From Shigella phage vB_Shig_1KOFFS, in sequence record PV615260: a DNA stretch of 48,622 bases. One strand, written 5' to 3'. The notes beneath the pieces were generated by a model, which saw only the letters and a program-made list of their open reading frames with translations, was not told where the DNA came from and did not search any database. Below, in pieces: positions 1 through 48,622 of the stretch. How positions within the stretch are numbered: the first letter of the stretch is position 1; each line of letters begins with the position of its first letter. Made by a program: the position numbers and the translations under genes.

Positions 1-18
1 CGCTGAGTATTTTGCAAA

Positions 19-92
19 ACAGCACTAATTGCTAAATAATGCCCGCCGCGAGCGGGTATTATTACCCCATCAACCAATCAGGAGCTAACGCC
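19..92 (+). promoter_or_regulatory. Conserved promoter-like cassette (copy 1): CAGCAC-N5-TGCTAAA box, 22-bp GC hairpin spacer, TATTAT
   Basis: Dyad-like box followed by hairpin gcccgccgcgagcggg, -10-like TATTAT, then RBS GGAG and ATG at 93. Confidence 0.5.
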
Positions 93-329
93 ATGAACAC
101 CAAAACCATTGCAGACACCATCAAGATTGTACCAGCAAAAGCGCAAGTAGTATCGCGCCACCTGGTTAACCTTTCTCGCCTGTGCATGGCCGACTACATG
201 GCGAACCCTTCAGAGAATGGCCTTGATGGTGTAGTCGGTGAGATTTATTTTCGCGCAGGTTACGGCCTGGAAAGTGTGGCCATGTATGAGCAAATGGCCG
301 AAGGTTTTTGCATTTACGGTGACGAATGA
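93..329 (+). CDS. hypothetical protein (78 aa)
   Basis: ORF with ATG at 93 preceded by GGAG; the ORF-track start at 39 lies inside the upstream regulatory cassette. Confidence 0.55.
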   Translation: MNTKTIADTIKIVPAKAQVVSRHLVNLSRLCMADYMANPSENGLDGVVGEIYFRAGYGLESVAMYEQMAEGFCIYGDE

Positions 330-577
330 TGATTGTCGAGACTGGTCGCGCTGCCGTATGGCAGCACGCTAAAGAAGCAGGAATAAGTGATGATATCGTG
401 AAGATCGCAAAGTATTTCGATATAAAGGATATCTCCATCGTGTTCGGCGGGAAGTTTACTTACCTCCACGAGCGCCCGGTGAAGCGCACGCGAATAGCAG
501 TGGCAACGCGAGCGGAGGCGGACGCGCTGAAGATGTTCATCCACGAGTCGAAGCAGCAGAAGAAATATTACAAGTAG
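326..577 (+). CDS. hypothetical protein (83 aa)
   Basis: ORF whose ATG overlaps the upstream stop (ATGA coupling). Confidence 0.5.
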   Translation: MMIVETGRAAVWQHAKEAGISDDIVKIAKYFDIKDISIVFGGKFTYLHERPVKRTRIAVATRAEADALKMFIHESKQQKKYYK

Positions 578-672
578 CGGGGAGGTGAAGAATGCGATAT
601 ATTGCGATCTTATTTACGGCGATTCTATTCACGATCGCAATCATTAACTATGCAATTCAATTGGGATAAATT

Positions 673-1803
673 ATGTCACCTAAAATCACAGACGAAGAAT
701 TCCTGGCCGCCCGCGAAGAAGGTAAAACATACCGCGAGATCGCGGAAGAGTTCGGCATGAACATTCGAAGCGTTGAACGTCGCGGCGTTCGCCTGGCGCG
801 ACAAGGACACCTACACGGAAACGCCCACGTTGCGAAGCATATCCCGGACGGCTTCGGCGTCAAAGGCACGTCGACGATGATTCGCGCGGACGGCTCCGAG
901 GTCGTTCGGTGGGTCAAGTCGGAAGTAGACCGCGATCGCATGGTCGCGCTTATGGAGGCAGCGCAGGCGGCTTTCTGCGAAGACCTTCCGCGAGCCGAAC
1001 CGCAACCGCTGGATGAATCGAAGTTCTACATTGAAGATCAGCTTGCCCTGTACCCGATCTTCGACTTGCATATTGGGGCAATGGCGCATAAGCATGAATG
1101 CGGCGAGAACTATGATACCAGCACGGCAGAGAAGGTTCTAAACCGCTTCTTTGATTATTCCGTTTCGGTTGCTCCGCAATCACAAAAGGCGGTTTTGTTG
1201 GTCGGCGGTGACTTCCTTCACAGTGACGGCCTGGACGCAGTAACCCCGGCAAGCGGTCACGTTCTCGATCAGGACAGCCGATACGCAAAACTTGTTTATG
1301 TTGCCATTCGTTCGCTGCGTCGCGCCGTTTCGCTACTGCTTAACAATCATGCAGAAGTTGAAGTGCAGGTGATTGAAGGCAACCACGACCAGGCCGGGAT
1401 GATCTGGCTACGCGCAGCGCTGGCGGCGTTCTATGAGAATGAACCGCGCGTTTTCGTTGATGTTAGTCCGGCGATCCTGCATCGCACCTTGTGGGGCAAA
1501 ACCATGCTGGGATATACTCATGGCCACACGATGAAAAAGCCGGAAACGCGCCTTGCTGCGATGGCTACCGACTTCCGTAAGGAGTTCGGCCAGTGCGACT
1601 ACATTTACACGCATTCCGGCCACTGGCATCACCAGACTGTAACGGAACACTCGTTAGGCATTGACGAAGTGCATGGCCAGTTGGGCGCAAAAGATGCCTA
1701 CGCAGCACGCGGCGGATGGCGATCATATCGGCAGGCTGCGGTGATTCTGTACAGCAAAGAATATGGCGAAGTAGGTCGCTTTATCTATCGCCCGAACATG
1801 TAA
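673..1803 (+). CDS. Calcineurin-like metallophosphoesterase with N-terminal helix-turn-helix domain
   Basis: Phosphoesterase motifs DLHIG, GGDFLHSDG and GNHD in order; N-terminal segment TYREIAEEFGMNIRSVERR resembles a sigma region-4 type HTH. Confidence 0.6.
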   Translation: MSPKITDEEFLAAREEGKTYREIAEEFGMNIRSVERRGVRLARQGHLHGNAHVAKHIPDGFGVKGTSTMIRADGSEVVRWVKSEVDRDRMVALMEAAQAAFCEDLPRAEPQPLDESKFYIEDQLALYPIFDLHIGAMAHKHECGENYDTSTAEKVLNRFFDYSVSVAPQSQKAVLLVGGDFLHSDGLDAVTPASGHVLDQDSRYAKLVYVAIRSLRRAVSLLLNNHAEVEVQVIEGNHDQAGMIWLRAALAAFYENEPRVFVDVSPAILHRTLWGKTMLGYTHGHTMKKPETRLAAMATDFRKEFGQCDYIYTHSGHWHHQTVTEHSLGIDEVHGQLGAKDAYAARGGWRSYRQAAVILYSKEYGEVGRFIYRPNM

Positions 1804-1841
1804 CCACAACGGCCCCGCGAGGGGCCAACAAGGAAAAACCG

Positions 1842-2330
1842 ATGAATAGAAATATCTGCATTTTCGATCTCGATGGCACGCTTTCAGACGGAACCCACCG
1901 CTTGCACCTGCTGCCGAAAAAAGATCTCCACCTTACAGAAAGTTGGAGCGAATTTAATGGCGCGTCAATTGGAGACAGCCCAATCCAAAGCACTATTGAC
2001 GTGGCGAATGCGCTTTATCGATCCGGAATGACCGTTATCATCCTGACTGGCCGATCCGATGAGGTGAAGACCGAAACAATGATTTGGCTTGACCGCTACG
2101 GGGTGAAATATGACAGCCTAATCATGCGCCGCGCCATCGATAACCGTAAAGACACGGTAATCAAGGAGGAGGAGTTACGCAAAATCGGGCTTGATCGCAT
2201 TGTTGCGGCATGGGATGATTCACCAAATGTTATTGCGCACTTTCGCGGCCTGGGTATTACGACTTACCAGGTCTGCGACTACGGCGACAATCTTCAGGAT
2301 CATTTAAAATCTCACGGAGTAGACAAATGA
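1842..2330 (+). CDS. HAD-superfamily phosphatase (possible 5-prime deoxynucleotidase)
   Basis: N-terminal FDLDGTL (DxDxT) motif; ATG at 1842 preceded by AAGGA. Confidence 0.6.
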   Translation: MNRNICIFDLDGTLSDGTHRLHLLPKKDLHLTESWSEFNGASIGDSPIQSTIDVANALYRSGMTVIILTGRSDEVKTETMIWLDRYGVKYDSLIMRRAIDNRKDTVIKEEELRKIGLDRIVAAWDDSPNVIAHFRGLGITTYQVCDYGDNLQDHLKSHGVDK

Positions 2331-2908
2331 AAAATGTAATTATCCTCAACGGAGCGCCGGGCATCGGAAAGGACACTATCGCGGAAATCATCTCGCGGAA
2401 GTGGCAATACAAGAACCTTAGCTTCAAACAGCCGATGTTTGCCATTGCTCGTGCTGTGCTGGGATCGGCTGATTTTGCACGCTTTACTGCCCGATACCAC
2501 GACCGCAAGCACAAAGAAGTGAAATGCGATTTTTTGGGCGACCGTTCTCCGCGTGAATTCATGATTCACATTAGCGAAAATTTCGTCAAGCCGACCCTGG
2601 GCAAAAATCAGTTCGGCAAGTTGCTTTGCGATTCAGCGCTAACCTCGCCGTTTAACTGCATCGTCAGCGACGGCGGATTCGATGAGGAGGTGGAGCACGT
2701 CGCAGCGCATGAGGCGCTTAACGTGTTTGTCGTCCGCCTTCATCGTGACGGCATGACATTTGAGGGTGATAGCCGCAAGCATATTCGACGCCAGGATCTG
2801 ATTTGCGACACTTACCATGAACTCGATTTTGATATGACCACTGGCGAGCCGGAAGACGACGCGCAAAAAATCCTTGATATGGTGTCAGATGTTGCATTAA
2901 AATTATAA
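2327..2908 (+). CDS. P-loop kinase, dNMP kinase-like
   Basis: Walker A GAPGIGKDT at N-terminus; overall pattern resembles T4 gp1 dNMP kinase from memory; start overlaps upstream stop. Confidence 0.55.
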   Translation: MKNVIILNGAPGIGKDTIAEIISRKWQYKNLSFKQPMFAIARAVLGSADFARFTARYHDRKHKEVKCDFLGDRSPREFMIHISENFVKPTLGKNQFGKLLCDSALTSPFNCIVSDGGFDEEVEHVAAHEALNVFVVRLHRDGMTFEGDSRKHIRRQDLICDTYHELDFDMTTGEPEDDAQKILDMVSDVALKL

Positions 2909-2942
2909 AGTTAATGCCTTTATTATCACCACCTTAACGATT

Positions 2943-2970
2943 GGGAACCTTGATGGGTTCCCTTTTTTTT
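2943..2970 (+). terminator. Rho-independent terminator
   Basis: Stem GGGAACC / GGTTCCC with loop ttgat, followed by T8. Confidence 0.75.
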
Positions 2971-3034
2971 GTTCTTAATTTGGCCTAATGCATATATCAT
3001 CACCTTACCATTTAACTAACAGAGGTTGCATATC

Positions 3035-3250
3035 ATGCGAGAATTCATCAACGCGGCAACCAATAGCAGCGGTGGCGTTGCCCTCGCGGGATCTGCAACC
3101 GGGCAATTAATCATTGCTGCCATTGGCTTATTTTTCATGATTCTATTCGGCTCCTTCGGCGCGTGGTTGCGCTGGCGAGATTCAAAGGCGCTTCGTGAAG
3201 CGCTGGAAGTCGGGGATATCAAAACGGCGATGAAGATCAGGAGTAAATAA
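3035..3250 (+). CDS. Holin, probably pinholin
   Basis: 71-aa product with long hydrophobic N-terminal region and charged C-terminus, immediately upstream of a SAR endolysin; RBS AGAGG. Confidence 0.6.
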
Positions 3251-3251
3251 C

Positions 3252-3734
3252 ATGGGGATTAAAACGCGGGTTACATTCGCGGCGGCGGTGGCGATCGCGG
3301 TCGCGTTCCTCCCCGAAGTGGAGGACACGAAATACAATGTTTATATGGATATCGCTGGCGTCCCGACAGTATGCGAAGGCATCACAGGCCCGGACGTTAT
3401 CAAGGGGAAAACCTATACCCGGTCAGAGTGCGACGCGCTTTTAACCAAGCATATCCAGGTGGCGAAGCGAACCGTTGACAGCAAAATCAAAGTCGATGTT
3501 CCGGATACCTTCAGGGCGTCGATGTACAGCTTCACGTTCAACGTTGGCGGCGGCGCGTATTCTGGCAGCACCATGCTGAAATTAACGAACCAGGGCCGAT
3601 TGCGCGAGGCGTGCGAGCAGCTATATCGCTGGACGTACTACCGCAACCCGAAAACGGGAAAGATGGAGAAGTCGAAAGGCTTGTATAATCGCCGGGTTCA
3701 GGAATATCAACTATGCATTAAGGATCTGAAATGA
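3252..3734 (+). CDS. SAR endolysin (GH24 lysozyme)
   Basis: Hydrophobic N-terminal signal-anchor-release segment ([15 protein letters not shown]) followed by the canonical E-x8-D-x5-T catalytic triad ([16 protein letters not shown]). Confidence 0.8.
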
Positions 3735-4156
3735 GCACATTAAACTTTCAACGAGCGCTGGCCATCGGCTTTATCGTGTGGGCGGCTGCCGTTGTTTCCG
3801 GTTGCGCGTCAAGCGTCCCAATCCTTTCCGATCTGGTTGGTAGCAAGCCGGATATGACGGCGCAAGTAGGCGCGGAGAACGTGAAACAGGCGGTTGGCGT
3901 GACCAACAAAACGGACACGTCGAGCAGGCAGGAGACCACGTTTAAGGAGTCGGCTGTAGGTAAAGTTGACACGTCGAACAAGAAATCCGTAACGACCTCC
4001 AGCATTCACGCCAACCAGATCACGGCGGACAAGATCGAGATCCGTAATGATGAAAGCGGAAGCCTGGTTCCGTGGCTGATTGGTAGCATTGGGGTAGTAA
4101 TGCTGGCTATCGGGGTGTTCGGTATTTGGCGGGAACGAAAAAATAAAGGGGCGTAA
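3731..4156 (+). CDS. Unimolecular spanin (lipoprotein with C-terminal transmembrane domain)
   Basis: Signal peptide with lipobox VVSGC at N-terminus and hydrophobic helix [22 protein letters not shown] at C-terminus, as in T1 gp11. Confidence 0.75.
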
Positions 4157-4168
4157 TGCCCCTTTTTC
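4146..4168. terminator. Bidirectional rho-independent terminator
   Basis: Stem GGGGC/GCCCC with loop gtaat, flanked by an A-run upstream and a T-run downstream; ends the + lysis operon and the - accessory operon. Confidence 0.75.
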
Positions 4169-4690
4169 TATATGTACCGCTTGACGTGCAATAGCGCTAC
4201 TCCATCTTCATCGTTAAGACCATGTTCAACCGTGTTGGTTGCGGCCATTCCTTGATAGAGCAAGATGAGCGCGGCACGCAAGTAATTTTCTGGTGTGATC
4301 TGTTTCACGCAAACAAGCCTGTGAACTTCCGTTATCAGATCTTCCACCTGGTTTCCCGAAAAGCTGTTCATCACTGAGTTGGTCAAGGTGCATCATCTCC
4401 CACATATATCGGTTATTCATCCCTTCGAACGACCGGAAATCAAAGCCTATCTCCCTGTTATCCGGCCCCGTACACCACACAGCGCCGTTTTTTCCGTCAA
4501 GGTATCCATTCGTATAGCTTCGCGCTAAAAACTCCTTAGAGACCATTGAGGCGAACATACGTTGCGACACGTTGGCAGCTTTTGCCAGGCGAGGCGCTTC
4601 GCGGTGCATGTAAACGAACTTCGCAAAATCCTGCCGGGTGAACTCCCGGCGAGATTCGCAGAACTTGTAAATGTCAAGAATGAACATCAA
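4168..4690 (-). CDS. hypothetical protein with apparent frameshift
   Basis: ORF 4226-4690 and ORF 4168-4386 overlap in different frames; protein-like composition switches frame near the A4/T4 run at 4359-4362. Confidence 0.4.
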
Positions 4691-6259
4691 TTACCTCATG
4701 AACGACGGGTTGATAAAGACTTCGGAATCCATCACGCAGATAAAGCCTAATTCCTCCATCTTCGGCAATAAGCGTTCCTTAATCTTTTTGCTCACCCCAG
4801 CCTGGCCTTTGAAGATCTTCAGGTTGCGGCAGGCGTTATAAATGCCCTGGACGGTCATAACACCTTTTGCCTGCTTGCAACGACTGGCGATAACGTCATA
4901 CAGCGCTTTAATTTCCGCGCCCTCACCAGCAAATCCGGAAGAGTCAGCAGATGACAGGTAAGTTTTGCTCAACTCATGGAACATGATGATCGCTTCGTCA
5001 ATGGTTGCCGTGTCGATCTTCTTCGAACGCTTACCGCCGGGTTGCCAGTTCCGGATCGTGTGGATTACCGACGCCAGACGCATAACCTGCTTATCAAACT
5101 TACCCATCGCGCCGCGAAGCATAGTATGCGAATACTTGCCGCCGTCACCTAACTCAGGTTCTAATTCCTGGCGGGCCTTATTCAGTCTCCGCATTGCCGC
5201 GTCAGTAACCTGCAACTTAATGTTCGACTCGCTCATAATGTCATGAATCAGCCGGAAGTAATCCGCCTTCAGTGACTGGTCGATCGGCTCATAGGTCGAA
5301 TTCCCGTTTTCGTCGATGAACACGCGTTCGCCCAAACGTGTTTGCTCACGAACCAAAAGGAAACGCTCCGAGACACCGATCCCGCGAGAACCCGCTTGCA
5401 TGATGGCGTCGATGGTTTCATCCTGGGCAATTACGCAAATGCAGCCCAAAGCAACGAATGACATATTATTGCTAACGTCGGCACGAGCGATCGACACGTG
5501 GCCTTTATCCCATGCTTTGAGCACCAGTTCGCTGTTCGTCTTCTTGCCGCCATCGTTGCCATACGTGATCCCCAAAAGGCTGTTAACCGCAGTTGCCTCA
5601 TCGGAAATAACGGCAAAGTTTCCCTGGCGGTTGTTAATCTTCGCCAGACCTTCCGGGGTGGTATCGGATACCGGGAAAGTTAGGTCACACAATTTTTCAA
5701 GTTTCTCTTCCAGTTCGTCACGATCTTCGAAAAGTTTCACCATATCAGATTGCGACAACTCCCCTTTAAGCGCCTGCTTGTTGGCGGACAACTTCGCCAT
5801 GATTTTCTTACGCTCCTTCTTGCGCGACTCGTTAATGCGCTCGACTTCGGCCACGATCGGATCGATGGCCAGCGAGTTAATGGCAGACTTACCAGCGGAA
5901 GGCGGCTGCGACGTGATAACGTAAAGCGTCGTCGGTTGCTCACTGCCGTGATACTCGACCCAAAAGCGACCCATCATCGCGGCGGATACGGTTCCGAGAA
6001 AGTGCATGTAAGCGGATGATTCCGGGAACTGAACAGATCTGGCGGCATTGAGCGCCAGCTTGCCGACCACATCGTAATCATTGGCGATCGAGATTGTTGG
6101 GTATTTATCCGCGTTTACGTCGATATCTTTGGGCTTTGGCCAGAATGAAACGGAGTCACGATACCCGTTCGCACGAATCGCAACGCGCAGAGGACTGATC
6201 CCCTCCCTTTCTGCGATGGCGATAATATCTTGCGGTGATACGCGGTCATTTAAAAACAT
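4691..6259 (-). CDS. Large P-loop NTPase-like protein of unknown function (522 aa)
   Basis: Walker A-like PPSAGKS and Walker B-like AVISDEAT; RBS CAGGAGCAAGGG before ATG at 6259. Confidence 0.55.
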   Translation of the reverse strand: MFLNDRVSPQDIIAIAEREGISPLRVAIRANGYRDSVSFWPKPKDIDVNADKYPTISIANDYDVVGKLALNAARSVQFPESSAYMHFLGTVSAAMMGRFWVEYHGSEQPTTLYVITSQPPSAGKSAINSLAIDPIVAEVERINESRKKERKKIMAKLSANKQALKGELSQSDMVKLFEDRDELEEKLEKLCDLTFPVSDTTPEGLAKINNRQGNFAVISDEATAVNSLLGITYGNDGGKKTNSELVLKAWDKGHVSIARADVSNNMSFVALGCICVIAQDETIDAIMQAGSRGIGVSERFLLVREQTRLGERVFIDENGNSTYEPIDQSLKADYFRLIHDIMSESNIKLQVTDAAMRRLNKARQELEPELGDGGKYSHTMLRGAMGKFDKQVMRLASVIHTIRNWQPGGKRSKKIDTATIDEAIIMFHELSKTYLSSADSSGFAGEGAEIKALYDVIASRCKQAKGVMTVQGIYNACRNLKIFKGQAGVSKKIKERLLPKMEELGFICVMDSEVFINPSFMR

Positions 6260-6384
6260 GCCCTTGCTCCTGATTGGTTAATCGTTCGGCTAATCATATG
6301 CCGTATTAAATCCGAGATCCAGTGATAATCTAAACACGCTTGAAAAACGCGCTTGGATTATCGGGGCGCACGGCCCCGAACCAG

Positions 6385-6822
6385 TCACAGGTATTTAGCT
6401 TCGAAAGTCGTTCCGTCCGATACACTGAAGCCAACTTCCTCGCGGTACAGCGTCCAGCGGCATCCGTCACGGTCGAAGATGTATCCAGCAACCGCACCGA
6501 GCGCACGACCGCTTTCGACCTGGTAGCGCTTGCCGACGCTGAAGGATTTTTTCATCGGGTTGCTATGGTCAAGGCCGACGCATTTTAGCGTTTTGGTTTT
6601 GAGTTCGATGAACGTCGCAATCGCCGCTCCGCCGTCGCCAGCAATAAACAACTCACCGCTAACGCCTACCGACAAAATAATGCGCTTCTTCTTCAGTTCG
6701 ACGCTGTCATATACCATCATTGACACGTTGCCTTCATCGTCGACGCGGGCGGAATAAAGGTTGTTTTCATTGATGTTAACGGCACGGCTTGACGTGCATT
6801 TAATCTTGATTGACTTCGCCAT
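6385..6822 (-). CDS. hypothetical protein (145 aa)
   Basis: ORF in the leftward operon. Confidence 0.5.
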   Translation of the reverse strand: MAKSIKIKCTSSRAVNINENNLYSARVDDEGNVSMMVYDSVELKKKRIILSVGVSGELFIAGDGGAAIATFIELKTKTLKCVGLDHSNPMKKSFSVGKRYQVESGRALGAVAGYIFDRDGCRWTLYREEVGFSVSDGTTFEAKYL

Positions 6823-7005
6823 TTATTTTCTTTCTCCCATCTCGATATACAGGTTAACCAGATCCAGAAAGTCAGCTTTATTTCTGCAACTCAATTTAAA
6901 GCCAACGTGCGACTCAATTTTATTTTGCATCGCAGCCAGTGTTGCGCCGCCATTATTCATCCTGAGAACTTCGCGGCATACTTCGGCGAGTTTTTGAGAT
7001 ATCAT
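6823..7005 (-). CDS. hypothetical protein (60 aa)
   Basis: Small ORF whose ATG overlaps the upstream stop. Confidence 0.4.
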   Translation of the reverse strand: MISQKLAEVCREVLRMNNGGATLAAMQNKIESHVGFKLSCRNKADFLDLVNLYIEMGERK

Positions 7006-7205
7006 TTTTCAATCACCCTTATTTTGATTGTTTCGCAGGCGCTTTCTATTTCGCTGATAATTCGATTCACCCTTAAATCAATCATTGTTTTATGATGGTA
7101 AATGTCAACAATGCCGACAACCGCTAACACCATGATCGAAAAGATGAGCGCACCAACCCCGTGCATGGAAAAGAGTGTGGCCATTACTGCGATCGTGAAT
7201 TTCAT
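7002..7205 (-). CDS. small membrane protein (67 aa)
   Basis: Mostly hydrophobic product (MKFTIAVMATLFSMHGVGALIFSIMVLAVVGIV); ATG at 7205 preceded by GGAG within a regulatory cassette. Confidence 0.5.
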   Translation of the reverse strand: MKFTIAVMATLFSMHGVGALIFSIMVLAVVGIVDIYHHKTMIDLRVNRIISEIESACETIKIRVIEK

Positions 7206-7280
7206 TTTGGTTTTCTCCGTTGCGTTTCTATGGGGTAATGCTACCCGACTTTCGCCGGGTAGTTTTAGCAATTCGTGCTA
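7206..7280 (-). promoter_or_regulatory. Conserved promoter-like cassette (copy on - strand)
   Basis: Reverse complement reads TAGCACGAATTGCTAAAAC, then hairpin tacccggcgaaagtcgggta, then CCCCATAGAAAC, RBS and ATG; the TAG is the stop of the upstream gene. Confidence 0.5.
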
Positions 7281-7970
7281 TTCTAGATAATTCGCCTGGA
7301 ACACGGCGCGGGCAAAACCTCGCGGAGTAATGGAGCGCAGCATTTTAGTCCTTTCTGACCTTCCGCCTAAAAACTTCCAGGCCCAAAAGAAATTCACGCC
7401 TTCCACTCCATCCGGCGGAGGGAGCCGTTTCGGTTCGACAAAACCGTTTCCGTGCCATATGCACGTTTTCTTCGTGTAATTGTCACAGTTGGGCATTTTT
7501 GGATGCCACACAGGTTCGTTTGGAGAAACATAGCCGCCGAAGTCGCGCGGGTGAAAATAGAAGTCAGGCTTTCGCCATAGTGACGACAATTTTCCAACCG
7601 GGTTTTCGACCATCCAGGGGCAACCATACTTATTGCCTAATTGCTCGACCATCTTCGCATCCCCTGCTGCGGATAATACGTCATTATCTTCCCTTACGTG
7701 CTTGATTCCGCTATGCGCTAACAGCGTGCATGACGGGAAGGCAAAAATGAAGTCGGGATCTGGAATGCCGAGAATCGATCGCTTCACGTCAAAATCCTTG
7801 TCGATCCAAATGTTAACATACTGGATATTGGGGTGAACCATTCTAATGCTGTATTCTCCGTGGTCGCCGGAGTCGGCATTGAAACAATACACCTTGCATC
7901 CCTTGATGGCCCACGGCAGGCCCATGATGCCGGAGCCGTCGAACATGCAGTAAATAACCTTGTCTTTCAT
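7278..7970 (-). CDS. Short C5-cytosine methyltransferase-like protein (230 aa)
   Basis: Motif I-like FDGSGIMG, motif IV-like FPSC and motif VI-like MVENPVG in canonical order; too short to hold a normal target recognition domain. Confidence 0.45.
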   Translation of the reverse strand: MKDKVIYCMFDGSGIMGLPWAIKGCKVYCFNADSGDHGEYSIRMVHPNIQYVNIWIDKDFDVKRSILGIPDPDFIFAFPSCTLLAHSGIKHVREDNDVLSAAGDAKMVEQLGNKYGCPWMVENPVGKLSSLWRKPDFYFHPRDFGGYVSPNEPVWHPKMPNCDNYTKKTCIWHGNGFVEPKRLPPPDGVEGVNFFWAWKFLGGRSERTKMLRSITPRGFARAVFQANYLE

Positions 7971-8193
7971 ACTTTACACGCCCCAATGAACATTCTTTTC
8001 GATTCCAGCGTCAGCGTGACGCCATCCAGGGAGGACTGAATGAGGCGACTGCCAGGAACCGTCCCGATGATGTAGCGGCCTTTCGACTTCGTGATCGTGA
8101 TCTGAGTGAAGCCGGAGGCGCGTTTCATGCGGAGAACGACGCGGCCATGCGCGTTCAGGACGGAGAGAATGTAATCAGTCTTCGGATGGTTCA
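7967..8193 (-). CDS. hypothetical protein (about 75 aa)
   Basis: ATG at 8193 preceded by AAGGAG; ORF-track N-terminal extension lacks an RBS. Confidence 0.45.
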
Positions 8194-8265
8194 TTGTGTA
8201 GCTCCTTCGTTTGTTGGTGTGGGACAGTATGCCACTATCCAGCCATGTTGTTTTAGCAAAACGTG

Positions 8266-8643
8266 CTATGCCGGAACGCAGGTCGCGTAATCTTGGCTGA
8301 TGTAGATCGTGCGCTGAACGCGAGGTTCGAGATCTCCGAGTTCCTGGATGGTAACATCGTTGCTTCCTACCCGGCACGGAACCGATCCAAAGATAAACTC
8401 GCTAGTCTGCTTGTCGTTGATTTGCCATACATTACCGCCTTCCTTTTTGACAACCAGGAAAGGCGCACTGTCTGCACTGAACTCTTCCGGGCCACGACCG
8501 TAGTAATGCGTGATCGCAGCTTTGGCCGCAGCGCTGAAGGCATCGGTAACGTCATTGGTCGCCTTGTCGCGGATGGCCTTGATACGTTCTTCAGGCGATC
8601 CGATGATGTAGGAAAAGCTGTTCGAAATGGTAACTGTTCGCAT
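8266..8643 (-). CDS. hypothetical protein (125 aa)
   Basis: ORF with RBS GAGGT before ATG at 8643. Confidence 0.5.
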   Translation of the reverse strand: MRTVTISNSFSYIIGSPEERIKAIRDKATNDVTDAFSAAAKAAITHYYGRGPEEFSADSAPFLVVKKEGGNVWQINDKQTSEFIFGSVPCRVGSNDVTIQELGDLEPRVQRTIYISQDYATCVPA

Positions 8644-8882
8644 TATATTTTAACCTCGTTTTGGTGGATGAAGTCGGCGACGTAATGGCATTCGATCGGA
8701 TTCTCGATACCCGCCAGCACCTCGCACAACCCGTTATTCAGTAGCTGGCAATGCTGGCACTCCGCGCCGCCAACACTGGCAATGACAATGGCGATCCCGT
8801 TGCATGAACCGCCGAACATTCGATGAGGGAAGGGGTAAGCATCGCAGGTGCAAACCACCTCCCCGGCTCGCAGTTTCCTCAT
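8643..8882 (-). CDS. Cys-rich small protein (79 aa), possible zinc-binding
   Basis: Seven cysteines including CTC and CQHC clusters; ATG at 8882 overlaps upstream stop. Confidence 0.45.
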   Translation of the reverse strand: MRKLRAGEVVCTCDAYPFPHRMFGGSCNGIAIVIASVGGAECQHCQLLNNGLCEVLAGIENPIECHYVADFIHQNEVKI

Positions 8883-9073
8883 ACCTGACCCTTCTCGATG
8901 CAGAAAACCCAATCACGAGCGTCAACCGCAAAGCGTGCAACGCCGTCGAGCACCACGAAGACAGTAAACCAGTTGACGCCGCGACCCTTCTCGATATCGG
9001 TTACGGTACGGAACAGATCGCTTGCGCCATATTGAATTTTATCCCCGACGACTACATCCGCAAATGCTTTCAT
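8879..9073 (-). CDS. hypothetical protein (64 aa)
   Basis: ORF directly downstream of a regulatory cassette, RBS AGGAG. Confidence 0.5.
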   Translation of the reverse strand: MKAFADVVVGDKIQYGASDLFRTVTDIEKGRGVNWFTVFVVLDGVARFAVDARDWVFCIEKGQV

Positions 9074-9148
9074 GGTTAATCTCCTGACTGGTTTCGATGG
9101 GGTAACTATACCAGGCCTTTCGGCCCGGCGTTTAGCAATTCGTGCTTA
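9074..9148 (-). promoter_or_regulatory. Conserved promoter-like cassette (copy on - strand)
   Basis: Reverse complement reads TAAGCACGAATTGCTAAACG, hairpin ccgggccgaaaggcctgg, extended -10-like TGGTATAGT, then CCCCATCGAAAC. Confidence 0.5.
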
Positions 9149-9427
9149 TTTCACTGCTTTCTTCGCTGCCTTGTACGCCTCTTTGAAAGCCGGAACATCT
9201 TCGACCGGAATCCAGAAGCCGGAGCCATAGCCATCATCGTAGCAGGGGCATTGGTCGCAGTAGTCGCCCCAGGTTTTCTCTTCGCCGCCAACAGAGAAGC
9301 CAGTGGCCATTTCGCATAACGCCTCCTCAACCGCCTCGATCTTGTCGGCGTCGCTATCCATGATAACGAAGTTCCACTTGCCGTTATACTCGCTGCCAAG
9401 GTTGATTGATTCGCGTTGAAGTTTCAT
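9146..9427 (-). CDS. acidic small protein (93 aa), first gene of leftward operon
   Basis: Asp/Glu-rich composition with CDQCPC cluster. Confidence 0.5.
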   Translation of the reverse strand: MKLQRESINLGSEYNGKWNFVIMDSDADKIEAVEEALCEMATGFSVGGEEKTWGDYCDQCPCYDDGYGSGFWIPVEDVPAFKEAYKAAKKAVK

Positions 9428-9785
9428 AGCTTTAGACCCTTTGGCTCAATTCGTTTCGTTGAAGTCATCATAGCAAAGTCGATCGGGTGGCTTTTGACAA
9501 AAAATGCTATTCCTGCGATTGCTGATTATTCCACCGATTCGGAATAGTGGAATAGATGGTGATTGCACCTGATTCCCTGGTGATTAGTTTTGACGAATCA
9601 TGATTGCTTTTGATTGTTTCATTTTGCGCAATGACTTGGTGGAGTGTTTCATGATTTGCAACGAATTGCATAAATGTATGCACCATGCACGCAATTTGCC
9701 GATCGAAGCTGGCAGAACTGGAGTTGTGTTTCACCAACATTTACGCCGTGTGGGAGTGTGGGGGAGGGATAATCTTACCTAAAAA

Positions 9786-9897
9786 TTGCGCAAAAAGCGA
9801 CCAATATAAGCCCATATATAGATAGTAAGTATATGATAAATAATAATATTATTATTATTACTCTCTATCTTTATATATGTTTGGTAAGATTTCTCAG
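9786..9897. repeat. Inverted repeat copy A (about 110 bp, 47-bp AT-rich core at 9818-9864)
   Basis: Reverse-complement match to 42604-42715; the core atagatagtaagtatatgataaataa(t/c)aatattattattattactct differs at one position. Confidence 0.85.
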
Positions 9898-10014
9898 GGG
9901 AGGTTATGGATTCCTCTTGCGCAAGCCATAATTTTTAGATGTTCCGCCGCGAAAAAATGTATATATGGATATATGGGGGATGACAGCAAATCTTCCCAAA
10001 CACGCGCAAATCCT

Positions 10015-10043
10015 TTGACACCAAGGCTTGCGGCCAGTATTAT
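10015..10043 (+). promoter_or_regulatory. Sigma70 consensus-like promoter for the rightward early operon
   Basis: TTGACA at 10015-10020, 17-bp spacer, TATTAT at 10038-10043, about 50 bp upstream of ATG 10091. Confidence 0.6.
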
Positions 10044-10090
10044 CACCTTCCGAAACATTACCAAACGCCGTAAGTGTGGGGGAAACACAA

Positions 10091-10669
10091 ATGCAATACA
10101 AAGGCTATGAGTTCGAAGAAGTCGATGTGTCCGAGTGGATGCAGTACGACGCAGAAAAGCAGGCCGCGTACCATGAATGGCTGCAATCCATCACGTTTGG
10201 TGACACCACCAGGCCAGCAGGGCGGAGCCAGGAAGCCACTAAACCTGAAGGCACATTCACTGGCAACCGCTCTTCCGAGATCCGGCGCATGTTCCTGGAT
10301 GGCGGGCGGCGTATCCAGATGACGGCGGAGGAGTTCGCGGAGAAGTTCGGCGTTCATCCGGTCGACAACCATTTCCGCAGGCCGTTGCTGAAACTCCTGG
10401 AGCCGGGCGAGGTGTTGCGCGTGAGCCTGGGGGCGGGGTTAATCTCCGTCTTTACCGAGTTCGACGCAATGACTAGCTCAAACCTGGAGGTTGAGGCATA
10501 CAGGCGGCAGGGCGCTACCTCTGAGCGGGAAAGGATTAAGGGTTTAGTGGCCGCTCTTGCCGTAGACTTTGCCGGGGATGCTCTGGCCGGGATTTACAAG
10601 GCGAACTTGTTCGCGGCTATCGATCTTGGGTTGACCGCCAGCGATATCAGCCAGCACGGCAAGCAATAG
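10091..10669 (+). CDS. hypothetical early protein (192 aa)
   Basis: ATG at 10091 preceded by GGGGGA; ORF-track extension to 10028 would overlap the promoter. Confidence 0.55.
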   Translation: MQYKGYEFEEVDVSEWMQYDAEKQAAYHEWLQSITFGDTTRPAGRSQEATKPEGTFTGNRSSEIRRMFLDGGRRIQMTAEEFAEKFGVHPVDNHFRRPLLKLLEPGEVLRVSLGAGLISVFTEFDAMTSSNLEVEAYRRQGATSERERIKGLVAALAVDFAGDALAGIYKANLFAAIDLGLTASDISQHGKQ

Positions 10670-10741
10670 CACTTTTTGTTAAAACGCGATCGGGGTGGCT
10701 TGCTATAGTAACCCCATCGAAACGAACAACGGAGCACCACA
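10667..10741 (+). promoter_or_regulatory. Conserved promoter-like cassette
   Basis: TAGCACTTTTTGTTAAAAC, hairpin GGGGTggcttgctatagtaACCCC containing TGcTATAGT, then CCCCATCGAAAC and RBS GGAG. Confidence 0.55.
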
Positions 10742-11236
10742 ATGAAATCTCGCGAATACCTAAACACCCTTAATGGCCTTATCTACTGGCTGGAAGATGA
10801 CGCAGTGATGATGCGCAAGCGCGAAGGCAATATTGTGAAGAAGTCGAATATGGCAGCGGCGATCTTCTTTGCGATGGTCGGCAACGATACACTTCTGCTT
10901 GTCGAGGCGGAGCCGGAGCAAAAGAGCATGACCATGAACGAATTCTCTAACTTCCTGGCTGGCATCGACAAGAGCACCACGACTGCAACCGCACAGACGG
11001 CCATTCAGGGCGGAGCCACCCACATTGCCATCGACGGTAACGGCGACGTCTTCGCATTCAAGATGCGCCCGCGCCCCTGCCTGCCGGATGACGACGACGC
11101 GAATGACTACCTGGGCGAATGGCTTCGCGGGTCTGAGCAGTACGGCCACATTGCGCGAACAGTCTGCTTCCTTGGCAACACTGGCCGCGAGCACCGCAAC
11201 TGGCTGGAACTCTGCTTCCAGATCCCACAGCAATAG
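10742..11236 (+). CDS. hypothetical early protein (164 aa)
   Basis: ORF downstream of cassette; contains an acidic DDDDAND stretch. Confidence 0.55.
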   Translation: MKSREYLNTLNGLIYWLEDDAVMMRKREGNIVKKSNMAAAIFFAMVGNDTLLLVEAEPEQKSMTMNEFSNFLAGIDKSTTTATAQTAIQGGATHIAIDGNGDVFAFKMRPRPCLPDDDDANDYLGEWLRGSEQYGHIARTVCFLGNTGREHRNWLELCFQIPQQ

Positions 11237-11304
11237 CACTTTTTGCTAAAACACGATCGGGGTAACGCGGTATTATTACCCCATCGAAACAGAGGAGCAA
11301 AAAC
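11234..11304 (+). promoter_or_regulatory. Conserved promoter-like cassette
   Basis: TAGCACTTTTTGCTAAAAC, hairpin GGGGTAAcgcggtatTATTACCCC, CCCCATCGAAAC, RBS GAGGAG. Confidence 0.55.
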
Positions 11305-11517
11305 ATGATTGGCAACCACAACAACGAACTGAACGCAGCAGCACACCGTCGCGCAGTCGAGCAGAACTTCAACGCGCTTAAAGCAGCCTGCGATGAGATG
11401 AAAGCAATGCTTGAACTGCCGTCATGGGATCCCCAACTCGAAGACTACTATGACGGCCTCCGCGTCAAGCGTGACGATATCATCAACCGCCTGCGCCTGG
11501 CTGGAATGTTCCTGTAA
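11305..11517 (+). CDS. hypothetical early protein (70 aa)
   Basis: ORF downstream of cassette. Confidence 0.5.
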   Translation: MIGNHNNELNAAAHRRAVEQNFNALKAACDEMKAMLELPSWDPQLEDYYDGLRVKRDDIINRLRLAGMFL

Positions 11518-11527
11518 GGAGAACGCA

Positions 11528-11848
11528 ATGATTCACGAAGTTAAATCCGGCGAGCAAGTAGTGGCCACCATCACGCAGCGCCACGTTGTAGCCTTCCAGA
11601 TTAACATCCCTGGCACGTTCGATATGCAGTCGCTTGACGTGCCAGTTTGGGCCAACACGGTTGCCATTGATGCCGACGGCTCGATTTGGGCCTATGAGTC
11701 GACCGTTGAAAATGTTCGCCTGCTGAGTTACTCGCCTGATTCATGGGTGGATAAGGGGCCGGGCGGAAACAAAATGGTTCAGGTGGGCGAAATGGCTCGT
11801 TTCCCTGATTGGGCAAAATCGAAGATTGACCTTCGCGGCCTGAAATAG
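11528..11848 (+). CDS. hypothetical early protein (106 aa)
   Basis: ATG at 11528 preceded by GGAG. Confidence 0.5.
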   Translation: MIHEVKSGEQVVATITQRHVVAFQINIPGTFDMQSLDVPVWANTVAIDADGSIWAYESTVENVRLLSYSPDSWVDKGPGGNKMVQVGEMARFPDWAKSKIDLRGLK

Positions 11849-11934
11849 CACGCATTGCTAAACGCCAGGTCAGTGGATCGGGCATAATTATCACGAAGTC
11901 GATTAACGACCAAATTATGCAAGGAGACAGGATA
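11845..11934 (+). promoter_or_regulatory. Conserved promoter-like cassette
   Basis: TAGCACGCATTGCTAAAC, 22 bp, CATAAT, then RBS AGGAG before ATG 11935. Confidence 0.5.
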
Positions 11935-12192
11935 ATGCAGCAATTCAAATCTCGCGGCAGGGTATACAGCCTGCCAGATACCGCAACTCATGCCGCGCCA
12001 GGCGTATGCGTCGGCCTTTACTTCATGGATTGCGGCAAATGGTTCTTCATTGGCGACCTGGTGACGGATGATGTTAAGCCGCTACTTTGCGGCAAACATC
12101 GCGGATTCTTCGATCACGATATCGTGGAGCTGAAGCCGAAGCGCAATCCGTTTGGTTTCTGGAACAAAATCAAAGTGGCGATTTTCAAATGA
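11935..12192 (+). CDS. hypothetical early protein (85 aa)
   Basis: ATG at 11935 with RBS AAGGAG. Confidence 0.5.
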   Translation: MQQFKSRGRVYSLPDTATHAAPGVCVGLYFMDCGKWFFIGDLVTDDVKPLLCGKHRGFFDHDIVELKPKRNPFGFWNKIKVAIFK

Positions 12193-12386
12193 ACCAATTC
12201 GAATTCCTGGCGCGGGCGCACCGTGCGCTTGCAATGTACGCCTTCAGCAAGAACATGAAGATTATCAGTATTGAGGTTGAGTTCAACAATATCAGCATTT
12301 CCGGCTATGTTGGCGGCTCGTACCACGTTACAAAATTCAGCTTCCCATCGCTGGCCAGCCTGGAGCGTGAGGCGCTCGGTTTCTGA
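12189..12386 (+). CDS. hypothetical early protein (65 aa)
   Basis: ATG overlaps upstream stop. Confidence 0.45.
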   Translation: MNQFEFLARAHRALAMYAFSKNMKIISIEVEFNNISISGYVGGSYHVTKFSFPSLASLEREALGF

Positions 12387-12459
12387 ATAGCACTTTTTGC
12401 TAAACGCCCGGTCAGGAGATCGGGCATAATGGCCATACACCAAACAACGGAGATTAACC
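12387..12459 (+). promoter_or_regulatory. Conserved promoter-like cassette
   Basis: TAGCACTTTTTGCTAAAC directly after stop TGA, 22 bp, CATAAT, RBS GGAG. Confidence 0.5.
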
Positions 12460-12786
12460 ATGATTCGCACTACCAGGCCGCTACCCAATAACCTTTACGC
12501 CACGATTGGGATTCGCGCGGTGATACTGATTCACGTCAACGAAGTTGGCAACGTGGCTGTTTTGTGGTTTGAGCGCCACTCAAGCGGGGTTGGCCTGAGC
12601 ATTGAAAGAGTCGGGCGCTTTGACGGCAGATCACGAACTCATTCTCATTGGGTTGATGGCTCCTGCTGCTGGACGCACGTTAAGCACGCCGAGAACTTCG
12701 ACGCCAAATCACTGAGCGACGACGACGCCTGGAAGATGGTAACAGATCTCTTTGGTTATGATTCCTGCATGGAGGTAGTAGGATGA
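12460..12786 (+). CDS. hypothetical early protein (108 aa)
   Basis: ORF downstream of cassette. Confidence 0.5.
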   Translation: MIRTTRPLPNNLYATIGIRAVILIHVNEVGNVAVLWFERHSSGVGLSIERVGRFDGRSRTHSHWVDGSCCWTHVKHAENFDAKSLSDDDAWKMVTDLFGYDSCMEVVG

Positions 12787-13085
12787 TACGTTTATCAGAC
12801 TTCGATCGCCACTGCTTAACCGGGCAATTTGGCGAAAAGCCAGTGATGTGCAAGATCTCGAAGGTTAAGGGCGACCCCGTCGAGAAGGTCAATACGCTTA
12901 AAGGCCTGGCAATGCGCAACCGACTTTACATCCAGGTTCGCGGCGGACTGTTCGCAATGCAGGTTCATTTTTCGCATGGGACGTGGTTCTACACTGGCGG
13001 AGACGGGGTTGGCCCATCGCCGAAAAGGGTTATGCTGCGTGAGATAATCGAACGCGGCTACGTTTGGACTAACGGGATCTACTAA
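12783..13085 (+). CDS. hypothetical early protein (100 aa)
   Basis: RBS GGAGG; start overlaps upstream stop. Confidence 0.5.
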   Translation: MIRLSDFDRHCLTGQFGEKPVMCKISKVKGDPVEKVNTLKGLAMRNRLYIQVRGGLFAMQVHFSHGTWFYTGGDGVGPSPKRVMLREIIERGYVWTNGIY

Positions 13086-13330
13086 TGGAAACAGTAACAG
13101 TGATTTGCACCCATGCGGGTTACGGGCCACTTATTCCGCTGTTCACGGTGGGTAAGGAGTATCAAGCCAGGTTCGGCCCCGGCCTTGATGAAGTCTGGAT
13201 TTTGCAGGACGACAAGAAAACAACGGAGTTGGGAGAAAACTGGTTAGCGTGCCGTATGCCGGACGAAAAGATAGCGATGTTTCTTAACAGACCATATGAA
13301 AACAACGTTATATTTGAGGTGAAAGTATGA
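13085..13330 (+). CDS. hypothetical early protein (81 aa)
   Basis: ATG overlaps upstream stop (TAATG). Confidence 0.5.
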   Translation: METVTVICTHAGYGPLIPLFTVGKEYQARFGPGLDEVWILQDDKKTTELGENWLACRMPDEKIAMFLNRPYENNVIFEVKV

Positions 13331-13512
13331 AAGTAAGCAAAAAGAAACTCGCGCTGTATTGGGCCTTCTTCTTGGTTGGCCTGGCGCTGCATGATAATGT
13401 AGACTGGCATCCGGTCGGCATGATTTGCATCATCATCGGGTTATGCCGACTGTCAGAGATTGACGGGTTCCGCCGTGGATATAGGGCAGCGTTCAGCGGC
13501 GAAAAAAAATAG
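13327..13512 (+). CDS. small membrane protein (61 aa)
   Basis: Two hydrophobic segments (LALYWAFFLVGLAL and VGMICIIIGL). Confidence 0.45.
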   Translation: MKVSKKKLALYWAFFLVGLALHDNVDWHPVGMICIIIGLCRLSEIDGFRRGYRAAFSGEKK

Positions 13513-13591
13513 CACTTTTTGTTAAAACTGCCGTAACGTCATTTGATAAAGTGGCGTTACTGAAGTGAACAATCCAATCAGGAGCAACGCA
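13510..13591 (+). promoter_or_regulatory. Conserved promoter-like cassette (variant hairpin)
   Basis: TAGCACTTTTTGTTAAAAC, hairpin CGTAACG..CGTTAC, TGATAAAGT, RBS AGGAG. Confidence 0.45.
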
Positions 13592-13810
13592 ATGAACGAC
13601 AATTTAATCGCACTGCTGGAAGAACTGAATTCCTACGGCTGTGCATACATCGAGCTTTCGAGCGAGCAGGTTATTGAAGTCGCAATCGACGATGACGCCG
13701 GGTTCACCAGATTAAGGGTGGCGGCAGGGGCCGAAGAGGAATTCGAGGACTGCGGCATCCGTGAAGTAACTAACCTTCTCGAAGTTCACCAGGTGAAGGA
13801 GATCCGCTAA
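13592..13810 (+). CDS. hypothetical early protein (72 aa)
   Basis: ATG at 13592 after RBS CAGGAG. Confidence 0.5.
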   Translation: MNDNLIALLEELNSYGCAYIELSSEQVIEVAIDDDAGFTRLRVAAGAEEEFEDCGIREVTNLLEVHQVKEIR

Positions 13811-14298
13811 TGAACACCGTCAAACTTATGGTTGTCAACGTGGCCCGCGAACGTGAACGCCACCTTATCGGCTGCGTATTCGATGCCGTCGAGGTTCGCG
13901 ATCCGCTCGGAATGGCTCGCGTAATCAATGGCGGATACCTTAACGAATTCATCATCAACCCGCTTGATACTGACGAAGACTTGACCATCCGTGTTGGTGG
14001 CGAGCCGGAAAACGCGCTTTTCCACCTGCGGAAAGTATCGAAGGCGTCGCAGCGCAAGTTGCTGGTTCGCGCACTGAAGCGCATTGCGAAGGAGCGCGGT
14101 TACACCGACGCATACATCCGCAAGTTCGGCACGTTCGCTGGCGTCGGAGATTGGGCGCGATCCTGGGCCGACTTATACTTCGATAAATCCGGCAAATTCT
14201 GTTCCGCGCATACGGACTGGCTGCATGGAACCGAACACGATCCAGTTAGCGGCCACGAGTGGTACGAATTCATTGAGGATGGATTAGACGCCCTTTGA
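13810..14298 (+). CDS. hypothetical early protein (162 aa)
   Basis: ORF whose start overlaps upstream stop. Confidence 0.55.
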   Translation: MNTVKLMVVNVARERERHLIGCVFDAVEVRDPLGMARVINGGYLNEFIINPLDTDEDLTIRVGGEPENALFHLRKVSKASQRKLLVRALKRIAKERGYTDAYIRKFGTFAGVGDWARSWADLYFDKSGKFCSAHTDWLHGTEHDPVSGHEWYEFIEDGLDAL

Positions 14299-14373
14299 TA
14301 GCACGAATTGCTAAAACGAACGTCCGGGGATGGTGCATACTATCCCCACACCAACGAACAAAGGAACTCACAC
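14299..14373 (+). promoter_or_regulatory. Conserved promoter-like cassette
   Basis: TAGCACGAATTGCTAAAAC, hairpin GGGGAtggtgcatactATCCCC, RBS AAGGAA. Confidence 0.5.
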
Positions 14374-14976
14374 ATGAAAAGTCAGAAAATTACCCTGATC
14401 CCGTCCGTCGATTCCGTGGTTAATACTTACGCGAAATTCACCAAAGGCAAGCGCTATACCGCAACCGCATTTACCAAATGTTCAGGCGAAATGCTGTACA
14501 AGGTCAGCGATGACTACGGGCGCGAGTATCACGTAAACCCAATATCTTCGCAATATCTTGGTGGCCATCGCTTCGATATCGAGTATCCGATCGAGGATTG
14601 CAGCAAGCGCGAGTCGCTCACCATCAACGCGGCAACCATCGGGGACGGGTTCATTAGCCGTGCCTGCATCGTTGACCTGATCCCGTCCGACAATCACGCC
14701 AAAGACGACGCCGACCCGCTGTTAAAGGCAGTTGTTCGCGCCGGAATCGGCTGGGCGTTAAGTGATGCGTCGTGCGAATCATTCATGCGTGAACCGTTCT
14801 CACGAATCGCGGAGCTTGAAAAGCAGGTTGCGTTCCTGACTGGTGAACTTCAGGCGGCTATCGCCACGATCGAGAAGGTTCGGGAAATCATGCGCACCGA
14901 ACCTGGCTATGACGTTGAAGATCACGCGCGAGTTTTGCGCATGATGGCCGACGCCTTCGCAAAACTCCAGCAATAG
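14374..14976 (+). CDS. hypothetical early protein (200 aa)
   Basis: ATG at 14374; C-terminal region looks coiled-coil-like (ELEKQVAFLTGELQAAIATIEKVREIM). Confidence 0.55.
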   Translation: MKSQKITLIPSVDSVVNTYAKFTKGKRYTATAFTKCSGEMLYKVSDDYGREYHVNPISSQYLGGHRFDIEYPIEDCSKRESLTINAATIGDGFISRACIVDLIPSDNHAKDDADPLLKAVVRAGIGWALSDASCESFMREPFSRIAELEKQVAFLTGELQAAIATIEKVREIMRTEPGYDVEDHARVLRMMADAFAKLQQ

Positions 14977-15041
14977 CACGAACCACAAACACTAACCGGG
15001 TTTGCTGCATGGCTACCCCGCCAAAGACAAGGAAAAACATC
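14975..15041 (+). promoter_or_regulatory. Degenerate copy of the promoter-like cassette
   Basis: Starts TAGCACGAA and contains GGCTACCCC but lacks the TGCTAAA half. Confidence 0.3.
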
Positions 15042-15233
15042 ATGATTTACGCAATTATTGCCCTGGTGGTTCTTATTCTGGCCCTGTATGCGTGCGGCTG
15101 TTTCCTCATGCGGGCCTTCCTGAAATCTGCGGATTCTACCGACAAAGACGATCTTTATCCTGTGTTGTGCTGGCCATGGATTACACTTTCCTCCGTTGGC
15201 AGCGTGATCATTTCCCGCAATTTTAAATGGTGA
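15042..15233 (+). CDS. small membrane protein (63 aa)
   Basis: N-terminal hydrophobic helix IYAIIALVVLILALYACGCFL; RBS AAGGAAAAA. Confidence 0.5.
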   Translation: MIYAIIALVVLILALYACGCFLMRAFLKSADSTDKDDLYPVLCWPWITLSSVGSVIISRNFKW

Positions 15234-15269
15234 GATGGCGTTTGTGTTCCAAAGTGGATAGCCAGCAAA

Positions 15270-15343
15270 TAGCACGAATTGCTAAAACCGATCAGGGGTA
15301 AGCTGGTATAGTTACCCCATCGAAACGAAACGGAGTTACAGCA
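15270..15343 (+). promoter_or_regulatory. Conserved promoter-like cassette
   Basis: TAGCACGAATTGCTAAAAC, hairpin GGGGTAAgctggtatagTTACCCC with TGgTATAGT, CCCCATCGAAAC, RBS GGAG. Confidence 0.55.
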
Positions 15344-15556
15344 ATGAAAATCAAAATTACCAAAATCGACACTCTTAACGGCGACGGCTCAATTACCCTG
15401 GAAGAATGCGGCCTCAAAATCGGCGAAGTTCTTGAGGTCGACGGCCACTTCAACGACGGCTCCTACTGTGTGATCGCTCCGCGCAATAGCGAGTTTATCC
15501 AGGCTGGTGACAATATCAGCGTGAGCGCAGACGAATGCGAGGTTGTGGAAGAATGA
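15344..15556 (+). CDS. hypothetical early protein (70 aa)
   Basis: ORF downstream of cassette. Confidence 0.5.
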   Translation: MKIKITKIDTLNGDGSITLEECGLKIGEVLEVDGHFNDGSYCVIAPRNSEFIQAGDNISVSADECEVVEE

Positions 15557-16128
15557 GCAACAAAATTTGGGTACTGACCTACACTATCGGAACCAACGAG
15601 GGGCGCAAATCGCGCCGCCTCATCTGCGACACCAAAGAGCAGGCGATTATGCAGCAAACCGTTCTTGGTGGCGAGGTTGTCGAATATTTCCGCAAGCCTG
15701 AAGCGTTCAAGGTGAACTGGCCGGAAGGCATGGATATCAACGGAGCGTTAGCGAGCCTGCGTGAGATGCAGCACAACCCGAAGACGTGGAGCGACTTTCA
15801 ATGCCTGCGTGCGGAGCCGGAAGTGAAGGCCGACCCGTTCACCAATATTCGGGCGCAGCACGCGGAATGGTCGGATCGCCAGTTCGGTAACGTCGGGCCA
15901 GTAGGGCCACTCAAACACCTGGCGAAAGAGGCGATCGAGGCTGCCGAAGCGCCGGATGACATTAGCGAGTTCGCCGATATCCTCATGTTGGTATGGGACG
16001 CAATGCGCCGCGCCGGATTCAGCGATGAGCAGTTGGCTGAAGCGGTGGCGGAAAAGCTGGAACGGAACAAGCGTCGGGCGTGGGGTGAGGTCAAAGATGG
16101 CGAACCTTGCCACCACGTAAAAAATTAA
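15553..16128 (+). CDS. MazG-like nucleotide pyrophosphohydrolase domain protein (tentative)
   Basis: Glu/Asp-rich helical segment KEAIEAAEAPDDISEFADILMLVWDAMRRAG resembles the MazG EExxE/D metal-binding helices; from memory only. Confidence 0.4.
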   Translation: MSNKIWVLTYTIGTNEGRKSRRLICDTKEQAIMQQTVLGGEVVEYFRKPEAFKVNWPEGMDINGALASLREMQHNPKTWSDFQCLRAEPEVKADPFTNIRAQHAEWSDRQFGNVGPVGPLKHLAKEAIEAAEAPDDISEFADILMLVWDAMRRAGFSDEQLAEAVAEKLERNKRRAWGEVKDGEPCHHVKN

Positions 16129-16197
16129 CGAAATCTAATACCGTTTAAAGCGCCTGTAAGCCATTCTGGCGGGCGCAAATTTAAGGAGTGCGATTGT

Positions 16198-16434
16198 ATG
16201 CCTGAATACTCAAAAGTCGAAGATATGCCGATTGGCGCAACCATTACGGGAATTCGCATTGATGAATGGGTAGATGCCATCACCCCACTGGCGTTTCCGG
16301 TTACGCAGGTGGAGACTGACAGCGAAAAAGGGTTTATCTTCATCTACAAAAACCTCAATAGTCCGCTGCGTGTTGAAGTGTTCATTGCTCGCGGAACCTG
16401 GGTAGAATGGGAGAAGGCCAAATGTTCGGACTGA
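16198..16434 (+). CDS. hypothetical early protein (78 aa)
   Basis: ORF with RBS AAGGAG. Confidence 0.5.
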   Translation: MPEYSKVEDMPIGATITGIRIDEWVDAITPLAFPVTQVETDSEKGFIFIYKNLNSPLRVEVFIARGTWVEWEKAKCSD

Positions 16435-16655
16435 ATGAAGCGCAGTACAACGCCGTGAAGCGCATAGCAAAGCAGATGGCCGCAGAAACAAAAGACGCCA
16501 TCAAGAAGGACAAGAAGACCTACGATCAGGTCGCCGCGAAGATGATCGATAAACATTGGGCGCAAATCAACACGCTGGTTACTCGCGGCCAGTTTATCTG
16601 GATAGCTGGCTACCTGGAAGGCCGATTCGGTCGCAGGGATGGCGAGTATGAATAA
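16422..16655 (+). CDS. hypothetical early protein (77 aa)
   Basis: ATG at 16422 overlapping the end of the upstream gene. Confidence 0.45.
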   Translation: MFGLNEAQYNAVKRIAKQMAAETKDAIKKDKKTYDQVAAKMIDKHWAQINTLVTRGQFIWIAGYLEGRFGRRDGEYE

Positions 16656-16783
16656 AAAACAGCCAAACGATTCAGTGACCTATTGACGCAATCGCGCTGA
16701 CCGTGTAACGTGAACCACGTAGACGCAAGAGGCGGTAAACATCCGCAAGTCTGGCCCCGCTTAGGGGCATTTACAAAGGGGTT

Positions 16784-16978
16784 ATGATGCAGTACAAAAT
16801 CATACTCACGGCAAGAAAAATGGGCGGCTTTTGCAAGTCCTGCATTCAAGAGTTCAGCATGACGATTGAGGCGAACGACGCCGCCGACGCGGTAGAGAAA
16901 GCAAAAAAGCAATCCGGCGTTAATCTGGATACTCATAAAATCAACATCAACTACATAAGGGAAGTCAATCAATGTTAA
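16784..16978 (+). CDS. hypothetical protein (64 aa)
   Basis: ORF with RBS AAGGGG. Confidence 0.4.
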   Translation: MMQYKIILTARKMGGFCKSCIQEFSMTIEANDAADAVEKAKKQSGVNLDTHKININYIREVNQC

Positions 16979-17235
16979 CTCTGATTATTGCACTGTTAAT
17001 GCTGTTCATAGGCTATCATGTTGGCGCGGCTCATCTTGTCGAGCGCCTTTCAAAGCGGGTACATGAAGGCACCTTTGCTGCCATGTTCTACAATAAGAAA
17101 ACAGCACGTTGGGAAAAAATTGGCGATCCGGATGGTATCGCAAAACGAATTGCTTTTTCGCCGCTTCCGTATGTTGACTGCGAGCCATTTGTTAAACTCC
17201 AGAAGACGCTGAATCGGCGAAACAAACTGATATGA
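16972..17235 (+). CDS. hypothetical membrane protein (87 aa)
   Basis: N-terminal hydrophobic helix LTLIIALLMLFIGYHVGAA. Confidence 0.45.
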   Translation: MLTLIIALLMLFIGYHVGAAHLVERLSKRVHEGTFAAMFYNKKTARWEKIGDPDGIAKRIAFSPLPYVDCEPFVKLQKTLNRRNKLI

Positions 17236-17242
17236 CAAAAGA

Positions 17243-17267
17243 ACCCGCTTCGGCGGGTTTTTTTATG
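17243..17267 (+). terminator. Rho-independent terminator ending the early operon
   Basis: Stem AACCCGC / GCGGGTT with loop ttcg, followed by T7. Confidence 0.8.
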
Positions 17268-17314
17268 CCCGCGATCTGATATACTCGCAAATCAACATAG
17301 AAGGAGGGTACAAA

Positions 17315-17839
17315 ATGTCTGAAGAACGTAGAAAACGCGTAACGAAATCGCACTTTGCAGGCAACTTTAAAGCGCTATATGAAAAGGAGTTCGGCGTGGT
17401 ACTAGGGCGCACGGCAGAGATGACGCCGGAACAATTTTTTGATATCGCAAAGCGTTACTTCCAGTGGGCCGAAGATAACGCAATCAAGGCTGCGGAAACG
17501 GCAACGTTTCAGGGAGACGTTAACGAGTGGGGAGTGAACAAGCCGCGCATTTTTACTCTCACAGGGTTAAGCCTGTTTTGCGGCGTGAACCAGTCAACGC
17601 TTGGGCGCTACCGTCACGATCCCAACTATGCTCCCGTCATGGAGTTCATCGACTCCGTAATTTATGAGCAGAAATTTCAGCTTGCTGCCGTCGGCATGAT
17701 TAACGCTTCTTTCGTCGGAAAAGAGATGGGGATCGATAAGCCGCCAGTGCTTAACATCGACGCTATCGCCGGGGATAAGAACGAGATCACCGAGGAGAAG
17801 TTAGAGAAGGCAGTGACCAATATTCTTGATAAGCTGTAA
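17315..17839 (+). CDS. Terminase small subunit
   Basis: 174-aa ORF immediately upstream of the large terminase, first gene after the early terminator; RBS AAGGAGGG. Confidence 0.6.
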   Translation: MSEERRKRVTKSHFAGNFKALYEKEFGVVLGRTAEMTPEQFFDIAKRYFQWAEDNAIKAAETATFQGDVNEWGVNKPRIFTLTGLSLFCGVNQSTLGRYRHDPNYAPVMEFIDSVIYEQKFQLAAVGMINASFVGKEMGIDKPPVLNIDAIAGDKNEITEEKLEKAVTNILDKL

Positions 17840-17848
17840 GGGTCAACT

Positions 17849-19450
17849 ATGAACGAAATGATCATTTGGGAAGACTTATCGCCAGCCGATAAGCTGGCAA
17901 TTAAGGCGCTGAGTACGCGCAACTTTTCGCTGTTCCTGAAGATCTGGTTCCAGATTATCCAGGGCGAAAAGCTGATGTGGAACTGGCATCACTCTTACTT
18001 TTGCCACACGGTTGATGAAATTATCGCCGGGAAGCGCAAAAGCACGATCGTTAACGTTGCGCCAGGCTCAACAAAGACGGAGGCGTTTTCAATCCACCTC
18101 GCGCCGTATGCGTATCTGAAATGCCGGAAGGTTCGAAACCTTCAGATCTCGCAGGGTGACGCCCTGTCAAAAGGCAACTCGGATCGCGTGATTAAGATCT
18201 TCTCATCGAGCGAGTGGCAGGAGCTATGGCCATCAAGGTTCGGGCGCAAGCAGATCGATGAATTTCAGGTGATGGATGATAACGACCGCGTAAGGCTGGA
18301 AATGGTTTCCCGTTCGTCTGGCGGTCAGATTGTCGGTAAGCGTGGCGGGTACATGACGCCAGGGTTTAGCGGCCTTATCGCGCTGGATGATATCGACAAG
18401 CCGGATGATATGTTCTCGAAGGTGAAGCGTGAGAAAAACCACGTTCTGCTGAAGAACACCATTCGATCCCGTCGAGCGAAGAAGAAGAAGGGCGACGAAA
18501 CGCCAATCCTTTCCGTGCAGCAGAGATTGCACGCACAGGATTCGACCTGGTTCATGATGAGCGGAGGCATGGCGATTGACTTCAATCGAATTGTTATCCC
18601 GGCGATGGTAACGCGAGAATATGGCGAATCGCTTCCTGACTGGTTGCGACCTGAGTTCGAACGCGACGTGCTTTCCGGCCCGTCGGTGGTCATTGACGGC
18701 GTAGAATACTGGTCATTTTGGGAGGACAACGAATCGATCGAGAACCTGGTTGCCTTGCGCGAGGCCGATCTTTATACGTTCCTTTCGCAGTATCAGCAGG
18801 AGCCAATCGCCCTGGGTGGAAACGTGTTCAAGTCGGAGTGGTGGCGCTATTACGGCGATTCCGACAAGGCGCACGAGCCGCGCCCGGACAAGTTCGAATA
18901 TACGTTCATCACGGCGGACACCGCGCAGAAGGTCAAGGAGCTAAACGACTACTCTGTAATGTGCTATTGGGGCAAGTATCGGGATCGCGTCTACTTCATT
19001 GACGGAATTCGCGGAAAATGGGAAGCGCCAGATCTCCGCGTTCAGGCCGAAGCATTCATCAAGCAGTGCTGGCGTCGGAACAAGGAGTGCGGAAACCTTC
19101 GCCGGATCTACATCGAAGACAAGGCGAGCGGTACAGGTCTAATCCAGGATTTAACGAAGGCTGTAAACGGCATGGGCGAGATCGTCCCGGTGCAGCGCGA
19201 TAAAGATAAGGTCACTCGCGCTATGGATGCACAACCAATCATCAAGGGTGGGCGTGTCGTGCTGCCTGACAATCACCCATTCGTTGCAGAGCTTGAGGCG
19301 GAGATGAGCGCGTTTACATATGACGATTCTCATCCACACGATGATATTTGCGACAACGTGTTTGACGCCGCAAACCTGGAAATGAACCTGAGCGACGATC
19401 CGGTTGAGCGAATGAAACGCCTTGCGGGATTGAAAAAGCTGGGTCGCTAA
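17849..19450 (+). CDS. Terminase large subunit
   Basis: 533-aa ORF between small terminase and portal; acidic nuclease-like C-terminal half. Confidence 0.8.
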   Translation: MNEMIIWEDLSPADKLAIKALSTRNFSLFLKIWFQIIQGEKLMWNWHHSYFCHTVDEIIAGKRKSTIVNVAPGSTKTEAFSIHLAPYAYLKCRKVRNLQISQGDALSKGNSDRVIKIFSSSEWQELWPSRFGRKQIDEFQVMDDNDRVRLEMVSRSSGGQIVGKRGGYMTPGFSGLIALDDIDKPDDMFSKVKREKNHVLLKNTIRSRRAKKKKGDETPILSVQQRLHAQDSTWFMMSGGMAIDFNRIVIPAMVTREYGESLPDWLRPEFERDVLSGPSVVIDGVEYWSFWEDNESIENLVALREADLYTFLSQYQQEPIALGGNVFKSEWWRYYGDSDKAHEPRPDKFEYTFITADTAQKVKELNDYSVMCYWGKYRDRVYFIDGIRGKWEAPDLRVQAEAFIKQCWRRNKECGNLRRIYIEDKASGTGLIQDLTKAVNGMGEIVPVQRDKDKVTRAMDAQPIIKGGRVVLPDNHPFVAELEAEMSAFTYDDSHPHDDICDNVFDAANLEMNLSDDPVERMKRLAGLKKLGR

Positions 19451-19495
19451 TACATAATGTGGGCCTGACGGCCCACACTTAAACAAGGTTGAAAT

Positions 19496-20806
19496 ATGAA
19501 TAACATTAAGATGGACGACTATAATCAAATCTTTAATGGTGGCGCTGGTTATGCGTCAACCCTCGCGTCTATCGCGGCAAGATTTGGAACAATGTCGCAG
19601 GTTGAAGAGTTCTATCATGAAAACGGCATGGCGAAGAAAATCGTTGACGTGATCCCGGAAGAGATGGTCGCTCCCGGCTTCCAGCTAAACGGCATTTCAG
19701 ATAACACCAAGTTTCAATCGGAATGGGACGGGTTAAATCTGGAGCCGCAAATCACCGATGCTCTTTGCTGGGCGCGGCTGTATGGTGGCTCATACGTCCT
19801 GGCGATGGTTAACGATGGTCGCGCGTTGACTTCGGCAGCGAAGCGGGGTAAGCCGCTCGAATCGATCGTTGTTTACGACCATGATTCCGTTTCCGTCGCA
19901 GAGGAGGAAACCAGCCCACGAAGCCCACGATTCGGAAAGCCTAAAATGTACGAGGTGAAGCCGCTAAACGGTGGGCAACCGTTCAAGGTGCATTATACCC
20001 GGATGCACTACATCGACGGCGAGCGAGTAACAAACAAGGTGCGCCAGCTAAACAACGGCGCTGGTGGTTCGGTGCTGAACAAGTCGATCATTGAAGCGAT
20101 TCTTGACTACGACTATTCGGAATATCTGGCAACGCAGCTACTGAAGCGCAAGCAGCAGGGCGTTTGGAAGGCGAAAGGCCTGGCGCTAATCTGCGACGAC
20201 AAAGAAGGCGAGTACGCCGCCCGGTTGCGCATGGCGCAGGTTGATGCTAATTCCGGCGTCGGAAACACGATCGGCATTGATGCGGACGACGAAGAGTACA
20301 CCGTTATCAACTCCGATATTTCAGGCATCCCTGAGTTCCTTTCCGCCAAAATGGATCGGATTGTCGCCCTGTCAGGCATTCATGAGATCGTGCTAAAAAA
20401 CAAAAACACTGGTGGCGTAAGCGCAAGCCAGAACACGGCGCTACAGACGTTCTACAAACTGGTTGACCGCAAGCGCAATGACGATTACAAGCCGCTGTTA
20501 GAATTCCTGTTACAGTTCATCGTAACGGAGGAGGAATACAGCGTCGAGTTCGAACCGTTGTCGCTGCCTACCGATGCGGAGAAAGCGGATATCTTCCAGA
20601 AGAACGCCAACGCGGCTCGCGGCCTCGTTACCGACCAGGTTATCGACACCAACGAAGCGCGTGATACTCTGTCGGCGTTAATTCCAGAACTGAAGCTAAA
20701 AGGCAACGCTCCGAAACAGAAAAAACTTCCGGATCGCGCCGCTGGTTCAGGCAGTACGCAAAGCGCTGAGATCTTAAACAACACGGAGGCGGATGATGAA
20801 AGTTAA
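19496..20806 (+). CDS. Portal protein
   Basis: 436-aa ORF following terminase with acidic C-terminus, conserved gene order. Confidence 0.75.
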   Translation: MNNIKMDDYNQIFNGGAGYASTLASIAARFGTMSQVEEFYHENGMAKKIVDVIPEEMVAPGFQLNGISDNTKFQSEWDGLNLEPQITDALCWARLYGGSYVLAMVNDGRALTSAAKRGKPLESIVVYDHDSVSVAEEETSPRSPRFGKPKMYEVKPLNGGQPFKVHYTRMHYIDGERVTNKVRQLNNGAGGSVLNKSIIEAILDYDYSEYLATQLLKRKQQGVWKAKGLALICDDKEGEYAARLRMAQVDANSGVGNTIGIDADDEEYTVINSDISGIPEFLSAKMDRIVALSGIHEIVLKNKNTGGVSASQNTALQTFYKLVDRKRNDDYKPLLEFLLQFIVTEEEYSVEFEPLSLPTDAEKADIFQKNANAARGLVTDQVIDTNEARDTLSALIPELKLKGNAPKQKKLPDRAAGSGSTQSAEILNNTEADDES

Positions 20807-21563
20807 CGGCAGAATCCCAAACTGGCGTTATCCTGAAGCAAGCGAGCGGGATTTATCCCGCTCCATGCAGGACGCGGTGACAGAACTCGTGGTAGAAATG
20901 CGGGATCGCTTAGATCGCCTTAAATTTGACGCCACGGCGGAGGAAATCAGCCAGGCGGAAGACGATATCAGCGAATCGGCCATCGTGTTCTTTTCCGCCG
21001 TAATTGCGGCTCTTGCCTCCATTGGGTTGACCATCTATAGATTCAATTCTAAGCAGTGGCTTGCAATTGCGATCGCGGCTGGCGGGCGGAACAACGAATC
21101 AGTTATGCGCCTTAAAGAATTCGGCGCTGGTGGGTATGAAGACTGGTATCAGGAATCGCTGAGGAAGTGGGAAGATTCCGCCGAAGCGTCGATCAGGAAG
21201 TTAGCAAGCGATATCGTTGCTGACTGGACGACGAAAGTTAGAACCGCCAACAACATTGGCAAGTCTCGCCAGCAGATCGATGAAATCATCGAAGGGCGCT
21301 ACGCGATTTATGGTAGCTGGTCGCGCAACCGGGCAAGCGGAATCATCGGAACTTTTAACAGTATGTTGATGATGCAGCGCCTAAAAGATGCTAAAGTGTC
21401 GCATTACTTTTGGTTCGGTATGATGGACGACCGCGAGCGCGAAAGCCATATCAAGCTAGAAGGTAAGCGACGCCCTGTTAATGGTGATGGCATTTTCCCC
21501 GGCGAGGAGTACGGTTGCCGTTGCTGGGCGGTTCCAGATTTTAACAACGTAGAGGTATCATGA
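20793..21563 (+). CDS. Head morphogenesis / minor head protein
   Basis: 256-aa ORF directly after portal, overlapping its end. Confidence 0.5.
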   Translation: MMKVNGRIPNWRYPEASERDLSRSMQDAVTELVVEMRDRLDRLKFDATAEEISQAEDDISESAIVFFSAVIAALASIGLTIYRFNSKQWLAIAIAAGGRNNESVMRLKEFGAGGYEDWYQESLRKWEDSAEASIRKLASDIVADWTTKVRTANNIGKSRQQIDEIIEGRYAIYGSWSRNRASGIIGTFNSMLMMQRLKDAKVSHYFWFGMMDDRERESHIKLEGKRRPVNGDGIFPGEEYGCRCWAVPDFNNVEVS

Positions 21564-22693
21564 TGAAAAGAGTTCAAAGGTTCGACACTGTAAAGGTAAA
21601 GGCCCGATTTGATGAGAATGGCTTTCTGGTTGACACTCCGATCGTGGCGCGTATCGGTGCGCAGACGTACCAGACTCCAACCGGGCCGCGCGTCGAGTTC
21701 CGCCCGCGTTCTGAGGTGTTTGATGCTGAATCGCTGGTCTCATACCAGGGCAAGCCGATCACTTTAGGTCATAAGATGGTGAACGCACAGAACGCAAAAG
21801 GCCTGGTGGTAGGCTCTTGCTCCGGCCCTGGGAAAGAGGACGGGATCGGCGTTCTTGTTCCGGTGATGATTTACGATGGTGAGTCGATCGAGCAAGCCAA
21901 AAAGCGCGTAGCGGCTGAGTTATCCGTGGGCTACACTTCGGTCGATATCGATCGCAAAGGCTGGGGCAATAACGCAACTGGCGAATATTATTTCGACGAA
22001 GACCTACCGGAAAACTTCGAGGAGATGAAAAATGATTCCGTCTCTGATTGGGTTCGCTTTGATGCGGTGCAAACGAAGATTCGCGTGAATCACGTCGCGC
22101 TTGTTTTCCGTGGTCGTGCCGGGATTGCGAAATTAAATCTTGATAGCGAACAAGAATTCCCCTATGATGACGACTCAAACCACAAAGGAGCTAAAACAAT
22201 GATCATTAAAATTGACGGCGTAGATGTTGAAGTGGCCGATAACGTAGGCGCTTACATTGCAAAACTCGACGCACAAGTTGCATCGGCAACCAGTCAGGTA
22301 ACGAGCATCACCGCAGAGCGTGACGCGCTTCAGGCCAAAGTTGATGGCATTGAAGATGAAGTTGCCGCCCGCGTTGCTAAAATCAAAGCCGACGAAGACG
22401 CAAAACAGAAAGTTATCGCGGTGGTTTCTGCCGCTGGCGTCAAGTGCGACGGCCTGGATGTTAAGGCAATGAAAGTTGCTTACATCAAAGAGGTAGACGG
22501 TCGTGATCTGTCTGATAAAGAAGATTCGTACATCGACGCTTCTTTTGACTTTATCGCCAACTCTGATAAGATGGCTGGCAACCGCTCGAAAGTCTTTGGC
22601 AAGAAAGAAGACGGCGAGCAGAAAGATAAAGGCGGCTTACCGAAACTTGACGGAACCGAAATCATCGACCCGCAGGCAAAATTCCGCCGCTAA
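21560..22693 (+). CDS. Scaffolding / prohead core protein (possibly with protease)
   Basis: 377-aa ORF between head morphogenesis and capsid genes; C-terminal half Ala/Lys/Asp-rich and helical. Confidence 0.5.
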   Translation: MMKRVQRFDTVKVKARFDENGFLVDTPIVARIGAQTYQTPTGPRVEFRPRSEVFDAESLVSYQGKPITLGHKMVNAQNAKGLVVGSCSGPGKEDGIGVLVPVMIYDGESIEQAKKRVAAELSVGYTSVDIDRKGWGNNATGEYYFDEDLPENFEEMKNDSVSDWVRFDAVQTKIRVNHVALVFRGRAGIAKLNLDSEQEFPYDDDSNHKGAKTMIIKIDGVDVEVADNVGAYIAKLDAQVASATSQVTSITAERDALQAKVDGIEDEVAARVAKIKADEDAKQKVIAVVSAAGVKCDGLDVKAMKVAYIKEVDGRDLSDKEDSYIDASFDFIANSDKMAGNRSKVFGKKEDGEQKDKGGLPKLDGTEIIDPQAKFRR

Positions 22694-22744
22694 TAATTTG
22701 CGGCCTTCGGGCCGCTACCAGACCAAATAAACAGGAGATTCAAA

Positions 22745-23254
22745 ATGGCACAGATTCCAGCTTCTTATTCCCGCAAGCGTGATATTGCTGTAGCTGGGCA
22801 GATCGCTGATACGTCACTTTACAATATCGATGGCACTTGCGTTGCTGAAGGCGATATCCAAGCTGGCGTACTGGTGGCTTCCACTGGCGCGGTTTCCAAC
22901 GGCCACAAGGTCGTTAAGCCAGCGACAGCAGCGAGCGACGTTATTGTAGGTATCGCGCAGTTCTCGCAAGCCTACTCGCCTGAAGGCAAGTATGACGATG
23001 AGAGCGCGGTTAACGTTATGACTCATGGCCGCATTTGGGCGATCGCAGACGCCACTGTTACAGAAGCAGATTGCGCGTTCGGTTCTTTCGTTACCTTTAC
23101 CGCAACTGGCACCGTAGCGAAGGGTGATGCCGGGGTTATCAAAACTGGCTACAAACACACTGGCGAATACACAAAAAACGCAGATGGCACTGTTCTGGTG
23201 AAAGTGCAGGTGCTTCAGGGCGCAGTGGCCCCGGCGGCTGGCGCTGGTGTATAA
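22745..23254 (+). CDS. Putative head decoration / structural protein
   Basis: 169-aa Gly/Ala/Thr/Val-rich product just upstream of the major capsid gene. Confidence 0.4.
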   Translation: MAQIPASYSRKRDIAVAGQIADTSLYNIDGTCVAEGDIQAGVLVASTGAVSNGHKVVKPATAASDVIVGIAQFSQAYSPEGKYDDESAVNVMTHGRIWAIADATVTEADCAFGSFVTFTATGTVAKGDAGVIKTGYKHTGEYTKNADGTVLVKVQVLQGAVAPAAGAGV

Positions 23255-23261
23255 TAAGTAG

Positions 23262-23283
23262 TGGGGCTTCGGCCCCATTTTTG
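23262..23283 (+). terminator. Rho-independent terminator
   Basis: Stem GGGGC/GCCCC with loop ttcg, then T-run. Confidence 0.7.
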
Positions 23284-23366
23284 CACCAGAAAAAAACCTT
23301 TGACGGCTTAACGATTCGTGATATTCTTCATCTCGTTAAGCCAAATACACAAACAGGAGTTTTCAG

Positions 23367-24326
23367 ATGACTATGAAATTAGATGCATTCGAACAGAGTG
23401 CAATTAAGGTCGCAATGCAGGGCATGGGCGTCGATGCCGCAAAACTGGATGCTTACGGTATCTGGACTGTTAAGCAGATGACTCAATTACTGAATCGCCA
23501 GTATGAGCAGGCATACCCGCAGACCAGCGCACTTGAGCTTTTCCCGGTAACTACCGAGATCTCGCCGACCGCCCGCCGCTTTGAGTGGCTCGAATTCGAT
23601 GGCGTAACTTCTGCGAAAATTATCGCCGATTACACCGACGACCTGCCGACCGTTGAAGCGATGGCGAAAGAGAAGTCAGGTAAAGTTTTCCGCCTGGGTA
23701 ACGCGTGGTTTATTTCCATCGACGAAATTAAAACTGGCGCGGCGCTGGGTTCCAGCCTGAGCGATCGCAAAGCAACTCTGGCCCGCGAAGGTCATGAGAC
23801 GCTCGTAAACGATCTGGTGTTCAAGGGTTCCGCTCCTCACGGCATCGTGAGCGTTTTCGACCATCCGAACATTAACCGCATGACCGCCAGCGCGGCTTGG
23901 GGCGATGACGCAGCAGCGGCTGAAAAGGCATTCGAAGATCTGGAAGACCTGCTAAACATGATCGAAGAAACTACGCTGGGCCGCCATCACGCGACCAACA
24001 TCGTGATTCCTCCGTCTAAGCGTCGTCTTCTGACGAAAAAGATGCCGGACACTAGCGGCGACTCTTATCTGACCTGGTTCACCAAGAACCACCCGAACAT
24101 CACCATTACGGCGATGGCGGAGCTGGAAGATATTGACGGCGCAGGCACCAAAGGCGTGCTGGCATACGAAAAAGACCCAATGAACATGAGCATCGAGATC
24201 CCTGAGCGGTTCAACATGCTGCCGATGCAGCCGAAAGACCTGCATTTCAAAGTTCCGTGCACCTCCAAATGCACTGGTCTCATCGTTTACCGCCCGCTGA
24301 CTATTGCGATTCTCACCGGGATTTAA
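23367..24326 (+). CDS. Major capsid protein
   Basis: 319-aa ORF with strong RBS AGGAG, flanked by terminators. Confidence 0.75.
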   Translation: MTMKLDAFEQSAIKVAMQGMGVDAAKLDAYGIWTVKQMTQLLNRQYEQAYPQTSALELFPVTTEISPTARRFEWLEFDGVTSAKIIADYTDDLPTVEAMAKEKSGKVFRLGNAWFISIDEIKTGAALGSSLSDRKATLAREGHETLVNDLVFKGSAPHGIVSVFDHPNINRMTASAAWGDDAAAAEKAFEDLEDLLNMIEETTLGRHHATNIVIPPSKRRLLTKKMPDTSGDSYLTWFTKNHPNITITAMAELEDIDGAGTKGVLAYEKDPMNMSIEIPERFNMLPMQPKDLHFKVPCTSKCTGLIVYRPLTIAILTGI

Positions 24327-24330
24327 TCAA

Positions 24331-24354
24331 AAAGCGCCTTCGGGCGCTTTTTTA
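24331..24354 (+). terminator. Rho-independent terminator
   Basis: Stem AGCGCC/GGCGCT with loop ttcg, then T6. Confidence 0.8.
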
Positions 24355-24417
24355 TTGCATTGCATTCTACAATGTGCTTTAATTTGAAACCTAAAGTAAA
24401 CCAATGGAGCATTAACA

Positions 24418-24714
24418 ATGGCCAGTAAAAAAGAAACCGTAGAAACCGTCGGAACCGTAGAAACCACCAGTGCCGAACAGGCGTCGCAGGTTGTTCAACT
24501 ACAAAACGTTGGTGCATGTGCAATTCGCTATAAAGGCAAAAATTACGTCTATGAGCAGGTTTTTGAAGTGCCGGAAAACGAAATCGACCGCTTCCGCCAC
24601 GAAATCTTCAAAGGCCGGGTCGAATTCTACGACAACCCGAAACGCACGCGCGAATACATCGCAGCAGTGAAGGCGAAGGCGAAAGAGATCGTGCAGCCTA
24701 AAAGCGCGGAATAA
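24418..24714 (+). CDS. hypothetical structural-module protein (98 aa)
   Basis: ORF between two terminators after the capsid gene. Confidence 0.5.
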
Positions 24715-24726
24715 CAAAAACCAACA

Positions 24727-24750
24727 AAGGGCGCTTCGGCGTCCTTTTTC
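24727..24750 (+). terminator. Rho-independent terminator
   Basis: GGGCGC ttcg GCGTCC stem followed by T5. Confidence 0.6.
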
Positions 24751-24767
24751 ATATCAGGAGATCGACC

Positions 24768-25184
24768 ATGAGTTACACAATTCAAGATGTGATCGATAAA
24801 ATGCGCAGCCTTGCACCTCCGCTTAAAGAAGTTCCAGATGAACTGCTGTCTGCATGGGTTGTGCTTGCTGAAGAGTTCGTTTGCAAATCCAGGTTCGGAG
24901 ATTCCATTGTTACGGCGATCGCATTGATGACCATGCACCTAATGTTTTTGGATGGCGCGATGAAGCAAGAGGGCGAAAGCCTGGAATCTTATTCGCAGCG
25001 CGTGGCATCGTTCACCCTGACCGGGGAGTTTTCCCAAACCTTCGATCGCGTGTCGGCATCAAGCGACAACGAAATGCTTTCTACGCCGTGGGGCAAAATG
25101 TACTGGCGTATGCTCAAAATGCGAGGCGGTGGCTTCGGCCTGCTTACCGCTGGCAACGTTCGGCGTTGCGGAGTTGGGAGGTAA
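24768..25184 (+). CDS. Head-tail connector / adaptor protein
   Basis: 138-aa ORF first after the capsid block; position-based call. Confidence 0.45.
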
Positions 25185-25189
25185 TCGCA

Positions 25190-25567
25190 ATGAACTACAA
25201 AGCAATCCAGGCTCGCGCAAGCGCGGGCATTAAGTTCTTCAGCGACGCTGACGGCGTGTTCAACAAGTACACGAAAGGCGCTGGCGGTGGCATCGATCCG
25301 GAAACCGGGGCGGATATCATCCCCGGCGAGGTGGTGACGACAATCAAGGGCGCGATCAGGGATGTAAATGACCGTGACATTAACGGCGAAACCATCCTCG
25401 CTGGCGACAAGCGCGGGTTTTTCACTCATAATGTGCCAATCATGGAGGGTGACGAAATCGAAGTAGATGGCGAGCGCTACCGCGTGGTTAATGCCCGCCC
25501 GGTAAAACCAACCGGAACCGTTGTCGCCTACCGTCCAGTTTTACGCAGGGTGGCGACTTATGGCTAA
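25190..25567 (+). CDS. Head closure / head-tail joining protein
   Basis: ATG at 25190 with RBS GGAGG; position-based call. Confidence 0.45.
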   Translation: MNYKAIQARASAGIKFFSDADGVFNKYTKGAGGGIDPETGADIIPGEVVTTIKGAIRDVNDRDINGETILAGDKRGFFTHNVPIMEGDEIEVDGERYRVVNARPVKPTGTVVAYRPVLRRVATYG

Positions 25568-25997
25568 TTATACGATCCGGGAGTTCACAGGGGCTATTGA
25601 TGCATGGTGTAAGGCCGCTGGTGATGCGCTGGAGGACGTTGTAAGGTTTACGTGTGAAGATATTCACCGAGACCTTGTAATGCGTTCTCCGGTGGATACA
25701 GGGCGCTTCCGTGGTAACTGGCAAATCACCTTTAACCGCGCTCCGCTTTACGCGATTAACGCATATGACCAAACTGGCGAAAAGACGATCCAGAACGGCA
25801 AAGCCAACATTGCGCTATACGCAAAAGGGGCTGGGATCACTTCGATCTGGTTCAGTAACATGCTAATCTATGCGAACGCGCTGGAATACGGCCATTCAAA
25901 GCAGGCTCCCAATGGCGTTATGGGGGTTGTTGCGATCCGGTTGGGCGTTTATGTTACTGAGGCAATCAAGCGAGCGAGGGCTAAAAATGCATTATGA
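25560..25997 (+). CDS. Tail completion / neck protein
   Basis: ATG at 25560 overlapping upstream stop; position-based call. Confidence 0.4.
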   Translation: MANYTIREFTGAIDAWCKAAGDALEDVVRFTCEDIHRDLVMRSPVDTGRFRGNWQITFNRAPLYAINAYDQTGEKTIQNGKANIALYAKGAGITSIWFSNMLIYANALEYGHSKQAPNGVMGVVAIRLGVYVTEAIKRARAKNAL

Positions 25998-26418
25998 AAT
26001 GGCGTTAAAATGCAAGGCGGCAGCGGCTAAGTATGCCGCCGATATCGGACTACAGATCGCTGGTGATAACGTTGATTTTAAGCCACCAAAACACGGTGAA
26101 ACTTATCTCAAGTTCTCATACGTAGAGGCGGATTCCAGATCTGTCAGCCTTTCCAGAACTTGCCGCGTTTATCTGGCTATGGTGCAGATTGACGTTGTTT
26201 TCAAACCTGGGATCGGAACCGACGACGCGCGGCTAATCGCGCAAAACGTTGCAAAATCCTTCCCTGAAGGCAAGATTGTTGATCGTGACAGTAAGTTATA
26301 TGTGAGCGAGTGGGCGGAGGTACACGGCGTGCAGAAGCACGAAACGGGTTGGTTCTTTCCGGTTAGGTTCACAGTAAGATGCGAGAGCACGGAGGAGAGC
26401 GGCTATCCATCCAACTAG
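25987..26418 (+). CDS. Tail terminator-like protein
   Basis: ATG at 25987; last small ORF before the major tail protein. Confidence 0.4.
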   Translation: MHYEMALKCKAAAAKYAADIGLQIAGDNVDFKPPKHGETYLKFSYVEADSRSVSLSRTCRVYLAMVQIDVVFKPGIGTDDARLIAQNVAKSFPEGKIVDRDSKLYVSEWAEVHGVQKHETGWFFPVRFTVRCESTEESGYPSN

Positions 26419-26511
26419 CGGAACCTCACGTCGCTTATAATTTCTTGCCAGCCTGGAAATATGTAGGCATAATGGCGGTGTAAAACTTTCATTCAAACAG
26501 GAGTATTCAAC

Positions 26512-27168
26512 ATGCATTTACCAAACGGTGCTAAGGTCTTCTTTGAGAAGGCTCGCGGTGCGGCGATTCCGTTTACCGCAATGACCAATGACGCGAAAAA
26601 CCCAAAAATCACAGTAGCGGATGGCAAGCTGAAGGTGAAAGATATTGTGATCTTTACCGATTGCACCTGGGGCGACTTTGTTAACAAGGTGGCTCGCGTA
26701 AAAGCAGTGGCAGCAGGCGTGGCAACGCTGGAAGAGTTCGACACCTCCGACACGAACAAGTATCCCGGCGGCGCGGCCACTGGCAGCGTTACCGTGATCA
26801 CTGATTGGGTCGAATTGCCTTGCATTCAGGATTTAGGCAAAGACGGCAACGAACAGCAGTTCTATAACTATCAGTGCTTGGGCGATGAGCGCGAACAATC
26901 CGAACCTACTTACAAGTCGGCGGTGACGCTTAACTACACTTTTGCGCACGAGTACGATAACGCGATCTACCCTGTATTGCGTGCAGCCGACACCAGTAAG
27001 CAGGCGAAAGCGATGTACATGTATATCCCGCGAGCTTCCGAGGTTCGTTACTGGTCTGGAATTGCATCTTTCGATGACATTCCTTCCACGGCTGTTAACG
27101 AGATGGAAACGGTAACGCTTAACGTTGCGCTCAAAGGTTCTCACGTCTTCCTTCCGGTTGTCGCGTAA
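26512..27168 (+). CDS. Major tail protein
   Basis: 218-aa ORF with strong RBS AGGAG, followed by terminator and chaperone genes. Confidence 0.7.
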   Translation: MHLPNGAKVFFEKARGAAIPFTAMTNDAKNPKITVADGKLKVKDIVIFTDCTWGDFVNKVARVKAVAAGVATLEEFDTSDTNKYPGGAATGSVTVITDWVELPCIQDLGKDGNEQQFYNYQCLGDEREQSEPTYKSAVTLNYTFAHEYDNAIYPVLRAADTSKQAKAMYMYIPRASEVRYWSGIASFDDIPSTAVNEMETVTLNVALKGSHVFLPVVA

Positions 27169-27173
27169 TTAAA

Positions 27174-27207
27174 TGGCGGGGCTTGTGCCTCGCCTTTTTT
27201 TGTGCAT
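27174..27207 (+). terminator. Rho-independent terminator
   Basis: GGCGGGGC ttgt GCCTCGCC stem followed by T7. Confidence 0.7.
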
Positions 27208-27244
27208 AATAGCGAATAACACAAACCAATCAGGAGTTAACAAA

Positions 27245-27571
27245 ATGGCCAAGTTCAAAATTCAAATCGGCGGCAACCTCCCTTCTTTCAAGCTGCCCGT
27301 AACTTTCACTTGCCCGGATGGAAAAGAAGCAACCATCACCATGACCGTAAAACACCGCTCCACCGATGAGATGAAAGACTTTTATGAGAGCGAAGATAAA
27401 GCGCCAAAGGGTAACGCCGAGTTTATCCGCTTTATGGCCGAAGGCTGGGATCTTGATGATGAGTTCAACGACGAAAACATTTCCTGGCTTTGCTCACACT
27501 TCCCGGCATTTGTCATGGCGCTGCCGCAAACTTACATGGCCGCGCTTGCGGGCCACCGTGCAAAAGTTTAA
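27245..27571 (+). CDS. Tail assembly chaperone (gpG-like)
   Basis: 108-aa acidic ORF directly upstream of the tape measure gene with an overlapping -1 frame extension. Confidence 0.65.
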   Translation: MAKFKIQIGGNLPSFKLPVTFTCPDGKEATITMTVKHRSTDEMKDFYESEDKAPKGNAEFIRFMAEGWDLDDEFNDENISWLCSHFPAFVMALPQTYMAALAGHRAKV

Positions 27572-27885
27572 GGCGGGCTGTTTATCTCACGCTTCAGCCT
27601 GAGCTAACCGATCGCCAGCTTGCGGAGTACGGGTTAAGGCGATCGGATTATGAAGCAGATCTTGAAACGATCTATTTTGATGAACAGACCGCCCAAAGCT
27701 GGCAGCTATTCAAGGCCATGCAAACGCAATGGCGAATCGGGATGAATGGCCCGACGGGGCTTGACTATAATACGTTGCCACTGCTGTTCGAATTGTATAA
27801 AATCGACAATCGAGAAGCGGCATTACTTGACTTGCAAATCCTTGAGGGTGAATATCTGAAGGAGATTTACAAGAAATCCAAATAA
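27245..27885 (+). CDS. Tail assembly chaperone frameshift product (gpGT-like)
   Basis: ORF 27490-27885 is in the -1 frame relative to 27245-27571 and overlaps its 3-prime end; A4 run at 27562-27565 (GCAAAAG) is a possible slip site. Confidence 0.5.
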
Positions 27886-27907
27886 GCGCCTACGGGCGCT
27901 TTTTTCA
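27885..27907 (+). terminator. Rho-independent terminator
   Basis: AGCGCC tacg GGCGCT stem followed by T6. Confidence 0.7.
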
Positions 27908-27921
27908 TATGGGGGCTAAAC

Positions 27922-30888
27922 ATGGCTGATAAAGTAGCTGGGTTGACGTTTGGCGTTGACGTTTCGCAGGTTGATAAAGCGGTACGATCACTCGCAGAAC
28001 TGAAAAACCAAAGCCAGCAAACTGGCGCTGGCCTACAGTCACTTGCGGACGCTGAAAGGCGGGCCACGGCACAGACCGAGGAAATGAACCGCGCGTTGCA
28101 GCGCCAGAAGCAAGAGACTGACAAATCAAAAACCAGCTTTAGCAGGATCGCAAGCGCCATCGATCCAACGATCGCAAAAATGGCCAACTTGCGCAAAGCG
28201 ACGGAAGAACTTGATAAAGCATGGGCTTTGGGGCTTGTTCCAGATAAGGAATTTTTCCGCCTGGGCGCTATCATTGAATCAACAACCAATAAGCTGAGAC
28301 AGCAGCAGTTGGCTCTAACCGAAGAAGGCCGCGCAGCAATCGCAGAGGCGGAGGCAAAGCAGAAGGCGGCAAACGCCGGGCGTGATTTTGTAGCCAGCCT
28401 GAAACAGCAAGCGGACTCGATCGGAAAGACTCGCGCCGAACTGCTGGAAATGAAGGCGGCGCAATTGGGCGTATCTGCGGAAGCGGCCCCGTTCATTAAT
28501 GCCCTGAAGCAGCAAGAGCAGGCGTTAAAGAAACAGCAAAACGCTATGGGCCTGGCTGGCATTTCTGCCGGGCAATATAAAATGGCCATGCTCCAGTTAC
28601 CGATGCAGATTACTGACGTTGTAACGTCGCTCGCTTCAGGTATGCCAATCTGGCTGGTTGCGGTGCAGCAGGGCGGGCAAATCAAGGACAGCTTCGGAGG
28701 CTTGAGCAATACGTTTAAGGTGTTGTTGAGCTACATCAACCCGCTAACGGTTGGCGCTGCGTCGTTGGGTATCGCGCTGGCAGCAATCGCTAAAGCTGGT
28801 TATGACTCCTGGAAAGCGCAACGAGAACTGGCGAATGCGCTGGTGCTGACTGGTGGCTATGCTGCGACCACCACCGGGCAGATCACAGCCTTAACCGAAG
28901 AGATTAACAAAAACTCATCGGCCACGATTGGCAGCATTCAGGAAATCGCAACATCGCTCGCCAGTTCTGGTAAGTACACCATCAACCAGATTAAGCAGAT
29001 CACGAAGACTACGGCGGAATGGTCGGCGCAGACTGGTGAAAGCGAGAAGACGATCACAGGGTATTTTGATGCCATCGTAAAAGACCCTGTTAAGGGGCTT
29101 GCCGATCTCAATGAGCAGTTTAATTTCCTGAAGGAAGGGCAGTTAACCTACATCGAATCTTTGCGCAAAACCAAAGGTGAGACGGCAGCAGCAGATGCGG
29201 CTACAAAACTGTTTGCTGACACTATGGATAAGCGCCTTAAAGATATCGCGGACAGCGCAACGCCGCTCGAAACGATGTGGATGGATATTAAAAAATGGTC
29301 GGCTGACTCGTGGAAATGGGTAGGCGATCACACGGTAGGGGCGCTAAACCTTATCGTTGACACGGTTTCCGCAATCATCAACACGATCAGGAAGCTGATT
29401 GCCGACGGCGACGCCATGATCGCGCAGTTCATCGTTGACGCTGGCAGACAGCTACAAAAAATCCCCGGAATGGGAGACTTTGGGAATGATTTTCTGGCGC
29501 AGCAGGAGCAGCTAATCAAGGACTCGAAAGCCAAATCCGCTACGCTTGCAAAAACCATTGCGGAACAGCAGGCAAGGATCGCAAAAGGCGAAATGGGTTA
29601 CATTGATGCCGCGAAGGATAAAACCCTTTCCGGTGGGTACAGCAGCAAAACGAAGGATCGCGTAAATCAGGAAGAAAAAGATATCCTGAAAAACCGCAAC
29701 GCCAGGAAGCAGCAGGTAGACGCGGGCGTTAAAATTGATGAGCAGTATCAGGCTGAACTGCTATCGCTACAGGCGCAGTTAAAGGTTTTGCAGCAGCACA
29801 AAGGGCTTGACGACAAGATCAGCCAGCAGCGCAAGGACTACTTCGAGACGGTTGCTAAATTCCAGGTTTTGGAAGAGGCAAGCCAGAAGCGAAAACTGAC
29901 CCAAAGCGAACAGCAGATGCTGGCGAACAAAAAGAATATCCTGTACATGGCGGAACAAAAGGCCATCGTGGGAGATCAGATTGTTCAGCAGCAGCGACTG
30001 AACGCCTTGCTTGACAAGTCGACCAAGTATCAAAACCAGATGGCGGAGAAAACCAAAGCGCTACAGGATACCGCCGGAATGGGTAGCAAGGAGCAGGAGA
30101 GATACCGGGCCAATGCGCAGATGGCGGCTGACTGGAAAAACAGCGGCGGATCTTTAAGTGACCCTGGATTTAAAGCGATGCAGGCCGCAAGCGATAAATT
30201 CTACGCACAGCAAGATGCGCAAATGATGAACTGGAAGGCCGGGTTTACTCACGCGTGGGCTGACATTGGCGACGAAGTTAATGACGTATACACCAACGTC
30301 GGGGATATTACTAAAAACGCATTTAACGGCATGGCGAGCGTGCTGACTGATTTTGTTATGACTGGTAAGGCCAGCTTTAGCGACTTCGCAAGAAGCGTTA
30401 TCGGTGACATTACCAACATGCTTATCAAGATGGCGCTGTTTAACTCGCTTTCTGCCGCGTTTGGTGGTGGTGGTACGTTCAGCTTCGCCAACATGTTCAG
30501 CAAGGGATTTTCTGGCGGCGGTTACACTGGCGACGGCGGGAAGTATGAGCCAAAAGGTGTTGTTCACGGCGGGGAATTCGTGTTCACGAAGGAGGCGACG
30601 CAAAGGTTAGGCCCGGAAAACCTATACCGACTAATGCGCGGCTATGCAAGTGGCGGCCTGGTTGGAGGTAACGCAAGTTCAGGATCTGGAATTACCAACG
30701 GCGGCAACGTTGCGGCATCGGCTGCGATGGTGTTCACTATCGGTGATATTAACATCACGATGGGTTCCGGTCAGGATAGCAAGGGGTTAGAGCAGGGCGT
30801 AAGGCAGATCGTGAACGATATGTTCACCGAGGCTTTGAGCCAAAACGGGCGCATTGCGAAGTTCGTCAATGAGAAAACGAGGAGGTAG
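27922..30888 (+). CDS. Tape measure protein
   Basis: 988-aa ORF, Ala/Gln/Lys-rich helical body with Gly-rich C-terminal region, between chaperone and minor tail genes. Confidence 0.9.
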   Translation: MADKVAGLTFGVDVSQVDKAVRSLAELKNQSQQTGAGLQSLADAERRATAQTEEMNRALQRQKQETDKSKTSFSRIASAIDPTIAKMANLRKATEELDKAWALGLVPDKEFFRLGAIIESTTNKLRQQQLALTEEGRAAIAEAEAKQKAANAGRDFVASLKQQADSIGKTRAELLEMKAAQLGVSAEAAPFINALKQQEQALKKQQNAMGLAGISAGQYKMAMLQLPMQITDVVTSLASGMPIWLVAVQQGGQIKDSFGGLSNTFKVLLSYINPLTVGAASLGIALAAIAKAGYDSWKAQRELANALVLTGGYAATTTGQITALTEEINKNSSATIGSIQEIATSLASSGKYTINQIKQITKTTAEWSAQTGESEKTITGYFDAIVKDPVKGLADLNEQFNFLKEGQLTYIESLRKTKGETAAADAATKLFADTMDKRLKDIADSATPLETMWMDIKKWSADSWKWVGDHTVGALNLIVDTVSAIINTIRKLIADGDAMIAQFIVDAGRQLQKIPGMGDFGNDFLAQQEQLIKDSKAKSATLAKTIAEQQARIAKGEMGYIDAAKDKTLSGGYSSKTKDRVNQEEKDILKNRNARKQQVDAGVKIDEQYQAELLSLQAQLKVLQQHKGLDDKISQQRKDYFETVAKFQVLEEASQKRKLTQSEQQMLANKKNILYMAEQKAIVGDQIVQQQRLNALLDKSTKYQNQMAEKTKALQDTAGMGSKEQERYRANAQMAADWKNSGGSLSDPGFKAMQAASDKFYAQQDAQMMNWKAGFTHAWADIGDEVNDVYTNVGDITKNAFNGMASVLTDFVMTGKASFSDFARSVIGDITNMLIKMALFNSLSAAFGGGGTFSFANMFSKGFSGGGYTGDGGKYEPKGVVHGGEFVFTKEATQRLGPENLYRLMRGYASGGLVGGNASSGSGITNGGNVAASAAMVFTIGDINITMGSGQDSKGLEQGVRQIVNDMFTEALSQNGRIAKFVNEKTRR

Positions 30889-30890
30889 TA

Positions 30891-31235
30891 GTGGATTCCT
30901 TTAAATGGTGTACGCAGATTCAAGGAGGGGCGGCGAAAGTCGCCGTATCCAATAACGTTAGGGCGATCAGCTTCGGAAACGGCTACATCCAAACGGCATC
31001 GAGCGGAATTAACACGAAGCGCCGGACGGTTCCGATCGTTTATGGCGGTTCGGACTGGCAGGCGGTTTATGACTTCTGCCAGGAGCACGTAACAAAGCCT
31101 TTTGTGTGGAAGGCACCGGATGGAAGAATGGGCGTATTCGTCGTAACTGCCGACTCCGTTAACCTTGCGCCGCAGGGTGGCGGAGTGTTTGAGGTAACGG
31201 CTGAATTCGCCGAACGCTTCACTTCAGCCGGATAA
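30891..31235 (+). CDS. Minor tail protein (gpM-like)
   Basis: 114-aa ORF with GTG start after RBS AGGAGG, directly after tape measure. Confidence 0.6.
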   Translation: MDSFKWCTQIQGGAAKVAVSNNVRAISFGNGYIQTASSGINTKRRTVPIVYGGSDWQAVYDFCQEHVTKPFVWKAPDGRMGVFVVTADSVNLAPQGGGVFEVTAEFAERFTSAG

Positions 31236-31239
31236 TCAA

Positions 31240-31269
31240 AAAGCGCCCTTTACGGGTGCTTTTTTTTGG
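31240..31269 (+). terminator. Rho-independent terminator
   Basis: AGCGCCC ttta CGGGTGCT stem followed by T9. Confidence 0.65.
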
Positions 31270-31304
31270 CCTATGATCTGGAGTCAATTAGAGGAGGGCT
31301 TACG

Positions 31305-32057
31305 ATGACAGCCAATGTTTCAAAAGAGTTTGCGAACTGCTTACAAAAACTTTTCCCCGGCGAGATCCTAACGCTGATCGATATCGACGCCACAAAGTTC
31401 GGCGGGCAGGTCTACCGATTCCATAACGAGAACGTCGCCTATACAACCGAGGAGCTTTTGGCAGCGGTTAACGGCGGGACGCTTCAGCCAAAGATGATCA
31501 CGTTTCGCGGTGAGCAGTACGGCCCGCGCCCGTTCGGCCTGGGAGGGATCGCAATGTCGAGCGATGGCACAGTGGAAAAGCCAACGCTGACGGTTAGTAA
31601 TATCGATGCGCAGGCGAGTGCTCTTATTCGCGCCTACAATGGCCTCATGCAAGCCAAGGTTACGGTATGGGTTTTGGTCAAGGAATTGCTACAAAACGAC
31701 GGCAGCGTTAAAGAGGGCGATTTTAGGCGATTTGTCTACTACATCGAGCGCCCAAAACAGGTCGACCCGCAAAAGGCAACGTTCGAATTAACATCCGTGT
31801 TTGATATGGATGGATTAATGATCCCGGCACGCCTAACGCAAACCGTTTGTTATTGGGCGCAGCGTGGGTGGTACAAGTCTGGCAAAGGCTGCGACTACAA
31901 CGGGCAGAACGGATACTTCGACAAGTTAGGAAACAGGGTTGACGACCCGGCGCAAGATGTTTGTGGTGGCCTGGTTTCTTCCTGTAGGCTTCGTTTTGGT
32001 AATGAGCCGTTGAGTTTCGGCGGTTGTGCGACAGCAACGTTAAAGAGTGGTAGCTAA
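31305..32057 (+). CDS. Minor tail protein (gpL-like) with C-terminal Cys cluster
   Basis: Position after gpM-like gene; C-terminal cysteines (CYWAQ, GCDYN, CGGLVSSC) resemble the Fe-S ligands of lambda gpL. Confidence 0.65.
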   Translation: MTANVSKEFANCLQKLFPGEILTLIDIDATKFGGQVYRFHNENVAYTTEELLAAVNGGTLQPKMITFRGEQYGPRPFGLGGIAMSSDGTVEKPTLTVSNIDAQASALIRAYNGLMQAKVTVWVLVKELLQNDGSVKEGDFRRFVYYIERPKQVDPQKATFELTSVFDMDGLMIPARLTQTVCYWAQRGWYKSGKGCDYNGQNGYFDKLGNRVDDPAQDVCGGLVSSCRLRFGNEPLSFGGCATATLKSGS

Positions 32058-32058
32058 T

Positions 32059-32796
32059 ATGTTGACTCCGAAAATCAAAATGCAGATCATGCAGCACGCG
32101 AAAGAAGTTTACCCGCATGAGTGCGCAGGTCTGGTAACGCAAAAATCACGCGTGCAAAAATATCACCGACTCGACAACGTTTCACCAGATCCTGAGAACG
32201 AGTCAATGCCGGACGAAACGCAGTATGCGCTGGCATCAATGGATGGTGAGCCGATCGCGTTCGTTCATTCTCACACTGGCGACGGAGCAACCACGATCCC
32301 AAGCGCTACAGATTTGTGCTTTTGCGATGAGTCTGGCTTGTCTTGGGTTATCGTCTCCATCCCGGAAGGTGACATGCGAATCATTGAGCCGAAACGCCGT
32401 CCGCTGATTGGTCGCCCCTGGGCTTTGGGTGCTTATGATTGCTATGGCCTTATTATGGATTTTCACAAGCGCCACGGCGTCACGCTAAAAGATCGGCGGG
32501 TTCCGTTCGAATGGTGGAAGCCGGAATACAAAGAGAATCTTTACCAGGATTACTGGCAAGAGGACGGATTCATTGAAAACACTGGCGATCCTGAAGTTGG
32601 CGATATGATCATCTTCCAGCTTCAGGCGGAGAAGTGGAATCACGCTGGGATTTACGTTGGAAATAACAACATCCTTCATCATGCATATGGCAAGCTGTCT
32701 CGCCGGGATATCTATTCTGGATGGTACGAGCAGCATAAGGTTTTAATTTGCAGGCACAAGGAGCTTAAACATGGCATCACATACAAAGACGATTAA
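32059..32796 (+). CDS. Tail assembly protein (gpK-like, JAMM/MPN plus NlpC/P60-like)
   Basis: HSHTGDGATTIPSATD metalloprotease-like motif and downstream Cys/His segment YDCYG. Confidence 0.7.
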   Translation: MLTPKIKMQIMQHAKEVYPHECAGLVTQKSRVQKYHRLDNVSPDPENESMPDETQYALASMDGEPIAFVHSHTGDGATTIPSATDLCFCDESGLSWVIVSIPEGDMRIIEPKRRPLIGRPWALGAYDCYGLIMDFHKRHGVTLKDRRVPFEWWKPEYKENLYQDYWQEDGFIENTGDPEVGDMIIFQLQAEKWNHAGIYVGNNNILHHAYGKLSRRDIYSGWYEQHKVLICRHKELKHGITYKDD

Positions 32797-33373
32797 ACTT
32801 TCTGGTTCCCTGGGGCGTCGGTTCGGCGTATTCCACAAACTTGCGGTTGATTCGGTTGCTGAATGTATCCGGGCGCTGTCTTACCAGGTGGAAGGGTTTA
32901 AGCCTTTCATGCAGAGCAAAGTTGGTTCAAACATGCGCTTTGGTATCATCGCAGACGGAAAGCCAATCAGCACGGACGACTTTGCTACTTTCGCCGTGGC
33001 GAGGGAGATCAGAATCATCCCGATCCCAAAAGCCAGAAAGAACGGCGGGTTGTTGCAGGTCGTTATCGGAGCGGCGATTATGGTTGCGGCCTTCTTTACT
33101 GGCGGCGGTTCGCTGGCGGCTATGGGCGCTTTTTCATCCGCTGCATTTATGGCTGGTGGCTCAATGGTTTTGGGTGGCGTAATGCAGATGATCGCCCCGC
33201 AGATGGGCGGCAACATGCGGGCGAGCGAATCACCTGAGAATAAACCATCGTATGCGTTCGGCGGGCCGATTAACACCACGGCGGCTGGGTATCCAATCCA
33301 ATTGCCATACGGTTACAGATTGGCTGGCGGTGCGTTGTTCGGTTCGGGATCTTACGCAGAAGACAACAACTAA
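32771..33373 (+). CDS. Tail assembly protein (gpI-like)
   Basis: 200-aa ORF with Gly/Ala-rich hydrophobic C-terminal half, directly upstream of the J-like gene. Confidence 0.65.
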   Translation: MASHTKTIKLSGSLGRRFGVFHKLAVDSVAECIRALSYQVEGFKPFMQSKVGSNMRFGIIADGKPISTDDFATFAVAREIRIIPIPKARKNGGLLQVVIGAAIMVAAFFTGGGSLAAMGAFSSAAFMAGGSMVLGGVMQMIAPQMGGNMRASESPENKPSYAFGGPINTTAAGYPIQLPYGYRLAGGALFGSGSYAEDNN

Positions 33374-33460
33374 TTAATCCATTCGCTTTTTAGCCTGGGG
33401 GCGTAGCCTCCGGGCTTTTTGTCGTGTACAATTGCGATACTATTAACAGGAGGCTAAACG

Positions 33461-36400
33461 ATGAATAATATCAAGGCCCGAAAGGGCGGTTCAAGCAAGC
33501 CACGTACTCCCGTAGAAATGCCAGATAACCTGATCTCAAAAGATAAGATCAAGTTGTTGCTTGCTGTTTCAGATGGCGAGGTAGTTAACGACTTCAGCCT
33601 GAAGCAGTTGCATTTTGGCGGCGTCCCGGTTCAGAACGAGGATGGAACATTCAACTATGAGGGCGTGATTGCAGAGTTCCGCCCCGGCACGCAAACGCAG
33701 GACTACATTCAGGGCTTCAGCGAGTCAAGCGCTGAGTTCCAGGTTGCTCGTGAAGTCACTCGCAACACGCCTTATACGCTTACCGTATCGAACAAAAATC
33801 TTTCTGCTATTCGCTTTCGCCTGTTATGGCCGCGCGTGCTGACTCAAAAAGATAACGGCGATATGGTCGGATCGGTTGTTGAGTACAAGATCGAGATGGC
33901 GGTAGATGGTGCAAGTTACCAGACCTACCTAACTGGCAAGATTGACGGTAAGAACACGACTGGCGGTTACGATCGGAGCATTCGCGTTAACCTGCCGCAA
34001 AACTTCACGTCGCAGGTGCTTATCCGCGTTAGTCGAGTAACGCCGGACGCTGACGGGGTGAAAGTTGTCGACGCTTTCCGGGTTGAATCCTACGCTGAAG
34101 TTATTGATGCAAAATTCCGCTACCCGTTAACGGCCATGCTTTACGTTGAGTTCGATAGCGATCTGTTCCAGAACCAGATCCCCACCATCTCACTCAAAAA
34201 GAAATGGAAGATTATCCAGGTTCCGAGAAACTACGATCCGATTAATCGCACGTACTCCGGAACGTGGGACGGTGTTTTCAAGTGGGCGTGGAGCAATAAC
34301 CCGGCCTGGGTTCTTTATGATCTGATCATGAATCAGCGCTATGGTTTAGACCAGCGTGAGTTAGGAATCCCGGTTGATAAGTGGTCGCTGTATGAGGTGG
34401 CGCAATATTGTGATGAACTTGTTCCTGACAATCGCGGCGGGATGGAACCGCGCTATTTAATTGATGTAATTGTTCAGTCGCAGGTTGAGGCGTTCCAGTT
34501 GGTAAGGGATATTTGTTCCGCATTCCGTGGAATGACGTTCTACAACGGTGAAAGCCTATCGATCATCGTCGATAAGCCGCGCGATCCTGTGTACCTGTTT
34601 ACGGCTGATAACGTCGTTGATGGCGTTTTCGTTCGGACGTTCCCAAGCGAAAAGACGATGTACACGTCGTGCAACGTCATGTTCGACGACGAAGAAAACC
34701 AGTACGAACAGGATGTTGAGCCAGTATTCAACCCTGACGCAGCCATGCGATTTGGCCACAACCCAACGAGCATTACAGCGATCGGGTGTACCAGAAGGAC
34801 GGAGGCGAACCGCCGTGGGCGTTGGATTTTGCAAACGAACCTAAGCGCTACAACCGTTTCGTTTTCTACTGGCCTGGAAGGTATGATTCCTTCTTGCGGA
34901 GATGTAATTTACGTTGCAGATCCGCACTGGCAATCGGCCTTTAACCTGGTGCTATCAGGCCGCGTTATGGAAGTGTCTGGCGTGCAGGTGTTCCTGGCCT
35001 ACCGCTGCGATGCGAAGGCTGGCGACACTCTAATCCTGAATACCGACGACGGAAAGCCTGTGCGCCGCACAATCGCCAGCGTTTCGGCGGACGGTAAAAC
35101 CCTAACGCTAAACGTGGGATTTAATTTTGACGTTGCGCCGGACAGTGTATTCCTGATCGAGAGCGATCAGCTTGCAGCGGAACAGTATGTAGTAACCCGG
35201 ATTGAAAAGGGTAGTGATGACGACGAATTCACCTTTGCCATCACGGCTACGCAGTACGATCCGAACAAGTATGACGCGATCGACAACGGGGTAATTACCG
35301 ATAGCCGACCAACTTCGATTGTAGACCCGGATTCATTGGGCGCTCCGAAAGACTTAACGATTAGCTCGTTTTCTCGCATTGTTCAGGGAATGAGCGTCGA
35401 AACGATGGTGATCGGCTGGTCTGCTGTACAGTATGCCAAACTGTACGAGGTACAATGGCGCAAGGATGGAGGTAACTGGAACAACGTTCCGCGCACTGCG
35501 ACAACGCAGGTTGATATCGAAGGCATCTATGCTGGCGAGTATCAGGCCCGCGTTAGGTGCATTAGCGGCGGGAATGTAGCGTCTCCGTGGTCTGCATTGG
35601 CAACCGCCACACTGACCGGGAAAGTCGGAGCGCCGAAAGGCCCGATTAACCTTTTTGCGTCGGATGATGAGATCTTCGGTATTCGCGTTAAGTGGGCTAT
35701 GCCAGAAGGAGCGGAAGACACGGCATACATTGAGCTTTACCAGTCGCAAAGCGGAACCGATCAGGACGCAAGCCTGCTTACTCTGATTCCTTACCCGGCG
35801 GCTGAATACTGGCACTCAATTTTGCCAGCTGGCTACGTGAACTTCTACAAAGCCAGAAGCGTAGACCGGATCGGCAACGTTTCAGCGTGGACTGATTACG
35901 CTCGCGGCATGTCGTCGACTGACGTTAACGCCATCACAGATACGATCCTGGATGAGATCCTCGATAGCGACGCGATGAAAGAAATTCAGGAGAGTGCGCA
36001 GGATAGCGCGGCAAAACTCAATGAATACGCGAACAGTATCATTCAAAACGCATTAGCGAATGATGGCGATGTTAGAATAATGAGAAAGGAGAATGGCAAG
36101 AGGAAAGCTGAAATTAAACACGCAGAAGTTCTAATAGCAAATGAGACGGAAGCTAGGGTGCAGCAGGTCAACCAGATCTCGGCAGAGTTCAACGAAAACC
36201 TCAATGCTGGATTAACTCAAGTTAACGAGGCGCTGGCCAATGAAACTGAGGCACGCGTTACTTCTGAGGAGGCTCTATCAGCAAGGATTGGCCAGAACTC
36301 CGCAGCGCTAGACCAGAAGCTCGACTCATGGGCTGACGTTAATGGAGTTGGCTCCATGTATACAATGAAGTTGGGCTTGAGGTACAACGGGCAGGAGTAC

Positions 36401-37165
36401 AATTCTGGTATGGCGCTACAGCTTACCGCGAGTGGTGGAGGCGTTGTTTCCCAGGTGCTATTTATTGCTGATAGATTCGCTATCATCCGAAATGCGGAGT
36501 CTGGAGCGTACACGTTGCCGTTTGTTGTGCAGAATGACCAGGTTTTCATGAATAACGCGCTTATTCAGGATGGTTCGATTACCAACGCGAAGATCGGCAA
36601 CTTTATTCAGTCCAACAACTATGTTTCAGGTAGTCGAGGATGGTCAATAGACAAAAACGGGAATGCTGAGTTCAGCGGCGTAACTGTAAGGGGGCACATT
36701 GAGGCTGATAGCGGTTCATTTCATGGCACCATCGACGCAACCGATGGGATATTCCGCGGCTCGGTTGAAGCAAATAGTTTTGTGGGAGATATCGCGGCAA
36801 TGGGGCCATTCCCGACGAGAGTTGGGTCGACATGGAAATCACGAGTCGTGCACCATGATTCAAGTGAAAAAGGAGGGAAAAACTACGCAATTCTCGGACT
36901 AATTCGCTGGGATGCTGGCGACAAGACTGGCTCGGTTATCGTTGAGTGTTATGTTAATGGCGTAAGGGTATCTTCTCAAACGTATAATGGCAGAGATGCA
37001 GGGGAATCAACCCGTGCTCGCCTAACTGCTGTAGGTGTTGCGACGGGAATCAACACGAAGGATACTTTGGTTGAGATTGTCGTAAGTGGGACTGGCACCA
37101 GCTCCCTTGAGGCTGGTTACTGCATTATGTCTCGAGGCTCCGGATCGTGGGAGGTGGTAGCATAA
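33461..37165 (+). CDS. Tail tip / host specificity protein (gpJ-like central fibre)
   Basis: 1234-aa ORF at the end of the tail module, conserved position after K and I homologues; RBS AGGAGG. Confidence 0.85.
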   Translation: MNNIKARKGGSSKPRTPVEMPDNLISKDKIKLLLAVSDGEVVNDFSLKQLHFGGVPVQNEDGTFNYEGVIAEFRPGTQTQDYIQGFSESSAEFQVAREVTRNTPYTLTVSNKNLSAIRFRLLWPRVLTQKDNGDMVGSVVEYKIEMAVDGASYQTYLTGKIDGKNTTGGYDRSIRVNLPQNFTSQVLIRVSRVTPDADGVKVVDAFRVESYAEVIDAKFRYPLTAMLYVEFDSDLFQNQIPTISLKKKWKIIQVPRNYDPINRTYSGTWDGVFKWAWSNNPAWVLYDLIMNQRYGLDQRELGIPVDKWSLYEVAQYCDELVPDNRGGMEPRYLIDVIVQSQVEAFQLVRDICSAFRGMTFYNGESLSIIVDKPRDPVYLFTADNVVDGVFVRTFPSEKTMYTSCNVMFDDEENQYEQDVEPVFNPDAAMRFGHNPTSITAIGCTRRTEANRRGRWILQTNLSATTVSFSTGLEGMIPSCGDVIYVADPHWQSAFNLVLSGRVMEVSGVQVFLAYRCDAKAGDTLILNTDDGKPVRRTIASVSADGKTLTLNVGFNFDVAPDSVFLIESDQLAAEQYVVTRIEKGSDDDEFTFAITATQYDPNKYDAIDNGVITDSRPTSIVDPDSLGAPKDLTISSFSRIVQGMSVETMVIGWSAVQYAKLYEVQWRKDGGNWNNVPRTATTQVDIEGIYAGEYQARVRCISGGNVASPWSALATATLTGKVGAPKGPINLFASDDEIFGIRVKWAMPEGAEDTAYIELYQSQSGTDQDASLLTLIPYPAAEYWHSILPAGYVNFYKARSVDRIGNVSAWTDYARGMSSTDVNAITDTILDEILDSDAMKEIQESAQDSAAKLNEYANSIIQNALANDGDVRIMRKENGKRKAEIKHAEVLIANETEARVQQVNQISAEFNENLNAGLTQVNEALANETEARVTSEEALSARIGQNSAALDQKLDSWADVNGVGSMYTMKLGLRYNGQEYNSGMALQLTASGGGVVSQVLFIADRFAIIRNAESGAYTLPFVVQNDQVFMNNALIQDGSITNAKIGNFIQSNNYVSGSRGWSIDKNGNAEFSGVTVRGHIEADSGSFHGTIDATDGIFRGSVEANSFVGDIAAMGPFPTRVGSTWKSRVVHHDSSEKGGKNYAILGLIRWDAGDKTGSVIVECYVNGVRVSSQTYNGRDAGESTRARLTAVGVATGINTKDTLVEIVVSGTGTSSLEAGYCIMSRGSGSWEVVA

Positions 37166-37262
37166 AGCAATTCACCACCACGCTCTTGGTGATATTATTT
37201 TATCAGAGAGAGGGCATACATATCTGCGTACAGAAAAGGAAATAGAATAGTAGTCTAGTGAC

Positions 37263-37290
37263 AAAAGCGCCCGGCTGGGCGCTTTATTTT
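37263..37290 (+). terminator. Rho-independent terminator ending the structural operon
   Basis: GCGCCC ggct GGGCGC stem followed by TTTATTTT. Confidence 0.75.
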
Positions 37291-37310
37291 AATATGAATA
37301 ATAGATGTGG

Positions 37311-37336
37311 AAAAGGGGCCGAATGGCCCCTTTTTC
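37311..37336. terminator. Bidirectional rho-independent terminator
   Basis: GGGGCC gaat GGCCCC stem flanked by an A-run and a T-run; can terminate the convergent - strand operon. Confidence 0.75.
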
Positions 37337-37492
37337 TTATGTTGTATTGATATACTTATATTTCATATCGCAAAAATGTGGATGTTTTTTCGTCAACTCC
37401 TGTTTTTTCGGCCTGCGCTAACCGTTGCAGGCCGTAGTTTGTGTGAATTGTTGCGTATGCTATTATTTTTACCAATAAATTTATAAAATTGA

Positions 37493-37708
37493 TTATTCGC
37501 TGTAAAGTCCGTTTCCACCTTCGCACATGATGTAATAACCACCAGGTTGTGGGTCATATTTTTGCATATACTCTTCTGTCACAACAATAGGGTCTGAAAT
37601 CTCCTGACCACTTTCCAGAATTAACGTACACTGACCATCTGTGACATCACCTACACTTGCAATTTTTAATGAAAATACTGGTGTAATTTTTTCAACGTTG
37701 CTTTCCAT
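37493..37708 (-). CDS. hypothetical protein (71 aa) downstream of tail fibre
   Basis: Small ORF immediately after the fibre gene on the - strand. Confidence 0.45.
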   Translation of the reverse strand: MESNVEKITPVFSLKIASVGDVTDGQCTLILESGQEISDPIVVTEEYMQKYDPQPGGYYIMCEGGNGLYSE

Positions 37709-39997
37709 TTAAAGTACCTCTATCTCAACAGAATAAGGGGTGGTTGTAGTTGCCCCTGGGTTCGCAGGAAGAATAAAACGAATCTTGCGACCTGAGTTCA
37801 CAGCATAGGATAAGCTGTTATCATCATTCGCATTTTTTACAGTAAGACCATAGTTCTGGCCGATGAAGTTTCTGGCCTGAGTGGGTGTTACTGTTTTAAG
37901 GAACGTCGCTGTTTGTACTGGACTGGTGTTGGTAACAGCCAACCCATCGGTAGTTGCAATATTTGCACCGCCAGACATAGGGACGACTATACATGGGAAG
38001 TTAGTGCTACGAACGAACACATTCCACTCCTGAACAACAGCGTCACCAAGGTCGTTTCCGTTGCGAGATGTTAGCTTGACTCTCAACGTCATTCCAGGAA
38101 TTAGCCCGTTAAGGGTGTAAACCTTACCAGACTGCCGCTCATCAACAGTGAACGTACCGTTAAATCGTATTTTCATCCCTACAGGGTTAATAGTCGGCAG
38201 CGCGTCAAAATCAGACTCATAAAAAGTCATGGCGTTAGTGTACATGCTGGACTGGAAGATGATGTTCAGGAAATCCAGACCCCAACCACCAGCCTGATTC
38301 GACCAGTTTTCCACTCTACTCCGGAACCGGGCATTGAGTCCACGCACGTTAATGGAGTGAACAACCTCAGTTGCCGGTACAGTAGTTTTGGATATACCGT
38401 AACCATCCGCAACTATTTTTATTACACCAGTTTCAGCAATAATGCTATGGTCTTCCAGACGAACAATGTCATGCCAGGAACCAGCGCTCATCCACTGAGT
38501 AAGCTTAATATCGTGCCCGTACACGAGACATTCACCAGCAGCAGTCCCGTCACCGACAACCATTACCTGCGTTGCTTGTCCAGGAACGCCAGCATTAAAT
38601 GATAGGTCAACCACCGTTCGGAAGAAGCTATCAGTTGCAATGCCGTTGTGGTTACGCAAGAATGTAATCCCTCGCCGAGATTTGCGAACCATAACATTTT
38701 CAACGGTACATCCTTCCGTCCACGCAAACTCGTTATACAGGGACACTACTGCACCATTAGAATTCCCGGTATACCCAGTAACCCACAAGTTAGACGCATC
38801 ACCTTCCCACATATCAGACAGACGAACTGGTGTAGCATCTACACCATCATTCCCTTCGACAAGGTAAGATGCAGCACCCCAAAAACGGAATCCGTTGATT
38901 CCGCCGCCAGACCATGCCTGCTGCGAAGTGCCATCTTCTTTGAAGCGGGAGAATGTAATTCCAACATTATTACCGGTGTGCCAAAGGTTTGGGCCGCGCA
39001 GAGTCCCTACCGAATAGGATAGGATGTAGAAAGGCTTATCACCACAGTAAAACCGCAAACCACCCTGCAAGACATAACCCTTATCAAATCCGGGGTTTTC
39101 AATCTTGGCCTCATAAATGTTAAATGTACGCGAAGCCTTGTACATGTTAAGGAGAACAGGATCAATGGTATCTCCGGCTCGTAATCCGAAGTAACTTGAG
39201 GTTAACTCTTTAACACCTTTACGGCGGATGACCTGTCCATAATCATTGATAATCTGGCACCCATTATCATCAGTATAAGTGGTGTCTGATGTAAGCGAAT
39301 GGCAGTACCAAATACCGCCTCCGGCATTTTGTCCAGAAGTATGTTCTTTCAGAAACACTTGTTGACCAACAGATGAAAACTGCAAAGACCTTAAAGCTGT
39401 GAGATTAGCACACTGACCGATATTTTTCAGCCCTGAACTTTGAGCGAGAACAGCTAGAGTCGACTGATCGCCAGCGTTATCAATGATGTGCTGAACTTGG
39501 TCTCTTGCAGTCTCTACTGCCACCTCGGACGCTTTGGCGTTGGTCTCTGAAGTTTTTGCAGCGGTTTCAGACGCCGCAGCAGCCGCAGCGCTCGTGCCTG
39601 CGGATTGTGAATCATCCTTTACCTGGTTGGCAAGATTTTGCAGCGACTCAAAATCGAACGTCTTAAAGAAATCGACTGCATCCGCAATTACGGTTTCCTG
39701 CGACTGGTAGTAGCGCAGCGTTTCAGCAACATCTTGCGCCAGGCCGTCAACGGTTAGCGAGTCGCTTAAAAGGATCGCGTAGTCGCTAGACGCTACGACA
39801 GCGCCTTTTGTGGTGATAGCTTTAATTTCAGTATCGCTAACCACCTTGTTTACGACGGCCATTTGAATTGGTGACGACAAAAACATAATCGTTGCGCCGG
39901 GGCGAATAAGCGAAAGCGAAGATTGCCATTTTGTGCCAGTCCCGGTAACGGTTCCGTCTGCGGCCATAGCCGCTTTGCCTTCTCTGTATAGTGCCAT
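37709..39997 (-). CDS. Lateral tail fibre / tailspike protein
   Basis: 762-aa ORF; N-terminal Ala/Ser/Thr/Glu-rich segment with [11 protein letters not shown]-type repeat as in side tail fibres; long Gly/Asn/Thr/Val-rich beta-type body. Confidence 0.7.
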
Positions 39998-40053
39998 TTT
40001 AAAAGCCTCTTATGTTGGTTGAGTAACGCAGATAATAGCATCAATGAACAGAT

Positions 40054-40076
40054 AAAAAAAGGAGCCTTTCGGCTCC
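40054..40076 (-). terminator. Rho-independent terminator (- strand) after ssb
   Basis: On the - strand: stem GGAGCC gaaa GGCTCC followed by T7. Confidence 0.7.
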
Positions 40077-40089
40077 TTTAGTTGTCAAA

Positions 40090-40551
40090 TTAGAACGGGA
40101 TATCATCATCGAAATCCATCCCCGTATTCCCTCCGCTGTTTTGCGTCTTAGGCGCTTGTTGCGGCTTGGGTTGTTGAGGCTGCCCCCACCCGGATTGCTG
40201 ATTGCCGCCGTTTTGCGAAGGCTCGCGCTGGCTGAATTCGAGTTGTGGCATAATCATTTCATTGTGGCTGTAAATTGTGCCGTTGTGCTCGCGGTTCACG
40301 ATCTGAAGCGTCCGGCAGGTGACGCTGATCACCTTATCCATTTGCAGCGCTTCGTCGTACCACTTAATCATGTTTTCTTTTGCAAAGAAAACGGCGCGGT
40401 AGTTCGTGTAAATTGTTTCGTCCTCGCCATCACGATTGCGGATCTTCATCCGCTCCGACAGGTCTACGGCGTACATTTTCCACGGCCCGTTATTATTACT
40501 GCCTTCCTTGATGTACGGTTCTTTTCGGATTACACCTGTTACAACATGCAT
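40090..40551 (-). CDS. ssb: Single-stranded DNA-binding protein
   Basis: Gly/Gln-rich linker and acidic C-terminal tail MDFDDDIPF typical of SSB; start probably the second ATG (40551). Confidence 0.85.
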   Translation of the reverse strand: MHVVTGVIRKEPYIKEGSNNNGPWKMYAVDLSERMKIRNRDGEDETIYTNYRAVFFAKENMIKWYDEALQMDKVISVTCRTLQIVNREHNGTIYSHNEMIMPQLEFSQREPSQNGGNQQSGWGQPQQPKPQQAPKTQNSGGNTGMDFDDDIPF

Positions 40552-40587
40552 TGTCATTCCTATGGGGCGGTTTCCCGCCCGGTTAAA

Positions 40588-41244
40588 TTAATTGAAAGAT
40601 GAAATATCTTGTGCTTCTGGTTCAGGTTTTGATTCTACCTTTTCCGGCTCGCGCTTCGCAACCTCTTGCGGTTTACCAGGGTTAAAGCCGTTAGCCGGGG
40701 TGACTTTCAGTTCTGCCTGGCGTTTGGTGATATCGTCTTCAGTCATTTTCCACTCCGCAGGCGTTAACGTTTGTTTCGCCATCTTATAGATCTCACGAAG
40801 CGATTCGAGATCTTCGCACGCGTCAATGCGTTTTTTGAAGTCTTTCGGTGTCATTTTCGTAATTTCTGCATCATCATCCGCCTGCTTGATGCCGAGCGCT
40901 GCGGCTAGTGCATAGCGGCGGGCGTAAGATGTTGTTGAACCGTATGCTTGTTCGACTGTTTTGCTGATCGGCATGTTGTACTGAAACGCCATGAACTCGC
41001 CGCTTTCATGCAAAAACATAGTTTCGAGGTGCATAACCTTTTCGGTGCTGGTATCCATCATGGATTGAATGACCATAATTTTATTCTTCTCCAGCGCCGG
41101 GGAAATAGCGTCGAGGATATCCCCAAGATTCGCATAGGTGTTCCCAAGATGGTTGTTCTTCCCGCTTTTCTTCGCGGCCACGAAGCCAGATTTTGCCTTG
41201 ATTAATGCGGCTGCGATGGTGGTAAATTTTTCAGATGTACGCAT
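40588..41244 (-). CDS. erf: Erf-family single-strand annealing protein
   Basis: Segment YGSTTSYARRYALAAALGI typical of Erf recombinases; sits between exonuclease and SSB. Confidence 0.65.
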   Translation of the reverse strand: MRTSEKFTTIAAALIKAKSGFVAAKKSGKNNHLGNTYANLGDILDAISPALEKNKIMVIQSMMDTSTEKVMHLETMFLHESGEFMAFQYNMPISKTVEQAYGSTTSYARRYALAAALGIKQADDDAEITKMTPKDFKKRIDACEDLESLREIYKMAKQTLTPAEWKMTEDDITKRQAELKVTPANGFNPGKPQEVAKREPEKVESKPEPEAQDISSFN

Positions 41245-41303
41245 GATAAAGTTTCCTTTTCCTGATTGGTAATGCGCACTATATCACAAGTGCGCACCAG
41301 TGT

Positions 41304-42350
41304 TTAGCTATTTGTGCCGTATACGTCCGGGAACATGTATTTCACAAACTGCGGAGTAGGCAAAACGACTTCCGCCGCGTTTGACTCATATGATGGCCAT
41401 GAATCGTGCTTCACGCATTCCGCATACTGATGAATCACGCTTTGATACTGCTTGCGACCGATCTCGATCTGCTTGCTGGTCAGGGTGAACGCCAGCGGAG
41501 CAAACGGTGATTTTTTCTCCTGCGTTAGCAGTCTGACAACTACCGGGCGTTTTTCGTTGTAGGTCTTCACGAACAGATCGCGCTGCAATGCCATCTTGAG
41601 ATAGTAGCCCAAATTGAAGGCGAGTCGCCCGAAATCGTCCGGCTTGGAAGATTGCGTGGTTTTGTAGTCGGTAATCACCACGACCTCGAAAACCTCATCC
41701 GGGTTGAACCCCCACTCCTTGATGAGTTCGGGATCGGAAACAACGTCAACATGATCGAGTCGAACCTTAACCTTGACGCCGAAGATCTCACCGAAGATTG
41801 ACAATTCACGCTGTGCGGTAGGCGATTCGATACATGCGGCGTGTCGCGGGTTAGCCAGCATCACGCTGCGCATTTGAACAACGGCATCGAAATCAACATC
41901 CTTAACCAGCTTGCGCCCGGAGTTCATCGCGGCGCTTTCGTCGCACAGTTCAATCGCCCACCAAACATTTACGTCAATCCCGGCGCGATATGCCATTTCC
42001 AGAAGTTCCGGGTAATCCTTGTTGGACGTCCCAATCAGGCCACACGCTTTCAGCTTCGCAGACAATGCCGACTTCGACGTAATCAGATCTTTAACCTCGC
42101 CAGGAGAAGTCGCCCGCAGATACTCGCCATTAAATTTTGCCGTCTCAAGCATACAGGTATGCGAACAGGTTCCGAACGCCAGCGCGGCGGTTTCCTCACG
42201 CACCTTGTATTTCCAGTGCGCCGGGGATGTTGCGTAAATCTCGCCGAGGCTTGAGCCGCTAACGTACTCCGCGCACCAGGAATCAGGATCGTGATATTGC
42301 TCGTTAGTCAATTCACTGCTTGTGTATGCCCTGAAAATTGCTTCAGCCAT
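41304..42350 (-). CDS. Recombination exonuclease (PD-(D/E)xK family)
   Basis: 348-aa ORF upstream of erf and ssb; D..E.K-like segment VVITDYKTTQ; position in recombination module. Confidence 0.55.
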   Translation of the reverse strand: MAEAIFRAYTSSELTNEQYHDPDSWCAEYVSGSSLGEIYATSPAHWKYKVREETAALAFGTCSHTCMLETAKFNGEYLRATSPGEVKDLITSKSALSAKLKACGLIGTSNKDYPELLEMAYRAGIDVNVWWAIELCDESAAMNSGRKLVKDVDFDAVVQMRSVMLANPRHAACIESPTAQRELSIFGEIFGVKVKVRLDHVDVVSDPELIKEWGFNPDEVFEVVVITDYKTTQSSKPDDFGRLAFNLGYYLKMALQRDLFVKTYNEKRPVVVRLLTQEKKSPFAPLAFTLTSKQIEIGRKQYQSVIHQYAECVKHDSWPSYESNAAEVVLPTPQFVKYMFPDVYGTNS

Positions 42351-42383
42351 TGATATTGCTCCATTTGTGGTTTCGTTGCGTTA

Positions 42384-42425
42384 AGTATACGCATGACGAT
42401 TCCCGGCGCAAGTCAAAAAGTGCTA
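42384..42425 (-). promoter_or_regulatory. Promoter-like cassette variant upstream of the exonuclease operon
   Basis: On the - strand: TAGCACTTTTTGACT, 21-bp spacer, TATACT. Confidence 0.4.
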
Positions 42426-42468
42426 TCTGCGGTTGGTCAAAAAATGAGCGAAATTTACGTAAGATTTA

Positions 42469-42484
42469 GTAAGATGCATCTTAC
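42469..42484. promoter_or_regulatory. Perfect 16-bp palindrome GTAAGATGCATCTTAC (operator-like)
   Basis: Exact self-complementary sequence read directly. Confidence 0.7.
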
Positions 42485-42603
42485 GTGGTTTTTTCCATAT
42501 ATTTCATAAAGTTAACGCAAATCGGTAAGATGGTAAGATCCCTATAGGTAAATATCCATGAAAAAACTGGCGCGAAATCCAGCGAAAAAAGACACGTACC
42601 ACG

Positions 42604-42715
42604 GAGAAATCTTACCAAGATAAGTATAGAGAGATAGAGTAATAATAATAATATTGTTATTTATCATATACTTACTATCTATGTATCGCGGTTAATTGGT
42701 TAAATTTTGCGCGAA
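42604..42715. repeat. Inverted repeat copy B (about 110 bp, 47-bp core at 42636-42682)
   Basis: Reverse complement of 9786-9897; core identical apart from one base. Confidence 0.85.
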
Positions 42716-42721
42716 ATTTAC

Positions 42722-42737
42722 GTAAGATTAATCTTAC
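42722..42737. promoter_or_regulatory. Perfect 16-bp palindrome GTAAGATTAATCTTAC (operator-like)
   Basis: Exact self-complementary sequence; shares the GTAAGAT half-site with 42469-42484. Confidence 0.7.
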
Positions 42738-42796
42738 TAAATCTTACCTAAAGTGGTTCGACCAGTTGCAAGCCACTGAATTTCAGGCATAAAAAA

Positions 42797-42825
42797 AGGT
42801 AAGACTGATTTTCTCAATCTTACCT
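42797..42825. promoter_or_regulatory. Inverted repeat AGGTAAGA-N13-TCTTACCT (operator-like)
   Basis: Same GTAAGA half-site in a wider-spaced inverted arrangement. Confidence 0.55.
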
Positions 42826-42845
42826 AAATTCTGGTCAATATTTAA

Positions 42846-43805
42846 TCATAGAAGAGATGATGCCTTGTATAACTTACGCTCAAAGCCGAGCTTGAAGTTG
42901 TCACCGTTCGGAACGATAACCTTTAGATCCCGATCGTCTGCGGCTGCCAGCATATCCCGATCTCCACGACGGCAAACTACACGCATTTCTCGCTTACCTT
43001 CTCCGCCCTTGCCTTTATACCTGTACGCCACGATCTCGACGTTTGAAGGTATGATGCAGGCCCAAACGTCGCACTTGAACGAACTGGCAATATTGAAGTG
43101 CATCGCCTCAATCCAGGATCGAGCAAGGTAAATCGGCCCGTTACCGTCGTCGCTCTGATTGGTCACTATCACCGATCCGAAGGTCAGATCTCCAGCTAAC
43201 ATCTTCTCCCGGCCTTCTTCATCAATGAACAGGATATTGCAATACTCATCATCCAGCCCATCTTCATGCACGAGTTGCATCGGTAGCGCGTGAATTAGCT
43301 CCTGTCTGCCGTTCTCGTGAGTTTTTACGCCAACCTGATATGATTTGATATGCTCATTTTCAATGCCCTCATAGAGCGTTACAGGCGTGCTATCGACGGC
43401 CTCCGTTCTGTTTAAAACTGCCAGCACTCTTTCATGATCTGCCATCTTGCCGTAGTCATACCCGTTATCACGAGCTACCTGCTTGTTTCTCTTGACTACG
43501 TATTCTTGCGGAACCTTGCCGAGATAGCGCCCAAGAATGTTGATGCACTCGCTATACGGCTGGCCGCTTAACTTCATTAACCAGCCGATCCCCTTATCAG
43601 CACCGCAGCCGCCACAGTATGCGCCGCCGTCGCCGCGCGTTTCTAATTTGTCAGTCCAGCGGAATCTGTCTTTGCCGCCGCAGTTCGGGCAGTCCTGATG
43701 CTTGCCGTTGAAGTATCGAGAGTGTATGCCGCAAATGTTCTGCAACGCCTCGCGCCACATGCCAGCCATGTACGGCAAAACCTCTTTTTCATCGTAAAAA
43801 TCCAC
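42846..43805 (-). CDS. DNA primase (zinc-ribbon type)
   Basis: N-terminal zinc-binding motif CPNCGGKDRFRW..CGGCG typical of phage/plasmid primases; GTG start after RBS GGAGGT. Confidence 0.7.
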   Translation of the reverse strand: MDFYDEKEVLPYMAGMWREALQNICGIHSRYFNGKHQDCPNCGGKDRFRWTDKLETRGDGGAYCGGCGADKGIGWLMKLSGQPYSECINILGRYLGKVPQEYVVKRNKQVARDNGYDYGKMADHERVLAVLNRTEAVDSTPVTLYEGIENEHIKSYQVGVKTHENGRQELIHALPMQLVHEDGLDDEYCNILFIDEEGREKMLAGDLTFGSVIVTNQSDDGNGPIYLARSWIEAMHFNIASSFKCDVWACIIPSNVEIVAYRYKGKGGEGKREMRVVCRRGDRDMLAAADDRDLKVIVPNGDNFKLGFERKLYKASSLL

Positions 43806-43883
43806 GTCGTTACCTCCAAATAAAAAACGCCTACACGAGAATGATAACCCGGCAGGCGTTTAGTGTTTAGACAAATTGTGCTA
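43806..43883 (-). promoter_or_regulatory. Conserved promoter-like cassette (- strand) upstream of primase
   Basis: Reverse complement reads TAGCACAATTTGTCTAAAC, then hairpin and TATCAT-like element, then RBS. Confidence 0.45.
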
Positions 43884-44282
43884 TCGGACTACGCGGAGCA
43901 TTTCCCGGCGGTCGCATCGGCGCGTAACTGGCTTGCCGTTGCTGTCAAACCTTAAATCTGGTCGGCAGAATGAGGCGCGGAAACCTTTGCAATTGTTCCG
44001 GCGGTAGCTCTTGTGTACGAGATAAGCGCCATCGGCTGAGATCATGCCTCGCTTGCGCCACTGCTGAACGACCTGGATGCTAACCCCCAACTCTTTTGCC
44101 GTTCCAGCGATGCCACCGAAGGCATCAATAACAAGCTCCATCCGCGCAGTCAACCCGGCGCGAACCTCATCCTTCAGTACGTAGTAACCAGTCGGGCGTT
44201 TGCGCTTCTTCTTGTCCTTTCCGCGAGATGTTCCATTGTTGCCGTTCAAAGTTCGCTTGTCTACCTTTGCCATTTGTTCCAT
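43881..44282 (-). CDS. HTH DNA-binding protein (Cro/YdaS-like), candidate transcription regulator
   Basis: Segment GTAKELGVSIQVVQQWRKRGMIS resembles Cro/YdaS-type helix-turn-helix; basic N-terminus. Confidence 0.55.
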   Translation of the reverse strand: MEQMAKVDKRTLNGNNGTSRGKDKKKRKRPTGYYVLKDEVRAGLTARMELVIDAFGGIAGTAKELGVSIQVVQQWRKRGMISADGAYLVHKSYRRNNCKGFRASFCRPDLRFDSNGKPVTRRCDRREMLRVVR

Positions 44283-44295
44283 AATTTAGCCCTCA

Positions 44296-44373
44296 TAGCA
44301 CTTTTTGTTAAACATGATAAAATATGCTATGTATTATACACGCAACCATGCTAATGACAAATTAGGATTGCAC
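44296..44373 (+). promoter_or_regulatory. Conserved promoter-like cassette
   Basis: TAGCACTTTTTGTTAAAC followed about 22 bp later by TATTAT, with an extended -10-like TGATAAAAT nearer the box. Confidence 0.45.
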
Positions 44374-44886
44374 ATGGCAAGCACAGAAGAAGACGTAGCA
44401 TATTTTAAGCGACTATTTCGTTATGAAGGCGGAACACTGATTCGCAAAGTTACAACCAGTAGTCGTGCATTCGCTGGCGACTCCGTAGGGTGCGAGAACA
44501 ACGCTGGGTATTTACAGGTAAGCGTAAAAAGCAAACCCCTATACGTTCACCGAATCATTTGGGAAATGCATAATGGGCCGATCCCAGAAGGAATGGAGAT
44601 AGATCATATCAATCAGGTCAGAACAGATAACAGAATCGAAAACCTGCGACTGGTAAGCCACAAAGGAAACCTTAAAAACCAATCAATGAACAGTGGCAAT
44701 ACTAGCGGGCAATCTGGCGTAAGCTGGTTTAAGCGAGGCGGGAAGTGGAGGGCAACAATAAAGGTTGACAGAAGGCAAATACACATTGGTTACTTCGCGT
44801 CGTTTGATTCGGCAGTTGCCGCACGAAAAGCAGCAGAAAAACAATACGGTTTTCATGATAACCACGGAGCAGAGAAAAAGAAATGA
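44374..44886 (+). CDS. HNH homing endonuclease with AP2-type DNA-binding domain
   Basis: HNH motif EIDHINQVRTDNRIENLRLVSHKGN and C-terminal AP2-like SGVSWFKRGGKWRATIKVDRRQIHIGYF. Confidence 0.75.
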   Translation: MASTEEDVAYFKRLFRYEGGTLIRKVTTSSRAFAGDSVGCENNAGYLQVSVKSKPLYVHRIIWEMHNGPIPEGMEIDHINQVRTDNRIENLRLVSHKGNLKNQSMNSGNTSGQSGVSWFKRGGKWRATIKVDRRQIHIGYFASFDSAVAARKAAEKQYGFHDNHGAEKKK

Positions 44887-46922
44887 GCTTATCGATTGAG
44901 CAACAAATAGATCTATACGCAGACAAAATACCGGCAATCCAAAAGAGATTTACCGTTGGAAATATCGTTCCGTATCCATATCAGGCTGTGGCTTATATTG
45001 AGACCGCCAAAAGAATAGCAAACTACACCGCACCGTTTTACATTAAGGCTTCGGTTTCCGCCGGGAAAACCATCATGATCGCCATGCTCGCGGCGCAGTG
45101 CAAAGCAATGAACTTACCCATGATGGTTCTAGCTCGCCAGGCTGAGATCGTGAAGCAGGATTCCGAGGAGATCAGTAACCTCGATGTTCCCAACTCCGTT
45201 TATTGCGCCGGGTTAGGAACGAAGGCCGCATACTTCCCGATTGTCGTCGGATCTGAAGGGACGGTGGTTAATGGCCTGTTTAAAATGCTGGGCGACTACG
45301 TGCCTTCAGTTCTGGCCATTGATGAATGCCACCAGGTTGACTGGCAAGATTTGGCGGAAGCGATCGCCAACAATGAATCGTTCGAGTACATGAGCCGACC
45401 GAAGGATAAGCCGTATCGCGTGAACGGGGAACTGGTCGATGCCGACCACCCCTACGACGAAAAATTCGACGACGTGGAATTCGGCGGCGGGCGCACTCAA
45501 TACACCATCGTAATCATTGAGTTAATGCGCCGTTGCCTTCAGAAGACTGGGCGCGAGCTTCGCATTGTTGGCTATACGGGTTCGGAGTTTCGCGGAGTCA
45601 TTCCGATCTTACAGGAAGACAAGAGCCAGCCGGGTTTCTGGCGCGAGCAGATCACCGACATTAACACAAACTATCTTGTCGAGTTCGGATCGGTTGTTCC
45701 CACCATTTTCGGCGATACCGAGGCGGATGGGTTGGGGTATGATCTTTCAGAATTCCACGGCTCCAGTCAGGACGGTACGCAGGATTTTAGCGCGGAAGAC
45801 TTGCGCAAGATGGAGAAGAAAATCCATGAATCCGGCGAAATGACGAAGCTGATTATGCAAAAGGTCGTTGAGCGTGCGAAAACCCGAAACGGTGTTCTGA
45901 TAACTTGCGCTGGACAGCGGCATTGCAAGGAGGCGGCGAGCTATCTACCGCCGGACGCAACATACGCGATCATCACCGAGAAGACCAACTCAAAGAAACG
46001 CGGCGAAATTTTGGATAAGGCGAATCGCGGGGAGATTAAATACATCTTCCAGGTGATGGCCCTAACCACTGGCGTTAACGTTCCGTTTTGGGATTTTTCG
46101 GTGATATTGCGCAAGATTGGATCGCTTACGTTGCTTATTCAGCTTTTGGGGCGCGGTATGCGACTTCTGAAGGACTGGCAAAAACAGCCACCTTACTCGT
46201 GGGTGAAAGAAGATCACCTTGTCTGGGATTTTGCCGGAACAATGGATGACCTGGGCCAGTTGTATTTCGATCCGATTTTGGAGCAGGCGCAATACCAAAG
46301 ACGCAAGAGCAGCAAGAACGGCCCGAAAATTTGCCCGGTATGCAAGGGCGAAAATAGCGAGTACGCCCGCCGATGCATTCATAAGGACAGTAACGGCAAT
46401 CGGTGCGAATACTTCTGGATCTCGCAGCGCTGCGAAGACCAGAAAGACCCACGAACAGGGAAGATTAAAGTAAAAGGGTGTTACGCTGAAAACGATATTG
46501 TTGCTCGCCAGTGCAGATGCTGCGGTGTTCAGCTTAAAGACCCAAATGACAATCTCACCGGGAAGCACTATACGCAAAATGACTGGTATGATGTTGTCGG
46601 GTTCGATATCGGCTTGACTCGCAATCAGTCCGGGATAATCTTCAATTACGTGTTACTGAACCATGACGGCGAGCGATTCACCGCAAGGGAAAAGTTCTTC
46701 CCGGAATCAGAGAATCAGATTTGCGGCAAGTTGTGGCGGCAAAAGGCAGTCTTCCAGCACGTTAGCGACGCGGTAATGCGCGGCAAGTTGGGTGGCATGA
46801 AAAACGCCCGCAAGATCCTTGAGTATGCGGAATACTTCCGCGCTCCGAAGCGTGTAACGCATCGCATCAACGGCAAGAAGGAGGACATTATTTCCCGCAA
46901 AGACTTTGGAGGCGAGGAGTGA
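44883..46922 (+). CDS. SF2 DEAD/DEAH-box helicase
   Basis: Walker A VSAGKT and DEAH-type motif DECHQV; C-terminal Cys clusters (CPVCKG, CRCC). Confidence 0.8.
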   Translation: MSLSIEQQIDLYADKIPAIQKRFTVGNIVPYPYQAVAYIETAKRIANYTAPFYIKASVSAGKTIMIAMLAAQCKAMNLPMMVLARQAEIVKQDSEEISNLDVPNSVYCAGLGTKAAYFPIVVGSEGTVVNGLFKMLGDYVPSVLAIDECHQVDWQDLAEAIANNESFEYMSRPKDKPYRVNGELVDADHPYDEKFDDVEFGGGRTQYTIVIIELMRRCLQKTGRELRIVGYTGSEFRGVIPILQEDKSQPGFWREQITDINTNYLVEFGSVVPTIFGDTEADGLGYDLSEFHGSSQDGTQDFSAEDLRKMEKKIHESGEMTKLIMQKVVERAKTRNGVLITCAGQRHCKEAASYLPPDATYAIITEKTNSKKRGEILDKANRGEIKYIFQVMALTTGVNVPFWDFSVILRKIGSLTLLIQLLGRGMRLLKDWQKQPPYSWVKEDHLVWDFAGTMDDLGQLYFDPILEQAQYQRRKSSKNGPKICPVCKGENSEYARRCIHKDSNGNRCEYFWISQRCEDQKDPRTGKIKVKGCYAENDIVARQCRCCGVQLKDPNDNLTGKHYTQNDWYDVVGFDIGLTRNQSGIIFNYVLLNHDGERFTAREKFFPESENQICGKLWRQKAVFQHVSDAVMRGKLGGMKNARKILEYAEYFRAPKRVTHRINGKKEDIISRKDFGGEE

Positions 46923-47326
46923 TTACAGATAAAGGGGATTACCTCGAATATTACGGCGGGCCTGTAAAGGCTTGCCCGCTTGAGAAAATCGACCAGATGA
47001 ACAGCGTTTCGTGGCTGCGGCATGAATATCCTGATTATCTGTTTTGGCATACGGTTAACGAAGGGAGCAAGCACAAAGCGAGCGCGGTTATCGATCATCA
47101 AATGGGGTTGCTGAAGGGTGTTAGCGACATTCTGATCCTGATTGGGTTCGGTGGCAAATACCCGTTCGCAGCCATTGAGCTAAAGCGCCAGGGTAAGGCG
47201 CAGGCGTCGCCAGTGAGCAAGGAGCAAAGGGAATTCCTTGCTGCCGTCCGGCGTCGCGGCGGATTCGCCGCCGTGGCCTATGGCTTCGAGCAATTCAAGA
47301 TCGCTTTCTGCGATGCCATAAAATAG
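46919..47326 (+). CDS. VRR-NUC domain nuclease
   Basis: PD-(D/E)xK-like segments GVSDILIL and AIELK; GTG start after RBS GAGGAG overlapping helicase stop. Confidence 0.55.
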   Translation: MITDKGDYLEYYGGPVKACPLEKIDQMNSVSWLRHEYPDYLFWHTVNEGSKHKASAVIDHQMGLLKGVSDILILIGFGGKYPFAAIELKRQGKAQASPVSKEQREFLAAVRRRGGFAAVAYGFEQFKIAFCDAIK

Positions 47327-47399
47327 CACTTTTTGTTAAAACCGCCCGGCGAAAGCCGGGTATCATTTCCACATCGAAACAAAGAACGGAGTGTTGAAA
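47324..47399 (+). promoter_or_regulatory. Conserved promoter-like cassette
   Basis: TAGCACTTTTTGTTAAAAC, hairpin CCCGGCgaaaGCCGGG, TATCAT, CATCGAAAC, RBS GGAG. Confidence 0.5.
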
Positions 47400-47678
47400 A
47401 TGAAAAAGATGCTGGCTTTAGTTGTTCTGTCTCTTGGTCTTATTGGTTGCAGCGAAAAACCAAAAACATATGATTGCGGTGGTGAAGCGTTCGAGGTAAC
47501 TAGCAACTATATGAAAGTTGTAAAGGGTAAGAACTCTGGCGTTGTAATTGATGGCGCTGGCGAAAATCAATATAAACTGCTTACTCCTTTTGGGTACGCT
47601 CATTATGAAGTAAACAAAAACACTATTGATGTTAGTGTGGGCGCTTTTCATAATACCTTAACCTGCGAGGTTAAATAA
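47400..47678 (+). CDS. Small lipoprotein, candidate superinfection-exclusion protein
   Basis: Signal peptide with lipobox LIGC (MKKMLALVVLSLGLIGCSE); 92 aa. Confidence 0.5.
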   Translation: MKKMLALVVLSLGLIGCSEKPKTYDCGGEAFEVTSNYMKVVKGKNSGVVIDGAGENQYKLLTPFGYAHYEVNKNTIDVSVGAFHNTLTCEVK

Positions 47679-47680
47679 TA

Positions 47681-48412
47681 ATGGCAAAAGATATCACAGA
47701 CAAAGACACTCGTGACGCATTCATCACGTTTGAGCAATTGGAGCGCGAAACGTTTATTGGCAATGCCCTTGCCACTGGCGGACACTATCAGGCTGTCAGG
47801 CCCGACAAGTTTTACCAGGTAACAGGCAACCGATACGCCGGGAGCAAAACGCCTGATATTGTGCGCGATAAGTGGGCGACCGATCGCAGCCTGATCGCAT
47901 ACATGGAAGAGCGTTATGGCCCTTACGACCTCGACGCCGCCGCAGACAGAAGCAACGCAGTTTGCCCGAAGTTCTACGACGAAAAAACGGATTGCCTTAA
48001 ACGCTGGTGGGGTAAAAACAAGCACATCTGGCTAAATCCCCCTTACTCGTTTCCAGATCCGTTTATTCTCAAGGCCATTGAGCAAATGGAGCACGACAAC
48101 CAGATCGACATTCTGCTACCCGGCGACAATTCTACTGCCTGGTTCCGTGACGCGCAGAAAATGGCAGCCGAAATTATCTGGATTGTTGCAGATGTTGAAG
48201 AGGATGATGACGGGAACCAGTTAAGCCGATCCGGTCGCCTCGCATTCATCAATGGATTAAGCGGGAAGCCAGTCGACAACAACAATAAAGGAAGTGTTAT
48301 TTTCATCATGCGCAAGCTCAAGCCGGGAGAGGAGCAAAAGACGCTTTACATTCCGGTAAGCGAGATTTGCCCGTCATTAGCTAAAAAGCGTATGCGCAAA
48401 CGTGGGGTTTAA
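47681..48412 (+). CDS. dam: DNA N6-adenine methyltransferase (phage Dam-like)
   Basis: NPPY catalytic motif (WLNPPYSF). Confidence 0.75.
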   Translation: MAKDITDKDTRDAFITFEQLERETFIGNALATGGHYQAVRPDKFYQVTGNRYAGSKTPDIVRDKWATDRSLIAYMEERYGPYDLDAAADRSNAVCPKFYDEKTDCLKRWWGKNKHIWLNPPYSFPDPFILKAIEQMEHDNQIDILLPGDNSTAWFRDAQKMAAEIIWIVADVEEDDDGNQLSRSGRLAFINGLSGKPVDNNNKGSVIFIMRKLKPGEEQKTLYIPVSEICPSLAKKRMRKRGV

Positions 48413-48414
48413 AA

Positions 48415-48622
48415 TGGAACAGATCGAGTCTTTTGCTGAATATCTTCGAATCGTTGTTGAGTTGCTTAATAAATATGGCTTCATCGGAACAGACGAGGAG
48501 AAGTTAGCCTTTGCGGATACTATTGACGGAACTTACATTGAGTTCATGGATAACGGAATCCCGATGGCTGACTGGCCAGCCATCCTTGAACGCGAGCTAC
48601 TGGAATTCAGGTCGCACGAAGG
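48415..48622 (+). CDS. hypothetical protein, 3-prime truncated by window end
   Basis: ORF starting at ATG 48415 runs off the window. Confidence 0.4.

What the first reader, a model, noticed from the sequence alone, without database searches (positions are those of the whole stretch)
1..47399. Dispersed copies of the same cassette on both strands mark most operon starts
Further copies sit at 19-92 (+), 7206-7280 (-), 9074-9148 (-), 43806-43883 (-), 44296-44373 (+) and 47324-47399 (+), with a weaker variant at 42384-42425 (-). The one operon lacking it starts from a canonical TTGACA-17-TATTAT promoter at 10015-10043. That suggests a two-tier programme: one host-type immediate-early promoter, then a regulon of cassette promoters.
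Basis: partly seen in the sequence, partly recalled or inferred. Interest (0 to 1): 0.6.

Follow-up and report, generated by a model that had tools for sequence, protein, structure and literature searches.

The report
Phage early promoters carrying host marboxes
The repeated cassette in this T1-like Klebsiella phage is a compact promoter unit whose conserved 21-base box is a near-perfect binding site for the host's MarA/SoxS/Rob/RamA stress activators, which suggests an answer to what this known phage repeat is for.

Summary
All seven listed copies sit exactly where stated, and the window holds 17 copies in all.

- **What the window is.** It is a Webervirus, a T1-like Klebsiella phage of the family Drexlerviridae.
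- **What is already known.** The 21-nt box aaATAGCACnnnTTGnTAAAA was described in phages TLS and T1. Its function is listed there as an open question.
- **Promoter anatomy.** In 89% of 253 cassettes the box lies exactly 22 bp (TTG hexamer to -10 hexamer) upstream of an extended -10 sigma-70 promoter. The signals are T-17, G-14, TAtaaT and a C-1/A+1 start. An A/C-rich leader, GGAG and the start codon follow.
- **What the box matches.** It fits the published marbox consensus AYnGCACnnWnnRYYAAAYn at 13 of 14 specified positions. It points forward, is centred near -41, and lies 18 bp from the -10 hexamer, exactly as at E. coli micF. That is the class II MarA/SoxS/Rob/RamA promoter layout.
- **Who reads it.** The phage encodes no MarA-like protein. 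Published T1 reporters show cassette promoters firing in uninfected E. coli.
- **The hairpins.** Covarying hairpins sit between box and start site. They probably act on read-through transcripts from the gene upstream.
- **The two-tier model.** It is only partly supported.

The parts
19..92 (+). Cassette 1. Marbox 19-38 (ACAGCACTAATTGCTAAATA, 14/14), spacer hairpin, -10 TATTAT 57-62, leader, ATG 93.
7206..7281 (-). Cassette 2. Marbox 7281-7262 (13/14), GAAA-loop hairpin in the spacer, -10 TAGCAT 7243-7238, ATG 7205. The stop codon of the upstream gene is the TAG inside the marbox.
8195..8269 (-). Marbox 8269-8250 (13/14), -10 CATACT 8231-8226, ATG 8194.
9074..9148 (-). Cassette 4. Marbox 9148-9129 (TAAGCAC..., 12/14), GAAA-loop hairpin, TGG-TATAGT 9110-9105, ATG 9073.
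9428..9510 (-). Cassette 5, a variant (GCAT for GCAC, 12/14). Marbox 9510-9491, -10 TATGAT 9472-9467, ATG 9427. It is the first promoter of the leftward early array and has no hairpin.
10666..10741 (+). Cassette 6. Marbox 10666-10685 (13/14). An inverted repeat brackets TGC-TATAGT 10704-10709. ATG 10742.
11233..11304 (+). Cassette 7. Marbox 11233-11252 (13/14), -10 TATTAT 11271-11276, ATG 11305.
11845..11934 (+). Cassette 8. Marbox 11845-11864 (14/14), -10 CATAAT 11883-11888, probable ATG 11935.
12387..12459 (+). Cassette 9. Marbox 12387-12406 (14/14), spacer hairpin with a G.T wobble, -10 CATAAT 12425-12430, ATG 12460.
13509..13591 (+). Cassette 10. Marbox 13509-13528 (13/14). A 12-bp inverted repeat has TGA-TAAAGT 13547-13552 in its loop. 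ATG 13592.
14298..14373 (+). Cassette 11. Marbox 14298-14317 (13/14), -10 CATACT 14336-14341, ATG 14374.
15269..15343 (+). Cassette 12. Marbox 15269-15288 (13/14), TGG-TATAGT 15307-15312, ATG 15344.
41245..41320 (-). Cassette 13, newly found. Marbox 41320-41301 (ACGGCACAAATAGCTAAACA, 14/14, without the phage-typical TTG), spacing 17, TGA-TATAGT 41283-41278, ATG 41244 of the erf-like gene. The stop codon of recE lies inside the marbox.
42351..42426 (-). Recognition element 1 (ATAGCAC) is kept and element 2 is replaced by TTGACT (10/14). Spacing 17, -10 TATACT 42389-42384, ATG 42350 of recE. The orthologous T1 promoter is a canonical TTGACT-16-TATAAT.
43806..43884 (-). Cassette 15. Marbox 43884-43865 (12/14), -10 TATCAT 43846-43841. 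The -10 sits in the loop of a strong terminator-like hairpin followed by T6. GTG 43805 of the primase gene. The stop codon of pir lies inside the marbox.
44295..44373 (+). Cassette 16. Marbox 44295-44314 (14/14), spacing 17, -10 TATTAT 44332-44337, no hairpin, ATG 44374 of the HNH gene followed by the helicase. Its -10 overlaps the -10 of the divergent pir promoter.
47323..47399 (+). Cassette 17. Marbox 47323-47342 (13/14), GAAA-loop hairpin, -10 TATCAT 47361-47366, ATG 47400, with dam downstream.
10015..10043 (+). Canonical sigma-70 promoter TTGACA-17-TATTAT upstream of gene 10091. It has no box.
44333..44360 (-). Second canonical sigma-70 promoter, TTGTCA-16-TATAAT, for the pir-like regulator (43881-44282). 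The marbox of cassette 16 lies in its 5' untranslated region.

Best explanation
Each cassette is a compact expression unit built on a class II marbox promoter.

**The parts, in order:**
1. A forward 20-bp marbox at about -50 to -31. Recognition element 1 is GCAC and element 2 is YTAAA. It overlaps the place where a -35 hexamer would sit.
2. An 18-bp gap.
3. An extended -10 sigma-70 element (T-17, T-15, G-14, TAtaaT) and a C-1/A+1 start.
4. An unstructured A/C-rich leader, GGAG and the start codon.

**Proposed mechanism (inferred).** A monomer of a host MarA-family activator binds the box. The candidates are Rob, MarA and SoxS, plus RamA in Klebsiella. It contacts the alpha C-terminal domain and sigma region 4 and so replaces the missing -35 contact, as in the solved micF complexes. 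The extended -10 element gives some activator-independent basal activity. The phage's whole early and middle programme would then be read by unmodified host RNA polymerase and tuned by the host stress and antibiotic-resistance regulon.

**The hairpins (inferred).** Base-paired hairpins occupy the sequence-free positions of the promoter. They lie either wholly in the gap or bracket the -10 hexamer. They most likely act in the read-through RNA of the upstream gene, as a partial terminator or a 3'-end stabiliser.

**Shown:** the anatomy, the fixed spacing, the match to the consensus and to sites bound in vivo, the identity of geometry with micF, the covariation of the hairpin, and the absence of a phage MarA-like gene.
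**Taken from the literature:** promoter activity without phage.
**Inferred:** which protein binds the box and what the hairpin does.
For: **It is a promoter.**
- 226 of 253 unique cassettes have the -10 hexamer exactly 22 bp after the TTG hexamer, which is 18 bp after the marbox.
- Conserved positions are G-14 0.87, T-17 0.62, A-11 1.0, T-7 1.0, C-1 0.79 and A+1 0.81.
- The T1 Porf65 reporter is a minimal cassette. Porf65 and Pdam work in phage-free E. coli, and Pdam also in lysate.

**The box is a marbox.**
- The consensus AYNGCACNNWNNRYYAAAYN is documented in PMC2064960 and PMC3709825.
- 13 exact core matches occur in the window against 0.04 expected.
- 212 of 253 cassettes match at least 13 of 14 specified positions. 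Positions not forced by my search pattern agree at 94-99%.
- The box's degenerate positions (-43, -42, -41, -37) fall on N, N, W and Y of the consensus.
- A weight matrix from 53 Salmonella ChIP-seq sites for MarA/SoxS/Rob/RamA has the consensus GCACAAATTGCTAAA. The 14 standard cassette boxes take 14 of its 15 best ranks among 97,216 window positions, at 16.1-18.2 bits. The best leave-one-out score of a ChIP site is 16.9, and only eight of the boxes exceed it.

**The geometry is class II.**
- The box points forward, is centred about -40.5 and overlaps the -35 region.
- This fits the published definitions (PMC12052159, PMC10268841), the RamA-micF site at about -41 (PMC8811837) and the SoxS-micF site at -41.5 (PMC9638938).
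- E. coli micF, read directly from the genome, is marbox ACAGCACTGAATGTCAAAAC, 18 bp, then TAGAAT. The spacing is the same, and AAAAC occupies the -35 place in both.
- The marbox of the mar promoter is identical to the phage box at 16 of 20 positions.

- tblastn with MarA and SoxS finds nothing in the window or in T1. The MarA query sequence was checked against PDB entry 1BL0.
- No AraC-type domain appears among 52 non-structural ORFs.

**The hairpins are real.**
- Mean folding energy of -33 to +13 is -12.3 kcal/mol against -5.8 for shuffles (p = 7e-22). The sense strand is more stable than the antisense strand.
- In one paralogue group, 96.6% of cells are paired against at most 48.6% when partners are slid. 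Six pairs show compensatory changes.
- G.T pair types outnumber A.C types 11 to 1.
- Hairpins go with a co-directional upstream reading frame: 90% against 56% have an energy below -8 (p = 6e-7).
- The two hairpin-less copies in the window are the two that head divergent units.
Against: - No binding, footprint or genetic data exist for any phage cassette. The assignment rests on sequence and geometry.
- MarA and SoxS are scarce in unstressed cells, and Rob is largely aggregated (PMC10268841). Yet T1-like phages grow well in ordinary media. Either the extended -10 element carries most of the activity or basal Rob suffices.
- The phage box is more conserved than any host marbox. Some positions the consensus leaves free are fixed: A at position 3, TT at 11-12 and C at 20. 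This hints at an extra constraint. The ChIP-derived matrix does prefer TTGC at 11-14. The TAG at positions 2-4 doubles as the stop codon of the upstream gene in nine of the 17 copies; in a tenth (41320) the stop is a TAA in recognition element 2.
- Variant 42426 has lost recognition element 2 but keeps the architecture.
- In T1, the phage proteins Pir and Orf65 and host cAMP-CRP all modulate cassette-containing fragments. Other inputs therefore exist.
Confidence: 0.6

Rival explanations
1. The cassettes are phage-specific promoters that need a phage-encoded activator or sigma-like factor. That factor is made first from the canonical promoter at 10015, or from the canonical pir promoter.
For: - There is no -35 hexamer at the sigma-70 distance. 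The TTG hexamer is 22 bp from the -10 hexamer.
- The box is as strongly conserved as promoters read by phage polymerases.
- Canonical promoters drive gene 10091 and the Cro-like regulator Pir.
- Pir activates T1 Pdam, which contains a cassette.
Against: - T1 Porf65, a minimal cassette, and Pdam are active without phage. Pir has no effect on Porf65.
- The product of gene 10091 and T1 Orf65 and ST77 are not conserved between T1 and this phage, although the box is invariant.
- The only conserved helix-turn-helix proteins are Pir and the N-terminus of a metallophosphoesterase.
- The box equals a host factor's binding site.
Confidence: 0.1
2. RNA polymerase alone. The cassettes are plain extended -10 promoters. 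The box is an upstream DNA element that needs no transcription factor, such as an UP-like or bending element or a displaced -35. Its likeness to the marbox would be coincidental or vestigial.
For: - The extended -10 signals are strong.
- Late promoters of the same phage work with a terminator plus an extended -10 element and no box.
- A/T-rich segments of the box are phased about 10 bp apart.
- The promoters are active in uninfected cells.
Against: - Invariant G and C positions (GCAC, the G of TTG) are not what the alpha C-terminal domain recognises.
- A 22-bp spacer is outside the range sigma region 4 can span.
- The chance of a 13-of-14 consensus match together with forward orientation and micF-identical spacing is very small.
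Confidence: 0.15
3. The box is an operator for a phage repressor. It would resemble the stoperators of mycobacteriophage L5, as the TLS authors speculated, or serve shut-off of early genes by Pir.
For: - The sites are asymmetric and co-oriented with transcription.
- The box lies in the 5' untranslated region of pir, both in this phage and in T1. Pir represses its own promoter.
- The half sites TAGCA-N5-TGCTA are partly palindromic.
Against: - A fixed 18-bp distance to a -10 hexamer is a promoter property, not a roadblock property.
- Pir does not affect the minimal cassette Porf65.
- The right half site varies (C or T) where a palindrome would not.
Confidence: 0.08
4. Decoy. The 17-24 consensus marboxes per genome, multiplied by replication, mainly soak up MarA, SoxS, Rob or RamA and blunt the host stress response. 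Driving transcription would be secondary.
For: - The sites score above natural host sites.
- T1 has orphan copies without a usable -10 hexamer.
Against: Nearly every copy is locked to a -10 hexamer and a gene start. All 13 exact matches in the window are. A decoy would not need that.
Confidence: 0.05

Closest known systems
The 21-nt intergenic direct repeat of T1-like phages (TLS, T1, Rtp, Rogue1), aaATAGCACnnnTTGnTAAAA (PMC11447400)
   Same: It is the same element. The consensus, the orientation with transcription and the distance of about 76 nt to start codons all agree.
   Different: It was described only as a 21-nt repeat of unknown function, with stoperator, enhancer site or UP element offered as guesses. 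This work adds the fixed link to an extended -10 element, the start-site signature, the embedded hairpins and the marbox identity.
Class II MarA/SoxS/Rob/RamA promoters, with micF of E. coli and K. pneumoniae as the archetype (PDB 7W5W-Y, 7VWY/Z, 7BEF/G)
   Same: - A forward 20-bp marbox overlaps the -35 region and is centred near -41.
- The distance from marbox to -10 hexamer is 18 bp.
- There is no recognisable -35 hexamer, and AAAAC occupies its place.
- The -10 element is of sigma-70 type.
   Different: - The phage copies are closer to consensus than host sites.
- They add an extended -10 TG motif.
- They carry a hairpin in the gap.
- They are repeated 17 times as the general early promoter of a virus.
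- Binding by the activators is untested.
Marbox of the marRAB promoter, as in the MarA-DNA crystal structure 1BL0
   Same: It is identical at 16 of 20 positions to the phage box ATAGCACTTTTTGCTAAAAC, including TTTTGCTAAA.
   Different: The mar site is a class I site. It points backward and lies upstream of a good -35 hexamer.
galP1-type promoters: a class II activator site at -41.5 combined with an extended -10 element
   Same: The logic is the same. An activator site of about 20 bp replaces the -35 contact and TGn strengthens the -10 element (background in PMC9638938; the galP1 detail is from general knowledge).
   Different: The activator there is dimeric CRP on a palindrome. Here the site is asymmetric and suited to a monomer.
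Stoperators of mycobacteriophage L5
   Same: Both are short asymmetric sites dispersed in intergenic regions and co-oriented with transcription.
   Different: Stoperators have no fixed relation to a -10 hexamer and bind the phage repressor. This phage has no candidate repressor that fits.

Membership tests
Class II Mar/Sox/Rob(RamA)-dependent promoter | A 20-bp asymmetric marbox matching AYnGCACnnWnnRYYAAAYn, with recognition elements GCAC and YAAA. | tested here: met
   - There are 13 exact core matches against 0.04 expected.
- Of the 17 copies, 13 match at least 13 of 14 positions.
- Of 253 family-wide copies, 212 match at least 13 of 14.
- The 14 standard boxes take 14 of the 15 best ranks under a weight matrix built from ChIP-seq sites.
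Class II Mar/Sox/Rob(RamA)-dependent promoter | Forward orientation: GCAC distal and AAA proximal to the -10 hexamer. | tested here: met
   All 17 copies read forward with respect to the downstream -10 hexamer and gene. The definition is taken from PMC12052159 and PMC10268841.
Class II Mar/Sox/Rob(RamA)-dependent promoter | The site overlaps the -35 region and is centred near -41, with the same marbox-to--10 distance as an established member. | tested here: met
   - The marbox spans about -50 to -31.
- The gap to the -10 hexamer is 18 bp in 14 of 17 copies and 17 bp in three.
- E. coli micF has an 18-bp gap.
- Published centres are about -41 and -41.5.
Class II Mar/Sox/Rob(RamA)-dependent promoter | A sigma-70 -10 element without a recognisable -35 hexamer. 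| tested here: met
   Positions -35 to -30 read AAAAC plus one variable base. A-11 and T-7 are invariant. Class II promoters lack a -35 hexamer (PMC10268841).
Class II Mar/Sox/Rob(RamA)-dependent promoter | [quoted passage not shown] | not testable with these tools
   This needs gel-shift, footprinting or ChIP experiments. Indirect support only: sites bound in vivo in Salmonella differ from the phage boxes by one base.
Class II Mar/Sox/Rob(RamA)-dependent promoter | Transcription is stimulated by the activator and lost when the marbox is mutated. | not testable with these tools
   This needs reporters or in vitro transcription. T1 cassette reporters are active in E. coli that contains Rob, which is compatible but not specific.
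Extended -10 sigma-70 promoter | A TGn motif at -15 to -13 directly upstream of a TATAAT-like hexamer, and a start 6-8 nt downstream. | tested here: met
   G-14 0.87, T-15 0.45, T-17 0.62, C-1 0.79 and A+1 0.81 in 135 non-redundant copies.
Canonical -35/-10 sigma-70 promoter | A TTGACA-like hexamer 16-18 bp upstream of the -10 hexamer. | tested here: not met
   The TTGYTA hexamer lies 22 bp upstream in 89% of copies and 21-23 bp in all. The cassettes are not picked up by the consensus scan, apart from weak 9-of-12 matches at copies 1, 13, 15 and 16.
Sigma-54 promoter | GG-N10-GC spacing, as in TGGCAC-N5-TTGC. | tested here: not met
   The box is TAGCAC-N3-TTGC. It is two bases short and has AG in place of GG. 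The consensus is from general knowledge.
Lrp binding site | The SELEX consensus YAGHAWATTWTDCTR. | tested here: inconclusive
   The half sites TAGCA and TGCTA fit. The invariant C at -44 violates W, and the conserved flanks are unexplained. The marbox fit is better.
Intrinsic terminator (for the embedded hairpins) | A G+C-rich stem-loop directly followed by a run of U. | tested here: inconclusive
   - Stems are G+C-rich, often with GNRA loops, and they covary.
- The tail is only the T-rich -10 hexamer, or is not U-rich at all when the hairpin brackets the -10 hexamer.
- Only 43884 (-) has a true T6 tail.
T4 middle promoter (MotA box) | A TTTGCTTTA box centred at -30, together with phage MotA and AsiA. 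| tested here: not met
   TTGCTA lies at -40 to -35, about 10 bp too far upstream. Pfam scans of 52 non-structural ORFs found no transcription-factor domains other than the Pir Cro-like HTH and the Sigma70_r4_2 hit on the ST16-like protein; MotA and AsiA were not searched for specifically. The MotA-box consensus is from general knowledge.

The most novel reading that the evidence does not exclude
A whole family of virulent enterobacterial phages, the Drexlerviridae, has wired its entire early and middle transcription to the host's Mar/Sox/Rob/RamA regulon, which governs antibiotic, oxidative and bile stress. It does so with consensus class II marboxes. Infection efficiency would then rise when these activators are on, for example with bile salts in the gut, salicylate, redox drugs, or in ramR or marR mutant clinical Klebsiella and E. 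coli. It would fall when they are absent. This would be a host-state sensor built into phage promoters, and a predictable interaction between phage and antibiotic.
Probability: 0.45. Interest if true: 0.8.

Novelty: new member of a known kind. Interest (0 to 1): 0.68.

Why it matters
[quoted passage not shown] Reading it as a class II marbox promoter gives a concrete, cheap test.

**It bears on phage therapy.** Webervirus phages are common candidates for treating Klebsiella. RamA, MarA and SoxS are the very regulators switched on in multidrug-resistant isolates and by antibiotics or bile.

If phage early promoters are driven by these regulators, three things follow:
- Host resistance genotype and drug exposure should change phage performance in a predictable direction.
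- The cassettes would be ready-made, compact, stress-responsive expression units. Each holds promoter, insulating hairpin, leader and ribosome-binding site in about 75 nt.
- They would show how tightly a terminator-like hairpin can be interleaved with a promoter.

Tried and rejected
**Other readings of the box.**
- Sigma-54: the spacing is two bases short.
- Sigma-32, sigma-28 and sigma-S look-alikes: no consistent spacing.
- CRP, FNR, Fis, IHF, DnaA, OxyR, Nac and ArcA consensus sequences, compared by eye: no fit.
- Lrp: partial fit, superseded by the marbox.
- UP element: the invariant G and C positions argue against it.
- Lambda CII repeats and the T4 MotA box: wrong positions.
- Lambda-like nut site (boxA/boxB): considered because of the GAAA loops. 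Rejected because a -10 hexamer and start signature follow, and the hairpin position is not fixed.
- N4-type hairpin promoter: no phage RNA polymerase is encoded, and the hairpins occupy two different positions.

**Phage proteins as readers of the box.**
- T1 Orf65: no homologue in the window. The two fragments it acts on also share an 11-mer, TAGGGGAATCA, so the published data do not point to the box.
- Pir: no effect on the minimal cassette. A search for a shared Pir site gave only a 6-mer, CGTAAA, at chance level.
- The N-terminal Sigma70_r4_2 hit on the 376-aa metallophosphoesterase: a single helix-turn-helix on a nuclease-like protein. Not pursued.

**Searches that found nothing.**
- Rfam: no family in the window.
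- IMG/VR scan for the box outside Drexlerviridae: multi-copy hits only in contigs of about 50 kb.
- Literature searches for transcriptomes of T1-like phages, and for any link between marboxes and phage promoters.
- The Rtp genome paper is not held.

**Tools left unused.** Large protein-homology and structure tools were not used, because no phage protein remained a credible reader of the box.

Full report
**What the window is.** The first 12 kb are 97% identical to Klebsiella phage vB_Kpn_1KM2, and hundreds of Webervirus genomes match as well. The window is nearly a whole genome of a T1-like siphophage of the family Drexlerviridae. I fetched two genomes for comparison: PWKp14 (Webervirus) and T1.

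**Checking the observation.**
- The seven listed copies align. They share ATAGCAC, TTG and a TAT motif.
- An exact scan for AGCACNNNTTG gives 18 hits. Fifteen of them have the same downstream architecture. Three lie inside ORFs and lack it.
- A variant with GCAT sits at 9510 (-).
- A copy without the TTG sits at 41320 (-).
- That makes 17 cassettes. For each I tabulated the box, the spacing, the -10 hexamer, the start codon and the folding energy.
Each span runs from the box to the base before the start codon.
- The canonical promoter at 10015-10043 is real, with 11 of 12 consensus matches.
- It is not unique. TTGTCA-16-TATAAT at 44360-44333 (-) also scores 11 of 12 and drives the homologue of T1 Pir.
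- The terminase and structural block is preceded by a terminator and then TGA-TATACT at 17277-17285, with no box.
- The tail-fibre gene is preceded by a terminator and then TGC-TATTAT at 40040-40032 (-), again with no box.
- So the cassettes mark the early and middle genes, often every 0.5-1 kb in tandem. They do not mark most operon starts in general.

**Prior knowledge.**
- The 2024 re-annotation of phage TLS describes the same 21-nt repeat, aaATAGCACnnnTTGnTAAAA. It reports 18 intergenic copies, co-oriented with transcription and about 76 nt from start codons.
- The same paper notes the repeat in T1, Rtp and Rogue1. It found only three sigma-70-like promoters in TLS. It lists the function of the repeat as an open question.
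- A 2019 T1 study built GFP reporters from at most 150 bp upstream of several genes. I mapped its primers onto T1.
  - Porf65 begins only 10 nt before the box, so it is a minimal cassette.
  - Pdam contains cassette 38955 (+).
  - Both are active in phage-free E. coli, and Pdam also in a cell-free lysate.
  - Pir has no effect on Porf65.

**Anatomy across the family.**
- I collected cassettes from the window, T1, PWKp14 and 120 IMG/VR stretches that contain the box. This gave 253 unique cassettes.
- In 226 of them (89%) the -10-like hexamer lies exactly 22 bp after the TTG hexamer.
- In 135 copies that are less than 80% identical to each other, the conserved positions are those of an extended -10 sigma-70 promoter: T-17 0.62, T-15 0.45, G-14 0.87, T-12 0.76, A-11 1.0, T-7 1.0, C-1 0.79 and A+1 0.81.
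- The place of the -35 hexamer reads AAAAC.
- I repeated the collection with anchors that leave one half of the box free. GCAC and TTG are then still 94-99% conserved. Only -43, -42, -41 and -37 are degenerate.

**What the box is.**
- I compared the box with several consensus sequences recalled from memory. These are listed under tried and rejected.
- The fit that held is the marbox/soxbox AYNGCACNNWNNRYYAAAYN. I confirmed the string in two papers.
- The phage consensus ATAGCAC(G/T)(A/T)(A/T)TTG(C/T)TAAAAC satisfies 13 of the 14 specified positions. Its four degenerate positions coincide with N, N, W and Y of the consensus.
- The published core has 13 exact matches in the window against 0.04 expected. 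All 13 have a -10 hexamer at 17-19 bp. T1 has 15 exact matches, 12 of them with a -10 hexamer.
  - Its consensus is GCACAAATTGCTAAA.
  - Of 97,216 window positions, the 14 standard cassette boxes take 14 of the 15 best ranks, at 16.1-18.2 bits.
  - Eight of the boxes score above the best leave-one-out score of any ChIP site; those scores have a maximum of 16.9 and a median of 9.9.
  - The other position among the 15 best, at 48022, is a look-alike inside the dam ORF and has no -10 hexamer.

**Geometry.**
- Published definitions place class II marboxes in forward orientation, overlapping the -35 hexamer, clustered near -41 and lacking a recognisable -35.
- K. pneumoniae RamA binds micF at about -41. 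SoxS binds micF at -41.5, where it keeps sigma region 4 off the -35 element.
- I read the E. coli micF promoter from MG1655. It is ACAGCACTGAATGTCAAAAC, then 18 bp, then TAGAAT.
- The phage cassettes have the marbox, then 18 bp, then the -10 hexamer in 14 of 17 copies, and 17 bp in the other three.
- The marbox of the mar promoter is identical to the phage box at 16 of 20 positions.
- By sequence, orientation and spacing, the cassettes meet every computable criterion of a class II Mar/Sox/Rob promoter. Binding and activation remain untested.

**Who reads the box.**
- The phage encodes no MarA-like protein. tblastn with MarA and SoxS finds nothing. The MarA query matched PDB entry 1BL0.
- Pfam scans of 52 non-structural ORFs show no AraC-type domain.
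- The protein behind the canonical promoter, and T1 Orf65 and ST77, are not conserved between T1 and this phage.
- Together with the T1 reporter data, this points to a host activator.
  - Rob is constitutive and binds with high affinity, but it is aggregated in standard growth conditions.
  - MarA and SoxS are stress-induced.
  - RamA is prominent in Klebsiella.
- Two marine relatives share the helicase at about 45% identity: Vibrio Roufvirus pYD38-A and a Skatevirus. Neither has a marbox cassette. Both carry a different repeat, TTGACGTAGAT.

**The hairpins.**
- The stretch from -33 to +13 folds far better than shuffled controls, at -12.3 against -5.8 kcal/mol (p = 7e-22). The sense strand folds better than the antisense strand.
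- There are two layouts.
  - A G+C-rich stem, often with a GNRA loop, lies wholly inside the 18-bp gap.
  - An inverted repeat has the -10 hexamer in its loop.
- Arm sequences differ between copies while pairing is kept. In one group of 16 paralogues, 96.6% of cells pair, against at most 48.6% when partners are slid. Six pairs show compensatory changes.
- G.T pair types outnumber A.C types 11 to 1.
- Hairpins go with a co-directional upstream reading frame.
- In the window, the two copies without a hairpin (9510 -, 44295 +) are the ones that head divergent units.
- I infer that the hairpin acts in read-through RNA of the upstream gene, as a partial terminator or a 3'-end stabiliser. It would be squeezed into the promoter positions that carry no sequence constraint. 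Only 43884 (-) has a true run of T after the stem.

**Verdict.**
- The idea that the cassettes form a promoter regulon is right.
- The idea that they wait for a phage protein is not supported.
- The repeat itself is already in the literature. Its reading as a class II marbox promoter is, as far as the searchable library shows, new and directly testable.
- My confidence is about 0.9 that the cassettes are promoters. It is about 0.6 that host MarA-family activators read the box.

Noticed in passing
window 44295-44373 (+) and 44360-44333 (-): The cassette for the HNH and helicase genes and the canonical promoter of the pir-like regulator are divergent. Their -10 hexamers overlap almost completely (44332-44337 and 44338-44333). 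The marbox therefore lies at about +10 to +30 of the pir transcript. T1 has the same layout. Anything bound to the box could repress pir.
   Followed up: partly
window 2874-3035: Upstream of the holin gene there is a promoter-like TTGATA-18-TAAAAT (2874-2903). A strong terminator follows (2943-2962, then T8) before the holin start. The T1 Phol fragment, which Pir activates, also carries a 10-bp-stem terminator. The layout recalls lambda PR'-tR', so late control by antitermination is conceivable.
   Followed up: partly
window 17242-17285 (+) and 40079-40032 (-): The terminase/structural block and the tail-fibre gene are each preceded by a strong terminator and then, directly, an extended -10 promoter (TGA-TATACT and TGC-TATTAT) without a marbox. 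The presence or absence of the box may be what separates early from late promoters.
   Followed up: partly
18-bp gap of the cassettes, for example window 10690-10693 and 11257-11260; family-wide set: GATC is about four times enriched in the gap between marbox and -10 hexamer: 26 of 135 copies against 6.8 +/- 2.6 in shuffles. It often arises as CGATCGGGG, where an extra C interrupts an otherwise perfect complement to the leader CCCCATCG. The phage encodes a Dam methylase.
   Followed up: partly
window 7278, 8266, 9146, 10669, 11236, 11848, 13512, 41304, 43881, 47326: In 10 of 17 cassettes the stop codon of the upstream gene lies inside the marbox, as the TAG of ATAGCAC or as a TAA. This may explain why marbox positions 2-3 are fixed as TA in the phage.
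   Followed up: partly
window 9428-10090: A 660-bp non-coding region separates the divergent early arrays. It contains a very A+T-rich repetitive stretch at about 9800-9880. It could be an origin or a packaging region. T1 has three tandem GATTAACAC repeats at the equivalent place (L002 399-428).
   Followed up: no
L002 (T1) 15084 (-), 18848 (-), 34904 (+), 118 (-): T1 carries orphan boxes antisense to late genes. One, at 18848 (-), has a good -10 hexamer (TAAGAT) at the right distance. Antisense transcription into the tail genes is possible.
   Followed up: no
L002 (T1) 4370-4400 and 36432-36445: The two T1 fragments that respond to Orf65 (Porf65 and Ppir) share the 11-mer TAGGGGAATCA. In Porf65 it forms the inverted repeat that brackets the -10 hexamer. 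Some bracket repeats may double as operators.
   Followed up: no
window 673-1803 (+): A 376-aa protein, 66% identical to T1 ST16, combines an N-terminal helix-turn-helix with a metallophosphoesterase-like body. The N-terminus passes the Pfam threshold for Sigma70_r4_2 (26.6 bits against 25.7). Records annotate the protein variously as an exonuclease or a sigma-domain protein.
   Followed up: partly
L125 and L126 (Skatevirus SEzh_1, Vibrio phage pYD38-A): Both marine relatives carry 4-6 copies of TTGACGTAGAT(T), possibly their own promoter motif. The 'Salmonella' host label of SEzh_1 looks doubtful. The isolate came from sea water and the record is marked UNVERIFIED_ORG.
   Followed up: no
window 48019-48038 (+): A high-scoring marbox look-alike (GCACATCTGGCTAAA) lies inside the dam ORF, at the NPPY motif. 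It has no -10 hexamer downstream and is probably a chance match.
   Followed up: yes

What the first reader, a model, noticed from the sequence alone, without database searches (positions are those of the whole stretch)
673..1803. Metallophosphoesterase fused to an N-terminal sigma region-4-like HTH
A calcineurin-like motif set (DLH, GDFLHSDG, GNHD) follows an N-terminal DNA-binding-type helix-turn-helix. Fusion of a phosphoesterase to an HTH is unusual and could be a DNA-targeted nuclease or phosphatase, or a regulator using the cassette promoters.
Basis: partly seen in the sequence, partly recalled or inferred. Interest (0 to 1): 0.45.

Follow-up and report, generated by a model that had tools for sequence, protein, structure and literature searches.

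The report
Known phage HTH-metallophosphoesterase, probable DNA nuclease
The gene is real and does join a DNA-binding helix-turn-helix to an intact metallophosphoesterase, but it is the ordinary, already annotated "DNA repair exonuclease/phosphoesterase" found in nearly all T1-like phages and about 4% of sequenced phages, and its biochemical function has not been tested.

Summary

The "unusual fusion" claim fails. This architecture is the norm for a large phage family: PHROG 704, at least 4634 clusters at 50% identity, and 2038 of 50,697 phage records. KP36's own GenBank entry already notes the sigma-r4 hit.

The most likely function is a Rad50-independent nuclease or end-cleaning phosphodiesterase tethered to DNA, working in phage replication, recombination and repair. 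In unrelated phages the gene sits among replication or recombination genes. It is linked to a PNKP-type 3'-phosphatase plus P-loop kinase in two lineages, and to a DNA ligase in a third.

The idea that it regulates the TAGCA-N5-TGCTA "cassette promoters" is not supported. The dyad array is confined to Drexlerviridae and co-occurs with a dedicated small regulator. Homologs at 60% identity occur in phages that lack the array. Function remains inferred, not shown.

The parts
673..1803 (+). HTH-metallophosphoesterase gene (376 aa plus stop); ortholog of KP36 gp63 / T1p16
   Evidence: ORF list and sequence. 97-100% identical loci in Webervirus genomes. PHROG 704 at E 8e-155.
685..807 (+). N-terminal three-helix HTH (residues 5-45), sigma-70 region 4 / LuxR-GerE type. 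The Pfam match covers residues 8-37 (nt 694-783).
   Evidence: Pfam PF08281 26.6 bits against a cut-off of 25.7. Helices 7-15, 20-27 and 31-43 with pLDDT about 95. Family profile matches GerE at E 0.0084.
844..984 (+). Conserved beta-hairpin plus helix (residues 58-104; G74 and W80 nearly invariant). It is kept even in homologs that lack the HTH.
   Evidence: Strands 61-70 and 76-85, helix 87-102. Conservation. A hairpin HMM hits 341 of 389 family proteins. HTH-less homologs start here.
979..1029 (+). Variable linker (residues 103-119) between the N-terminal module and the catalytic core, with no predicted secondary structure
   Evidence: The pLDDT block average dips to 60-72, there is no secondary structure, and the length varies in the alignments.
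1030..1800 (+). Metallophosphoesterase catalytic core (residues 120-376) with no Mre11/SbcD-type capping domain
1063..1071 (+). MPE motif I, D131-L-H133
   Evidence: D131 invariant, H133 at least 90% conserved in 139 representatives
1204..1230 (+). MPE motif II, G178-G-D180-F-L-H183-S-D185-G (GDxxH as in Mre11), followed by a conserved loop predicted with low confidence up to R203
   Evidence: D180 invariant; H183 and D185 at least 90% conserved; loop 186-199 has pLDDT below 50
1378..1389 (+). MPE motif III, G236-N237-H238-D239
   Evidence: N237 and H238 invariant
1519..1527 (+). MPE motif IV, H283-G-H285
   Evidence: H283 invariant
1618..1632 (+). MPE motif V, G316-H317-W-H319-H320
   Evidence: H319 invariant; G316 and H317 at least 90% conserved
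20..62 (+). Promoter-like composite element that appears to serve the operon: a one-mismatch dyad CAGCACTAATTGCTA (20-34), a 22-nt spacer, then TATTAT (57-62)
   Evidence: A dyad lies 170-900 bp upstream of the gene in the other Drexlerviridae loci.
93..577 (+). Two small upstream genes, apparently in the same operon (93-329, PHROG 9631; 326-577, PHROG 2817), function unknown. The second is syntenic with the MPE gene across Drexlerviridae.
1842..2330 (+). HAD-family polynucleotide 3'-phosphatase (PNKP phosphatase domain), a separate gene
   Evidence: Pfam HAD_PNKP 66.3 bits. PDB Pnkp1 E 4e-7 and T4 Pnkp E 0.007. PHROG 415.
2327..2908 (+). P-loop kinase (annotated dNMP kinase); its start overlaps the phosphatase stop codon
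   Evidence: PHROG 139 at E 2.9e-48. Only generic P-loop hits in Pfam, NCBIfam and PDB.
2943..2972 (+). Terminator-like site (8-bp stem plus T-run) at the end of the apparent operon, before the lysis cassette
   Evidence: Annotated as a terminator in KP36.

Best explanation
The gene encodes a catalytically competent binuclear metallophosphoesterase carrying its own DNA-binding module. The module is a sigma-4/LuxR-type HTH followed by a conserved beta-hairpin and helix, joined to the core by a variable linker.

The most likely mode of action is as follows. The HTH module holds the enzyme on DNA. The MPE core then hydrolyses DNA phosphodiester bonds with a divalent metal (probably Mn2+), acting as an exo- or endonuclease or as a 3'-end-cleaning phosphodiesterase at ends, nicks, flaps or hairpins. 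It would serve the phage's replication, recombination and repair programme alongside RecE, Erf, SSB, VRR-NUC and the helicases. In effect it would work like Mre11/SbcD or like Pseudomonas putida MPE, but without a Rad50/SbcC partner, with the HTH supplying DNA affinity. In Webervirus and Kagunavirus the adjacent PNKP-type 3'-phosphatase and P-loop kinase would convert any 3'-PO4/5'-OH ends into ligatable ends.

Shown here: an intact ORF, an HTH, a full and conserved MPE motif set and predicted fold, the family's distribution, and its gene neighbourhoods.

Inferred: DNA as the substrate, nuclease chemistry, the role in DNA processing, and cooperation with the neighbouring enzymes.
For: - The active site is complete. 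Motifs I-V are invariant or nearly so in 139 representatives at 30-66% identity and in 118 further relatives.
- Motif II reads GDFLH and motif III reads GNHD. That Mre11 uses GDLFH and GNHD is my own knowledge.
- The DNA-binding HTH is retained in at least 114 of 138 diverse representatives, and 79 of 118 relatives hit HTH_1.
- The gene lies in DNA-metabolism contexts in unrelated backbones:
  - after helicase, VRR-NUC and Dam in KP36;
  - between replication protein O and a DnaB-type helicase in lambdoid mEp013;
  - in a nin-like region with NinG and HNH in a Paraburkholderia prophage;
  - as an HTH-less homolog in the same gene run as RusA and immediately after a DNA ligase in Campylobacter phage PC14.
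- It is linked to a PNKP-type 3'-phosphatase plus kinase in Webervirus, and as a three-gene island with overlapping start and stop codons inside the tail genes of Kagunavirus K1G.
- P. putida MPE shows that an MPE acting on its own can be a Mn-dependent ssDNA endonuclease yielding both 3'-OH and 3'-PO4 ends (PMC7826289).
- It is a persistent core gene in 508 of 522 Drexlerviridae (PMC13164509).
Against: - No biochemical or genetic data were found for any member.
- Structural similarity does not favour nucleases. MJ0936 (a phosphodiesterase of unknown substrate), LpxH and other non-nuclease MPEs score as high as SbcD/Mre11.
- Sequence similarity to SbcD/Mre11 is not significant.
- There is no capping domain and no Rad50/SbcC gene in the genome.
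- Gene neighbourhoods are heterogeneous. In several phages the gene simply lies at the junction of early and late genes, next to lysis or terminase genes.
- The phosphatase and kinase are absent from most T1-like phages, so they are accessories rather than obligate partners.
- An HTH can also serve transcriptional autoregulation rather than substrate targeting.
Confidence: 0.5

Rival explanations
1. Host-DNA degradation and nucleotide salvage. The HTH-MPE degrades host DNA to mononucleotides, and the neighbouring phosphatase and dNMP kinase feed them into phage DNA synthesis. This would resemble T4 gp46/47 plus gp1 (the T4 comparison is my own knowledge).
For: The downstream kinase best matches the PHROG 'deoxynucleoside monophosphate kinase' (E 2.9e-48). 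PMC13164509 also reads the kinase genes as enhancing nucleotide supply. These phages have no polymerase of their own and are virulent. That T1 degrades host DNA is from my own memory of older literature and was not verified here.
Against: The family is equally at home in temperate phages and prophages (mEp013, Paraburkholderia), where wholesale host DNA destruction is not expected. Most T1-like phages lack the kinase and phosphatase. The phosphatase is of the polynucleotide 3'-phosphatase type, not a nucleotidase type.
Confidence: 0.15
2. RNA or DNA end-healing phosphoesterase. The MPE domain acts as a 2',3'-cyclic phosphodiesterase or 3'-phosphatase, like the MPE domain of bacterial Pnkp. Together with the HAD 3'-phosphatase and the kinase it would repair nucleic acids cut by host defence ribonucleases or nucleases.
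For: The MPE, PNKP-type phosphatase and P-loop kinase recur as a trio in two unrelated phage backbones. The HAD protein matches the RNA-repair Pnkp1 (E 4e-7) and T4 Pnkp. A PNK-related fragment lies directly upstream of the gene in L079. A DNA ligase neighbours the gene in Campylobacter phage PC14.
Against: There is no ligase in the Webervirus genome. The trio is missing in most members of the family. A sequence-type HTH is unnecessary for tRNA repair. An MPE phosphatase would be redundant with the HAD phosphatase next to it.
Confidence: 0.12
3. Bifunctional transcription factor. The HTH binds the TAGCA-N5-TGCTA dyad centred about 42 nt upstream of the -10-like boxes of the early and DNA-metabolism promoters (including its own operon) and switches them on or off. 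The MPE domain would be a sensor or a second activity.
For: The dyad is highly non-random: 7 exact copies against 0.01 expected, and 14 with one mismatch against about 1 expected. It lies at a fixed 22 nt from a -10-like hexamer in 13 gene-proximal sites, one of them upstream of the MPE operon. It is conserved in all Drexlerviridae loci. In Drexlerviridae, R32, E35 and R37 in the recognition helix are invariant. A 10-bp half-site spacing suits a dimeric HTH (my own knowledge).
Against: mEp013-like phages (protein 60% identical, N-terminal 113 residues 44-50%) and Guernseyvirinae carry the gene without any dyad array. Among the sampled loci the array co-occurs with a dedicated regulator (gp55, PHROG 2856) wherever the locus flank reaches far enough, and a dyad lies 8-45 nt from that gene's start. 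These look like the phage's early promoters, which must fire before any phage protein is made (inference). All catalytic residues are under strict conservation, which is not expected for a mere sensor domain.
Confidence: 0.07
4. An enzyme that does not act on nucleic acids: a protein phosphatase like lambda NinI, or a phosphodiesterase that destroys signalling nucleotides (anti-defence). The HTH would be used only for autoregulation.
Confidence: 0.08

Closest known systems
PHROG 704 'DNA repair exonuclease' / KP36 gp63 / T1p16 (Drexlerviridae 'phosphoesterase')
   Same: Same protein family. Full-length match at E 8e-155. 97-100% identical in Webervirus genomes. Same position upstream of the lysis cassette. 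KP36's record already lists the Sigma70_r4_2 hit.
   Different: Nothing material. The name is a homology-based annotation, and no activity has been demonstrated.
Mre11 / SbcD (and T4 gp47) nucleases
   Different: No capping domain. No Rad50/SbcC/gp46 partner gene. Sequence similarity is not significant. It carries its own N-terminal HTH and hairpin module instead.
Pseudomonas putida MPE (Lhr-associated Mn-dependent ssDNA endonuclease; PMC7826289)
   Same: An MPE nuclease that works on its own, without a Rad50 partner, and is encoded among repair genes. It produces 3'-PO4 as well as 3'-OH ends, which would explain a neighbouring 3'-phosphatase and kinase.
Sigma-70 region 4 / LuxR-GerE HTH domains
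   Same: Three-helix HTH with the pattern G-(I/M)-x-x-x-(S/T)-V-x-x-R. Pfam PF08281 scores above its cut-off. The family profile matches GerE, RhlR, DesR and sigma-H region 4.
   Different: No sigma regions 2 or 3 and no receiver or ligand domain, so it is not a sigma factor or a response regulator. In relatives the best Pfam label shifts to the LysR-type HTH_1 or HTH_50, so only the generic HTH class is secure.
Lambda NinI (PP-lambda) Ser/Thr phosphatase
   Same: A phage MPE encoded in the nin/early-right region. Some family members occupy a similar position before a Q-like gene.

Membership tests
Calcineurin-like metallophosphoesterase superfamily | Motifs I-V (DxH, GD, GNH[DE], H, GHxH) that supply the binuclear metal ligands | tested here: met
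   D131/H133, D180, N237/H238, H283 and H317/H319 are present and invariant or at least 90% conserved in 139 diverse representatives
Calcineurin-like metallophosphoesterase superfamily | Alpha/beta sandwich MPE fold | tested here: met
Calcineurin-like metallophosphoesterase superfamily | Match to Pfam Metallophos or Metallophos_2 above the gathering score | tested here: not met
   No hit at E up to 1 for this protein. Only 6 and 2 of 118 relatives reach E below 0.01. This is a divergent clade.
Calcineurin-like metallophosphoesterase superfamily | Metal-dependent phosphoester hydrolysis | not testable with these tools
   Needs an enzyme assay
Mre11/SbcD nuclease family | C-terminal capping domain after the MPE core | tested here: not met
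Mre11/SbcD nuclease family | Partner Rad50/SbcC/gp46 ATPase gene | tested here: not met
   None is annotated anywhere in the 97%-identical KP36 genome
Mre11/SbcD nuclease family | Significant sequence relationship | tested here: not met
   Best profile match E 0.077 over motifs I-II only
Sigma-70 region 4 (PF08281) HTH | Profile match above the gathering cut-off and a three-helix HTH | tested here: met
   26.6 bits against 25.7. Helices with pLDDT about 95. Related GerE/LuxR matches.
Sigma factor | Presence of sigma region 2 (and 3) | tested here: not met
   No such Pfam or NCBIfam match. TIGR02937 scores 12.9 bits against a cut-off of 42.9. The rest of the protein is an MPE.
PHROG 704 (phage 'DNA repair exonuclease') | Full-length profile match | tested here: met
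   E 8.3e-155, residues 4-376 on profile positions 3-388 of 390
PPP-family protein phosphatases (lambda NinI type) | Signatures GDxHG, GDxVDRG and GNHE | tested here: not met
Regulator of the TAGCA-N5-TGCTA dyad promoters | Co-occurrence of the protein with the dyad array across phages | tested here: not met
   The array is present in all sampled Drexlerviridae loci. It is absent from mEp013-like loci (protein 60% identical) and from Guernseyvirinae loci that encode the protein. Among the sampled loci it co-occurs with the gp55-like regulator instead.
Regulator of the TAGCA-N5-TGCTA dyad promoters | Specific binding of the HTH to the dyad | not testable with these tools
   Needs EMSA, DAP-seq or a protein-DNA structure prediction

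The most novel reading that the evidence does not exclude
The HTH-MPE is a sequence-directed metallophosphoesterase endonuclease. Its sigma-4/LuxR-type HTH would read a specific phage DNA site, such as the conserved dyad or an origin- or pac-like site, and the MPE core would cut or process DNA there. This could initiate recombination-dependent replication or couple DNA processing to promoter control. No site-specific nuclease of the MPE superfamily has been characterised, as far as I know.
Probability: 0.1. Interest if true: 0.6.

Novelty: already known. Interest (0 to 1): 0.2.

Why it matters
As a sequence feature it is ordinary. It is a well-populated, already annotated phage family, and the sigma-r4 hit is recorded in a 2013-era GenBank entry. 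Its residual value is that a persistent gene of Drexlerviridae, also present in roughly 4% of sequenced phages including temperate lambdoid ones, still has no demonstrated activity. Showing what it cuts, and whether the HTH gives it site or structure specificity, would fill a gap in T1-like phage DNA metabolism. It would also define a Rad50-independent branch of MPE nucleases.

Tried and rejected
- Pfam and NCBIfam gave no significant MPE model hit on this protein, so the assignment had to rest on motifs and predicted fold.
- The afdb50 fold library was unavailable. BFVD returned only phage proteins with generic names such as 'calcineurin-like phosphoesterase' or 'DNA polymerase II small subunit'.
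- Alignment A2 was too diverse for locus retrieval and too large for a member-wise Pfam scan.
- Literature searches for functional data led nowhere. They returned only genome descriptions and one comparative paper.
- Membership in Mre11/SbcD was rejected: no capping domain, no partner gene, no significant sequence relationship.
- A PPP-phosphatase (NinI-like) reading was rejected on motifs.
- I considered reading the dyad TAGCAC-N4-TTGCTA as a sigma-54 promoter. I rejected it because the spacing between the GG/GC-equivalent positions is 8 nt rather than the required 10 nt, and the first G is an A (sequence; the consensus is my own knowledge).
- Reading TTGCTA as an ordinary -35 hexamer was rejected because the spacer to the -10-like box is a fixed 22 nt.
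- An apparent tandem duplication of the beta-hairpin motif in long-N-terminus homologs was not confirmed by an HMM search.
- A one-mismatch dyad upstream of the ant-MPE operon in mEp013-like phages lacks the composite architecture and is consistent with chance.

Full report
**What the window is.** The first 3 kb match about 400 phage genomes, best at 97-98% identity to Klebsiella phages of the genus Webervirus (KP36, KLPN1 and others; Drexlerviridae, the T1-like phages). In KP36 the ORF corresponds to gp63. The gene and both of its domains are therefore already in the public record.

**Checking the observation.** ORF 673-1803 (+) is one uninterrupted frame of 376 aa.
- Pfam places residues 8-37 in Sigma70_r4_2 at 26.6 bits, just above the 25.7-bit gathering score (E 4.7e-6). 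Weaker HTH_23 and HTH_28 hits cover the same stretch.
- No Pfam Metallophos hit appears.
- PHROGs matches the whole protein to phrog_704 'DNA repair exonuclease' (E 8e-155) and the core to phrog_284 'exonuclease'.
- An exhaustive search of 1.84 billion cluster representatives finds 4634 clusters at 50% identity with E up to 1e-3. Nearly all are 370-420 aa and aligned from near the N-terminus.
- In an alignment of 139 such representatives (30-66% identity), D131, D180, N237, H238, H283 and H319 are invariant. H133, H317, H183, D185, G74 and W80 are at least 90% conserved.

This is the pattern of a catalytically active binuclear metallophosphoesterase, not a decayed domain.

**Structure.** A first AlphaFold2 model from 26 close homologs was mediocre (pLDDT 69). 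A second model from 118 sequences reached pLDDT 83.9. It shows:
- three N-terminal helices (7-15, 20-27, 31-43; pLDDT about 95);
- a conserved beta-hairpin (61-70, 76-85) and helix (87-102);
- a variable linker without predicted secondary structure (103-119);
- an alpha/beta core (120-376), with three low-confidence loops at 138-146, 186-199 and 342-350 that carry conserved residues.

**Is the fusion unusual? No.**
- An HTH profile built from one set of relatives detects a homologous N-terminal HTH in 114 of 138 independent diverse representatives.
- tblastn finds the family in 2038 of 50,697 phage records. These include Drexlerviridae, Guernseyvirinae (Jerseyvirus, Kagunavirus K1G), the temperate lambdoid phage mEp013, Vibrio, Campylobacter, Flavobacterium and roseobacter phages. 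Annotations range from 'DNA repair exonuclease' to 'sigma70-r4-2 domain-containing protein'.
- A 2026 comparative paper finds the module exonuclease-holin-endolysin-spanin in 508 of 522 Drexlerviridae, with the gene families in it classed as persistent (PMC13164509).

**Surroundings.** In the window the gene appears to be third in an operon, although transcription was not tested here.
- The operon is preceded by a promoter-like element (20-62).
- Two small genes of unknown function follow (93-329, 326-577).
- Next come the HTH-MPE gene and a GC hairpin (1810-1827).
- After these come a HAD protein of the PNKP 3'-phosphatase type (1842-2330; Pfam HAD_PNKP 66 bits; PDB Pnkp1 E 4e-7, T4 Pnkp E 0.007) and an overlapping P-loop kinase (2327-2908; PHROG 'dNMP kinase').
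- A terminator-like site lies at 2943-2972, and the lysis cassette follows.
- KP36 encodes RecE, Erf, SSB, primase, an SNF2-type helicase, VRR-NUC, Dam and a second helicase. It encodes no polymerase, no ligase and no Rad50/SbcC-like protein.

**Comparative contexts.**
- Most other T1-like phages lack the phosphatase and kinase, and the MPE gene is followed directly by the lysis genes.
- The same trio of MPE, phosphatase and kinase, with overlapping stop and start codons, recurs in Kagunavirus at only 41% MPE identity. In K1G it forms a small plus-strand island in the middle of the minus-strand tail genes.
- In lambdoid mEp013-like phages a 60%-identical homolog lies between replication protein O and a DnaB-type helicase.
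- In a Paraburkholderia prophage the gene lies after a nin-like region (NinG, HNH) and before the terminase. In another group it precedes a Q-like antiterminator. In others it lies between lysis and terminase genes.
- In Campylobacter phage PC14 an HTH-less homolog directly follows a DNA ligase, in the same gene run as a RusA resolvase.

The common thread is the early, DNA-metabolism part of phage genomes. There is repeated but non-obligate linkage to end-healing and sealing enzymes.

**Most likely mechanism.** The data favour a DNA-tethered, metal-dependent nuclease or end-cleaning phosphodiesterase acting on phage DNA intermediates. It would work like Mre11/SbcD, but it is not a member of that family: it has no capping domain, no Rad50-type partner and no significant sequence relationship. 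The closest functional precedent is P. putida MPE, a stand-alone Mn-dependent ssDNA endonuclease from a repair operon that yields both 3'-OH and 3'-PO4 ends (PMC7826289). Such chemistry would explain why a 3'-phosphatase and a kinase are repeatedly parked next to this gene. I put this at about 0.5. The domain architecture, active-site integrity and contexts are shown. The DNA substrate, nuclease chemistry and cooperation with neighbours are inferred. The rivals are host-DNA degradation and nucleotide salvage (0.15), RNA/DNA end healing by the MPE itself (0.12), a non-nucleic-acid phosphatase or phosphodiesterase (0.08), and a dyad-binding transcription factor (0.07).

**The dyad hypothesis.** TAGCA-N5-TGCTA occurs 7 times exactly (0.01 expected) and 14 times with one mismatch (about 1 expected). 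Thirteen of the 14 sites share one oriented architecture: TAGCAC-N4-TTG(C/T)TA, a fixed 22-nt spacer beginning AAAC/AACG, a -10-like hexamer (TATAGT, TATTAT or CATAAT), a leader that often reads CCCCATCGAAAC, a GGAG ribosome-binding site and an ATG. These sites precede the small early genes (7.2-15.3 kb), the helicase operon (44.3 kb), another early operon (47.3 kb) and the MPE operon itself (position 20).

The dyad centre falls near -42. The TTGCTA lies 5 bp too far upstream to serve as a normal -35 hexamer. The array is conserved in every Drexlerviridae locus examined. It is absent from mEp013-like loci (protein 60% identical, N-terminal 113 residues 44-50%) and from Guernseyvirinae loci that encode the HTH-MPE. 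It co-occurs with the small regulator gp55 (PHROG 2856) in every dyad-bearing locus whose flank reaches far enough, and a dyad lies 8-45 nt from that gene's start codon.

This comparison is confounded by phylogeny, so it weakens the link between the HTH-MPE and the dyad without excluding it. What can be said is that the MPE operon is preceded by a dyad element; nothing shows that the protein controls the dyad promoters.

**Verdict.** The feature is an already known, widespread phage gene whose two-domain nature is on record. Its interest lies only in the fact that nobody appears to have tested what this very common enzyme does.

Noticed in passing
window 20-62, 7220-7280(-), 8208-8268(-), 9087-9147(-), 10667-10709, 11234-11276, 11846-11888, 12388-12430, 13510-13552, 14299-14341, 15270-15312, 44296-44338, 47324-47366: Thirteen copies of an oriented composite element: TAGCAC-N4-TTG(C/T)TA dyad, a fixed 22-nt spacer (often holding a small GC hairpin with compensatory changes), a -10-like hexamer, a CCCCATCGAAAC-type leader, GGAG and ATG. 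The copies lie only in front of early and DNA-metabolism genes. The TTGCTA lies 5 bp too far upstream for a normal -35 and the dyad centre is near -42, which suggests promoters that need a bound factor. The element is conserved across Drexlerviridae.
   Followed up: partly
L001 1769-2198 (KP36 gp55 and adjacent dyad); the corresponding dyad in the window is at 44296-44310: A 133-aa regulator (PHROG 2856) co-occurs with the dyad array in every dyad-bearing locus whose flank reaches it. A dyad sits 8-45 nt from its start codon, in the divergent helicase promoter region. It is a more parsimonious candidate dyad-binding protein than the HTH-MPE.
   Followed up: partly
window 1842-2908; L087 (phage K1G) 4016-6182; L077 7989-10170: The trio of HTH-MPE, PNKP-type HAD 3'-phosphatase and P-loop kinase recurs in Kagunavirus. 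There it forms an island with overlapping stop and start codons inserted among oppositely oriented tail genes. The phosphatase is more similar between lineages (57-59%) than the MPE (41%), which suggests a mobile accessory module.
   Followed up: partly
window 326-577: An 83-aa ORF (PHROG 2817, weak DUF7334 hit) lies upstream of the MPE gene in almost all Drexlerviridae loci (36-66% identity). It is a possible partner or co-regulated factor of unknown function.
   Followed up: no
window 1810-1827: A GC-rich hairpin (CGGCCCCGCGAGGGGCCA) lies in the 38-nt gap between the MPE stop codon and the phosphatase start. No T-run follows it on the + strand. It could be an intercistronic RNA stabiliser or attenuator.
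   Followed up: no
L047 7965-9107; L083 (phage mEp013) 6025-7143: Temperate lambdoid phages and prophages carry a homolog 60% identical to the Webervirus protein, placed between replication protein O (plus an Ant-like gene) and a DnaB-type helicase. This points to gene exchange between virulent T1-like and temperate lambdoid phages.
   Followed up: partly
L085 (Campylobacter phage PC14) 2697-5954: An HTH-less homolog (about 317 aa, aligned from about residue 66) directly follows a DNA ligase, in the same gene run as a RusA-like resolvase. This is a repair and recombination context for the catalytic core alone.
   Followed up: no
window 4691-6259 (-): A 522-aa protein annotated 'DNA helicase' in KP36 (gp70) is encoded on the opposite strand just beyond the lysis cassette. 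It was not examined further.
   Followed up: no

Follow-up and report, generated by a model that had tools for sequence, protein, structure and literature searches.

Among the closest described relatives of the system considered here is the lysis cassette of phage T1, whose gp11 is the experimentally defined prototype of the unimolecular spanins (u-spanins): it complements lambda Rz/Rz1 defects and requires its lipobox cysteine, and the lipobox variant AWAC is also functional (PMC6139136). Kongari et al. distinguish 13 u-spanin families, report no periplasmic cysteine in 58 u-spanins, and place the weberviruses KP36 and 1513 within the T1 gp11 family, all but two members of which are found in pinholin/SAR-endolysin cassettes (PMC6139136). 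For u-spanins of the T1 gp11 type, a periplasmic domain made up mainly of beta strands has been predicted. The holins of T1 and TLS have been proposed as class II pinholins, and T1 gp12 as an endolysin of the signal-anchor-release (SAR) type (PMC11447400). Among the weberviruses, phage KP1801 has been described as having a U-spanin, an endolysin and a holin; in the literature searched we found no experiments on any webervirus lysis protein, SAR endolysins included.

The DNA analysed here (the window, the whole 48,622 nucleotides of record PV615260) is an essentially complete genome of a Webervirus (Drexlerviridae) Klebsiella phage, and many phages in GenBank are 94–98% identical to it. It carries three tightly packed + strand genes at positions 3035–4156, which in our reading (probability about 0.9) are orthologues of T1 genes 13-12-11 and form a T1-type cassette for lysis in three steps, each of these steps being predicted by homology. 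The span given in the original prediction is exact: it opens on the A of the holin ATG (3035) and closes on the final base of the stop codon of the spanin gene (4156). That prediction had also called the locus a complete pinholin/SAR endolysin/u-spanin cassette. A holin, an N-terminally anchored GH24 endolysin and a u-spanin are borne out by protein families, synteny with T1, public annotation and the literature, but the terms “pinholin” and “SAR” go a step further: the former we infer from the pairing with a presumed SAR endolysin, and the latter is suggested by the homology of the endolysin to R21. The features of the locus are as follows.

2943–2962, + strand: hairpin of an intrinsic terminator, GGGAACC-TTGA-TGGGTTCCC, then T8 (terminator scan).
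3021–3025, + strand: Shine-Dalgarno sequence AGAGG of the holin gene, 9 nt 5' of the ATG at 3035 (sequence).
3035–3250, + strand: holin, 71 aa, T1 gp13 family, presumed class II pinholin (PHROG 2877, 52% identity to T1 gp13, hydropathy).
3252–3734, + strand: endolysin, 160 aa, GH24 muramidase of the T4-lysozyme type, R21/RrrD subgroup (PF00959, R21/RrrD matches, 61% identity to T1 gp12).
3252–3320, + strand: export/anchor segment at the N-terminus of the endolysin (aa 1–23), presumed signal-anchor-release domain (sequence, homologues, model).
3321–3368, + strand: codons of the catalytic triad, E24 (3321–3323), D33 (3348–3350) and T39 (3366–3368) (regular expression).
3337–3444, 3371–3478, 3475–3579 and 3611–3688, + strand: small ORFs inside the endolysin gene, without lipobox.
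3731–4156, + strand: unimolecular spanin, 141 aa, T1 gp11 family (PHROG 1804, 40% identity to T1 gp11, public annotation).
3731–3805, + strand: lipoprotein signal peptide of the spanin with lipobox VSGC, Cys25 codon at 3803–3805 (sequence pattern).
4055–4129, + strand: transmembrane helix at the C-terminus of the spanin (aa 109–133), followed by the basic tail RERKNKGA (Kyte-Doolittle).
4145–4165, both strands: bidirectional intrinsic terminator AAAGGGGC-GTAAT-GCCCCTTT (terminator scan).

Gene order is the same as in T1, where genes 13 (holin), 12 (endolysin) and 11 (u-spanin) encode proteins of 71, 162 and 133 aa that are 52, 61 and 40% identical to those of the window (71, 160 and 141 aa). 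Common to both are a lipobox of the form xSGC, a C-terminal transmembrane domain (TMD), the catalytic triad and a conserved spanin motif starting at P40; T1 also has a terminator after gene 11, in the position matching that of the webervirus terminator at 4145–4165. The spanin lipobox is LSGC with Cys22 in T1 but VSGC with Cys25 in the webervirus, which has the longer signal peptide, while the hydrophobic run of the endolysin has 17 residues in T1 and 15 in the webervirus, where it is richer in Ala/Val, and the catalytic Glu is residue 27 and 24, respectively.

A second point of comparison is the S21(EssD)-R21(RrrD)-Rz/Rz1 system of phage 21 and DLP12. The window endolysin is clearly homologous to R21/RrrD, sharing the triad and a cysteine-free N-terminal anchor, and the holins are equal in size (71 aa) and similar in having a hydropathy layout of two segments. 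However, S21/EssD is not homologous to the holin of the window, which has no dual-start motif; an embedded Rz/Rz1 pair stands in place of the single window protein for disruption of the outer membrane; and the anchor consists of 23 uncharged residues rather than the 15 of the window endolysin.

A further comparison is offered by the cassette of the KP34-like (Drulisvirus) phages. KP34-type Klebsiella phages and Pectobacterium phage CB5 have been described as podophages. Besides a homologous u-spanin (about 40–46% identity to that of the window), KP34-like phages possess a GH24 endolysin that is anchored N-terminally, carries the E-x8-D-x5-T pattern and is only 23–29% identical to the window endolysin. 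Their gene order is spanin-holin-endolysin instead of holin-endolysin-spanin, and their holin, described as a class III protein with one TMD (PMC4411677), is unrelated to that of the window, with no match in 34 loci. Spanin homologues turned up in 1145 of 50,697 phage records, among them Klebsiella, Pectobacterium and Acinetobacter phages of ~43–45 kb. The proposal that such a one-component spanin is rare outside T1-like phages was thus overstated, as KP34-like podophages and other phages carry members of the same family.

The nearest relatives are published Webervirus cassettes, including those of Snook (PQ337356), Sparks (PQ358943), pK8 (OL702938), GML-KpCol1, KP36, 1513 and KP1801, which have the same three genes and terminators with 97–98% DNA identity over positions 2900–4200 and differ by a few amino-acid substitutions, the best spanin match being 98.6–99% identical. 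In Snook, Sparks and pK8 (97.3–97.6% DNA identity) the genes are labelled class 2 pinholin (or pinholin), SAR endolysin and u-spanin.

The three genes are separated by 1 nt (holin and endolysin) or overlap by 4 nt (endolysin and spanin), each has its own Shine-Dalgarno sequence, and there are terminators on both sides. The upstream terminator (2943–2962) closes the preceding kinase operon ~70 nt 5' of the holin start; its stem stays paired through compensatory changes in related weberviruses (GGAAGCC/GGCTTCC in one locus, L022, and GGGAGCC/GGCTCC in another, L027), and the record of phage Snook has a terminator annotated at this place too. A scan between this terminator and the holin gene found no sigma-70-like promoter. 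The 70-nt leader in this interval is highly conserved. The downstream terminator (4145–4165) overlaps the spanin stop codon and sits between the spanin gene and a convergent gene on the – strand (4226–4690). Rfam and tRNA scans of the window gave no matches. An embedded or overlapping ORF resembling an o-spanin was sought in the cassette and rejected, as the small + strand ORFs (25–40 aa) have no lipobox.

Conservation of the cassette was assessed in 80 IMG/VR loci; in the 46 that yielded all three genes, these follow the order holin-endolysin-spanin. The diagnostic features of the three proteins, which are described below, are not due to chance, because the lipobox and C-terminal helix of the spanin, the anchor of the endolysin and the uncharged stretch of the holin are all kept across homologues.

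The ATG of the spanin gene overlaps the endolysin stop codon (ATGA). Its product matches PHROG 1804 at E 1e-51, and the gene is annotated as a u-spanin in many records. The N-terminal signal consists of R8, a hydrophobic run (residues 9–24) and the lipobox V22-S23-G24-C25, which passes both the pattern [LVI][ASTVI][GAS]C and a rule similar to PROSITE PS51257. At the other end of the protein there is an uncharged run of residues 109–133, with a Kyte-Doolittle maximum of 2.3 (19-residue window) and a helix at residues 113–139 in the AF2 model, so that the lipobox and the C-terminal transmembrane helix, whose combination had been taken as the mark of a one-component spanin, are both present. Nearly all distinct homologues (55 of 56), down to 40% identity, keep a lipobox ([LV][ST][GS]C or LGGC) together with a C-terminal hydrophobic helix, and G24 and C25 are invariant in 11 spanin representatives below 85% identity. 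The residue at position +2 is Ala26 (Ser, Ala or Val in homologues, except for Phe in the aberrant call of one locus, L044); as this is not Asp, there is no Lol-avoidance signal, in keeping with sorting to the outer membrane. Cys25 is the sole cysteine, so that the periplasmic part has none. In the AF2 model, residues 27–98 have pLDDT values below 50 and no secondary structure, with a shallow underlying alignment of 12 sequences at >=92% identity.

The endolysin gene starts 1 nt past the holin stop codon and has a Shine-Dalgarno sequence, AGGAG, at 3239–3243. Its product matches PF00959 (E 2e-30) and a PHROG endolysin family (E 7e-47) and, among proteins of known structure, R21 (3hde, E 1e-34) and RrrD (4zpu, E 4e-34). 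The exact E-x8-D-x5-T triad that had been reported was confirmed, since the expression E.{8}[DC].{5}T has a single match in the protein, at E24/D33/T39. All three residues are invariant in an alignment of 56 sequences, and the HMMER alignment pairs query residue 22 with R21 residue 33, which puts E24 opposite the Glu at position 35 of R21/RrrD.

The N-terminus of the endolysin reads MGIKTR, with basic residues K4 and R6, and continues with 15 uncharged residues (V7–P21). Basic residues (K/R) and a hydrophobic run just before the catalytic Glu were kept in every co-occurring endolysin examined. The run of the window endolysin (15 residues) has a mean hydropathy of 2.33 and 47% G/A/S/T, compared with 1.60 and 65% for RrrD (23 residues) and 1.68 and 53% for T1 gp12 (17 residues). 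Cysteines occur only at positions 41, 60, 121 and 155, so the anchor contains none, and neither do the N-termini of the homologues; a cysteine-free anchor separates the R21 type from the disulfide-caged type represented by P1 Lyz. In the AF2 model (pLDDT 91) residues 10–23 are helical with a pLDDT of about 90, and the best fold match is full-length R21 (3hde_A; TM 0.84, rmsd 2.6 Å, 163 columns), against TM 0.63 over 133 columns for truncated R21 (3hdf), but the fit of the N-terminal helix to 3hde is not independent evidence, because AF2 was trained on that structure. Of the postulated N-terminal SAR domain, the basic residues are present, the run that follows them is shorter and more hydrophobic than in RrrD, and release from the membrane is suggested by homology to R21.

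The holin matches PHROG 2877 (holin) over its entire length (residues 1–71 of 71) at E 4e-39, and one holin in IMG/VR is 100% identical to it; Pfam and NCBIfam searches returned nothing above cut-off. Residues 4–45 form a single run of 42 residues free of charges, followed by a basic C-terminal tail, and 25 of 28 distinct homologues retain this uncharged run. Three segments can be distinguished within the protein: residues 4–23, weakly hydrophobic and rich in G/A/S/T; residues 25–45, a strongly hydrophobic TMD that resembles TMD2 of EssD; and residues 46–71, a basic cytoplasmic tail. Segment 4–23 has a mean hydropathy (Kyte-Doolittle) of 0.59 and 70% G/A/S/T, while the corresponding values for TMD1 of EssD, an S21-type pinholin, are 0.55 and 57%. 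The combination of a weak, G/A/S/T-rich segment with a strong TMD, as in the pinholin of phage 21, suggests small holes rather than holes large enough for proteins; pinholins of the S21-68 family are characterised by openings of ~2 nm, sufficient for depolarisation but too small for endolysin. The Shine-Dalgarno sequence AGAGG (3021–3025) is invariant in 14 webervirus loci, and a ribosome-binding site is annotated at the equivalent place in the record of Snook. A dual-start (antiholin) motif was considered and rejected, as the gene has a single Met start and the sole upstream in-frame start is a TTG at 3026, which directly abuts the Shine-Dalgarno sequence and would add MHI, with no basic residue.

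Several alternative explanations bear on individual genes of the cassette. It might be argued that the product of the third gene is a lipoprotein or membrane protein without a role in lysis, its position being coincidental, as the protein belongs to no Pfam family, its sole NCBIfam match lies far below cut-off, and certain records name it “lipoprotein” or “hypothetical protein”. We regard this as highly improbable, given the full-length identity of 40% to T1 gp11, which itself complements lambda RzRz1, the PHROG 1804 match, the conservation of membrane anchors at both ends, and a gene position that is adjacent to the endolysin gene in 80 of 81 loci and, in the 46 with all three genes, downstream of both others. 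More serious, though still unlikely in our view, is the proposal that the N-terminus of the endolysin is a cleaved signal peptide, which would leave a soluble periplasmic enzyme beginning near F19 that is restrained in some other way until the holin fires. MGIKTR followed by a 15-residue run is the layout of a signal peptide, the run being shorter and more hydrophobic than in RrrD/R21, and A-V-A at residues 16–18 followed by F satisfies the –3/–1 rule. There is also a precedent in the T4 protein RI: Mehner-Breitfeld et al. reportedly found in 2021 that its presumed SAR domain is a cleaved signal peptide. However, RrrD, a close homologue of the SAR endolysin R21, itself has several AxA-type motifs within its N-terminal hydrophobic segment, so that the A-V-A motif does not discriminate between the two possibilities. 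The motif is not preceded by a helix-breaking or polar c-region, cleavage would leave just 5 residues ahead of the catalytic Glu24, and the runs of T1-like homologues (17–19 residues, rich in G/A/S/T) have few or no good cleavage motifs. The R21 match and the superposition of the model on full-length R21, N-terminal helix included, also argue for an anchor; the refolded SAR helix is said to be needed for R21 activity (Sun et al. in 2009).

The holin leaves more room for doubt. It may not be a pinholin at all. Instead it could have a single TMD (N-out, C-in) or make large, non-specific holes, with an exported endolysin as its partner as in phage P1; we consider this possible, if clearly less than an even chance. 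Homology to the S21 family is absent: PF04971 (the S21 pinholin family) does not match the holin of the window but matches EssD at E 2e-35, and pairwise BLASTP against the S21 pinholin gave E 0.086, with no detectable homology. The 42-residue uncharged stretch is undivided, there being no polar loop between segments 4–23 and 25–45, and gp13 is a single-TMD holin according to the original T1 record. In KP34-like phages, a holin of class III with one TMD accompanies a spanin of the same family and a presumed SAR endolysin (PMC4411677), and u-spanins function with either type of holin-endolysin system (PMC6139136). On the other hand, the likeness of segment 4–23 to TMD1 of EssD, in both hydropathy and composition, favours a pinholin; across the family, no other part of the protein is as conserved as this one (AAT..GG..L.G.ATGQ), and class II pinholin is the annotation given by specialists. 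Moreover, if TMD1 exits the membrane in the manner of S21, the holin would end up with the topology of an N-out holin with a single TMD, so that the two readings would differ mainly in hole size.

Under our main reading, that of a presumed pinholin/SAR endolysin/u-spanin cassette, lysis may proceed as follows. The endolysin would be exported by Sec and tethered to the periplasmic face of the inner membrane by its basic residues and hydrophobic segment; as the catalytic Glu24 would then lie only two residues from the bilayer, we propose that the tethered enzyme is inactive. The 71-aa holin would meanwhile build up in the inner membrane, trigger at a set time and depolarise the membrane. Loss of the proton-motive force would free the anchor of the endolysin, which may then refold onto the catalytic domain as in R21, giving an active muramidase that degrades the murein. 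The spanin, a single polypeptide, is predicted to undergo lipoylation at Cys25 and, with Ala at +2, to be sent to the outer membrane, while its C-terminal helix remains in the inner membrane and its periplasmic domain of 83 residues, rich in Ser/Thr/Val/Lys, passes through the murein. Removal of the murein would free the spanin to disrupt the outer membrane, probably through fusion of the outer with the inner membrane.

As the cassette is already known and annotated in the same way in many public genomes (hundreds of Webervirus genomes), the finding is correct but ordinary. It adds little new knowledge, and the locus offers no special handle on outer-membrane disruption by u-spanins beyond that provided by T1 gp11; what it does illustrate is that a lysis cassette of the T1 type can be recognised from sequence alone by a reader without tools. 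Weberviruses are, however, widely used as candidate therapeutic phages against Klebsiella pneumoniae, and the putative pinholin and SAR assignments have been copied from record to record. It is conceivable, if improbable, that the 15-residue, Ala/Val-rich A-V-A|F segment of the endolysin is a cleaved signal peptide, that the holin is a single-pass, N-out protein whose conserved, G/A/S/T-rich N-terminal half works in the periplasm instead of serving as a SAR-like TMD1, or both. In that event, the webervirus proteins would depart in mechanism from the T1/phage 21 paradigm, hundreds of Klebsiella phage genomes would carry “pinholin / SAR endolysin” labels that are mechanistically wrong and, if the signal peptide proved true, the webervirus endolysin would be constitutively secreted and restrained by something other than membrane tethering.

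Three plus-strand open reading frames fill the interval 3035-4156 exactly, and their interpretation as a holin, endolysin and spanin lysis cassette is supported, subject to caveats on the signal-anchor-release (SAR) and pinholin labels and on rarity. The original prediction was accurate here in every observed detail (coordinates, catalytic triad, lipobox and C-terminal helix). The cassette and its flanking signals are:

2943-2962, intrinsic terminator with T8, about 70 nt upstream of the cassette (terminator scan)
3035-3250, + strand, holin ORF, 71 aa; AGAGG 9 nt 5' of the ATG
3252-3734, + strand, endolysin ORF, 160 aa; starts 1 nt past the holin stop, AGGAG upstream
3731-4156, + strand, spanin ORF, 141 aa; ATG overlaps the TGA of the endolysin ORF
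4145-4165, bidirectional terminator overlapping the spanin stop codon and facing a convergent - strand gene

The same gene order occurs in phage T1, where genes 13, 12 and 11 encode proteins 52, 61 and 40% identical (direct alignment) to the holin, endolysin and spanin, respectively, and where a terminator likewise follows gene 11. T1 gp11 serves as prototype for the unimolecular spanins (u-spanins); it complements a lambda Rz/Rz1 defect, and still does so with AWAC in place of its LSGC lipobox (PMC6139136).

The window spanin matches PHROG 1804 "Rz-like spanin" (E 1e-51) and nothing in Pfam or NCBIfam above cut-off. Both features claimed for it are present: a lipobox (V-S-G-C25, Ala at +2) preceded by a basic residue and then a hydrophobic run, and a C-terminal uncharged stretch (109-133) followed by the tail RERKNKGA. 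Conservation in 80 IMG/VR loci encoding gp11 relatives, with genes re-derived, served as a check that the cassette's features are not fortuitous. These loci gave 56 distinct spanins with identities as low as 40%, and 55 of them retain a hydrophobic helix at the C-terminus together with a lipobox of the form [LV][ST][GS]C or LGGC. Cys25 is the sole cysteine of the window protein, and extra cysteines in the 56 homologues, where present, sit within the C-terminal helix. Eleven representatives below 85% identity share invariant G24, C25 and the motif P40..A44-Q-x-G-A-E-N-x-K-Q..G56. One locus, L044 (IMGVR_UViG_2974728900_000001), has aberrant gene calls, probably reflecting frameshifts or a different start: its holin ORF is 99 aa, and its 181 aa spanin ORF has a doubtful lipobox (IFAC) and a last detected hydrophobic run ending 147 residues short of the C-terminus.

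That such a spanin is rare outside T1-like phages is only partly right. By tblastn, relatives occur in 1145 of 50,697 phage records, including Klebsiella, Pectobacterium and Acinetobacter phages of ~43-45 kb and one Pseudomonas phage; KP34-like podophages carry them in the order spanin-holin-endolysin, in contrast to holin-endolysin-spanin in the window. Kongari et al. (PMC6139136) listed 58 u-spanins in 13 families, PB1-like Pseudomonas phages among them.

The endolysin belongs to PHROG 7 "endolysin" (E 7e-47) and PF00959 (E 2e-30), and among solved structures it comes closest to R21, the SAR endolysin of phage 21 (3hde/3hdf, E about 1e-34), and to the DLP12 homologue RrrD (4zpu). The exact E-x8-D-x5-T triad that had been claimed was recovered as the single match to E-x8-[DC]-x5-T, at E24, D33 and T39. 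After MGIKTR the N-terminus continues with 15 uncharged residues (V7-P21). All endolysins encoded alongside these spanins in which the triad could be recognised begin with a segment containing K/R and have a run of 15-19 uncharged residues directly before the catalytic Glu; none of those from IMG/VR loci has a cysteine in this segment. An AF2 model built from a 56-sequence alignment (pLDDT 91) shows residues 10-23 with confidence as an N-terminal helix and superposes best on 3hde_A, full-length R21 with its SAR helix folded onto the enzyme (TM 0.84, rmsd 2.6 A, 163 columns), and less well on truncated 3hdf (TM 0.63, 133 columns); as AF2 has seen 3hde, this fit is weak support for a SAR domain.

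We favour a SAR reading of the N-terminus, with a probability of roughly 0.7-0.8, based on homology and shape. The kinship with R21 in sequence and fold speaks for it, while the run itself is shorter and more hydrophobic (15 residues, mean hydropathy 2.33, 47% G/A/S/T) than those of RrrD (23, 1.60, 65%) and T1 gp12 (17, 1.68, 53%), which would better suit a cleaved signal peptide. The webervirus run also contains A-V-A|F, but similar AxA-type motifs lie inside the N-terminal hydrophobic segment of RrrD, so that the motif does not discriminate between the two, and we regard cleavage as unlikely. Residue 22 (3315-3317), directly after the run, is polymorphic among weberviruses (IMG/VR loci L005-L040), with Glu in the window and Lys in many relatives, while catalytic Glu24 and Asp25 are fixed; this charge reversal could influence how the putative anchor is retained in the membrane or released from it.

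The finding is weakest where it calls the holin a pinholin. This protein matches PHROG 2877 "holin" (E 4e-39) and no Pfam or NCBIfam family. Residues 4-45 form a single 42-residue uncharged stretch, kept in 25 of 28 distinct holins, and the C-terminal tail is basic; T1-type holins were found in 46 IMG/VR loci, all with the order holin-endolysin-spanin. Segment 4-23, where the family is best conserved, resembles TMD1 of the DLP12 pinholin EssD (hydropathy 0.59 vs 0.55; 70% vs 57% G/A/S/T) and is followed by a strong TMD, a layout like that of the phage 21 pinholin S21. Against this, the protein is unrelated to the S21 family, as it does not match PF04971 (EssD: E 2e-35) and the pairwise E is 0.086, and it has neither a polar loop between its hydrophobic halves nor a dual-start motif. 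The T1 record gives gp13 as single-TMD, and a 2024 re-annotation places the T1 and TLS holins among class II pinholins (PMC11447400).

The stem of the upstream terminator is real, since compensatory changes preserve its pairing in related phages. The 70 nt leader to the holin ATG (2963-3034) is almost invariant across weberviruses that diverge elsewhere. A scan of this leader found no sigma-70-like promoter; the lysis genes may be transcribed by terminator read-through or from a non-consensus or phage-dependent promoter. Elsewhere, ATAGCAC-N3-TTGYTAAA occurs 12 times in the window (0.01 expected from shuffles):

+ strand: 19, 10666, 11233, 11845, 12387, 13509, 14298, 15269, 44295, 47323
minus strand: 7264-7281, 8252-8269

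The motif forms the 5' portion of an intergenic unit, 45-62 nt long, in which AATAGCAC..TTGCTAAAAC precedes a variable GC hairpin with TATAGT or TATTAT, and CATCGAAAC comes after the hairpin. Where this was checked (7264 and 8252 on -; 10.6-15.3 kb on +), the copies are directed at same-strand ORFs, and the units probably represent phage promoters or 5' leaders of one family. The holin has no copy directly upstream; on the + strand, the closest one before it is 19-71. An inverted repeat of 106 nt (82% complementary) connects 9770-9875 with 42625-42730, 33 kb apart, and local direct and inverted repeats occupy 42.4-42.75 kb (42433-42466, 42696-42729, 42454-42752).

Compared half by half, the window is 92-98% identical to weberviruses across 88-100% of the length of each half, so it is in essence the complete genome of a Webervirus (Drexlerviridae, T1-like). 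The cassette DNA matches 349 phage records, with 97-98% identity to the best of these; Klebsiella phages account for 344 of the 349. About 20 records titled "Campylobacter phage" (e.g. A13a, 47 kb) have T1-type spanins and DNA matching the window, which suggests T1-like enterobacterial phages under a doubtful host name.

The cassette is a system already known and annotated: specialist groups (the Center for Phage Technology for Snook and Sparks) used "class 2 pinholin", "SAR endolysin" and "u-spanin" in the GenBank records of Snook, Sparks and pK8, the gp11 family includes weberviruses KP36 and 1513 (Kongari et al., PMC6139136), and KP1801 was described with "U-spanin, endolysin, and holin". 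By homology at every step, the endolysin would be exported by Sec and stay tethered to the inner membrane in an inactive state; holin triggering would depolarise the membrane, whereupon the endolysin would be released, refold and degrade the murein, and the spanin, freed from the murein meshwork, would disrupt the outer membrane, probably by fusing membranes.

What the first reader, a model, noticed from the sequence alone, without database searches (positions are those of the whole stretch)
4168..9427. Leftward accessory operon of mostly unrecognisable proteins: candidate anti-defence / host-takeover island
Eleven - strand genes from 9427 to the terminator at 4168 include an acidic protein with a CDQCPC cluster, a Cys-rich 79-aa protein, a tiny membrane protein, a truncated methyltransferase-like protein, a 522-aa P-loop protein and a frameshifted gene. 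Only the MTase-like and P-loop products show recognisable motifs; first-expressed acidic proteins in virulent phages are often DNA mimics or inhibitors of restriction systems.
Basis: inference. Interest (0 to 1): 0.55.

Follow-up and report, generated by a model that had tools for sequence, protein, structure and literature searches.

The report
T1-like phage accessory-plus-helicase gene array
This is the well-conserved leftward non-structural gene array of a Klebsiella T1-like phage (Webervirus): small variable genes of unknown role, an intact compact cytosine DNA methyltransferase and the phage's core replicative helicase, so it is only partly an "anti-defence island" and largely ordinary.

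Summary
Window 4168-9427 carries eleven co-directional minus-strand genes that end at a bidirectional terminator hairpin (4145-4165). The same array is present at 95-97% nucleotide identity in more than 300 sequenced Weberviruses (Drexlerviridae) and corresponds to T1 genes ST1-ST10.

- **522-aa P-loop protein:** a DUF3987/SF6 replicative helicase. Together with its two flanking genes it is core to the whole family.
- **"Truncated" methyltransferase:** intact. It belongs to a natively ~225-aa phage Dcm family. Its predicted fold matches the DNMT3 catalytic domain, and a relative has been shown to make 5mC at CCWGG and to trigger retron Ec86.
- **Acidic first protein:** a member of the T4 Frd.1/DUF5417 family. 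It is only mildly acidic.
- **Weak Ocr hit in the 125-aa protein:** rejected by structure prediction.
- **"Frameshifted gene":** better explained as an unannotated overlapping ~67-aa gene (phrog_9539).
- **Upstream eight genes:** these do behave as accessory cassettes. Their content varies between relatives, and three of them evolve fast.

The array is interrupted by four copies of the known Drexlerviridae 21-nt repeat. Each copy has a -10-like hexamer exactly 22 nt downstream, which suggests several promoters rather than a single operon. Apart from the methyltransferase, no anti-defence function is demonstrated.

The parts
9450..9511 (-). Repeat element upstream of g1. It is a variant of the Drexlerviridae 21-nt dyad repeat (ATAGCATTTTTTGTCAAAA), followed 22 nt later by TATGAT.
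   Evidence: Read from the sequence. In clade-2 Weberviruses this segment is duplicated on both sides of a 1-1.4 kb insert.
9146..9427 (-). g1: 93 aa, mildly acidic (pI 4.39). DUF5417 / T4 Frd.1 family. Three conserved Cys (C38 and C60 invariant, C57 nearly so). Function unknown.
   Evidence: Pfam DUF5417, 4e-47. Found in 1415 phage records, mostly T4-like. The RB18 homologue is annotated Frd.1. Alignment.
9074..9145 (-). Intergenic repeat element between g1 and g2: CACGAATTGCTAAAC, a GNRA-loop hairpin, then TATAGT.
8879..9073 (-). g2: 64 aa, found only in Weberviruses. Function unknown.
   Evidence: phrog_10894; dN/dS about 0.07.
8643..8882 (-). g3: 79 aa, 7 Cys. Probably binds metal (inference). 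Function unknown.
   Evidence: phrog_5016. Homologues at 47-56% identity in L037 and L043.
8266..8643 (-). g4: 125 aa, fast-evolving and specific to Drexlerviridae. Predicted fold is a strand, a long helix, then a five-stranded sheet. Not Ocr.
8195..8265 (-). Intergenic repeat element between g4 and g5: CACGTTTTGCTAAAAC, then CATACT 22 nt after the TTGCTA half-site.
   Evidence: In AttikonH6 a Dam-like methyltransferase cassette is inserted immediately upstream of this element.
7967..8194 (-). g5: 75 aa, basic (pI 10.7). Two divergent alleles exist within the genus. Function unknown.
   Evidence: phrog_4344. Alleles at about 49% and about 86% identity. dN/dS about 0.28.
7278..7970 (-). g6: intact compact Dcm-type C5-cytosine DNA methyltransferase, 230 aa. 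Motif I is FDGSG, the catalytic Cys is C81 (in FPSCT), and motif VI is E122-N-P-V.
   Evidence: phrog_757. 854+ homologues, all about 215-245 aa, with invariant residues listed. AF2 pLDDT 89.7. Foldseek matches DNMT3A/B catalytic domains at E 2e-8. 48% identical to the phage tonn protein, whose C82/E128/K175/K176 match the characterised K42 Dcm.
7206..7277 (-). Intergenic repeat element between g6 and g7: an exact CACGAATTGCTAAAAC, a GAAA-loop hairpin, then TAGCAT.
7002..7205 (-). g7: 67-aa membrane protein. Two divergent alleles exist within the genus.
   Evidence: phrog_10763, 'membrane protein'. Alleles at about 49% and about 70-91% identity. dN/dS about 0.26.
6823..7005 (-). g8: 60 aa, found only in Weberviruses. 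Function unknown.
   Evidence: phrog_10436.
6385..6822 (-). g9: 145 aa, the T1 gp07 homologue. A core gene immediately upstream of the helicase across Drexlerviridae. Function unknown.
   Evidence: phrog_2684. Present in all loci, 39-68% identical in other genera. The exhaustive search finds only small phage proteins.
4691..6259 (-). g10: DUF3987 / superfamily-6 (MCM-related) replicative helicase, 522 aa.
   Evidence: Pfam DUF3987, 133.8 bits against a cut-off of 27. phrog_2373 at 1e-246. 1145 phage records hold a full-length match. Walker A K124 and Walker B E221 are invariant. Literature: PMC4889955 and PMC11724360.
4226..4687 (-). g11: 153 aa as an open frame. Only the first ~110 residues are conserved, ending in SDEQLFG. 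T1 gp10 family, core.
   Evidence: phrog_2794. Homologues in Rtp, JulesPiccard and L041 stop at ...DDELFG/S. Codon-position analysis.
4168..4371 (-). Unannotated overlapping gene ('alt72'): about 67 aa from the ATG at 4371, or 72 aa from the TTG at 4386. It lies in the +1 frame relative to g11.
   Evidence: tblastn hits in distant genera, always in the +1 frame. Third-codon-position bias in the overlap. phrog_9539 at E 1.4e-14. dN/dS 0.15.
4145..4165 (.). Bidirectional intrinsic terminator shared with the convergent lysis cassette.
   Evidence: T1 annotates a terminator at the equivalent position.

Best explanation
The region is the leftward non-structural arm of a Webervirus (T1-like siphophage) and is homologous to T1 genes ST1-ST10. 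It is a composite of two parts.

**Distal third (g9, g10, g11 and the overlapping 67-aa gene).** This is a family-wide core module built around the DUF3987/SF6 replicative helicase. The helicase presumably works with the phage DnaG-type primase encoded elsewhere in the genome (42846-43805). This step is shown by homology and conservation.

**Proximal two-thirds (g1-g8).** This is an array of small, lineage-variable cassettes.
- The one assignable gene, g6, is an intact compact Dcm-type C5-cytosine methyltransferase.
- It most likely methylates phage DNA during replication, so that progeny escape cytosine-methylation-sensitive restriction. The fold and catalytic residues are shown. The activity, the target site and the benefit are inferred from a characterised 48%-identical relative.
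- The same enzyme family is a liability, because it is the trigger sensed by retron Ec86.
- The other small proteins have no assignable biochemical role: g1 (Frd.1/DUF5417), g2, g3 (Cys-rich), g4, g5, g7 (membrane) and g8. They remain candidates for the still-unidentified host-shutoff, host-DNA-degradation or anti-defence functions of T1-like phages (inference).

**Transcription.** The array is probably not one operon. Four copies of the Drexlerviridae 21-nt dyad repeat (TAGCA-N5-TGCTA) each carry a -10-like hexamer exactly 22 nt downstream and a CA at the expected start site. This fits promoters whose upstream half is a protein-binding site centred near -42. The likely result is nested transcription units that all end at the terminator at 4145-4165.
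For: - **Phage identity and synteny:**
- **Helicase:**. It lies next to, or in the same operon as, the primase in relatives from Vibrio.
- **Core versus variable gene map:**
- **Methyltransferase:**. The experimental work on phage K42 Dcm was read.
- **Selection on every ORF:**
- **Overlapping gene:**
- **Repeat elements:**
  - Among 80 distinct forward copies from 11 genomes or loci, 68 have (T/C)AnnnT exactly 22 nt downstream and 7 more have it at 23 nt. The reverse-orientation control gives 2 of 41.
  - G at -14 and CA at -1/+1 are conserved.
  - The repeat itself, with its function listed as an open question, is described for phage TLS in PMC11447400.
Against: - No experiment on this phage shows 5mC, the target site or any protection from restriction.
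- The BASEL study found no simple link between methyltransferase genes and restriction resistance in Drexlerviridae.
- Sequence-only searches (Pfam, NCBIfam, PDB profile) fail to connect g6 to C5-methyltransferases. The assignment rests on a predicted structure plus homology to a characterised relative.
- The helicase call rests on family membership. No solved relative was found by sequence.
- The promoter reading of the repeats is computational only. A 22-nt distance from the TTGCTA half-site is too long for a normal sigma-70 -35/-10 pair. Either an unknown factor is needed, or the box has another role such as an operator or 'stoperator'.
Confidence: 0.75

Rival explanations
1. First reader's view. 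The whole eleven-gene block is an anti-defence or host-takeover island. Its first, acidic products act as DNA mimics or restriction inhibitors.
For: - Gene content is variable, and g4, g5 and g7 evolve fast.
- Methyltransferase cassettes accumulate here.
- g4 gives a weak Ocr match.
- The host-shutoff and host-DNA-degradation genes of T1-like phages are still unidentified among the early genes.
- AntiDefenseFinder reports an anti-RM gene in clade-2 Weberviruses. Its location is unknown.
Against: - g9-g10-g11 are core and linked to replication.
- The Ocr match is below threshold (14.8 against 25 bits; E 0.13 against PDB). The g4 model is not helical like Ocr and its net charge is only -3.
- g1 has net charge -8 over 93 aa, and its family is shared with a T4 nucleotide-metabolism region.
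- There are no PADLOC or other annotated hits.
- The KlebPhaCol analysis found no anti-defence gene in the clade without the extra upstream genes.
Confidence: 0.15
2. The small genes g1-g5, g7 and g8 are neutral or selfish cargo (morons), or minor regulators of phage development. They are carried in a recombination-prone region and have no role against host immunity.
For: - Cassettes are gained and lost next to repeat elements. The clade-2 insert is flanked by a duplicated element. The Dam-like methyltransferase is inserted immediately upstream of an element. An HNH-type endonuclease replaces g6 in two loci.
- g1 is exchanged between T4-like and T1-like phages.
Against: - All are under purifying selection, with dN/dS 0.05-0.28.
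- Most are retained in nearly all of the roughly 40 Webervirus loci. This argues for a fitness contribution.
Confidence: 0.3
3. g11 and the downstream frame are one protein made by a programmed +1 ribosomal frameshift, or a fixed frameshift mutation, rather than two genes.
For: The downstream frame is always +1 relative to g11 in six genera-level lineages and always directly abuts or overlaps it.
Against: - The overlap length varies, from about 8 to about 50 codons.
- Rtp-like phages have g11 alone, ending at ...DDELFG*.
- The downstream frame matches a PHROG family of free-standing 64-aa proteins.
- It has its own conserved GTGATG start region.
- No conserved slippery site was seen.
Confidence: 0.15

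Closest known systems
Phage T1 genes ST1-ST10 (right end of NC_005833) and the equivalent arms of Rtp, JulesPiccard, SH2 and tonn
   Same: The architecture is the same: a leftward array of small ORFs, then the gp07 homologue, the DUF3987 helicase (gp09) and the gp10 homologue, ending at a terminator convergent with the holin-endolysin-spanin cassette. It diverges from the small-gene operon that leads to the terminase.
   Different: The small upstream genes are mostly different between genera. T1 carries an HNH endonuclease next to the helicase. Rtp-like phages lack both the methyltransferase and the overlapping 67-aa gene.
Phage K42 (KarlJaspers-like, Drexlerviridae) Dcm, the trigger of retron Ec86 (bioRxiv 10.1101/2023.08.16.553469)
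   Same: Both are compact C5-cytosine methyltransferases of about 230 aa with a DNMT3A-like predicted fold. The catalytic Cys, the ENV Glu and the KK pair are conserved: C81/E122/K167-K168 here against C82/E128/K175-K176. Both sit in the same operon, upstream of the helicase.
   Different: Identity is only about 48%, measured against the tonn orthologue that shares the K42 residue numbering. The short segment between K167-K168 and the C-terminal TPRGFARAV motif differs, so CCWGG specificity cannot be assumed. No activity data exist for the Webervirus enzyme.
DUF3987 / SF6 replicative helicases (Kazlauskas et al. 2016; AgaPH, PMC11724360)
   Same: Strong Pfam match, invariant Walker A and B residues, and a primase encoded in the same genome.
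   Different: The protein is stand-alone, with no PriCT or primase fusion. In Weberviruses the primase gene is about 37 kb away rather than adjacent.
T4 Frd.1 (Pfam DUF5417)
   Same: g1 is a full-length member (158.7 bits), 42-73% identical to homologues in T4-like phages.
   Different: The genomic context differs: here it is the first gene of a T1-like accessory array, whereas in T-even phages it lies between gene 32 and frd. The function is unknown in both.
T7 Ocr (Pfam PF08684, PDB 1S7Z)
   Same: A local match of g4 residues 1-49 to Ocr residues 3-51, including ...AAxxAxxHYY.
   Different: The score is below threshold. g4 is not strongly acidic, and its predicted fold is a strand, a long helix and a sheet, not the Ocr helical bundle. 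It is not a member.
Drexlerviridae 21-base intergenic repeats (aaATAGCACnnnTTGnTAAAA; phage TLS, PMC11447400)
   Same: Same consensus, same orientation with transcription, and the same position about 70 nt before start codons. There are four copies inside the region and more in the other non-structural arms.
   Different: This analysis adds three things: the dyad symmetry of the box; a -10-like hexamer at a fixed 22-nt distance in 85% of 80 distinct copies; and a conserved G at -14 and CA at -1/+1. The published description leaves the function open.

Membership tests
C5-cytosine DNA methyltransferase (compact phage Dcm family) | AdoMet-binding motif I (FxGxG) | tested here: met
   F10-D11-G12-S13-G14. 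D11, G12, S13 and G14 are invariant and F10 is nearly invariant (Y in a few) across 36 diverse homologues.
C5-cytosine DNA methyltransferase (compact phage Dcm family) | Catalytic Pro-Cys motif IV and the Glu of motif VI (ENV) | tested here: met
   P79-x-C81 (FPSCT; the classical motif is PC) and E122-N123-P124-V125 are all invariant. They align with C82 and E128 of the tonn/K42 protein.
C5-cytosine DNA methyltransferase (compact phage Dcm family) | Methyltransferase catalytic-domain fold | tested here: met
   AF2 model with pLDDT 89.7 and pTM 0.88. Foldseek top 47 PDB hits are DNMT3A/B/C catalytic domains, E 2e-8 to 2e-5, probability 1.0, TM about 0.55.
C5-cytosine DNA methyltransferase (compact phage Dcm family) | Curated sequence-model match (Pfam PF00145 or NCBIfam) | tested here: not met
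   No Pfam hit even at E<1, no NCBIfam hit, and no PDB hit with a 36-sequence profile. Only 1 of the 120 listed homologues carries a precomputed PF00145 hit. The family is too divergent for these models.
C5-cytosine DNA methyltransferase (compact phage Dcm family) | 5mC formation at a defined site | not testable with these tools
   Shown only for the relative K42 Dcm, at CCWGG by LC-MS. In the window CCWGG is not avoided: 130 sites against 63 +/- 7 expected. This is compatible with the idea but not diagnostic.
DUF3987 / SF6 replicative helicase | Pfam DUF3987 domain above the gathering score | tested here: met
   133.8 bits against a cut-off of 27, residues 79-424.
DUF3987 / SF6 replicative helicase | [quoted passage not shown] | tested here: met
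   K124 (GKS), and S219 and E221 (SDE), are invariant across 9 sequences down to 25% identity.
DUF3987 / SF6 replicative helicase | Association with a primase | tested here: inconclusive
   The helicase is next to, or in the same operon as, a DNA primase in relatives from Vibrio. In this window the primase (42846-43805, Zn_Ribbon_Prim) is in the same genome but not adjacent.
DUF3987 / SF6 replicative helicase | ATP-dependent DNA unwinding; C-terminal winged helix | not tested
Activity is known only for AgaPH.
Ocr-type DNA mimic | Pfam ocr match above the gathering score | tested here: not met
   g4 scores 14.8 bits against a cut-off of 25. Its profile against PDB 1S7Z gives E 0.13.
Ocr-type DNA mimic | Highly acidic surface and an all-helical fold that mimics DNA | tested here: not met
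   [not shown]
Pfam DUF5417 (T4 Frd.1) | Full-length match above the gathering score | tested here: met
   g1 scores 158.7 bits against 23.9, covering positions 1-90 of 91. The RB18 homologue is annotated Frd.1.
Anti-defence island (operational concept) | Gene content that varies between close relatives, with fast-evolving members | tested here: met
   Indel hot spots lie upstream of g1, between g4 and g5, and between g5 and g6. g5 and g7 show allele replacement. dN/dS of g4, g5 and g7 is about 0.26 against 0.03 for the helicase. This applies to g1-g8 only.
Anti-defence island (operational concept) | Contains experimentally validated or model-detectable anti-defence genes | tested here: inconclusive
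   Only methyltransferases were found (g6 here; a Dam-like one in AttikonH6). No anti-defence HMM library was available. PHROGs, Pfam and PADLOC give nothing else.
Anti-defence island (operational concept) | Immediate-early expression or first DNA to enter the cell | not testable with these tools
   The array lies at the right end of the T1-type map next to the pac and terminal-redundancy region. No transcription or injection-order data were found.
Drexlerviridae 21-nt intergenic repeat | Consensus aaATAGCACnnnTTGnTAAAA, co-oriented with transcription, about 70-76 nt upstream of a start codon | tested here: met
   Four copies lie in the region and more elsewhere. With up to 3 mismatches there are 9 matches against 0.54 expected. 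All abut the upstream stop codon. The published description was read.

The most novel reading that the evidence does not exclude
The array may be a cassette rack. Each cassette (g1; g2-g4; g5-g6; g7-g9) would be driven by its own promoter, built from the family-wide 21-nt dyad repeat centred near -42 plus a -10 hexamer.
- The repeat would be read by a phage factor. A candidate is the conserved Cro/YdaS-like regulator at 43881-44282, which has a repeat copy at 44296 beside its own gene.
- The same repeats would serve as recombination joints through which anti-defence or host-takeover cassettes are swapped between T1-like phages. Candidate cassettes are the fast-evolving g4, g5 and g7, the methyltransferases, and the clade-2 extras.

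If true, this would answer the published open question about what the 21-base repeats do. It would also point to the missing host-shutoff genes of T1-like phages.
Probability: 0.3. Interest if true: 0.55.

Novelty: already known. Interest (0 to 1): 0.3.

Why it matters
Weberviruses are among the most commonly isolated Klebsiella phages and are being considered for therapy. Three points follow from this analysis.
- Their 'DNA methyltransferase' is an intact Dcm-type enzyme from a family that both evades restriction and triggers retron Ec86. That is relevant to predicting host range.
- The helicase block is core replication machinery, so the search for the still-unknown host-shutoff or anti-defence genes of T1-like phages narrows to seven small proteins here. 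g4, g5 and g7 are the most promising.
- Two annotation-level results are directly testable: a conserved overlapping gene missing from the Webervirus GenBank records inspected here, and a fixed promoter-like geometry for the family's unexplained 21-nt repeats.

None of this is a new kind of system.

Tried and rejected
2. **Sequence-only links of g6 to solved methyltransferases.** phmmer and a 36-sequence profile against PDB, plus Pfam and NCBIfam, all returned nothing. Only structure prediction resolved it.
3. **g10 against PDB.** Neither the single sequence nor a 9-sequence profile found anything.
4. **PADLOC scan of ten products.** No hits.
5. **Rfam scan of window 1-17500 at E<=1.** Only sub-threshold noise. 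The repeat elements are not a known RNA family.
6. **Exhaustive HMMER search with g9.** It found only about 23 clusters of small phage proteins. The long multi-domain hits are TPR or low-complexity noise.
7. **Identifying the AntiDefenseFinder 'anti-RM' gene of clade-2 Weberviruses.** It is not in the held supplement of the KlebPhaCol paper. Pfam and PHROG scans of the clade-2 extra genes gave no function.
8. **Literature on DUF5417, or on Drexlerviridae transcriptomics.** None found.
9. **Sigma-70 reading of the repeats.** TTGCTA as a -35 element is inconsistent with a fixed 22-nt spacer. A sigma-32-like CCCCAT reading was dropped because only CA is conserved at that position.
10. **Programmed frameshift for g11.** Considered less likely than an overlapping gene.
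11. **Generic promoter and terminator scan.** The number of hits was no higher than in shuffled sequence, apart from the terminal hairpin.

Full report
**What the window is.** The 5.26-kb region matches 401 phage records. Of these, 329 cover at least 80% of it, and almost all are Klebsiella phages of the genus Webervirus (Drexlerviridae, T1-like). The best matches are 96-97% identical. In annotated relatives such as NJS1 and AttikonH6 the same eleven genes lie on one strand between the holin-endolysin-spanin cassette and the end of the linear record. The homologous arm exists in T1 (ST1-ST10, at the right end of the map), Rtp, JulesPiccard, SH2 and tonn. The feature is therefore real, conserved and already in the databases.

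**Checking the observation.** All eleven ORFs are present. Each hits a PHROG family. Each shows purifying selection when compared with clade-2 Weberviruses, with dN/dS from 0.02 to 0.28. The array ends at a bidirectional hairpin terminator at 4145-4165. The descriptive details for g1 (CDQCPC, pI 4.39), g3 (7 Cys in 79 aa), g7 (hydrophobic 67-aa protein) and g10 (Walker A and B motifs) are correct. Three details need correction, as set out below: 'truncated methyltransferase', 'frameshifted gene' and 'operon'.

**The helicase module (g9-g10-g11).**
- g10 is a strong DUF3987 match: 133.8 bits against a cut-off of 27, and phrog_2373 at 1e-246.
- A full-length homologue is present in 1145 phage records across Klebsiella, Escherichia, Salmonella and Vibrio phages.
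- K124 (Walker A) and E221 (Walker B) are invariant down to 25% identity.
- DUF3987 proteins have been classified as superfamily-6, MCM-related replicative helicases of phages, typically paired with a primase (PMC4889955). A family member, AgaPH, has demonstrated 5'-3' helicase activity (PMC11724360).
- In distant relatives from Vibrio the gene lies beside, or in the same operon as, a DNA primase. The window encodes a DnaG-type primase at 42846-43805.
- g9 (the T1 gp07 homologue) and g11 (the T1 gp10 homologue) flank the helicase in every Drexlerviridae locus examined. An exhaustive HMMER search with g9 found only small phage proteins, so the roles of g9 and g11 are unknown. A helicase-associated role is only an inference from synteny.

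**The methyltransferase (g6).**
- Sequence models fail on it. Pfam, NCBIfam and PDB searches with a single sequence or a profile all return nothing.
- It has 854+ homologues, all about 215-245 aa long, so it is not truncated. The family occurs in 1486 phage records.
- The family conserves FDGSG, P79-x-C81, E122-N-P-V, K167-K168 and a C-terminal TPRGFARAV motif.
- An AF2 model (pLDDT 89.7) matches the catalytic domains of DNMT3A/B at Foldseek E 2e-8.
- A Drexlerviridae phage (K42, KarlJaspers-like) has a 711-bp 'Dcm' with catalytic C82, E128, K175 and K176 and a DNMT3A-like model. That enzyme was shown to produce 5mC at CCWGG in retron Ec86 msDNA and to trigger that retron; escape mutants lose the gene (bioRxiv 10.1101/2023.08.16.553469).
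- Phage tonn encodes a 236-aa protein with exactly that residue numbering, in the same operon position. g6 is 48% identical to it (E 2e-71), with all four residues aligned.
- g6 is therefore an intact member of a characterised compact phage Dcm family. Its specificity and its benefit in Klebsiella are not shown.
- The BASEL study found no simple relation between methyltransferase genes and restriction resistance in Drexlerviridae.
- CCWGG is twice as frequent in the window as in shuffled sequence, 130 against 63 +/- 7. This is compatible with a protected site but not diagnostic.

**The small proteins.**
- g1 is Pfam DUF5417. Homologues occur in 1415 phage records, mostly T4-like, where the gene is Frd.1. 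It is a widely exchanged small gene of unknown function with conserved Cys residues (C38 and C60 invariant, C57 nearly so), and it is only mildly acidic.
- g4 is confined to the family, is very variable (56-98% identity within the genus), and has dN/dS of about 0.26.
- g5 and g7 behave similarly, and each has two divergent alleles within the genus.
- g2, g3 and g8 have no informative hits.
- PADLOC gives nothing for any of them.

**Variability.** A gene-order map of 47 loci shows that g9-g10-g11 are universal, while the upstream part changes:
- clade-2 Weberviruses carry up to three or four extra genes upstream of g1 and usually two between g5 and g6;
- AttikonH6 carries a Dam-like D12 methyltransferase between g4 and g5;
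- in two loci an HNH/endonuclease-VII-like gene replaces g6;
- other genera have entirely different small genes.

This supports the word 'accessory' for g1-g8. The TLS paper states that the host-shutoff and host-DNA-degradation genes of T1-like phages remain unidentified among the early products. These small genes are therefore legitimate candidates, but that is all that can be said.

**The 'frameshifted gene'.**
- The ORF 4168-4386 lies in the +1 frame relative to g11.
- Its translation finds homologues in six distant lineages, always in the +1 frame.
- In 34 distinct Webervirus sequences the variable sites in the overlap fall at its third codon position (17 of 31) rather than at g11's (7 of 31).
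- It matches phrog_9539, a family of free-standing 64-aa proteins (E 1.4e-14).
- Rtp-like phages have g11 ending at ...DDELFG* and lack the second frame.

The simplest reading is an overlapping gene of about 67 aa (ATG at 4371) that is not annotated in the Webervirus records inspected. A +1 frameshift fusion is not excluded.

**Not a simple operon.**
- The three ~72-nt intergenic gaps (g1|g2, g4|g5, g6|g7) and the leader of g1 share one element.
- The motif CACGAATTGCTAAAAC occurs 9 times in the window with up to 3 mismatches, against 0.54 expected. Eight of the nine copies are co-oriented with local transcription and directly abut a stop codon; the ninth (47728-47743, three mismatches) is probably chance.
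- This is the '21-base intergenic repeat' aaATAGCACnnnTTGnTAAAA reported for TLS, T1 and Rtp, whose function is listed as an open question (PMC11447400).
- I add three points. First, the box is a dyad, TAGCA-N5-TGCTA. Second, in 80 distinct forward copies from 11 genomes or loci, 68 have a (T/C)AnnnT hexamer exactly 22 nt downstream and 7 more have it at 23 nt. The reverse-orientation control gives 2 of 41, and no other offset exceeds 9 of 80. Third, G at -14 and CA at the expected -1/+1 are conserved, and the start codon follows 26-41 nt later.
- The copies lie almost entirely in the non-structural arms.
- This geometry puts the dyad centre near -42. It fits promoters that use a bound factor instead of a -35 element; an operator role is an alternative.
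- A conserved Cro/YdaS-like regulator (43881-44282, 53% identical to T1 ST23) has a repeat copy beside its gene. It is a candidate binder, by inference only.
- In clade-2 phages the insert upstream of g1 is flanked by two copies of the element. This hints that the repeats also act as recombination joints.

**Verdict.** The region is a known, conserved Webervirus gene array. It combines an accessory cassette region containing an intact Dcm-type methyltransferase with a core replicative-helicase module. No DNA mimic is indicated. Interest is modest. The most useful by-products are the unannotated overlapping gene and the promoter-like geometry of the family's unexplained repeats.

Noticed in passing
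window 4168-4386 (- strand): A conserved ORF of about 67-72 aa overlaps the 3' end of g11 in the +1 frame. It is not annotated in the Webervirus GenBank records inspected. It is homologous to phrog_9539, and its third codon position carries the variation within the overlap.
   Followed up: yes
window about 9450-9511, 9074-9145, 8195-8265, 7206-7277 (- strand); about 20, 10667, 11234, 11846, 12388, 13510, 14299, 15270, 44296, 47324 (+ strand): Copies of the Drexlerviridae 21-nt repeat. The box is a dyad (TAGCA-N5-TGCTA). A -10-like hexamer sits at a fixed 22 nt downstream (68 of 80 distinct copies family-wide), with G at -14 and CA at -1/+1. The spacers often form GC-rich hairpins with GNRA loops. 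Copies lie almost entirely outside the structural gene region.
   Followed up: partly
window 43881-44282 (- strand): A 133-aa Cro/YdaS-like HTH protein, 53% identical to the T1 ST23 'transcriptional regulator'. A dyad-repeat copy lies directly upstream at 44296, between this gene and the divergent HNH/helicase operon. It is a candidate binder of the repeats.
   Followed up: partly
whole window: CCWGG, the Dcm/EcoRII site, occurs 130 times against 63 +/- 7 in dinucleotide-preserving shuffles. The site is not avoided; it is about two-fold over-represented.
   Followed up: no
L002 (AttikonH6) 5600-6300: An extra Dam-like (D12 class) methyltransferase cassette is inserted between g4 and the g4|g5 repeat element. 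Its 5' end appears to be split by an A8 run: MKYMGSKARFKKKNS*, followed by a restart at MGEIG.
   Followed up: partly
L018 and L031 (IMG/VR Weberviruses), position of g6: The Dcm-like methyltransferase is replaced by an HNH/endonuclease-VII-like protein of about 190 aa (phrog_1035).
   Followed up: partly
L008, L025, L027, L030, L039 (clade-2 Weberviruses), upstream of g1: A 1-1.4 kb insert carries up to four extra small genes (phrog_29074, 4423, 36412 and 13365, all of unknown function). It is flanked by two copies of the ~62-nt g1-upstream repeat element. This may be where the AntiDefenseFinder 'anti-RM' gene reported for clade-2 Weberviruses lies.
   Followed up: partly
[not shown]
   Followed up: partly
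window 6260-6384 and 6290-6388 (- strand): The 125-nt gap before the helicase gene lacks the dyad repeat. It holds a GC hairpin (GGGGCCGTGCGCCCC) without a U-tract, and a 32-codon ORF that is annotated only in AttikonH6.
   Followed up: no
window 44305-44886 (+ strand): An HNH_3/AP2-domain homing-endonuclease-like gene lies directly upstream of the 679-aa helicase gene. T1 has HNH genes at other positions, including one next to its DUF3987 helicase.
   Followed up: no

What the first reader, a model, noticed from the sequence alone, without database searches (positions are those of the whole stretch)
4691..6259. 522-aa P-loop protein of unknown function, the largest non-structural ORF outside the replication module
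Walker A-like (PPSAGKS) and Walker B-like (AVISDEAT) motifs sit in the N-terminal half, followed by about 300 aa with nothing I recognise. Its position in the accessory operon, away from the helicase and primase, suggests a role other than core replication.
Basis: inference. Interest (0 to 1): 0.5.

Follow-up and report, generated by a model that had tools for sequence, protein, structure and literature searches.

The report
MCM-like DUF3987 replicative helicase, T1-like phage
The 522-residue P-loop protein is the DUF3987 helicase found throughout T1-like phages: a ring-type ATPase motor shaped like the archaeal/eukaryotic MCM helicase, most likely this Klebsiella phage's own replication-fork helicase, so it is an ordinary and already catalogued gene rather than a mystery accessory protein.

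Summary
The ORF is real: window 4691-6259, minus strand, 522 aa, with AGGAG 7 nt before the ATG. Both motifs are present, QPPSAGKS at aa 118-125 and FAVISDEAT at aa 215-223.

It is not an orphan. It matches Pfam DUF3987 at 133.8 bits against a cut-off of 27, and phrog_2373 ("DNA helicase") end to end at E 1e-246. Identical proteins sit in deposited Webervirus genomes, and homologs occur in 1164 phage records. T1's ortholog is ST9.

K124, E221, R259, G295, R299 and K387 are invariant across 48 homologs of 22-66% identity. Homologs occur fused to DnaG-type zinc ribbons, Prim-Pol and the DnaB N-terminal domain.

In phages with ~36-38% identical copies, the gene sits next to the same primase, SF2 helicase, exonuclease, recombination-protein (ERF or AAA_24) and SSB genes that form this window's replication module. 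The window has no polymerase, and its only other "helicase" is SF2.

Best reading, at 0.7 confidence: it is the phage's hexameric replicative helicase and partner of the stand-alone primase. The family was predicted as such in 2016, and one member was shown to be a helicase in 2025. Interest is low.

The parts
4691..6259 (-). DUF3987 gene (522 aa plus stop): predicted MCM-like (SF6) AAA+ hexameric helicase
6267..6271 (-). Shine-Dalgarno AGGAG, 7 nt upstream of the ATG
   Evidence: Read directly from the sequence.
6074..6259 (-). N-terminal region (aa 1-62): three short helices then a coil; function unknown, possibly partner docking
   Evidence: Secondary structure of the model. W40 is invariant among 37 close homologs. 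The suggested role is inference.
5885..5908 (-). Walker A / P-loop QPPSAGKS (aa 118-125), a deviant form with Q in place of the first G
   Evidence: K124 invariant in 48 diverse homologs; Q118 and P119 nearly invariant. Follows strand 113-117 in the model.
5690..5884 (-). Long charged helical hairpin (aa ~126-190) inserted after the P-loop; helices 124-164 and 170-189
   Evidence: Model secondary structure. 14 K/R and 14 D/E in 65 residues. It produces the spurious coiled-coil hits in PDB sequence searches.
5648..5665 (-). DTTPEG (aa 199-204) at the strand-2/helix-2 junction: candidate pore loop
   Evidence: T201, P202 and E203 invariant in 37 homologs; T201 and E203 at least 90% conserved in 48. 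The pore-loop role is inference from AAA+ topology.
5591..5617 (-). Walker B FAVISDEAT (aa 215-223); catalytic glutamate E221
   Evidence: E221 invariant in 48 homologs. D220 is replaced by A in some members. Strand 215-219 in the model.
5477..5494 (-). SIARAD (aa 256-261) between the two strands of a beta-hairpin (251-257 / 266-278) that precedes strand 4: a pre-sensor-1-type hairpin with invariant R259
   Evidence: Model secondary structure. R259 invariant in 48 homologs. The DNA-contact role is inferred by analogy with the MCM PS1 hairpin.
5414..5437 (-). CVIAQDET (aa 275-282): end of strand 4, sensor-1 position
   Evidence: I277, A278, D280 and E281 invariant in 37 homologs; A278 and Q279 at least 90% conserved in 48. 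Assignment by position is inference.
5354..5377 (-). GVSERFLL (aa 295-302): arginine-finger-like motif just before strand 5, resembling MCM 'SRFD'
   Evidence: G295 and R299 invariant in 48 homologs, E298 nearly so. Strand 300-304 follows. The resemblance to the MCM motif is from my own knowledge, not an alignment.
4937..5284 (-). Helical lid (aa ~326-441), including MLRGAMGKFDK (aa 380-390; nt 5090-5122), the sensor-2 candidate
   Evidence: Helices 328-441 in the model. K387 invariant and G383 nearly invariant in 48 homologs; R382 invariant in 37.
4694..4924 (-). C-terminal winged-helix domain (aa 446-522), net basic
4229..4687 (-). Tightly coupled downstream gene (phrog_2794; ATG 4 nt after the helicase stop): small protein with a winged-helix-like N-terminus, function unknown
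   Evidence: Same family and position as T1 ST10.
6385..6822 (-). Upstream gene of the conserved block (phrog_2684, unknown function)
   Evidence: T1 ST7 belongs to the same family.
4145..4165 (.). Bidirectional terminator-like hairpin that ends the leftward operon and the lysis cassette
42846..43805 (-). Stand-alone primase (T7 gp4/P4 alpha-type zinc ribbon, phrog_510), the presumed partner of the helicase
   Evidence: Pfam Zn_Ribbon_Prim. phrog_510 E 1.5e-104. The same family is adjacent to DUF3987 in L005 and L007.
44883..46922 (+). SF2 helicase (ResIII + Helicase_C), the gene usually called 'the helicase' of T1-like phages; not a ring helicase
   Evidence: Syntenic with DUF3987 in distant phages.
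42430..42830 (.). AT-rich intergenic region with 11 GTAAGA(T) repeats in both orientations: candidate origin or operator cluster. Its link to the helicase is speculative.

Best explanation
The gene encodes the phage's own replicative DNA helicase. It is a DUF3987-family AAA+ ATPase with an MCM-like (superfamily 6) motor and a C-terminal winged helix.

Inferred mechanism:
- It is transcribed early, as part of the leftward operon that starts at the AT-rich divergent promoter region near 9.8-10.0 kb and ends at the terminator at 4145-4165.
- Six subunits form a ring.
- ATP is bound at subunit interfaces by the P-loop (K124/S125) and hydrolysed with E221.
- R299, in GVSERF just before strand 5, acts in trans as the arginine finger, and the lid (R382/K387) acts as sensor 2.
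- The beta-hairpin carrying invariant R259 and the DTTPEG loop line the central channel and pull one DNA strand through it.
- The helicase works with the separately encoded zinc-ribbon primase (42846-43805) and the phage SSB.
- It hands template to the host Pol III, because the phage has no polymerase.

Shown here: family membership, fold, motif conservation, primase and DnaB_N fusions in homologs, and synteny with replication genes.

Inferred, not shown: hexamer formation, unwinding, polarity, primase contact and essentiality.
For: - Family: PF13148 DUF3987 at 133.8 bits against a cut-off of 27, and phrog_2373 full length at E 1e-246.
- Catalytic residues: only six positions are invariant in 48 homologs of 22-66% identity, namely K124, E221, R259, G295, R299 and K387.
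- Fusions in homologs: Zn_ribbon_DnaG+DUF3987, Prim-Pol+DUF3987 and DnaB_N+DUF3987.
- Synteny: L005 has DUF3987 followed immediately by a phrog_510 primase, then SF2 helicase, DUF3799 and AAA_24. L007 has DUF3987, a small gene, a Zn_Ribbon_Prim primase, SF2 helicase, DUF3799, ERF and SSB. L003 has DUF3987, SF2 helicase, DUF3799, AAA_24 and SSB.
- Need: the window has no polymerase and no other ORF of 300 aa or more that could be a ring helicase. The annotated helicase is SF2, and the primase lacks a helicase domain. The TLS paper also states that T1 and TLS lack a polymerase gene.
- Literature: DUF3987 was predicted to be an SF6 replicative helicase with a C-terminal wHTH, and the DUF3987-containing N4 dns protein is essential for replication (PMC4889955). 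A PriCT-DUF3987 protein is an oligomeric ATP/dATP-dependent 5'->3' helicase that binds its primase-polymerase, and Walker A/B mutants are inactive (PMC11724360).
- Conservation: homologs occur in 1164 deposited phage genomes, including T1 ST9.
Against: - No experiment exists on any T1-group member. I found no genetic data linking T1 ST9 to DNA synthesis.
- In this phage the gene is about 9 kb from the primase, among small early genes and a DNA methyltransferase.
- The MCM relationship is visible only at fold level. No Pfam MCM hit was found for any of 48 members at E<=1, and no PDB hit by sequence or profile.
- The MCM N-terminal OB/zinc domain is absent, and apparently so is the helix-2 insert.
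- Polarity is unresolved. The one characterised DUF3987 helicase runs 5'->3', whereas MCM and the staphylococcal AAA+ Rep helicases run 3'->5'.
- Dependence on host DnaB was not excluded.
Confidence: 0.7

Rival explanations
1. Initiator-helicase, an extension of the main reading rather than a strict alternative. The C-terminal winged helix recognises an origin, the protein melts it and loads itself, as SaPI Rep, SCCmec Cch, papillomavirus E1 or P4 alpha do, and then acts as the fork helicase. The candidate site is the AT-rich GTAAGA(T) repeat cluster at 42430-42830 beside the primase gene.
For: - A winged helix at the C-terminus, net basic.
- No recognisable initiator or helicase loader in the annotated relative.
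- Self-loading Rep helicases have this architecture and bind iterons that flank an AT-rich region (PMC9371898).
- 11 of the window's 24 GTAAGA copies lie within 360 bp around a ~77% AT core, against 0.19 expected per 400 bp. The arrangement is conserved in NJS1.
Against: - Exact copies of the repeat also sit in the other early promoter region (9771, 9883). The equivalent T1 region upstream of exoVIII has a different repeat (GTTACA x7). The repeats may therefore be operators for the phage HTH regulator at 43881-44282.
- Winged helices in MCM proteins often bind proteins rather than DNA (my knowledge).
- No binding test was possible.
Confidence: 0.3
2. A recombination or repair motor rather than the fork helicase. 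In this reading it is a ring translocase that migrates branches or processes recombination intermediates for recombination-dependent replication with ExoVIII, Erf and SSB, as MCM8/9, ComM or RuvB do, while host DnaB drives the forks.
For: - MCM8/9 and ComM are among the structural neighbours.
- In distant phages the gene travels with DUF3799 exonuclease, ERF/AAA_24 recombinases and SSB.
Against: - Fusions to primases and to the DnaB N-terminal primase-binding domain point to a primosome role.
- The gene is adjacent to a primase in L005 and L007.
- The SF2 helicase in the same modules is the more usual candidate for fork remodelling or recombination.
- The DUF3987 protein of N4 is described as essential for replication.
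Confidence: 0.12
3. An accessory ATPase unrelated to replication, for example a host-range, host-takeover or anti-defence factor. This is what the first reader inferred from the gene's position among small early genes.
For: - The operon also carries a DNA methyltransferase, a small membrane protein and several proteins of unknown function.
- The gene is separated from the primase/SF2 helicase cluster.
Against: - No PADLOC hit.
- The gene is widespread across Drexlerviridae genera and beyond, in 1164 records, rather than patchy like accessory genes.
- In relatives it sits inside the replication module.
- The catalytic motor residues are invariant.
Confidence: 0.05
4. An AAA+ loader or adaptor that recruits host DnaB to phage DNA, working like DnaC or lambda P, and not itself a helicase.
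For: - It is an AAA+ protein in a phage that relies on host replication enzymes.
Against: - Structural neighbours are MCM motors with a pre-sensor-1-type hairpin. Cdc6/ORC chains appear only through short (~80-residue) winged-helix-length alignments, and no DnaC-type loader is listed among the top 60 hits.
- DnaB_N+DUF3987 fusions imply that DUF3987 takes the place of DnaB's motor domain.
- A family member unwinds DNA by itself.
Confidence: 0.04

Closest known systems
DUF3987 (Pfam PF13148) helicases; characterised example AgaPH, the PriCT-DUF3987 protein of a Seonamhaeicola mobile element (PMC11724360)
   Same: Same Pfam family, matched well above the gathering score. Both have a Walker A with variation, a DE-type Walker B and a small C-terminal domain, and both are associated with a primase. 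AgaPH is an oligomeric ATP/dATP-dependent helicase.
   Different: The window's protein has no PriCT domain. Its partner is a separate DnaG/T7-type zinc-ribbon primase rather than an AEP PrimPol. It is not adjacent to that primase in this genome. No biochemistry exists for it.
Orthologs in T1-like phages: T1 ST9, NJS1 gp62 and an identical protein in Klebsiella phage CBB98
   Same: Identity runs from about 65% (Rtp-type coliphages; T1 ST9 was not aligned separately) to 100% (CBB98). All have the same length, the same position after the lysis cassette and the same flanking families phrog_2684 and phrog_2794. RefSeq and pharokka-style records annotate them as 'DNA helicase'.
   Different: Nothing substantive. 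Depositor annotations are inconsistent: 'hypothetical protein', 'DUF3987 protein', 'helicase'. T1 has an HNH endonuclease gene inserted just upstream.
Archaeal and eukaryotic MCM helicases (SF6; Pfam PF00493)
   Different: Only 10-19% identity and no Pfam MCM hit. The protein lacks the N-terminal OB-fold/zinc domain and has no evident helix-2 insert. It has a roughly 65-residue charged helical hairpin after the P-loop. It is probably a homo-oligomer in a bacterial virus. The one characterised family member has the opposite polarity.
Self-loading AAA+ replication helicases of staphylococcal mobile elements (SCCmec Cch, SaPI Rep proteins)
   Different: They belong to different sequence families (DUF927 or SF3-type). 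They have demonstrated origin binding and 3'->5' polarity. Neither property is known here.
Phage P4 alpha and T7 gp4 primase-helicases
   Same: The window's primase carries the same zinc-ribbon family and matches the N-terminal half of the phrog_510 profile (positions 10-318 of 667). T1's primase is annotated as similar to an 'alpha replication protein' of a prophage. Functionally the pair primase + DUF3987 + winged helix would be a split version of such enzymes (inference).
   Different: The motor here is an MCM-like AAA+ on a separate polypeptide. It is neither the SF3 domain of P4 alpha nor the RecA-type SF4 domain of gp4.

Membership tests
DUF3987 (Pfam PF13148) | Score above the curated gathering threshold over most of the model | tested here: met
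   133.8 bits against a cut-off of 27; aa 79-424 cover model positions 3-348 of 364. All 48 members of alignment A3 also match.
DUF3987 (Pfam PF13148) | Conserved Walker A lysine and Walker B acidic residue, as shown to be required in AgaPH | tested here: met
   K124 and E221 are invariant in 48 homologs. Their requirement for activity is shown only for AgaPH.
DUF3987 (Pfam PF13148) | [quoted passage not shown] | tested here: met
DUF3987 (Pfam PF13148) | Association with a primase, either fused or as a neighbouring gene | tested here: inconclusive
   Not adjacent in this window: the primase is about 9 kb away in the NJS1 gene order. Adjacent in L005 and L007, and fused in P0186 and P0225.
AAA+ ring helicase, superfamily 6 (MCM-like) | AAA+ alpha/beta core plus helical lid, with MCM as the nearest fold | tested here: met
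AAA+ ring helicase, superfamily 6 (MCM-like) | Pre-sensor-1 beta-hairpin and trans-acting arginine finger | tested here: inconclusive
   A hairpin at 251-278 with invariant R259, and GVSER299F before strand 5 with invariant R299, are in the expected places. No residue-level structural alignment or oligomer model was available.
AAA+ ring helicase, superfamily 6 (MCM-like) | Hexamer formation, DNA-stimulated ATPase, unwinding activity | not testable with these tools
   Requires biochemistry or a multimer prediction. Only a monomer could be modelled.
MCM family proper (Pfam PF00493) | Sequence match to the MCM model | tested here: not met
   No MCM hit for any of 48 family members at E<=1. No MCM chain found by phmmer or profile search of the PDB.
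MCM family proper (Pfam PF00493) | N-terminal OB-fold/zinc domain and helix-2 insert hairpin | tested here: not met
DnaB-type SF4 helicase | RecA-fold C-terminal motor and DnaB Pfam domains | tested here: not met
   No DnaB or DnaB_C hit on this protein. Structural neighbours are AAA+ proteins, not RecA-fold helicases.
SF3 helicases (P4 alpha / D5 / E1 type) | SF3 motor, recognised by the corresponding Pfam models and structures | tested here: not met
Terminase / packaging ATPase | Terminase ATPase and nuclease domains, position in the packaging module | tested here: not met
   No terminase families hit. By synteny with NJS1, the phage's own small and large terminase genes lie at about 17.3-19.5 kb.
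Known anti-phage defence or counter-defence ATPases (PADLOC) | Match to a PADLOC model | tested here: not met
   No hits for this protein or three of its neighbours.

The most novel reading that the evidence does not exclude
T1-like phages may run a hybrid replisome. In it, an MCM-fold ring helicase is the only fork helicase and also the origin-recognising initiator, acting through its winged helix on the GTAAGA(T) repeat/AT-rich region beside the primase gene. It would translocate 5'->3' on the lagging strand like DnaB, pair with a bacterial-type zinc-ribbon primase and recruit host Pol III. That would make it an archaeal/eukaryotic-type motor that has taken over the bacterial DnaB role, with reversed polarity, and it would mean the SF2 enzyme long called 'the helicase' of T1 is not the replicative one.
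Probability: 0.2. Interest if true: 0.5.

Novelty: already known. Interest (0 to 1): 0.22.

Why it matters
The practical value is tidying annotation. Hundreds of Webervirus and other T1-like genomes, many of them therapy candidates against Klebsiella, label this gene variously as hypothetical, DUF3987 or helicase. Discussions of the family's replication, such as the 2024 TLS re-annotation, consider only the SF2 enzyme.

Recognising the DUF3987 protein as the likely fork helicase gives a coherent minimal replisome for this polymerase-less family: ring helicase, stand-alone primase, SSB and host Pol III. It also names a conserved candidate drug or defence target.

The wider question is how an MCM-fold motor works with bacterial-type primases, and with which polarity. 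That question is real, but the published DUF3987 work already raises it.

Tried and rejected
- NCBIfam and PADLOC scans gave no hits.
- Sequence (phmmer) and profile (48-sequence HMM) searches of the PDB returned only coiled-coil noise from the helical insert, so no solved relative is detectable by sequence.
- A relaxed Pfam scan of 48 family members, looking for MCM or other AAA+ models, found nothing beyond DUF3987, one DnaB_N fusion and noise. For that reason I could not make a residue-level MCM motif alignment. The motif assignments rest on position in the model plus conservation.
- Literature searches for T1 genetics (DNA-negative amber mutants, host dna gene requirements) and for Webervirus transcriptomes found nothing usable.
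- The escape-mutant study of SECphi phages reports no hits in this gene.
- The 2026 Avs paper concerns RecA-type primase-helicases, not this family.
- I looked for tandem repeats or iterons within or next to the gene and found none. The only strong repeat cluster is 36 kb away, beside the primase gene.
- The promoter and terminator scans of the operon were at chance level overall.
- Rfam found no known RNA family in the window.
- I rejected the packaging ATPase reading because the terminase is present elsewhere. I rejected the DnaB-type and SF3-type readings because the fold and family tests were not met.
Full report
**1. The observation**

Window 4691-6259 holds an uninterrupted 522-codon ORF on the minus strand, with ATG at 6259 and TAA at 4693-4691. 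The plus-strand translation of the same span is full of stops. AGGAG lies 7 nt upstream of the ATG. QPPSAGKS is at aa 118-125 and FAVISDEAT at aa 215-223.

**2. What the window is**

The region is 95-98% identical to hundreds of Klebsiella phages of the genus Webervirus (Drexlerviridae, the T1-like siphoviruses). The protein is 100% identical to one in Klebsiella phage CBB98. Homologs occur in 1164 deposited phage records from Klebsiella, Escherichia, Vibrio, Salmonella, Shigella and other hosts. Depositors label it 'DNA helicase', 'putative helicase', 'DUF3987 protein' or 'hypothetical protein'. The T1 ortholog is ST9.

**3. Family**

The protein matches Pfam DUF3987 (PF13148) at E 1.1e-38 and 133.8 bits against a cut-off of 27, covering aa 79-424. 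It matches phrog_2373 'DNA helicase' end to end at E 1e-246, and its last 70 residues also match phrog_7327. There are no NCBIfam or PADLOC hits. An exhaustive HMMER search of 1.84 billion cluster representatives finds 1800 relatives at E<=1e-3 and 164 at E<=1e-30.

**4. Fold**

An AlphaFold2 model built on 37 homologs is confident, with mean pLDDT 88.9 and pTM 0.86.

- Other AAA+ proteins follow: RavA 11.3, BchI 10.6, the SCCmec helicase Cch 9.2, ComM 9.0 and BrxL 8.5.
- Foldseek against the PDB: all 50 top hits are MCM subunits, at E 7e-6 to 1.4e-3.

By sequence nothing in the PDB is detectable, either with the single protein or with a 48-sequence profile. No member of the family touches the Pfam MCM model at E<=1. 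The protein therefore has an MCM-like fold but is not a member of the MCM family proper.

**5. Anatomy** (model secondary structure, conservation, coordinates)

| Residues | Feature |
|---|---|
| 1-62 | Three short helices, then a coil |
| 64-95 | Two helices |
| 99-117 | Strands leading into the P-loop |
| 118-125 | P-loop (Walker A); K124 invariant |
| 124-189 | Unusual ~65-residue charged helical hairpin |
| 199-204 | Conserved DTTPEG loop at the strand-2/helix-2 junction |
| 215-221 | Walker B strand ending in E221 (invariant); the preceding D220 is A in some members |
| 251-278 | Beta-hairpin carrying invariant R259, running into strand 4 (VIAQDE) |
| 295-300 | GVSERF with invariant G295 and R299, immediately before strand 5. 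This is the position and look of the MCM 'SRFD' arginine finger; that comparison is from my own knowledge, not from an alignment |
| 328-441 | Helical lid, containing LRGxxGK387 |
| 446-516 | Winged helix, net basic |

Across 48 homologs of 22-66% identity only K124, E221, R259, G295, R299 and K387 are invariant. That is the signature of a working ATPase motor, not of a decayed P-loop. The protein lacks the MCM N-terminal OB/zinc domain, and only a single helix lies where the helix-2 insert would be.

**6. Evidence for a replication role**

a. Among the more distant homologs, the DUF3987 module is fused to a DnaG-type CHC2 zinc ribbon (P0186), to a Prim-Pol domain (P0225) and to the DnaB N-terminal domain (P0182).

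b. In phage contigs whose copy is 36-38% identical, the gene lies inside the replication/recombination module:

| Locus | Gene order |
|---|---|
| L005/L006 | DUF3987, then a phrog_510 primase (next gene, 2 nt gap), HNH, SF2 helicase, DUF3799 exonuclease, AAA_24 |
| L007 | DUF3987, small gene, Zn_Ribbon_Prim primase, SF2 helicase, DUF3799, ERF, SSB |
| L003/L004 | DUF3987, SF2 helicase, phrog_824, DUF3799, AAA_24, SSB |

These are the same families that make up this window's replication module:

- primase 42846-43805 (Zn_Ribbon_Prim, phrog_510)
- SF2 helicase 44883-46922 (ResIII + Helicase_C)
- phrog_824 gene 46919-47326
- DUF3799 exonuclease 41304-42350
- ERF 40588-41244
- SSB 40090-40557

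.

c. The window has no polymerase gene, and no other ORF of 300 aa or more could be a ring helicase. The TLS paper likewise notes that T1 and TLS lack a polymerase.

d. Published work:

- Kazlauskas et al. 2016 assigned phage DUF3987 proteins to SF6. They linked one member to MCM at 98% HHsearch probability.
- They also noted the C-terminal wHTH and the primase association, concluded that these proteins act as replicative helicases, and pointed out that the DUF3987-containing N4 dns protein is essential for replication.
- Kazlauskas et al. 2018 listed DUF3987 among helicase-substituting domains fused to AEP primases.
- A 2025 NAR paper showed that a PriCT-DUF3987 protein is an oligomeric, ATP/dATP-dependent 5'->3' helicase that binds its PrimPol, and that it is inactivated by Walker A/B mutations.

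**7. Interpretation**

The most likely function is the phage's hexameric replicative helicase. It would work with the stand-alone primase and SSB and feed host Pol III. Family, fold, motif conservation, fusions and synteny are shown here. Ring formation, unwinding, polarity, primase contact and essentiality are inferred.

Here it lies in an approximately 5.6-kb leftward operon running from an AT-rich divergent promoter region (~9.8-10.0 kb) to a bidirectional terminator at 4145-4165. The operon also carries a DNA methyltransferase and small early genes.

**8. Rivals**

- *Initiator-helicase.* This reading is compatible with the data. A winged helix is present and no initiator or loader is recognisable. 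An iteron-like cluster also exists: 11 GTAAGA(T) copies in both orientations around a ~77% AT core at 42430-42830, next to the primase gene. It is conserved in NJS1.
- *Against that reading.* Copies of the same word sit in the other early promoter region. In T1 the equivalent region, upstream of exoVIII, carries a different repeat. An operator function for the phage HTH regulator is therefore equally possible.
- *Recombination motor, accessory ATPase, or loader of host DnaB.* The primase and DnaB_N fusions, the synteny, the wide distribution of the gene and the MCM-type fold all make these less likely.

**9. Novelty**

This is a known gene of a known family in a well-sampled phage genus. It is already labelled 'DNA helicase' by PHROG-based annotation, it was predicted to be a replicative helicase in 2016, and a family member was biochemically validated in 2025.

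Open questions remain: whether T1-like phages really use it as the fork helicase, its polarity, and whether it recognises an origin. The T1-family literature I could read still discusses only the SF2 enzyme. Interest is therefore low.

Noticed in passing
window 42351-42845 (core 42430-42830): This AT-rich intergenic region lies between the ExoVIII-like gene and the primase gene. It holds 11 copies of GTAAGA(T) in both orientations within 360 bp (0.19 expected per 400 bp; 11 of the window's 24 copies). The copies flank a ~77% AT core. There is also a 34-nt repeat present twice (42433-42466 and 42696-42729). The arrangement is identical in phage NJS1. T1 has a different repeat (GTTACA x7) and an AT peak at the equivalent place upstream of exoVIII (L002 29932-30267). 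It is a candidate replication origin or an operator cluster.
   Followed up: partly
window, 17 sites: + strand 21, 10668, 11235, 11847, 12389, 13511, 14300, 15271, 18438, 22366, 44297, 47325, 48021; - strand 7264, 8252, 9131, 26517: A conserved box, AGCAC(G/T)nnnTTG(C/T)TAAA, occurs 17 times at up to 2 mismatches, against 1.2 expected and a maximum of 5 in shuffles. At least 13 of the sites are co-oriented with local transcription and lie in gaps between early or middle genes. In the four copies aligned, the box is followed by a GC hairpin (GAAA-type loop in two of them) and a TTACCCCATnGAAAC-like motif; three of the four then have an RBS and ATG about 45-55 nt downstream. The spacing does not fit a sigma-70 promoter, and there is no Rfam match. 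It may be a phage-specific promoter or an RNA-processing element.
   Followed up: partly
window 4171-4386 (-) and 4229-4687 (-): A small ORF overlapping the 3' end of the phrog_2794 gene matches phrog_9539 (E 1.4e-14) but is not annotated in NJS1. The last ~37 residues of the phrog_2794 ORF (R/H/C-rich) are absent from homologs in other genera, which stop near residue 116. The annotated 3' end may therefore be read-through over this unannotated small gene.
   Followed up: partly
window 9761-9940: This is the most AT-rich stretch of the window (up to 78% AT), in the divergent region between the leftward early operon and the rightward operon, which has a TTGACA-17-TATTAT promoter at 10015-10043. 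It contains exact GGTAAGATT copies at 9771 (-) and 9883 (+), and TGCGCAA occurs six times between 9624 and 9918.
   Followed up: no
window 6362-6376 (-): A GC hairpin, GGGGCCGTGCGCCCC, sits right after the stop of the phrog_2684 gene and about 100 nt upstream of the helicase ATG. It has no T-run. It may be an RNA stability or attenuation element within the operon.
   Followed up: no
relatives listed (e.g. KP658157.1, MK521904.1, OM687893.1): Several deposited Webervirus genomes label a gene in this ~4.5-kb stretch as 'polyribonucleotide nucleotidyltransferase' or 'phosphoglucomutase/phosphomannomutase'. No such family was found in the window genes scanned, so these look like propagated misannotations.
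   Followed up: no
L003 7262-7576; L007 ~7480-7660; L005 ~6660-6800: In the distant phages the DUF3987 operon also starts at a strongly AT-rich divergent intergenic region (up to 88% AT). In L003 that region carries GGGGTA seven times. An AT-rich repeat-bearing region at the head of the helicase operon may be a general feature.
   Followed up: no
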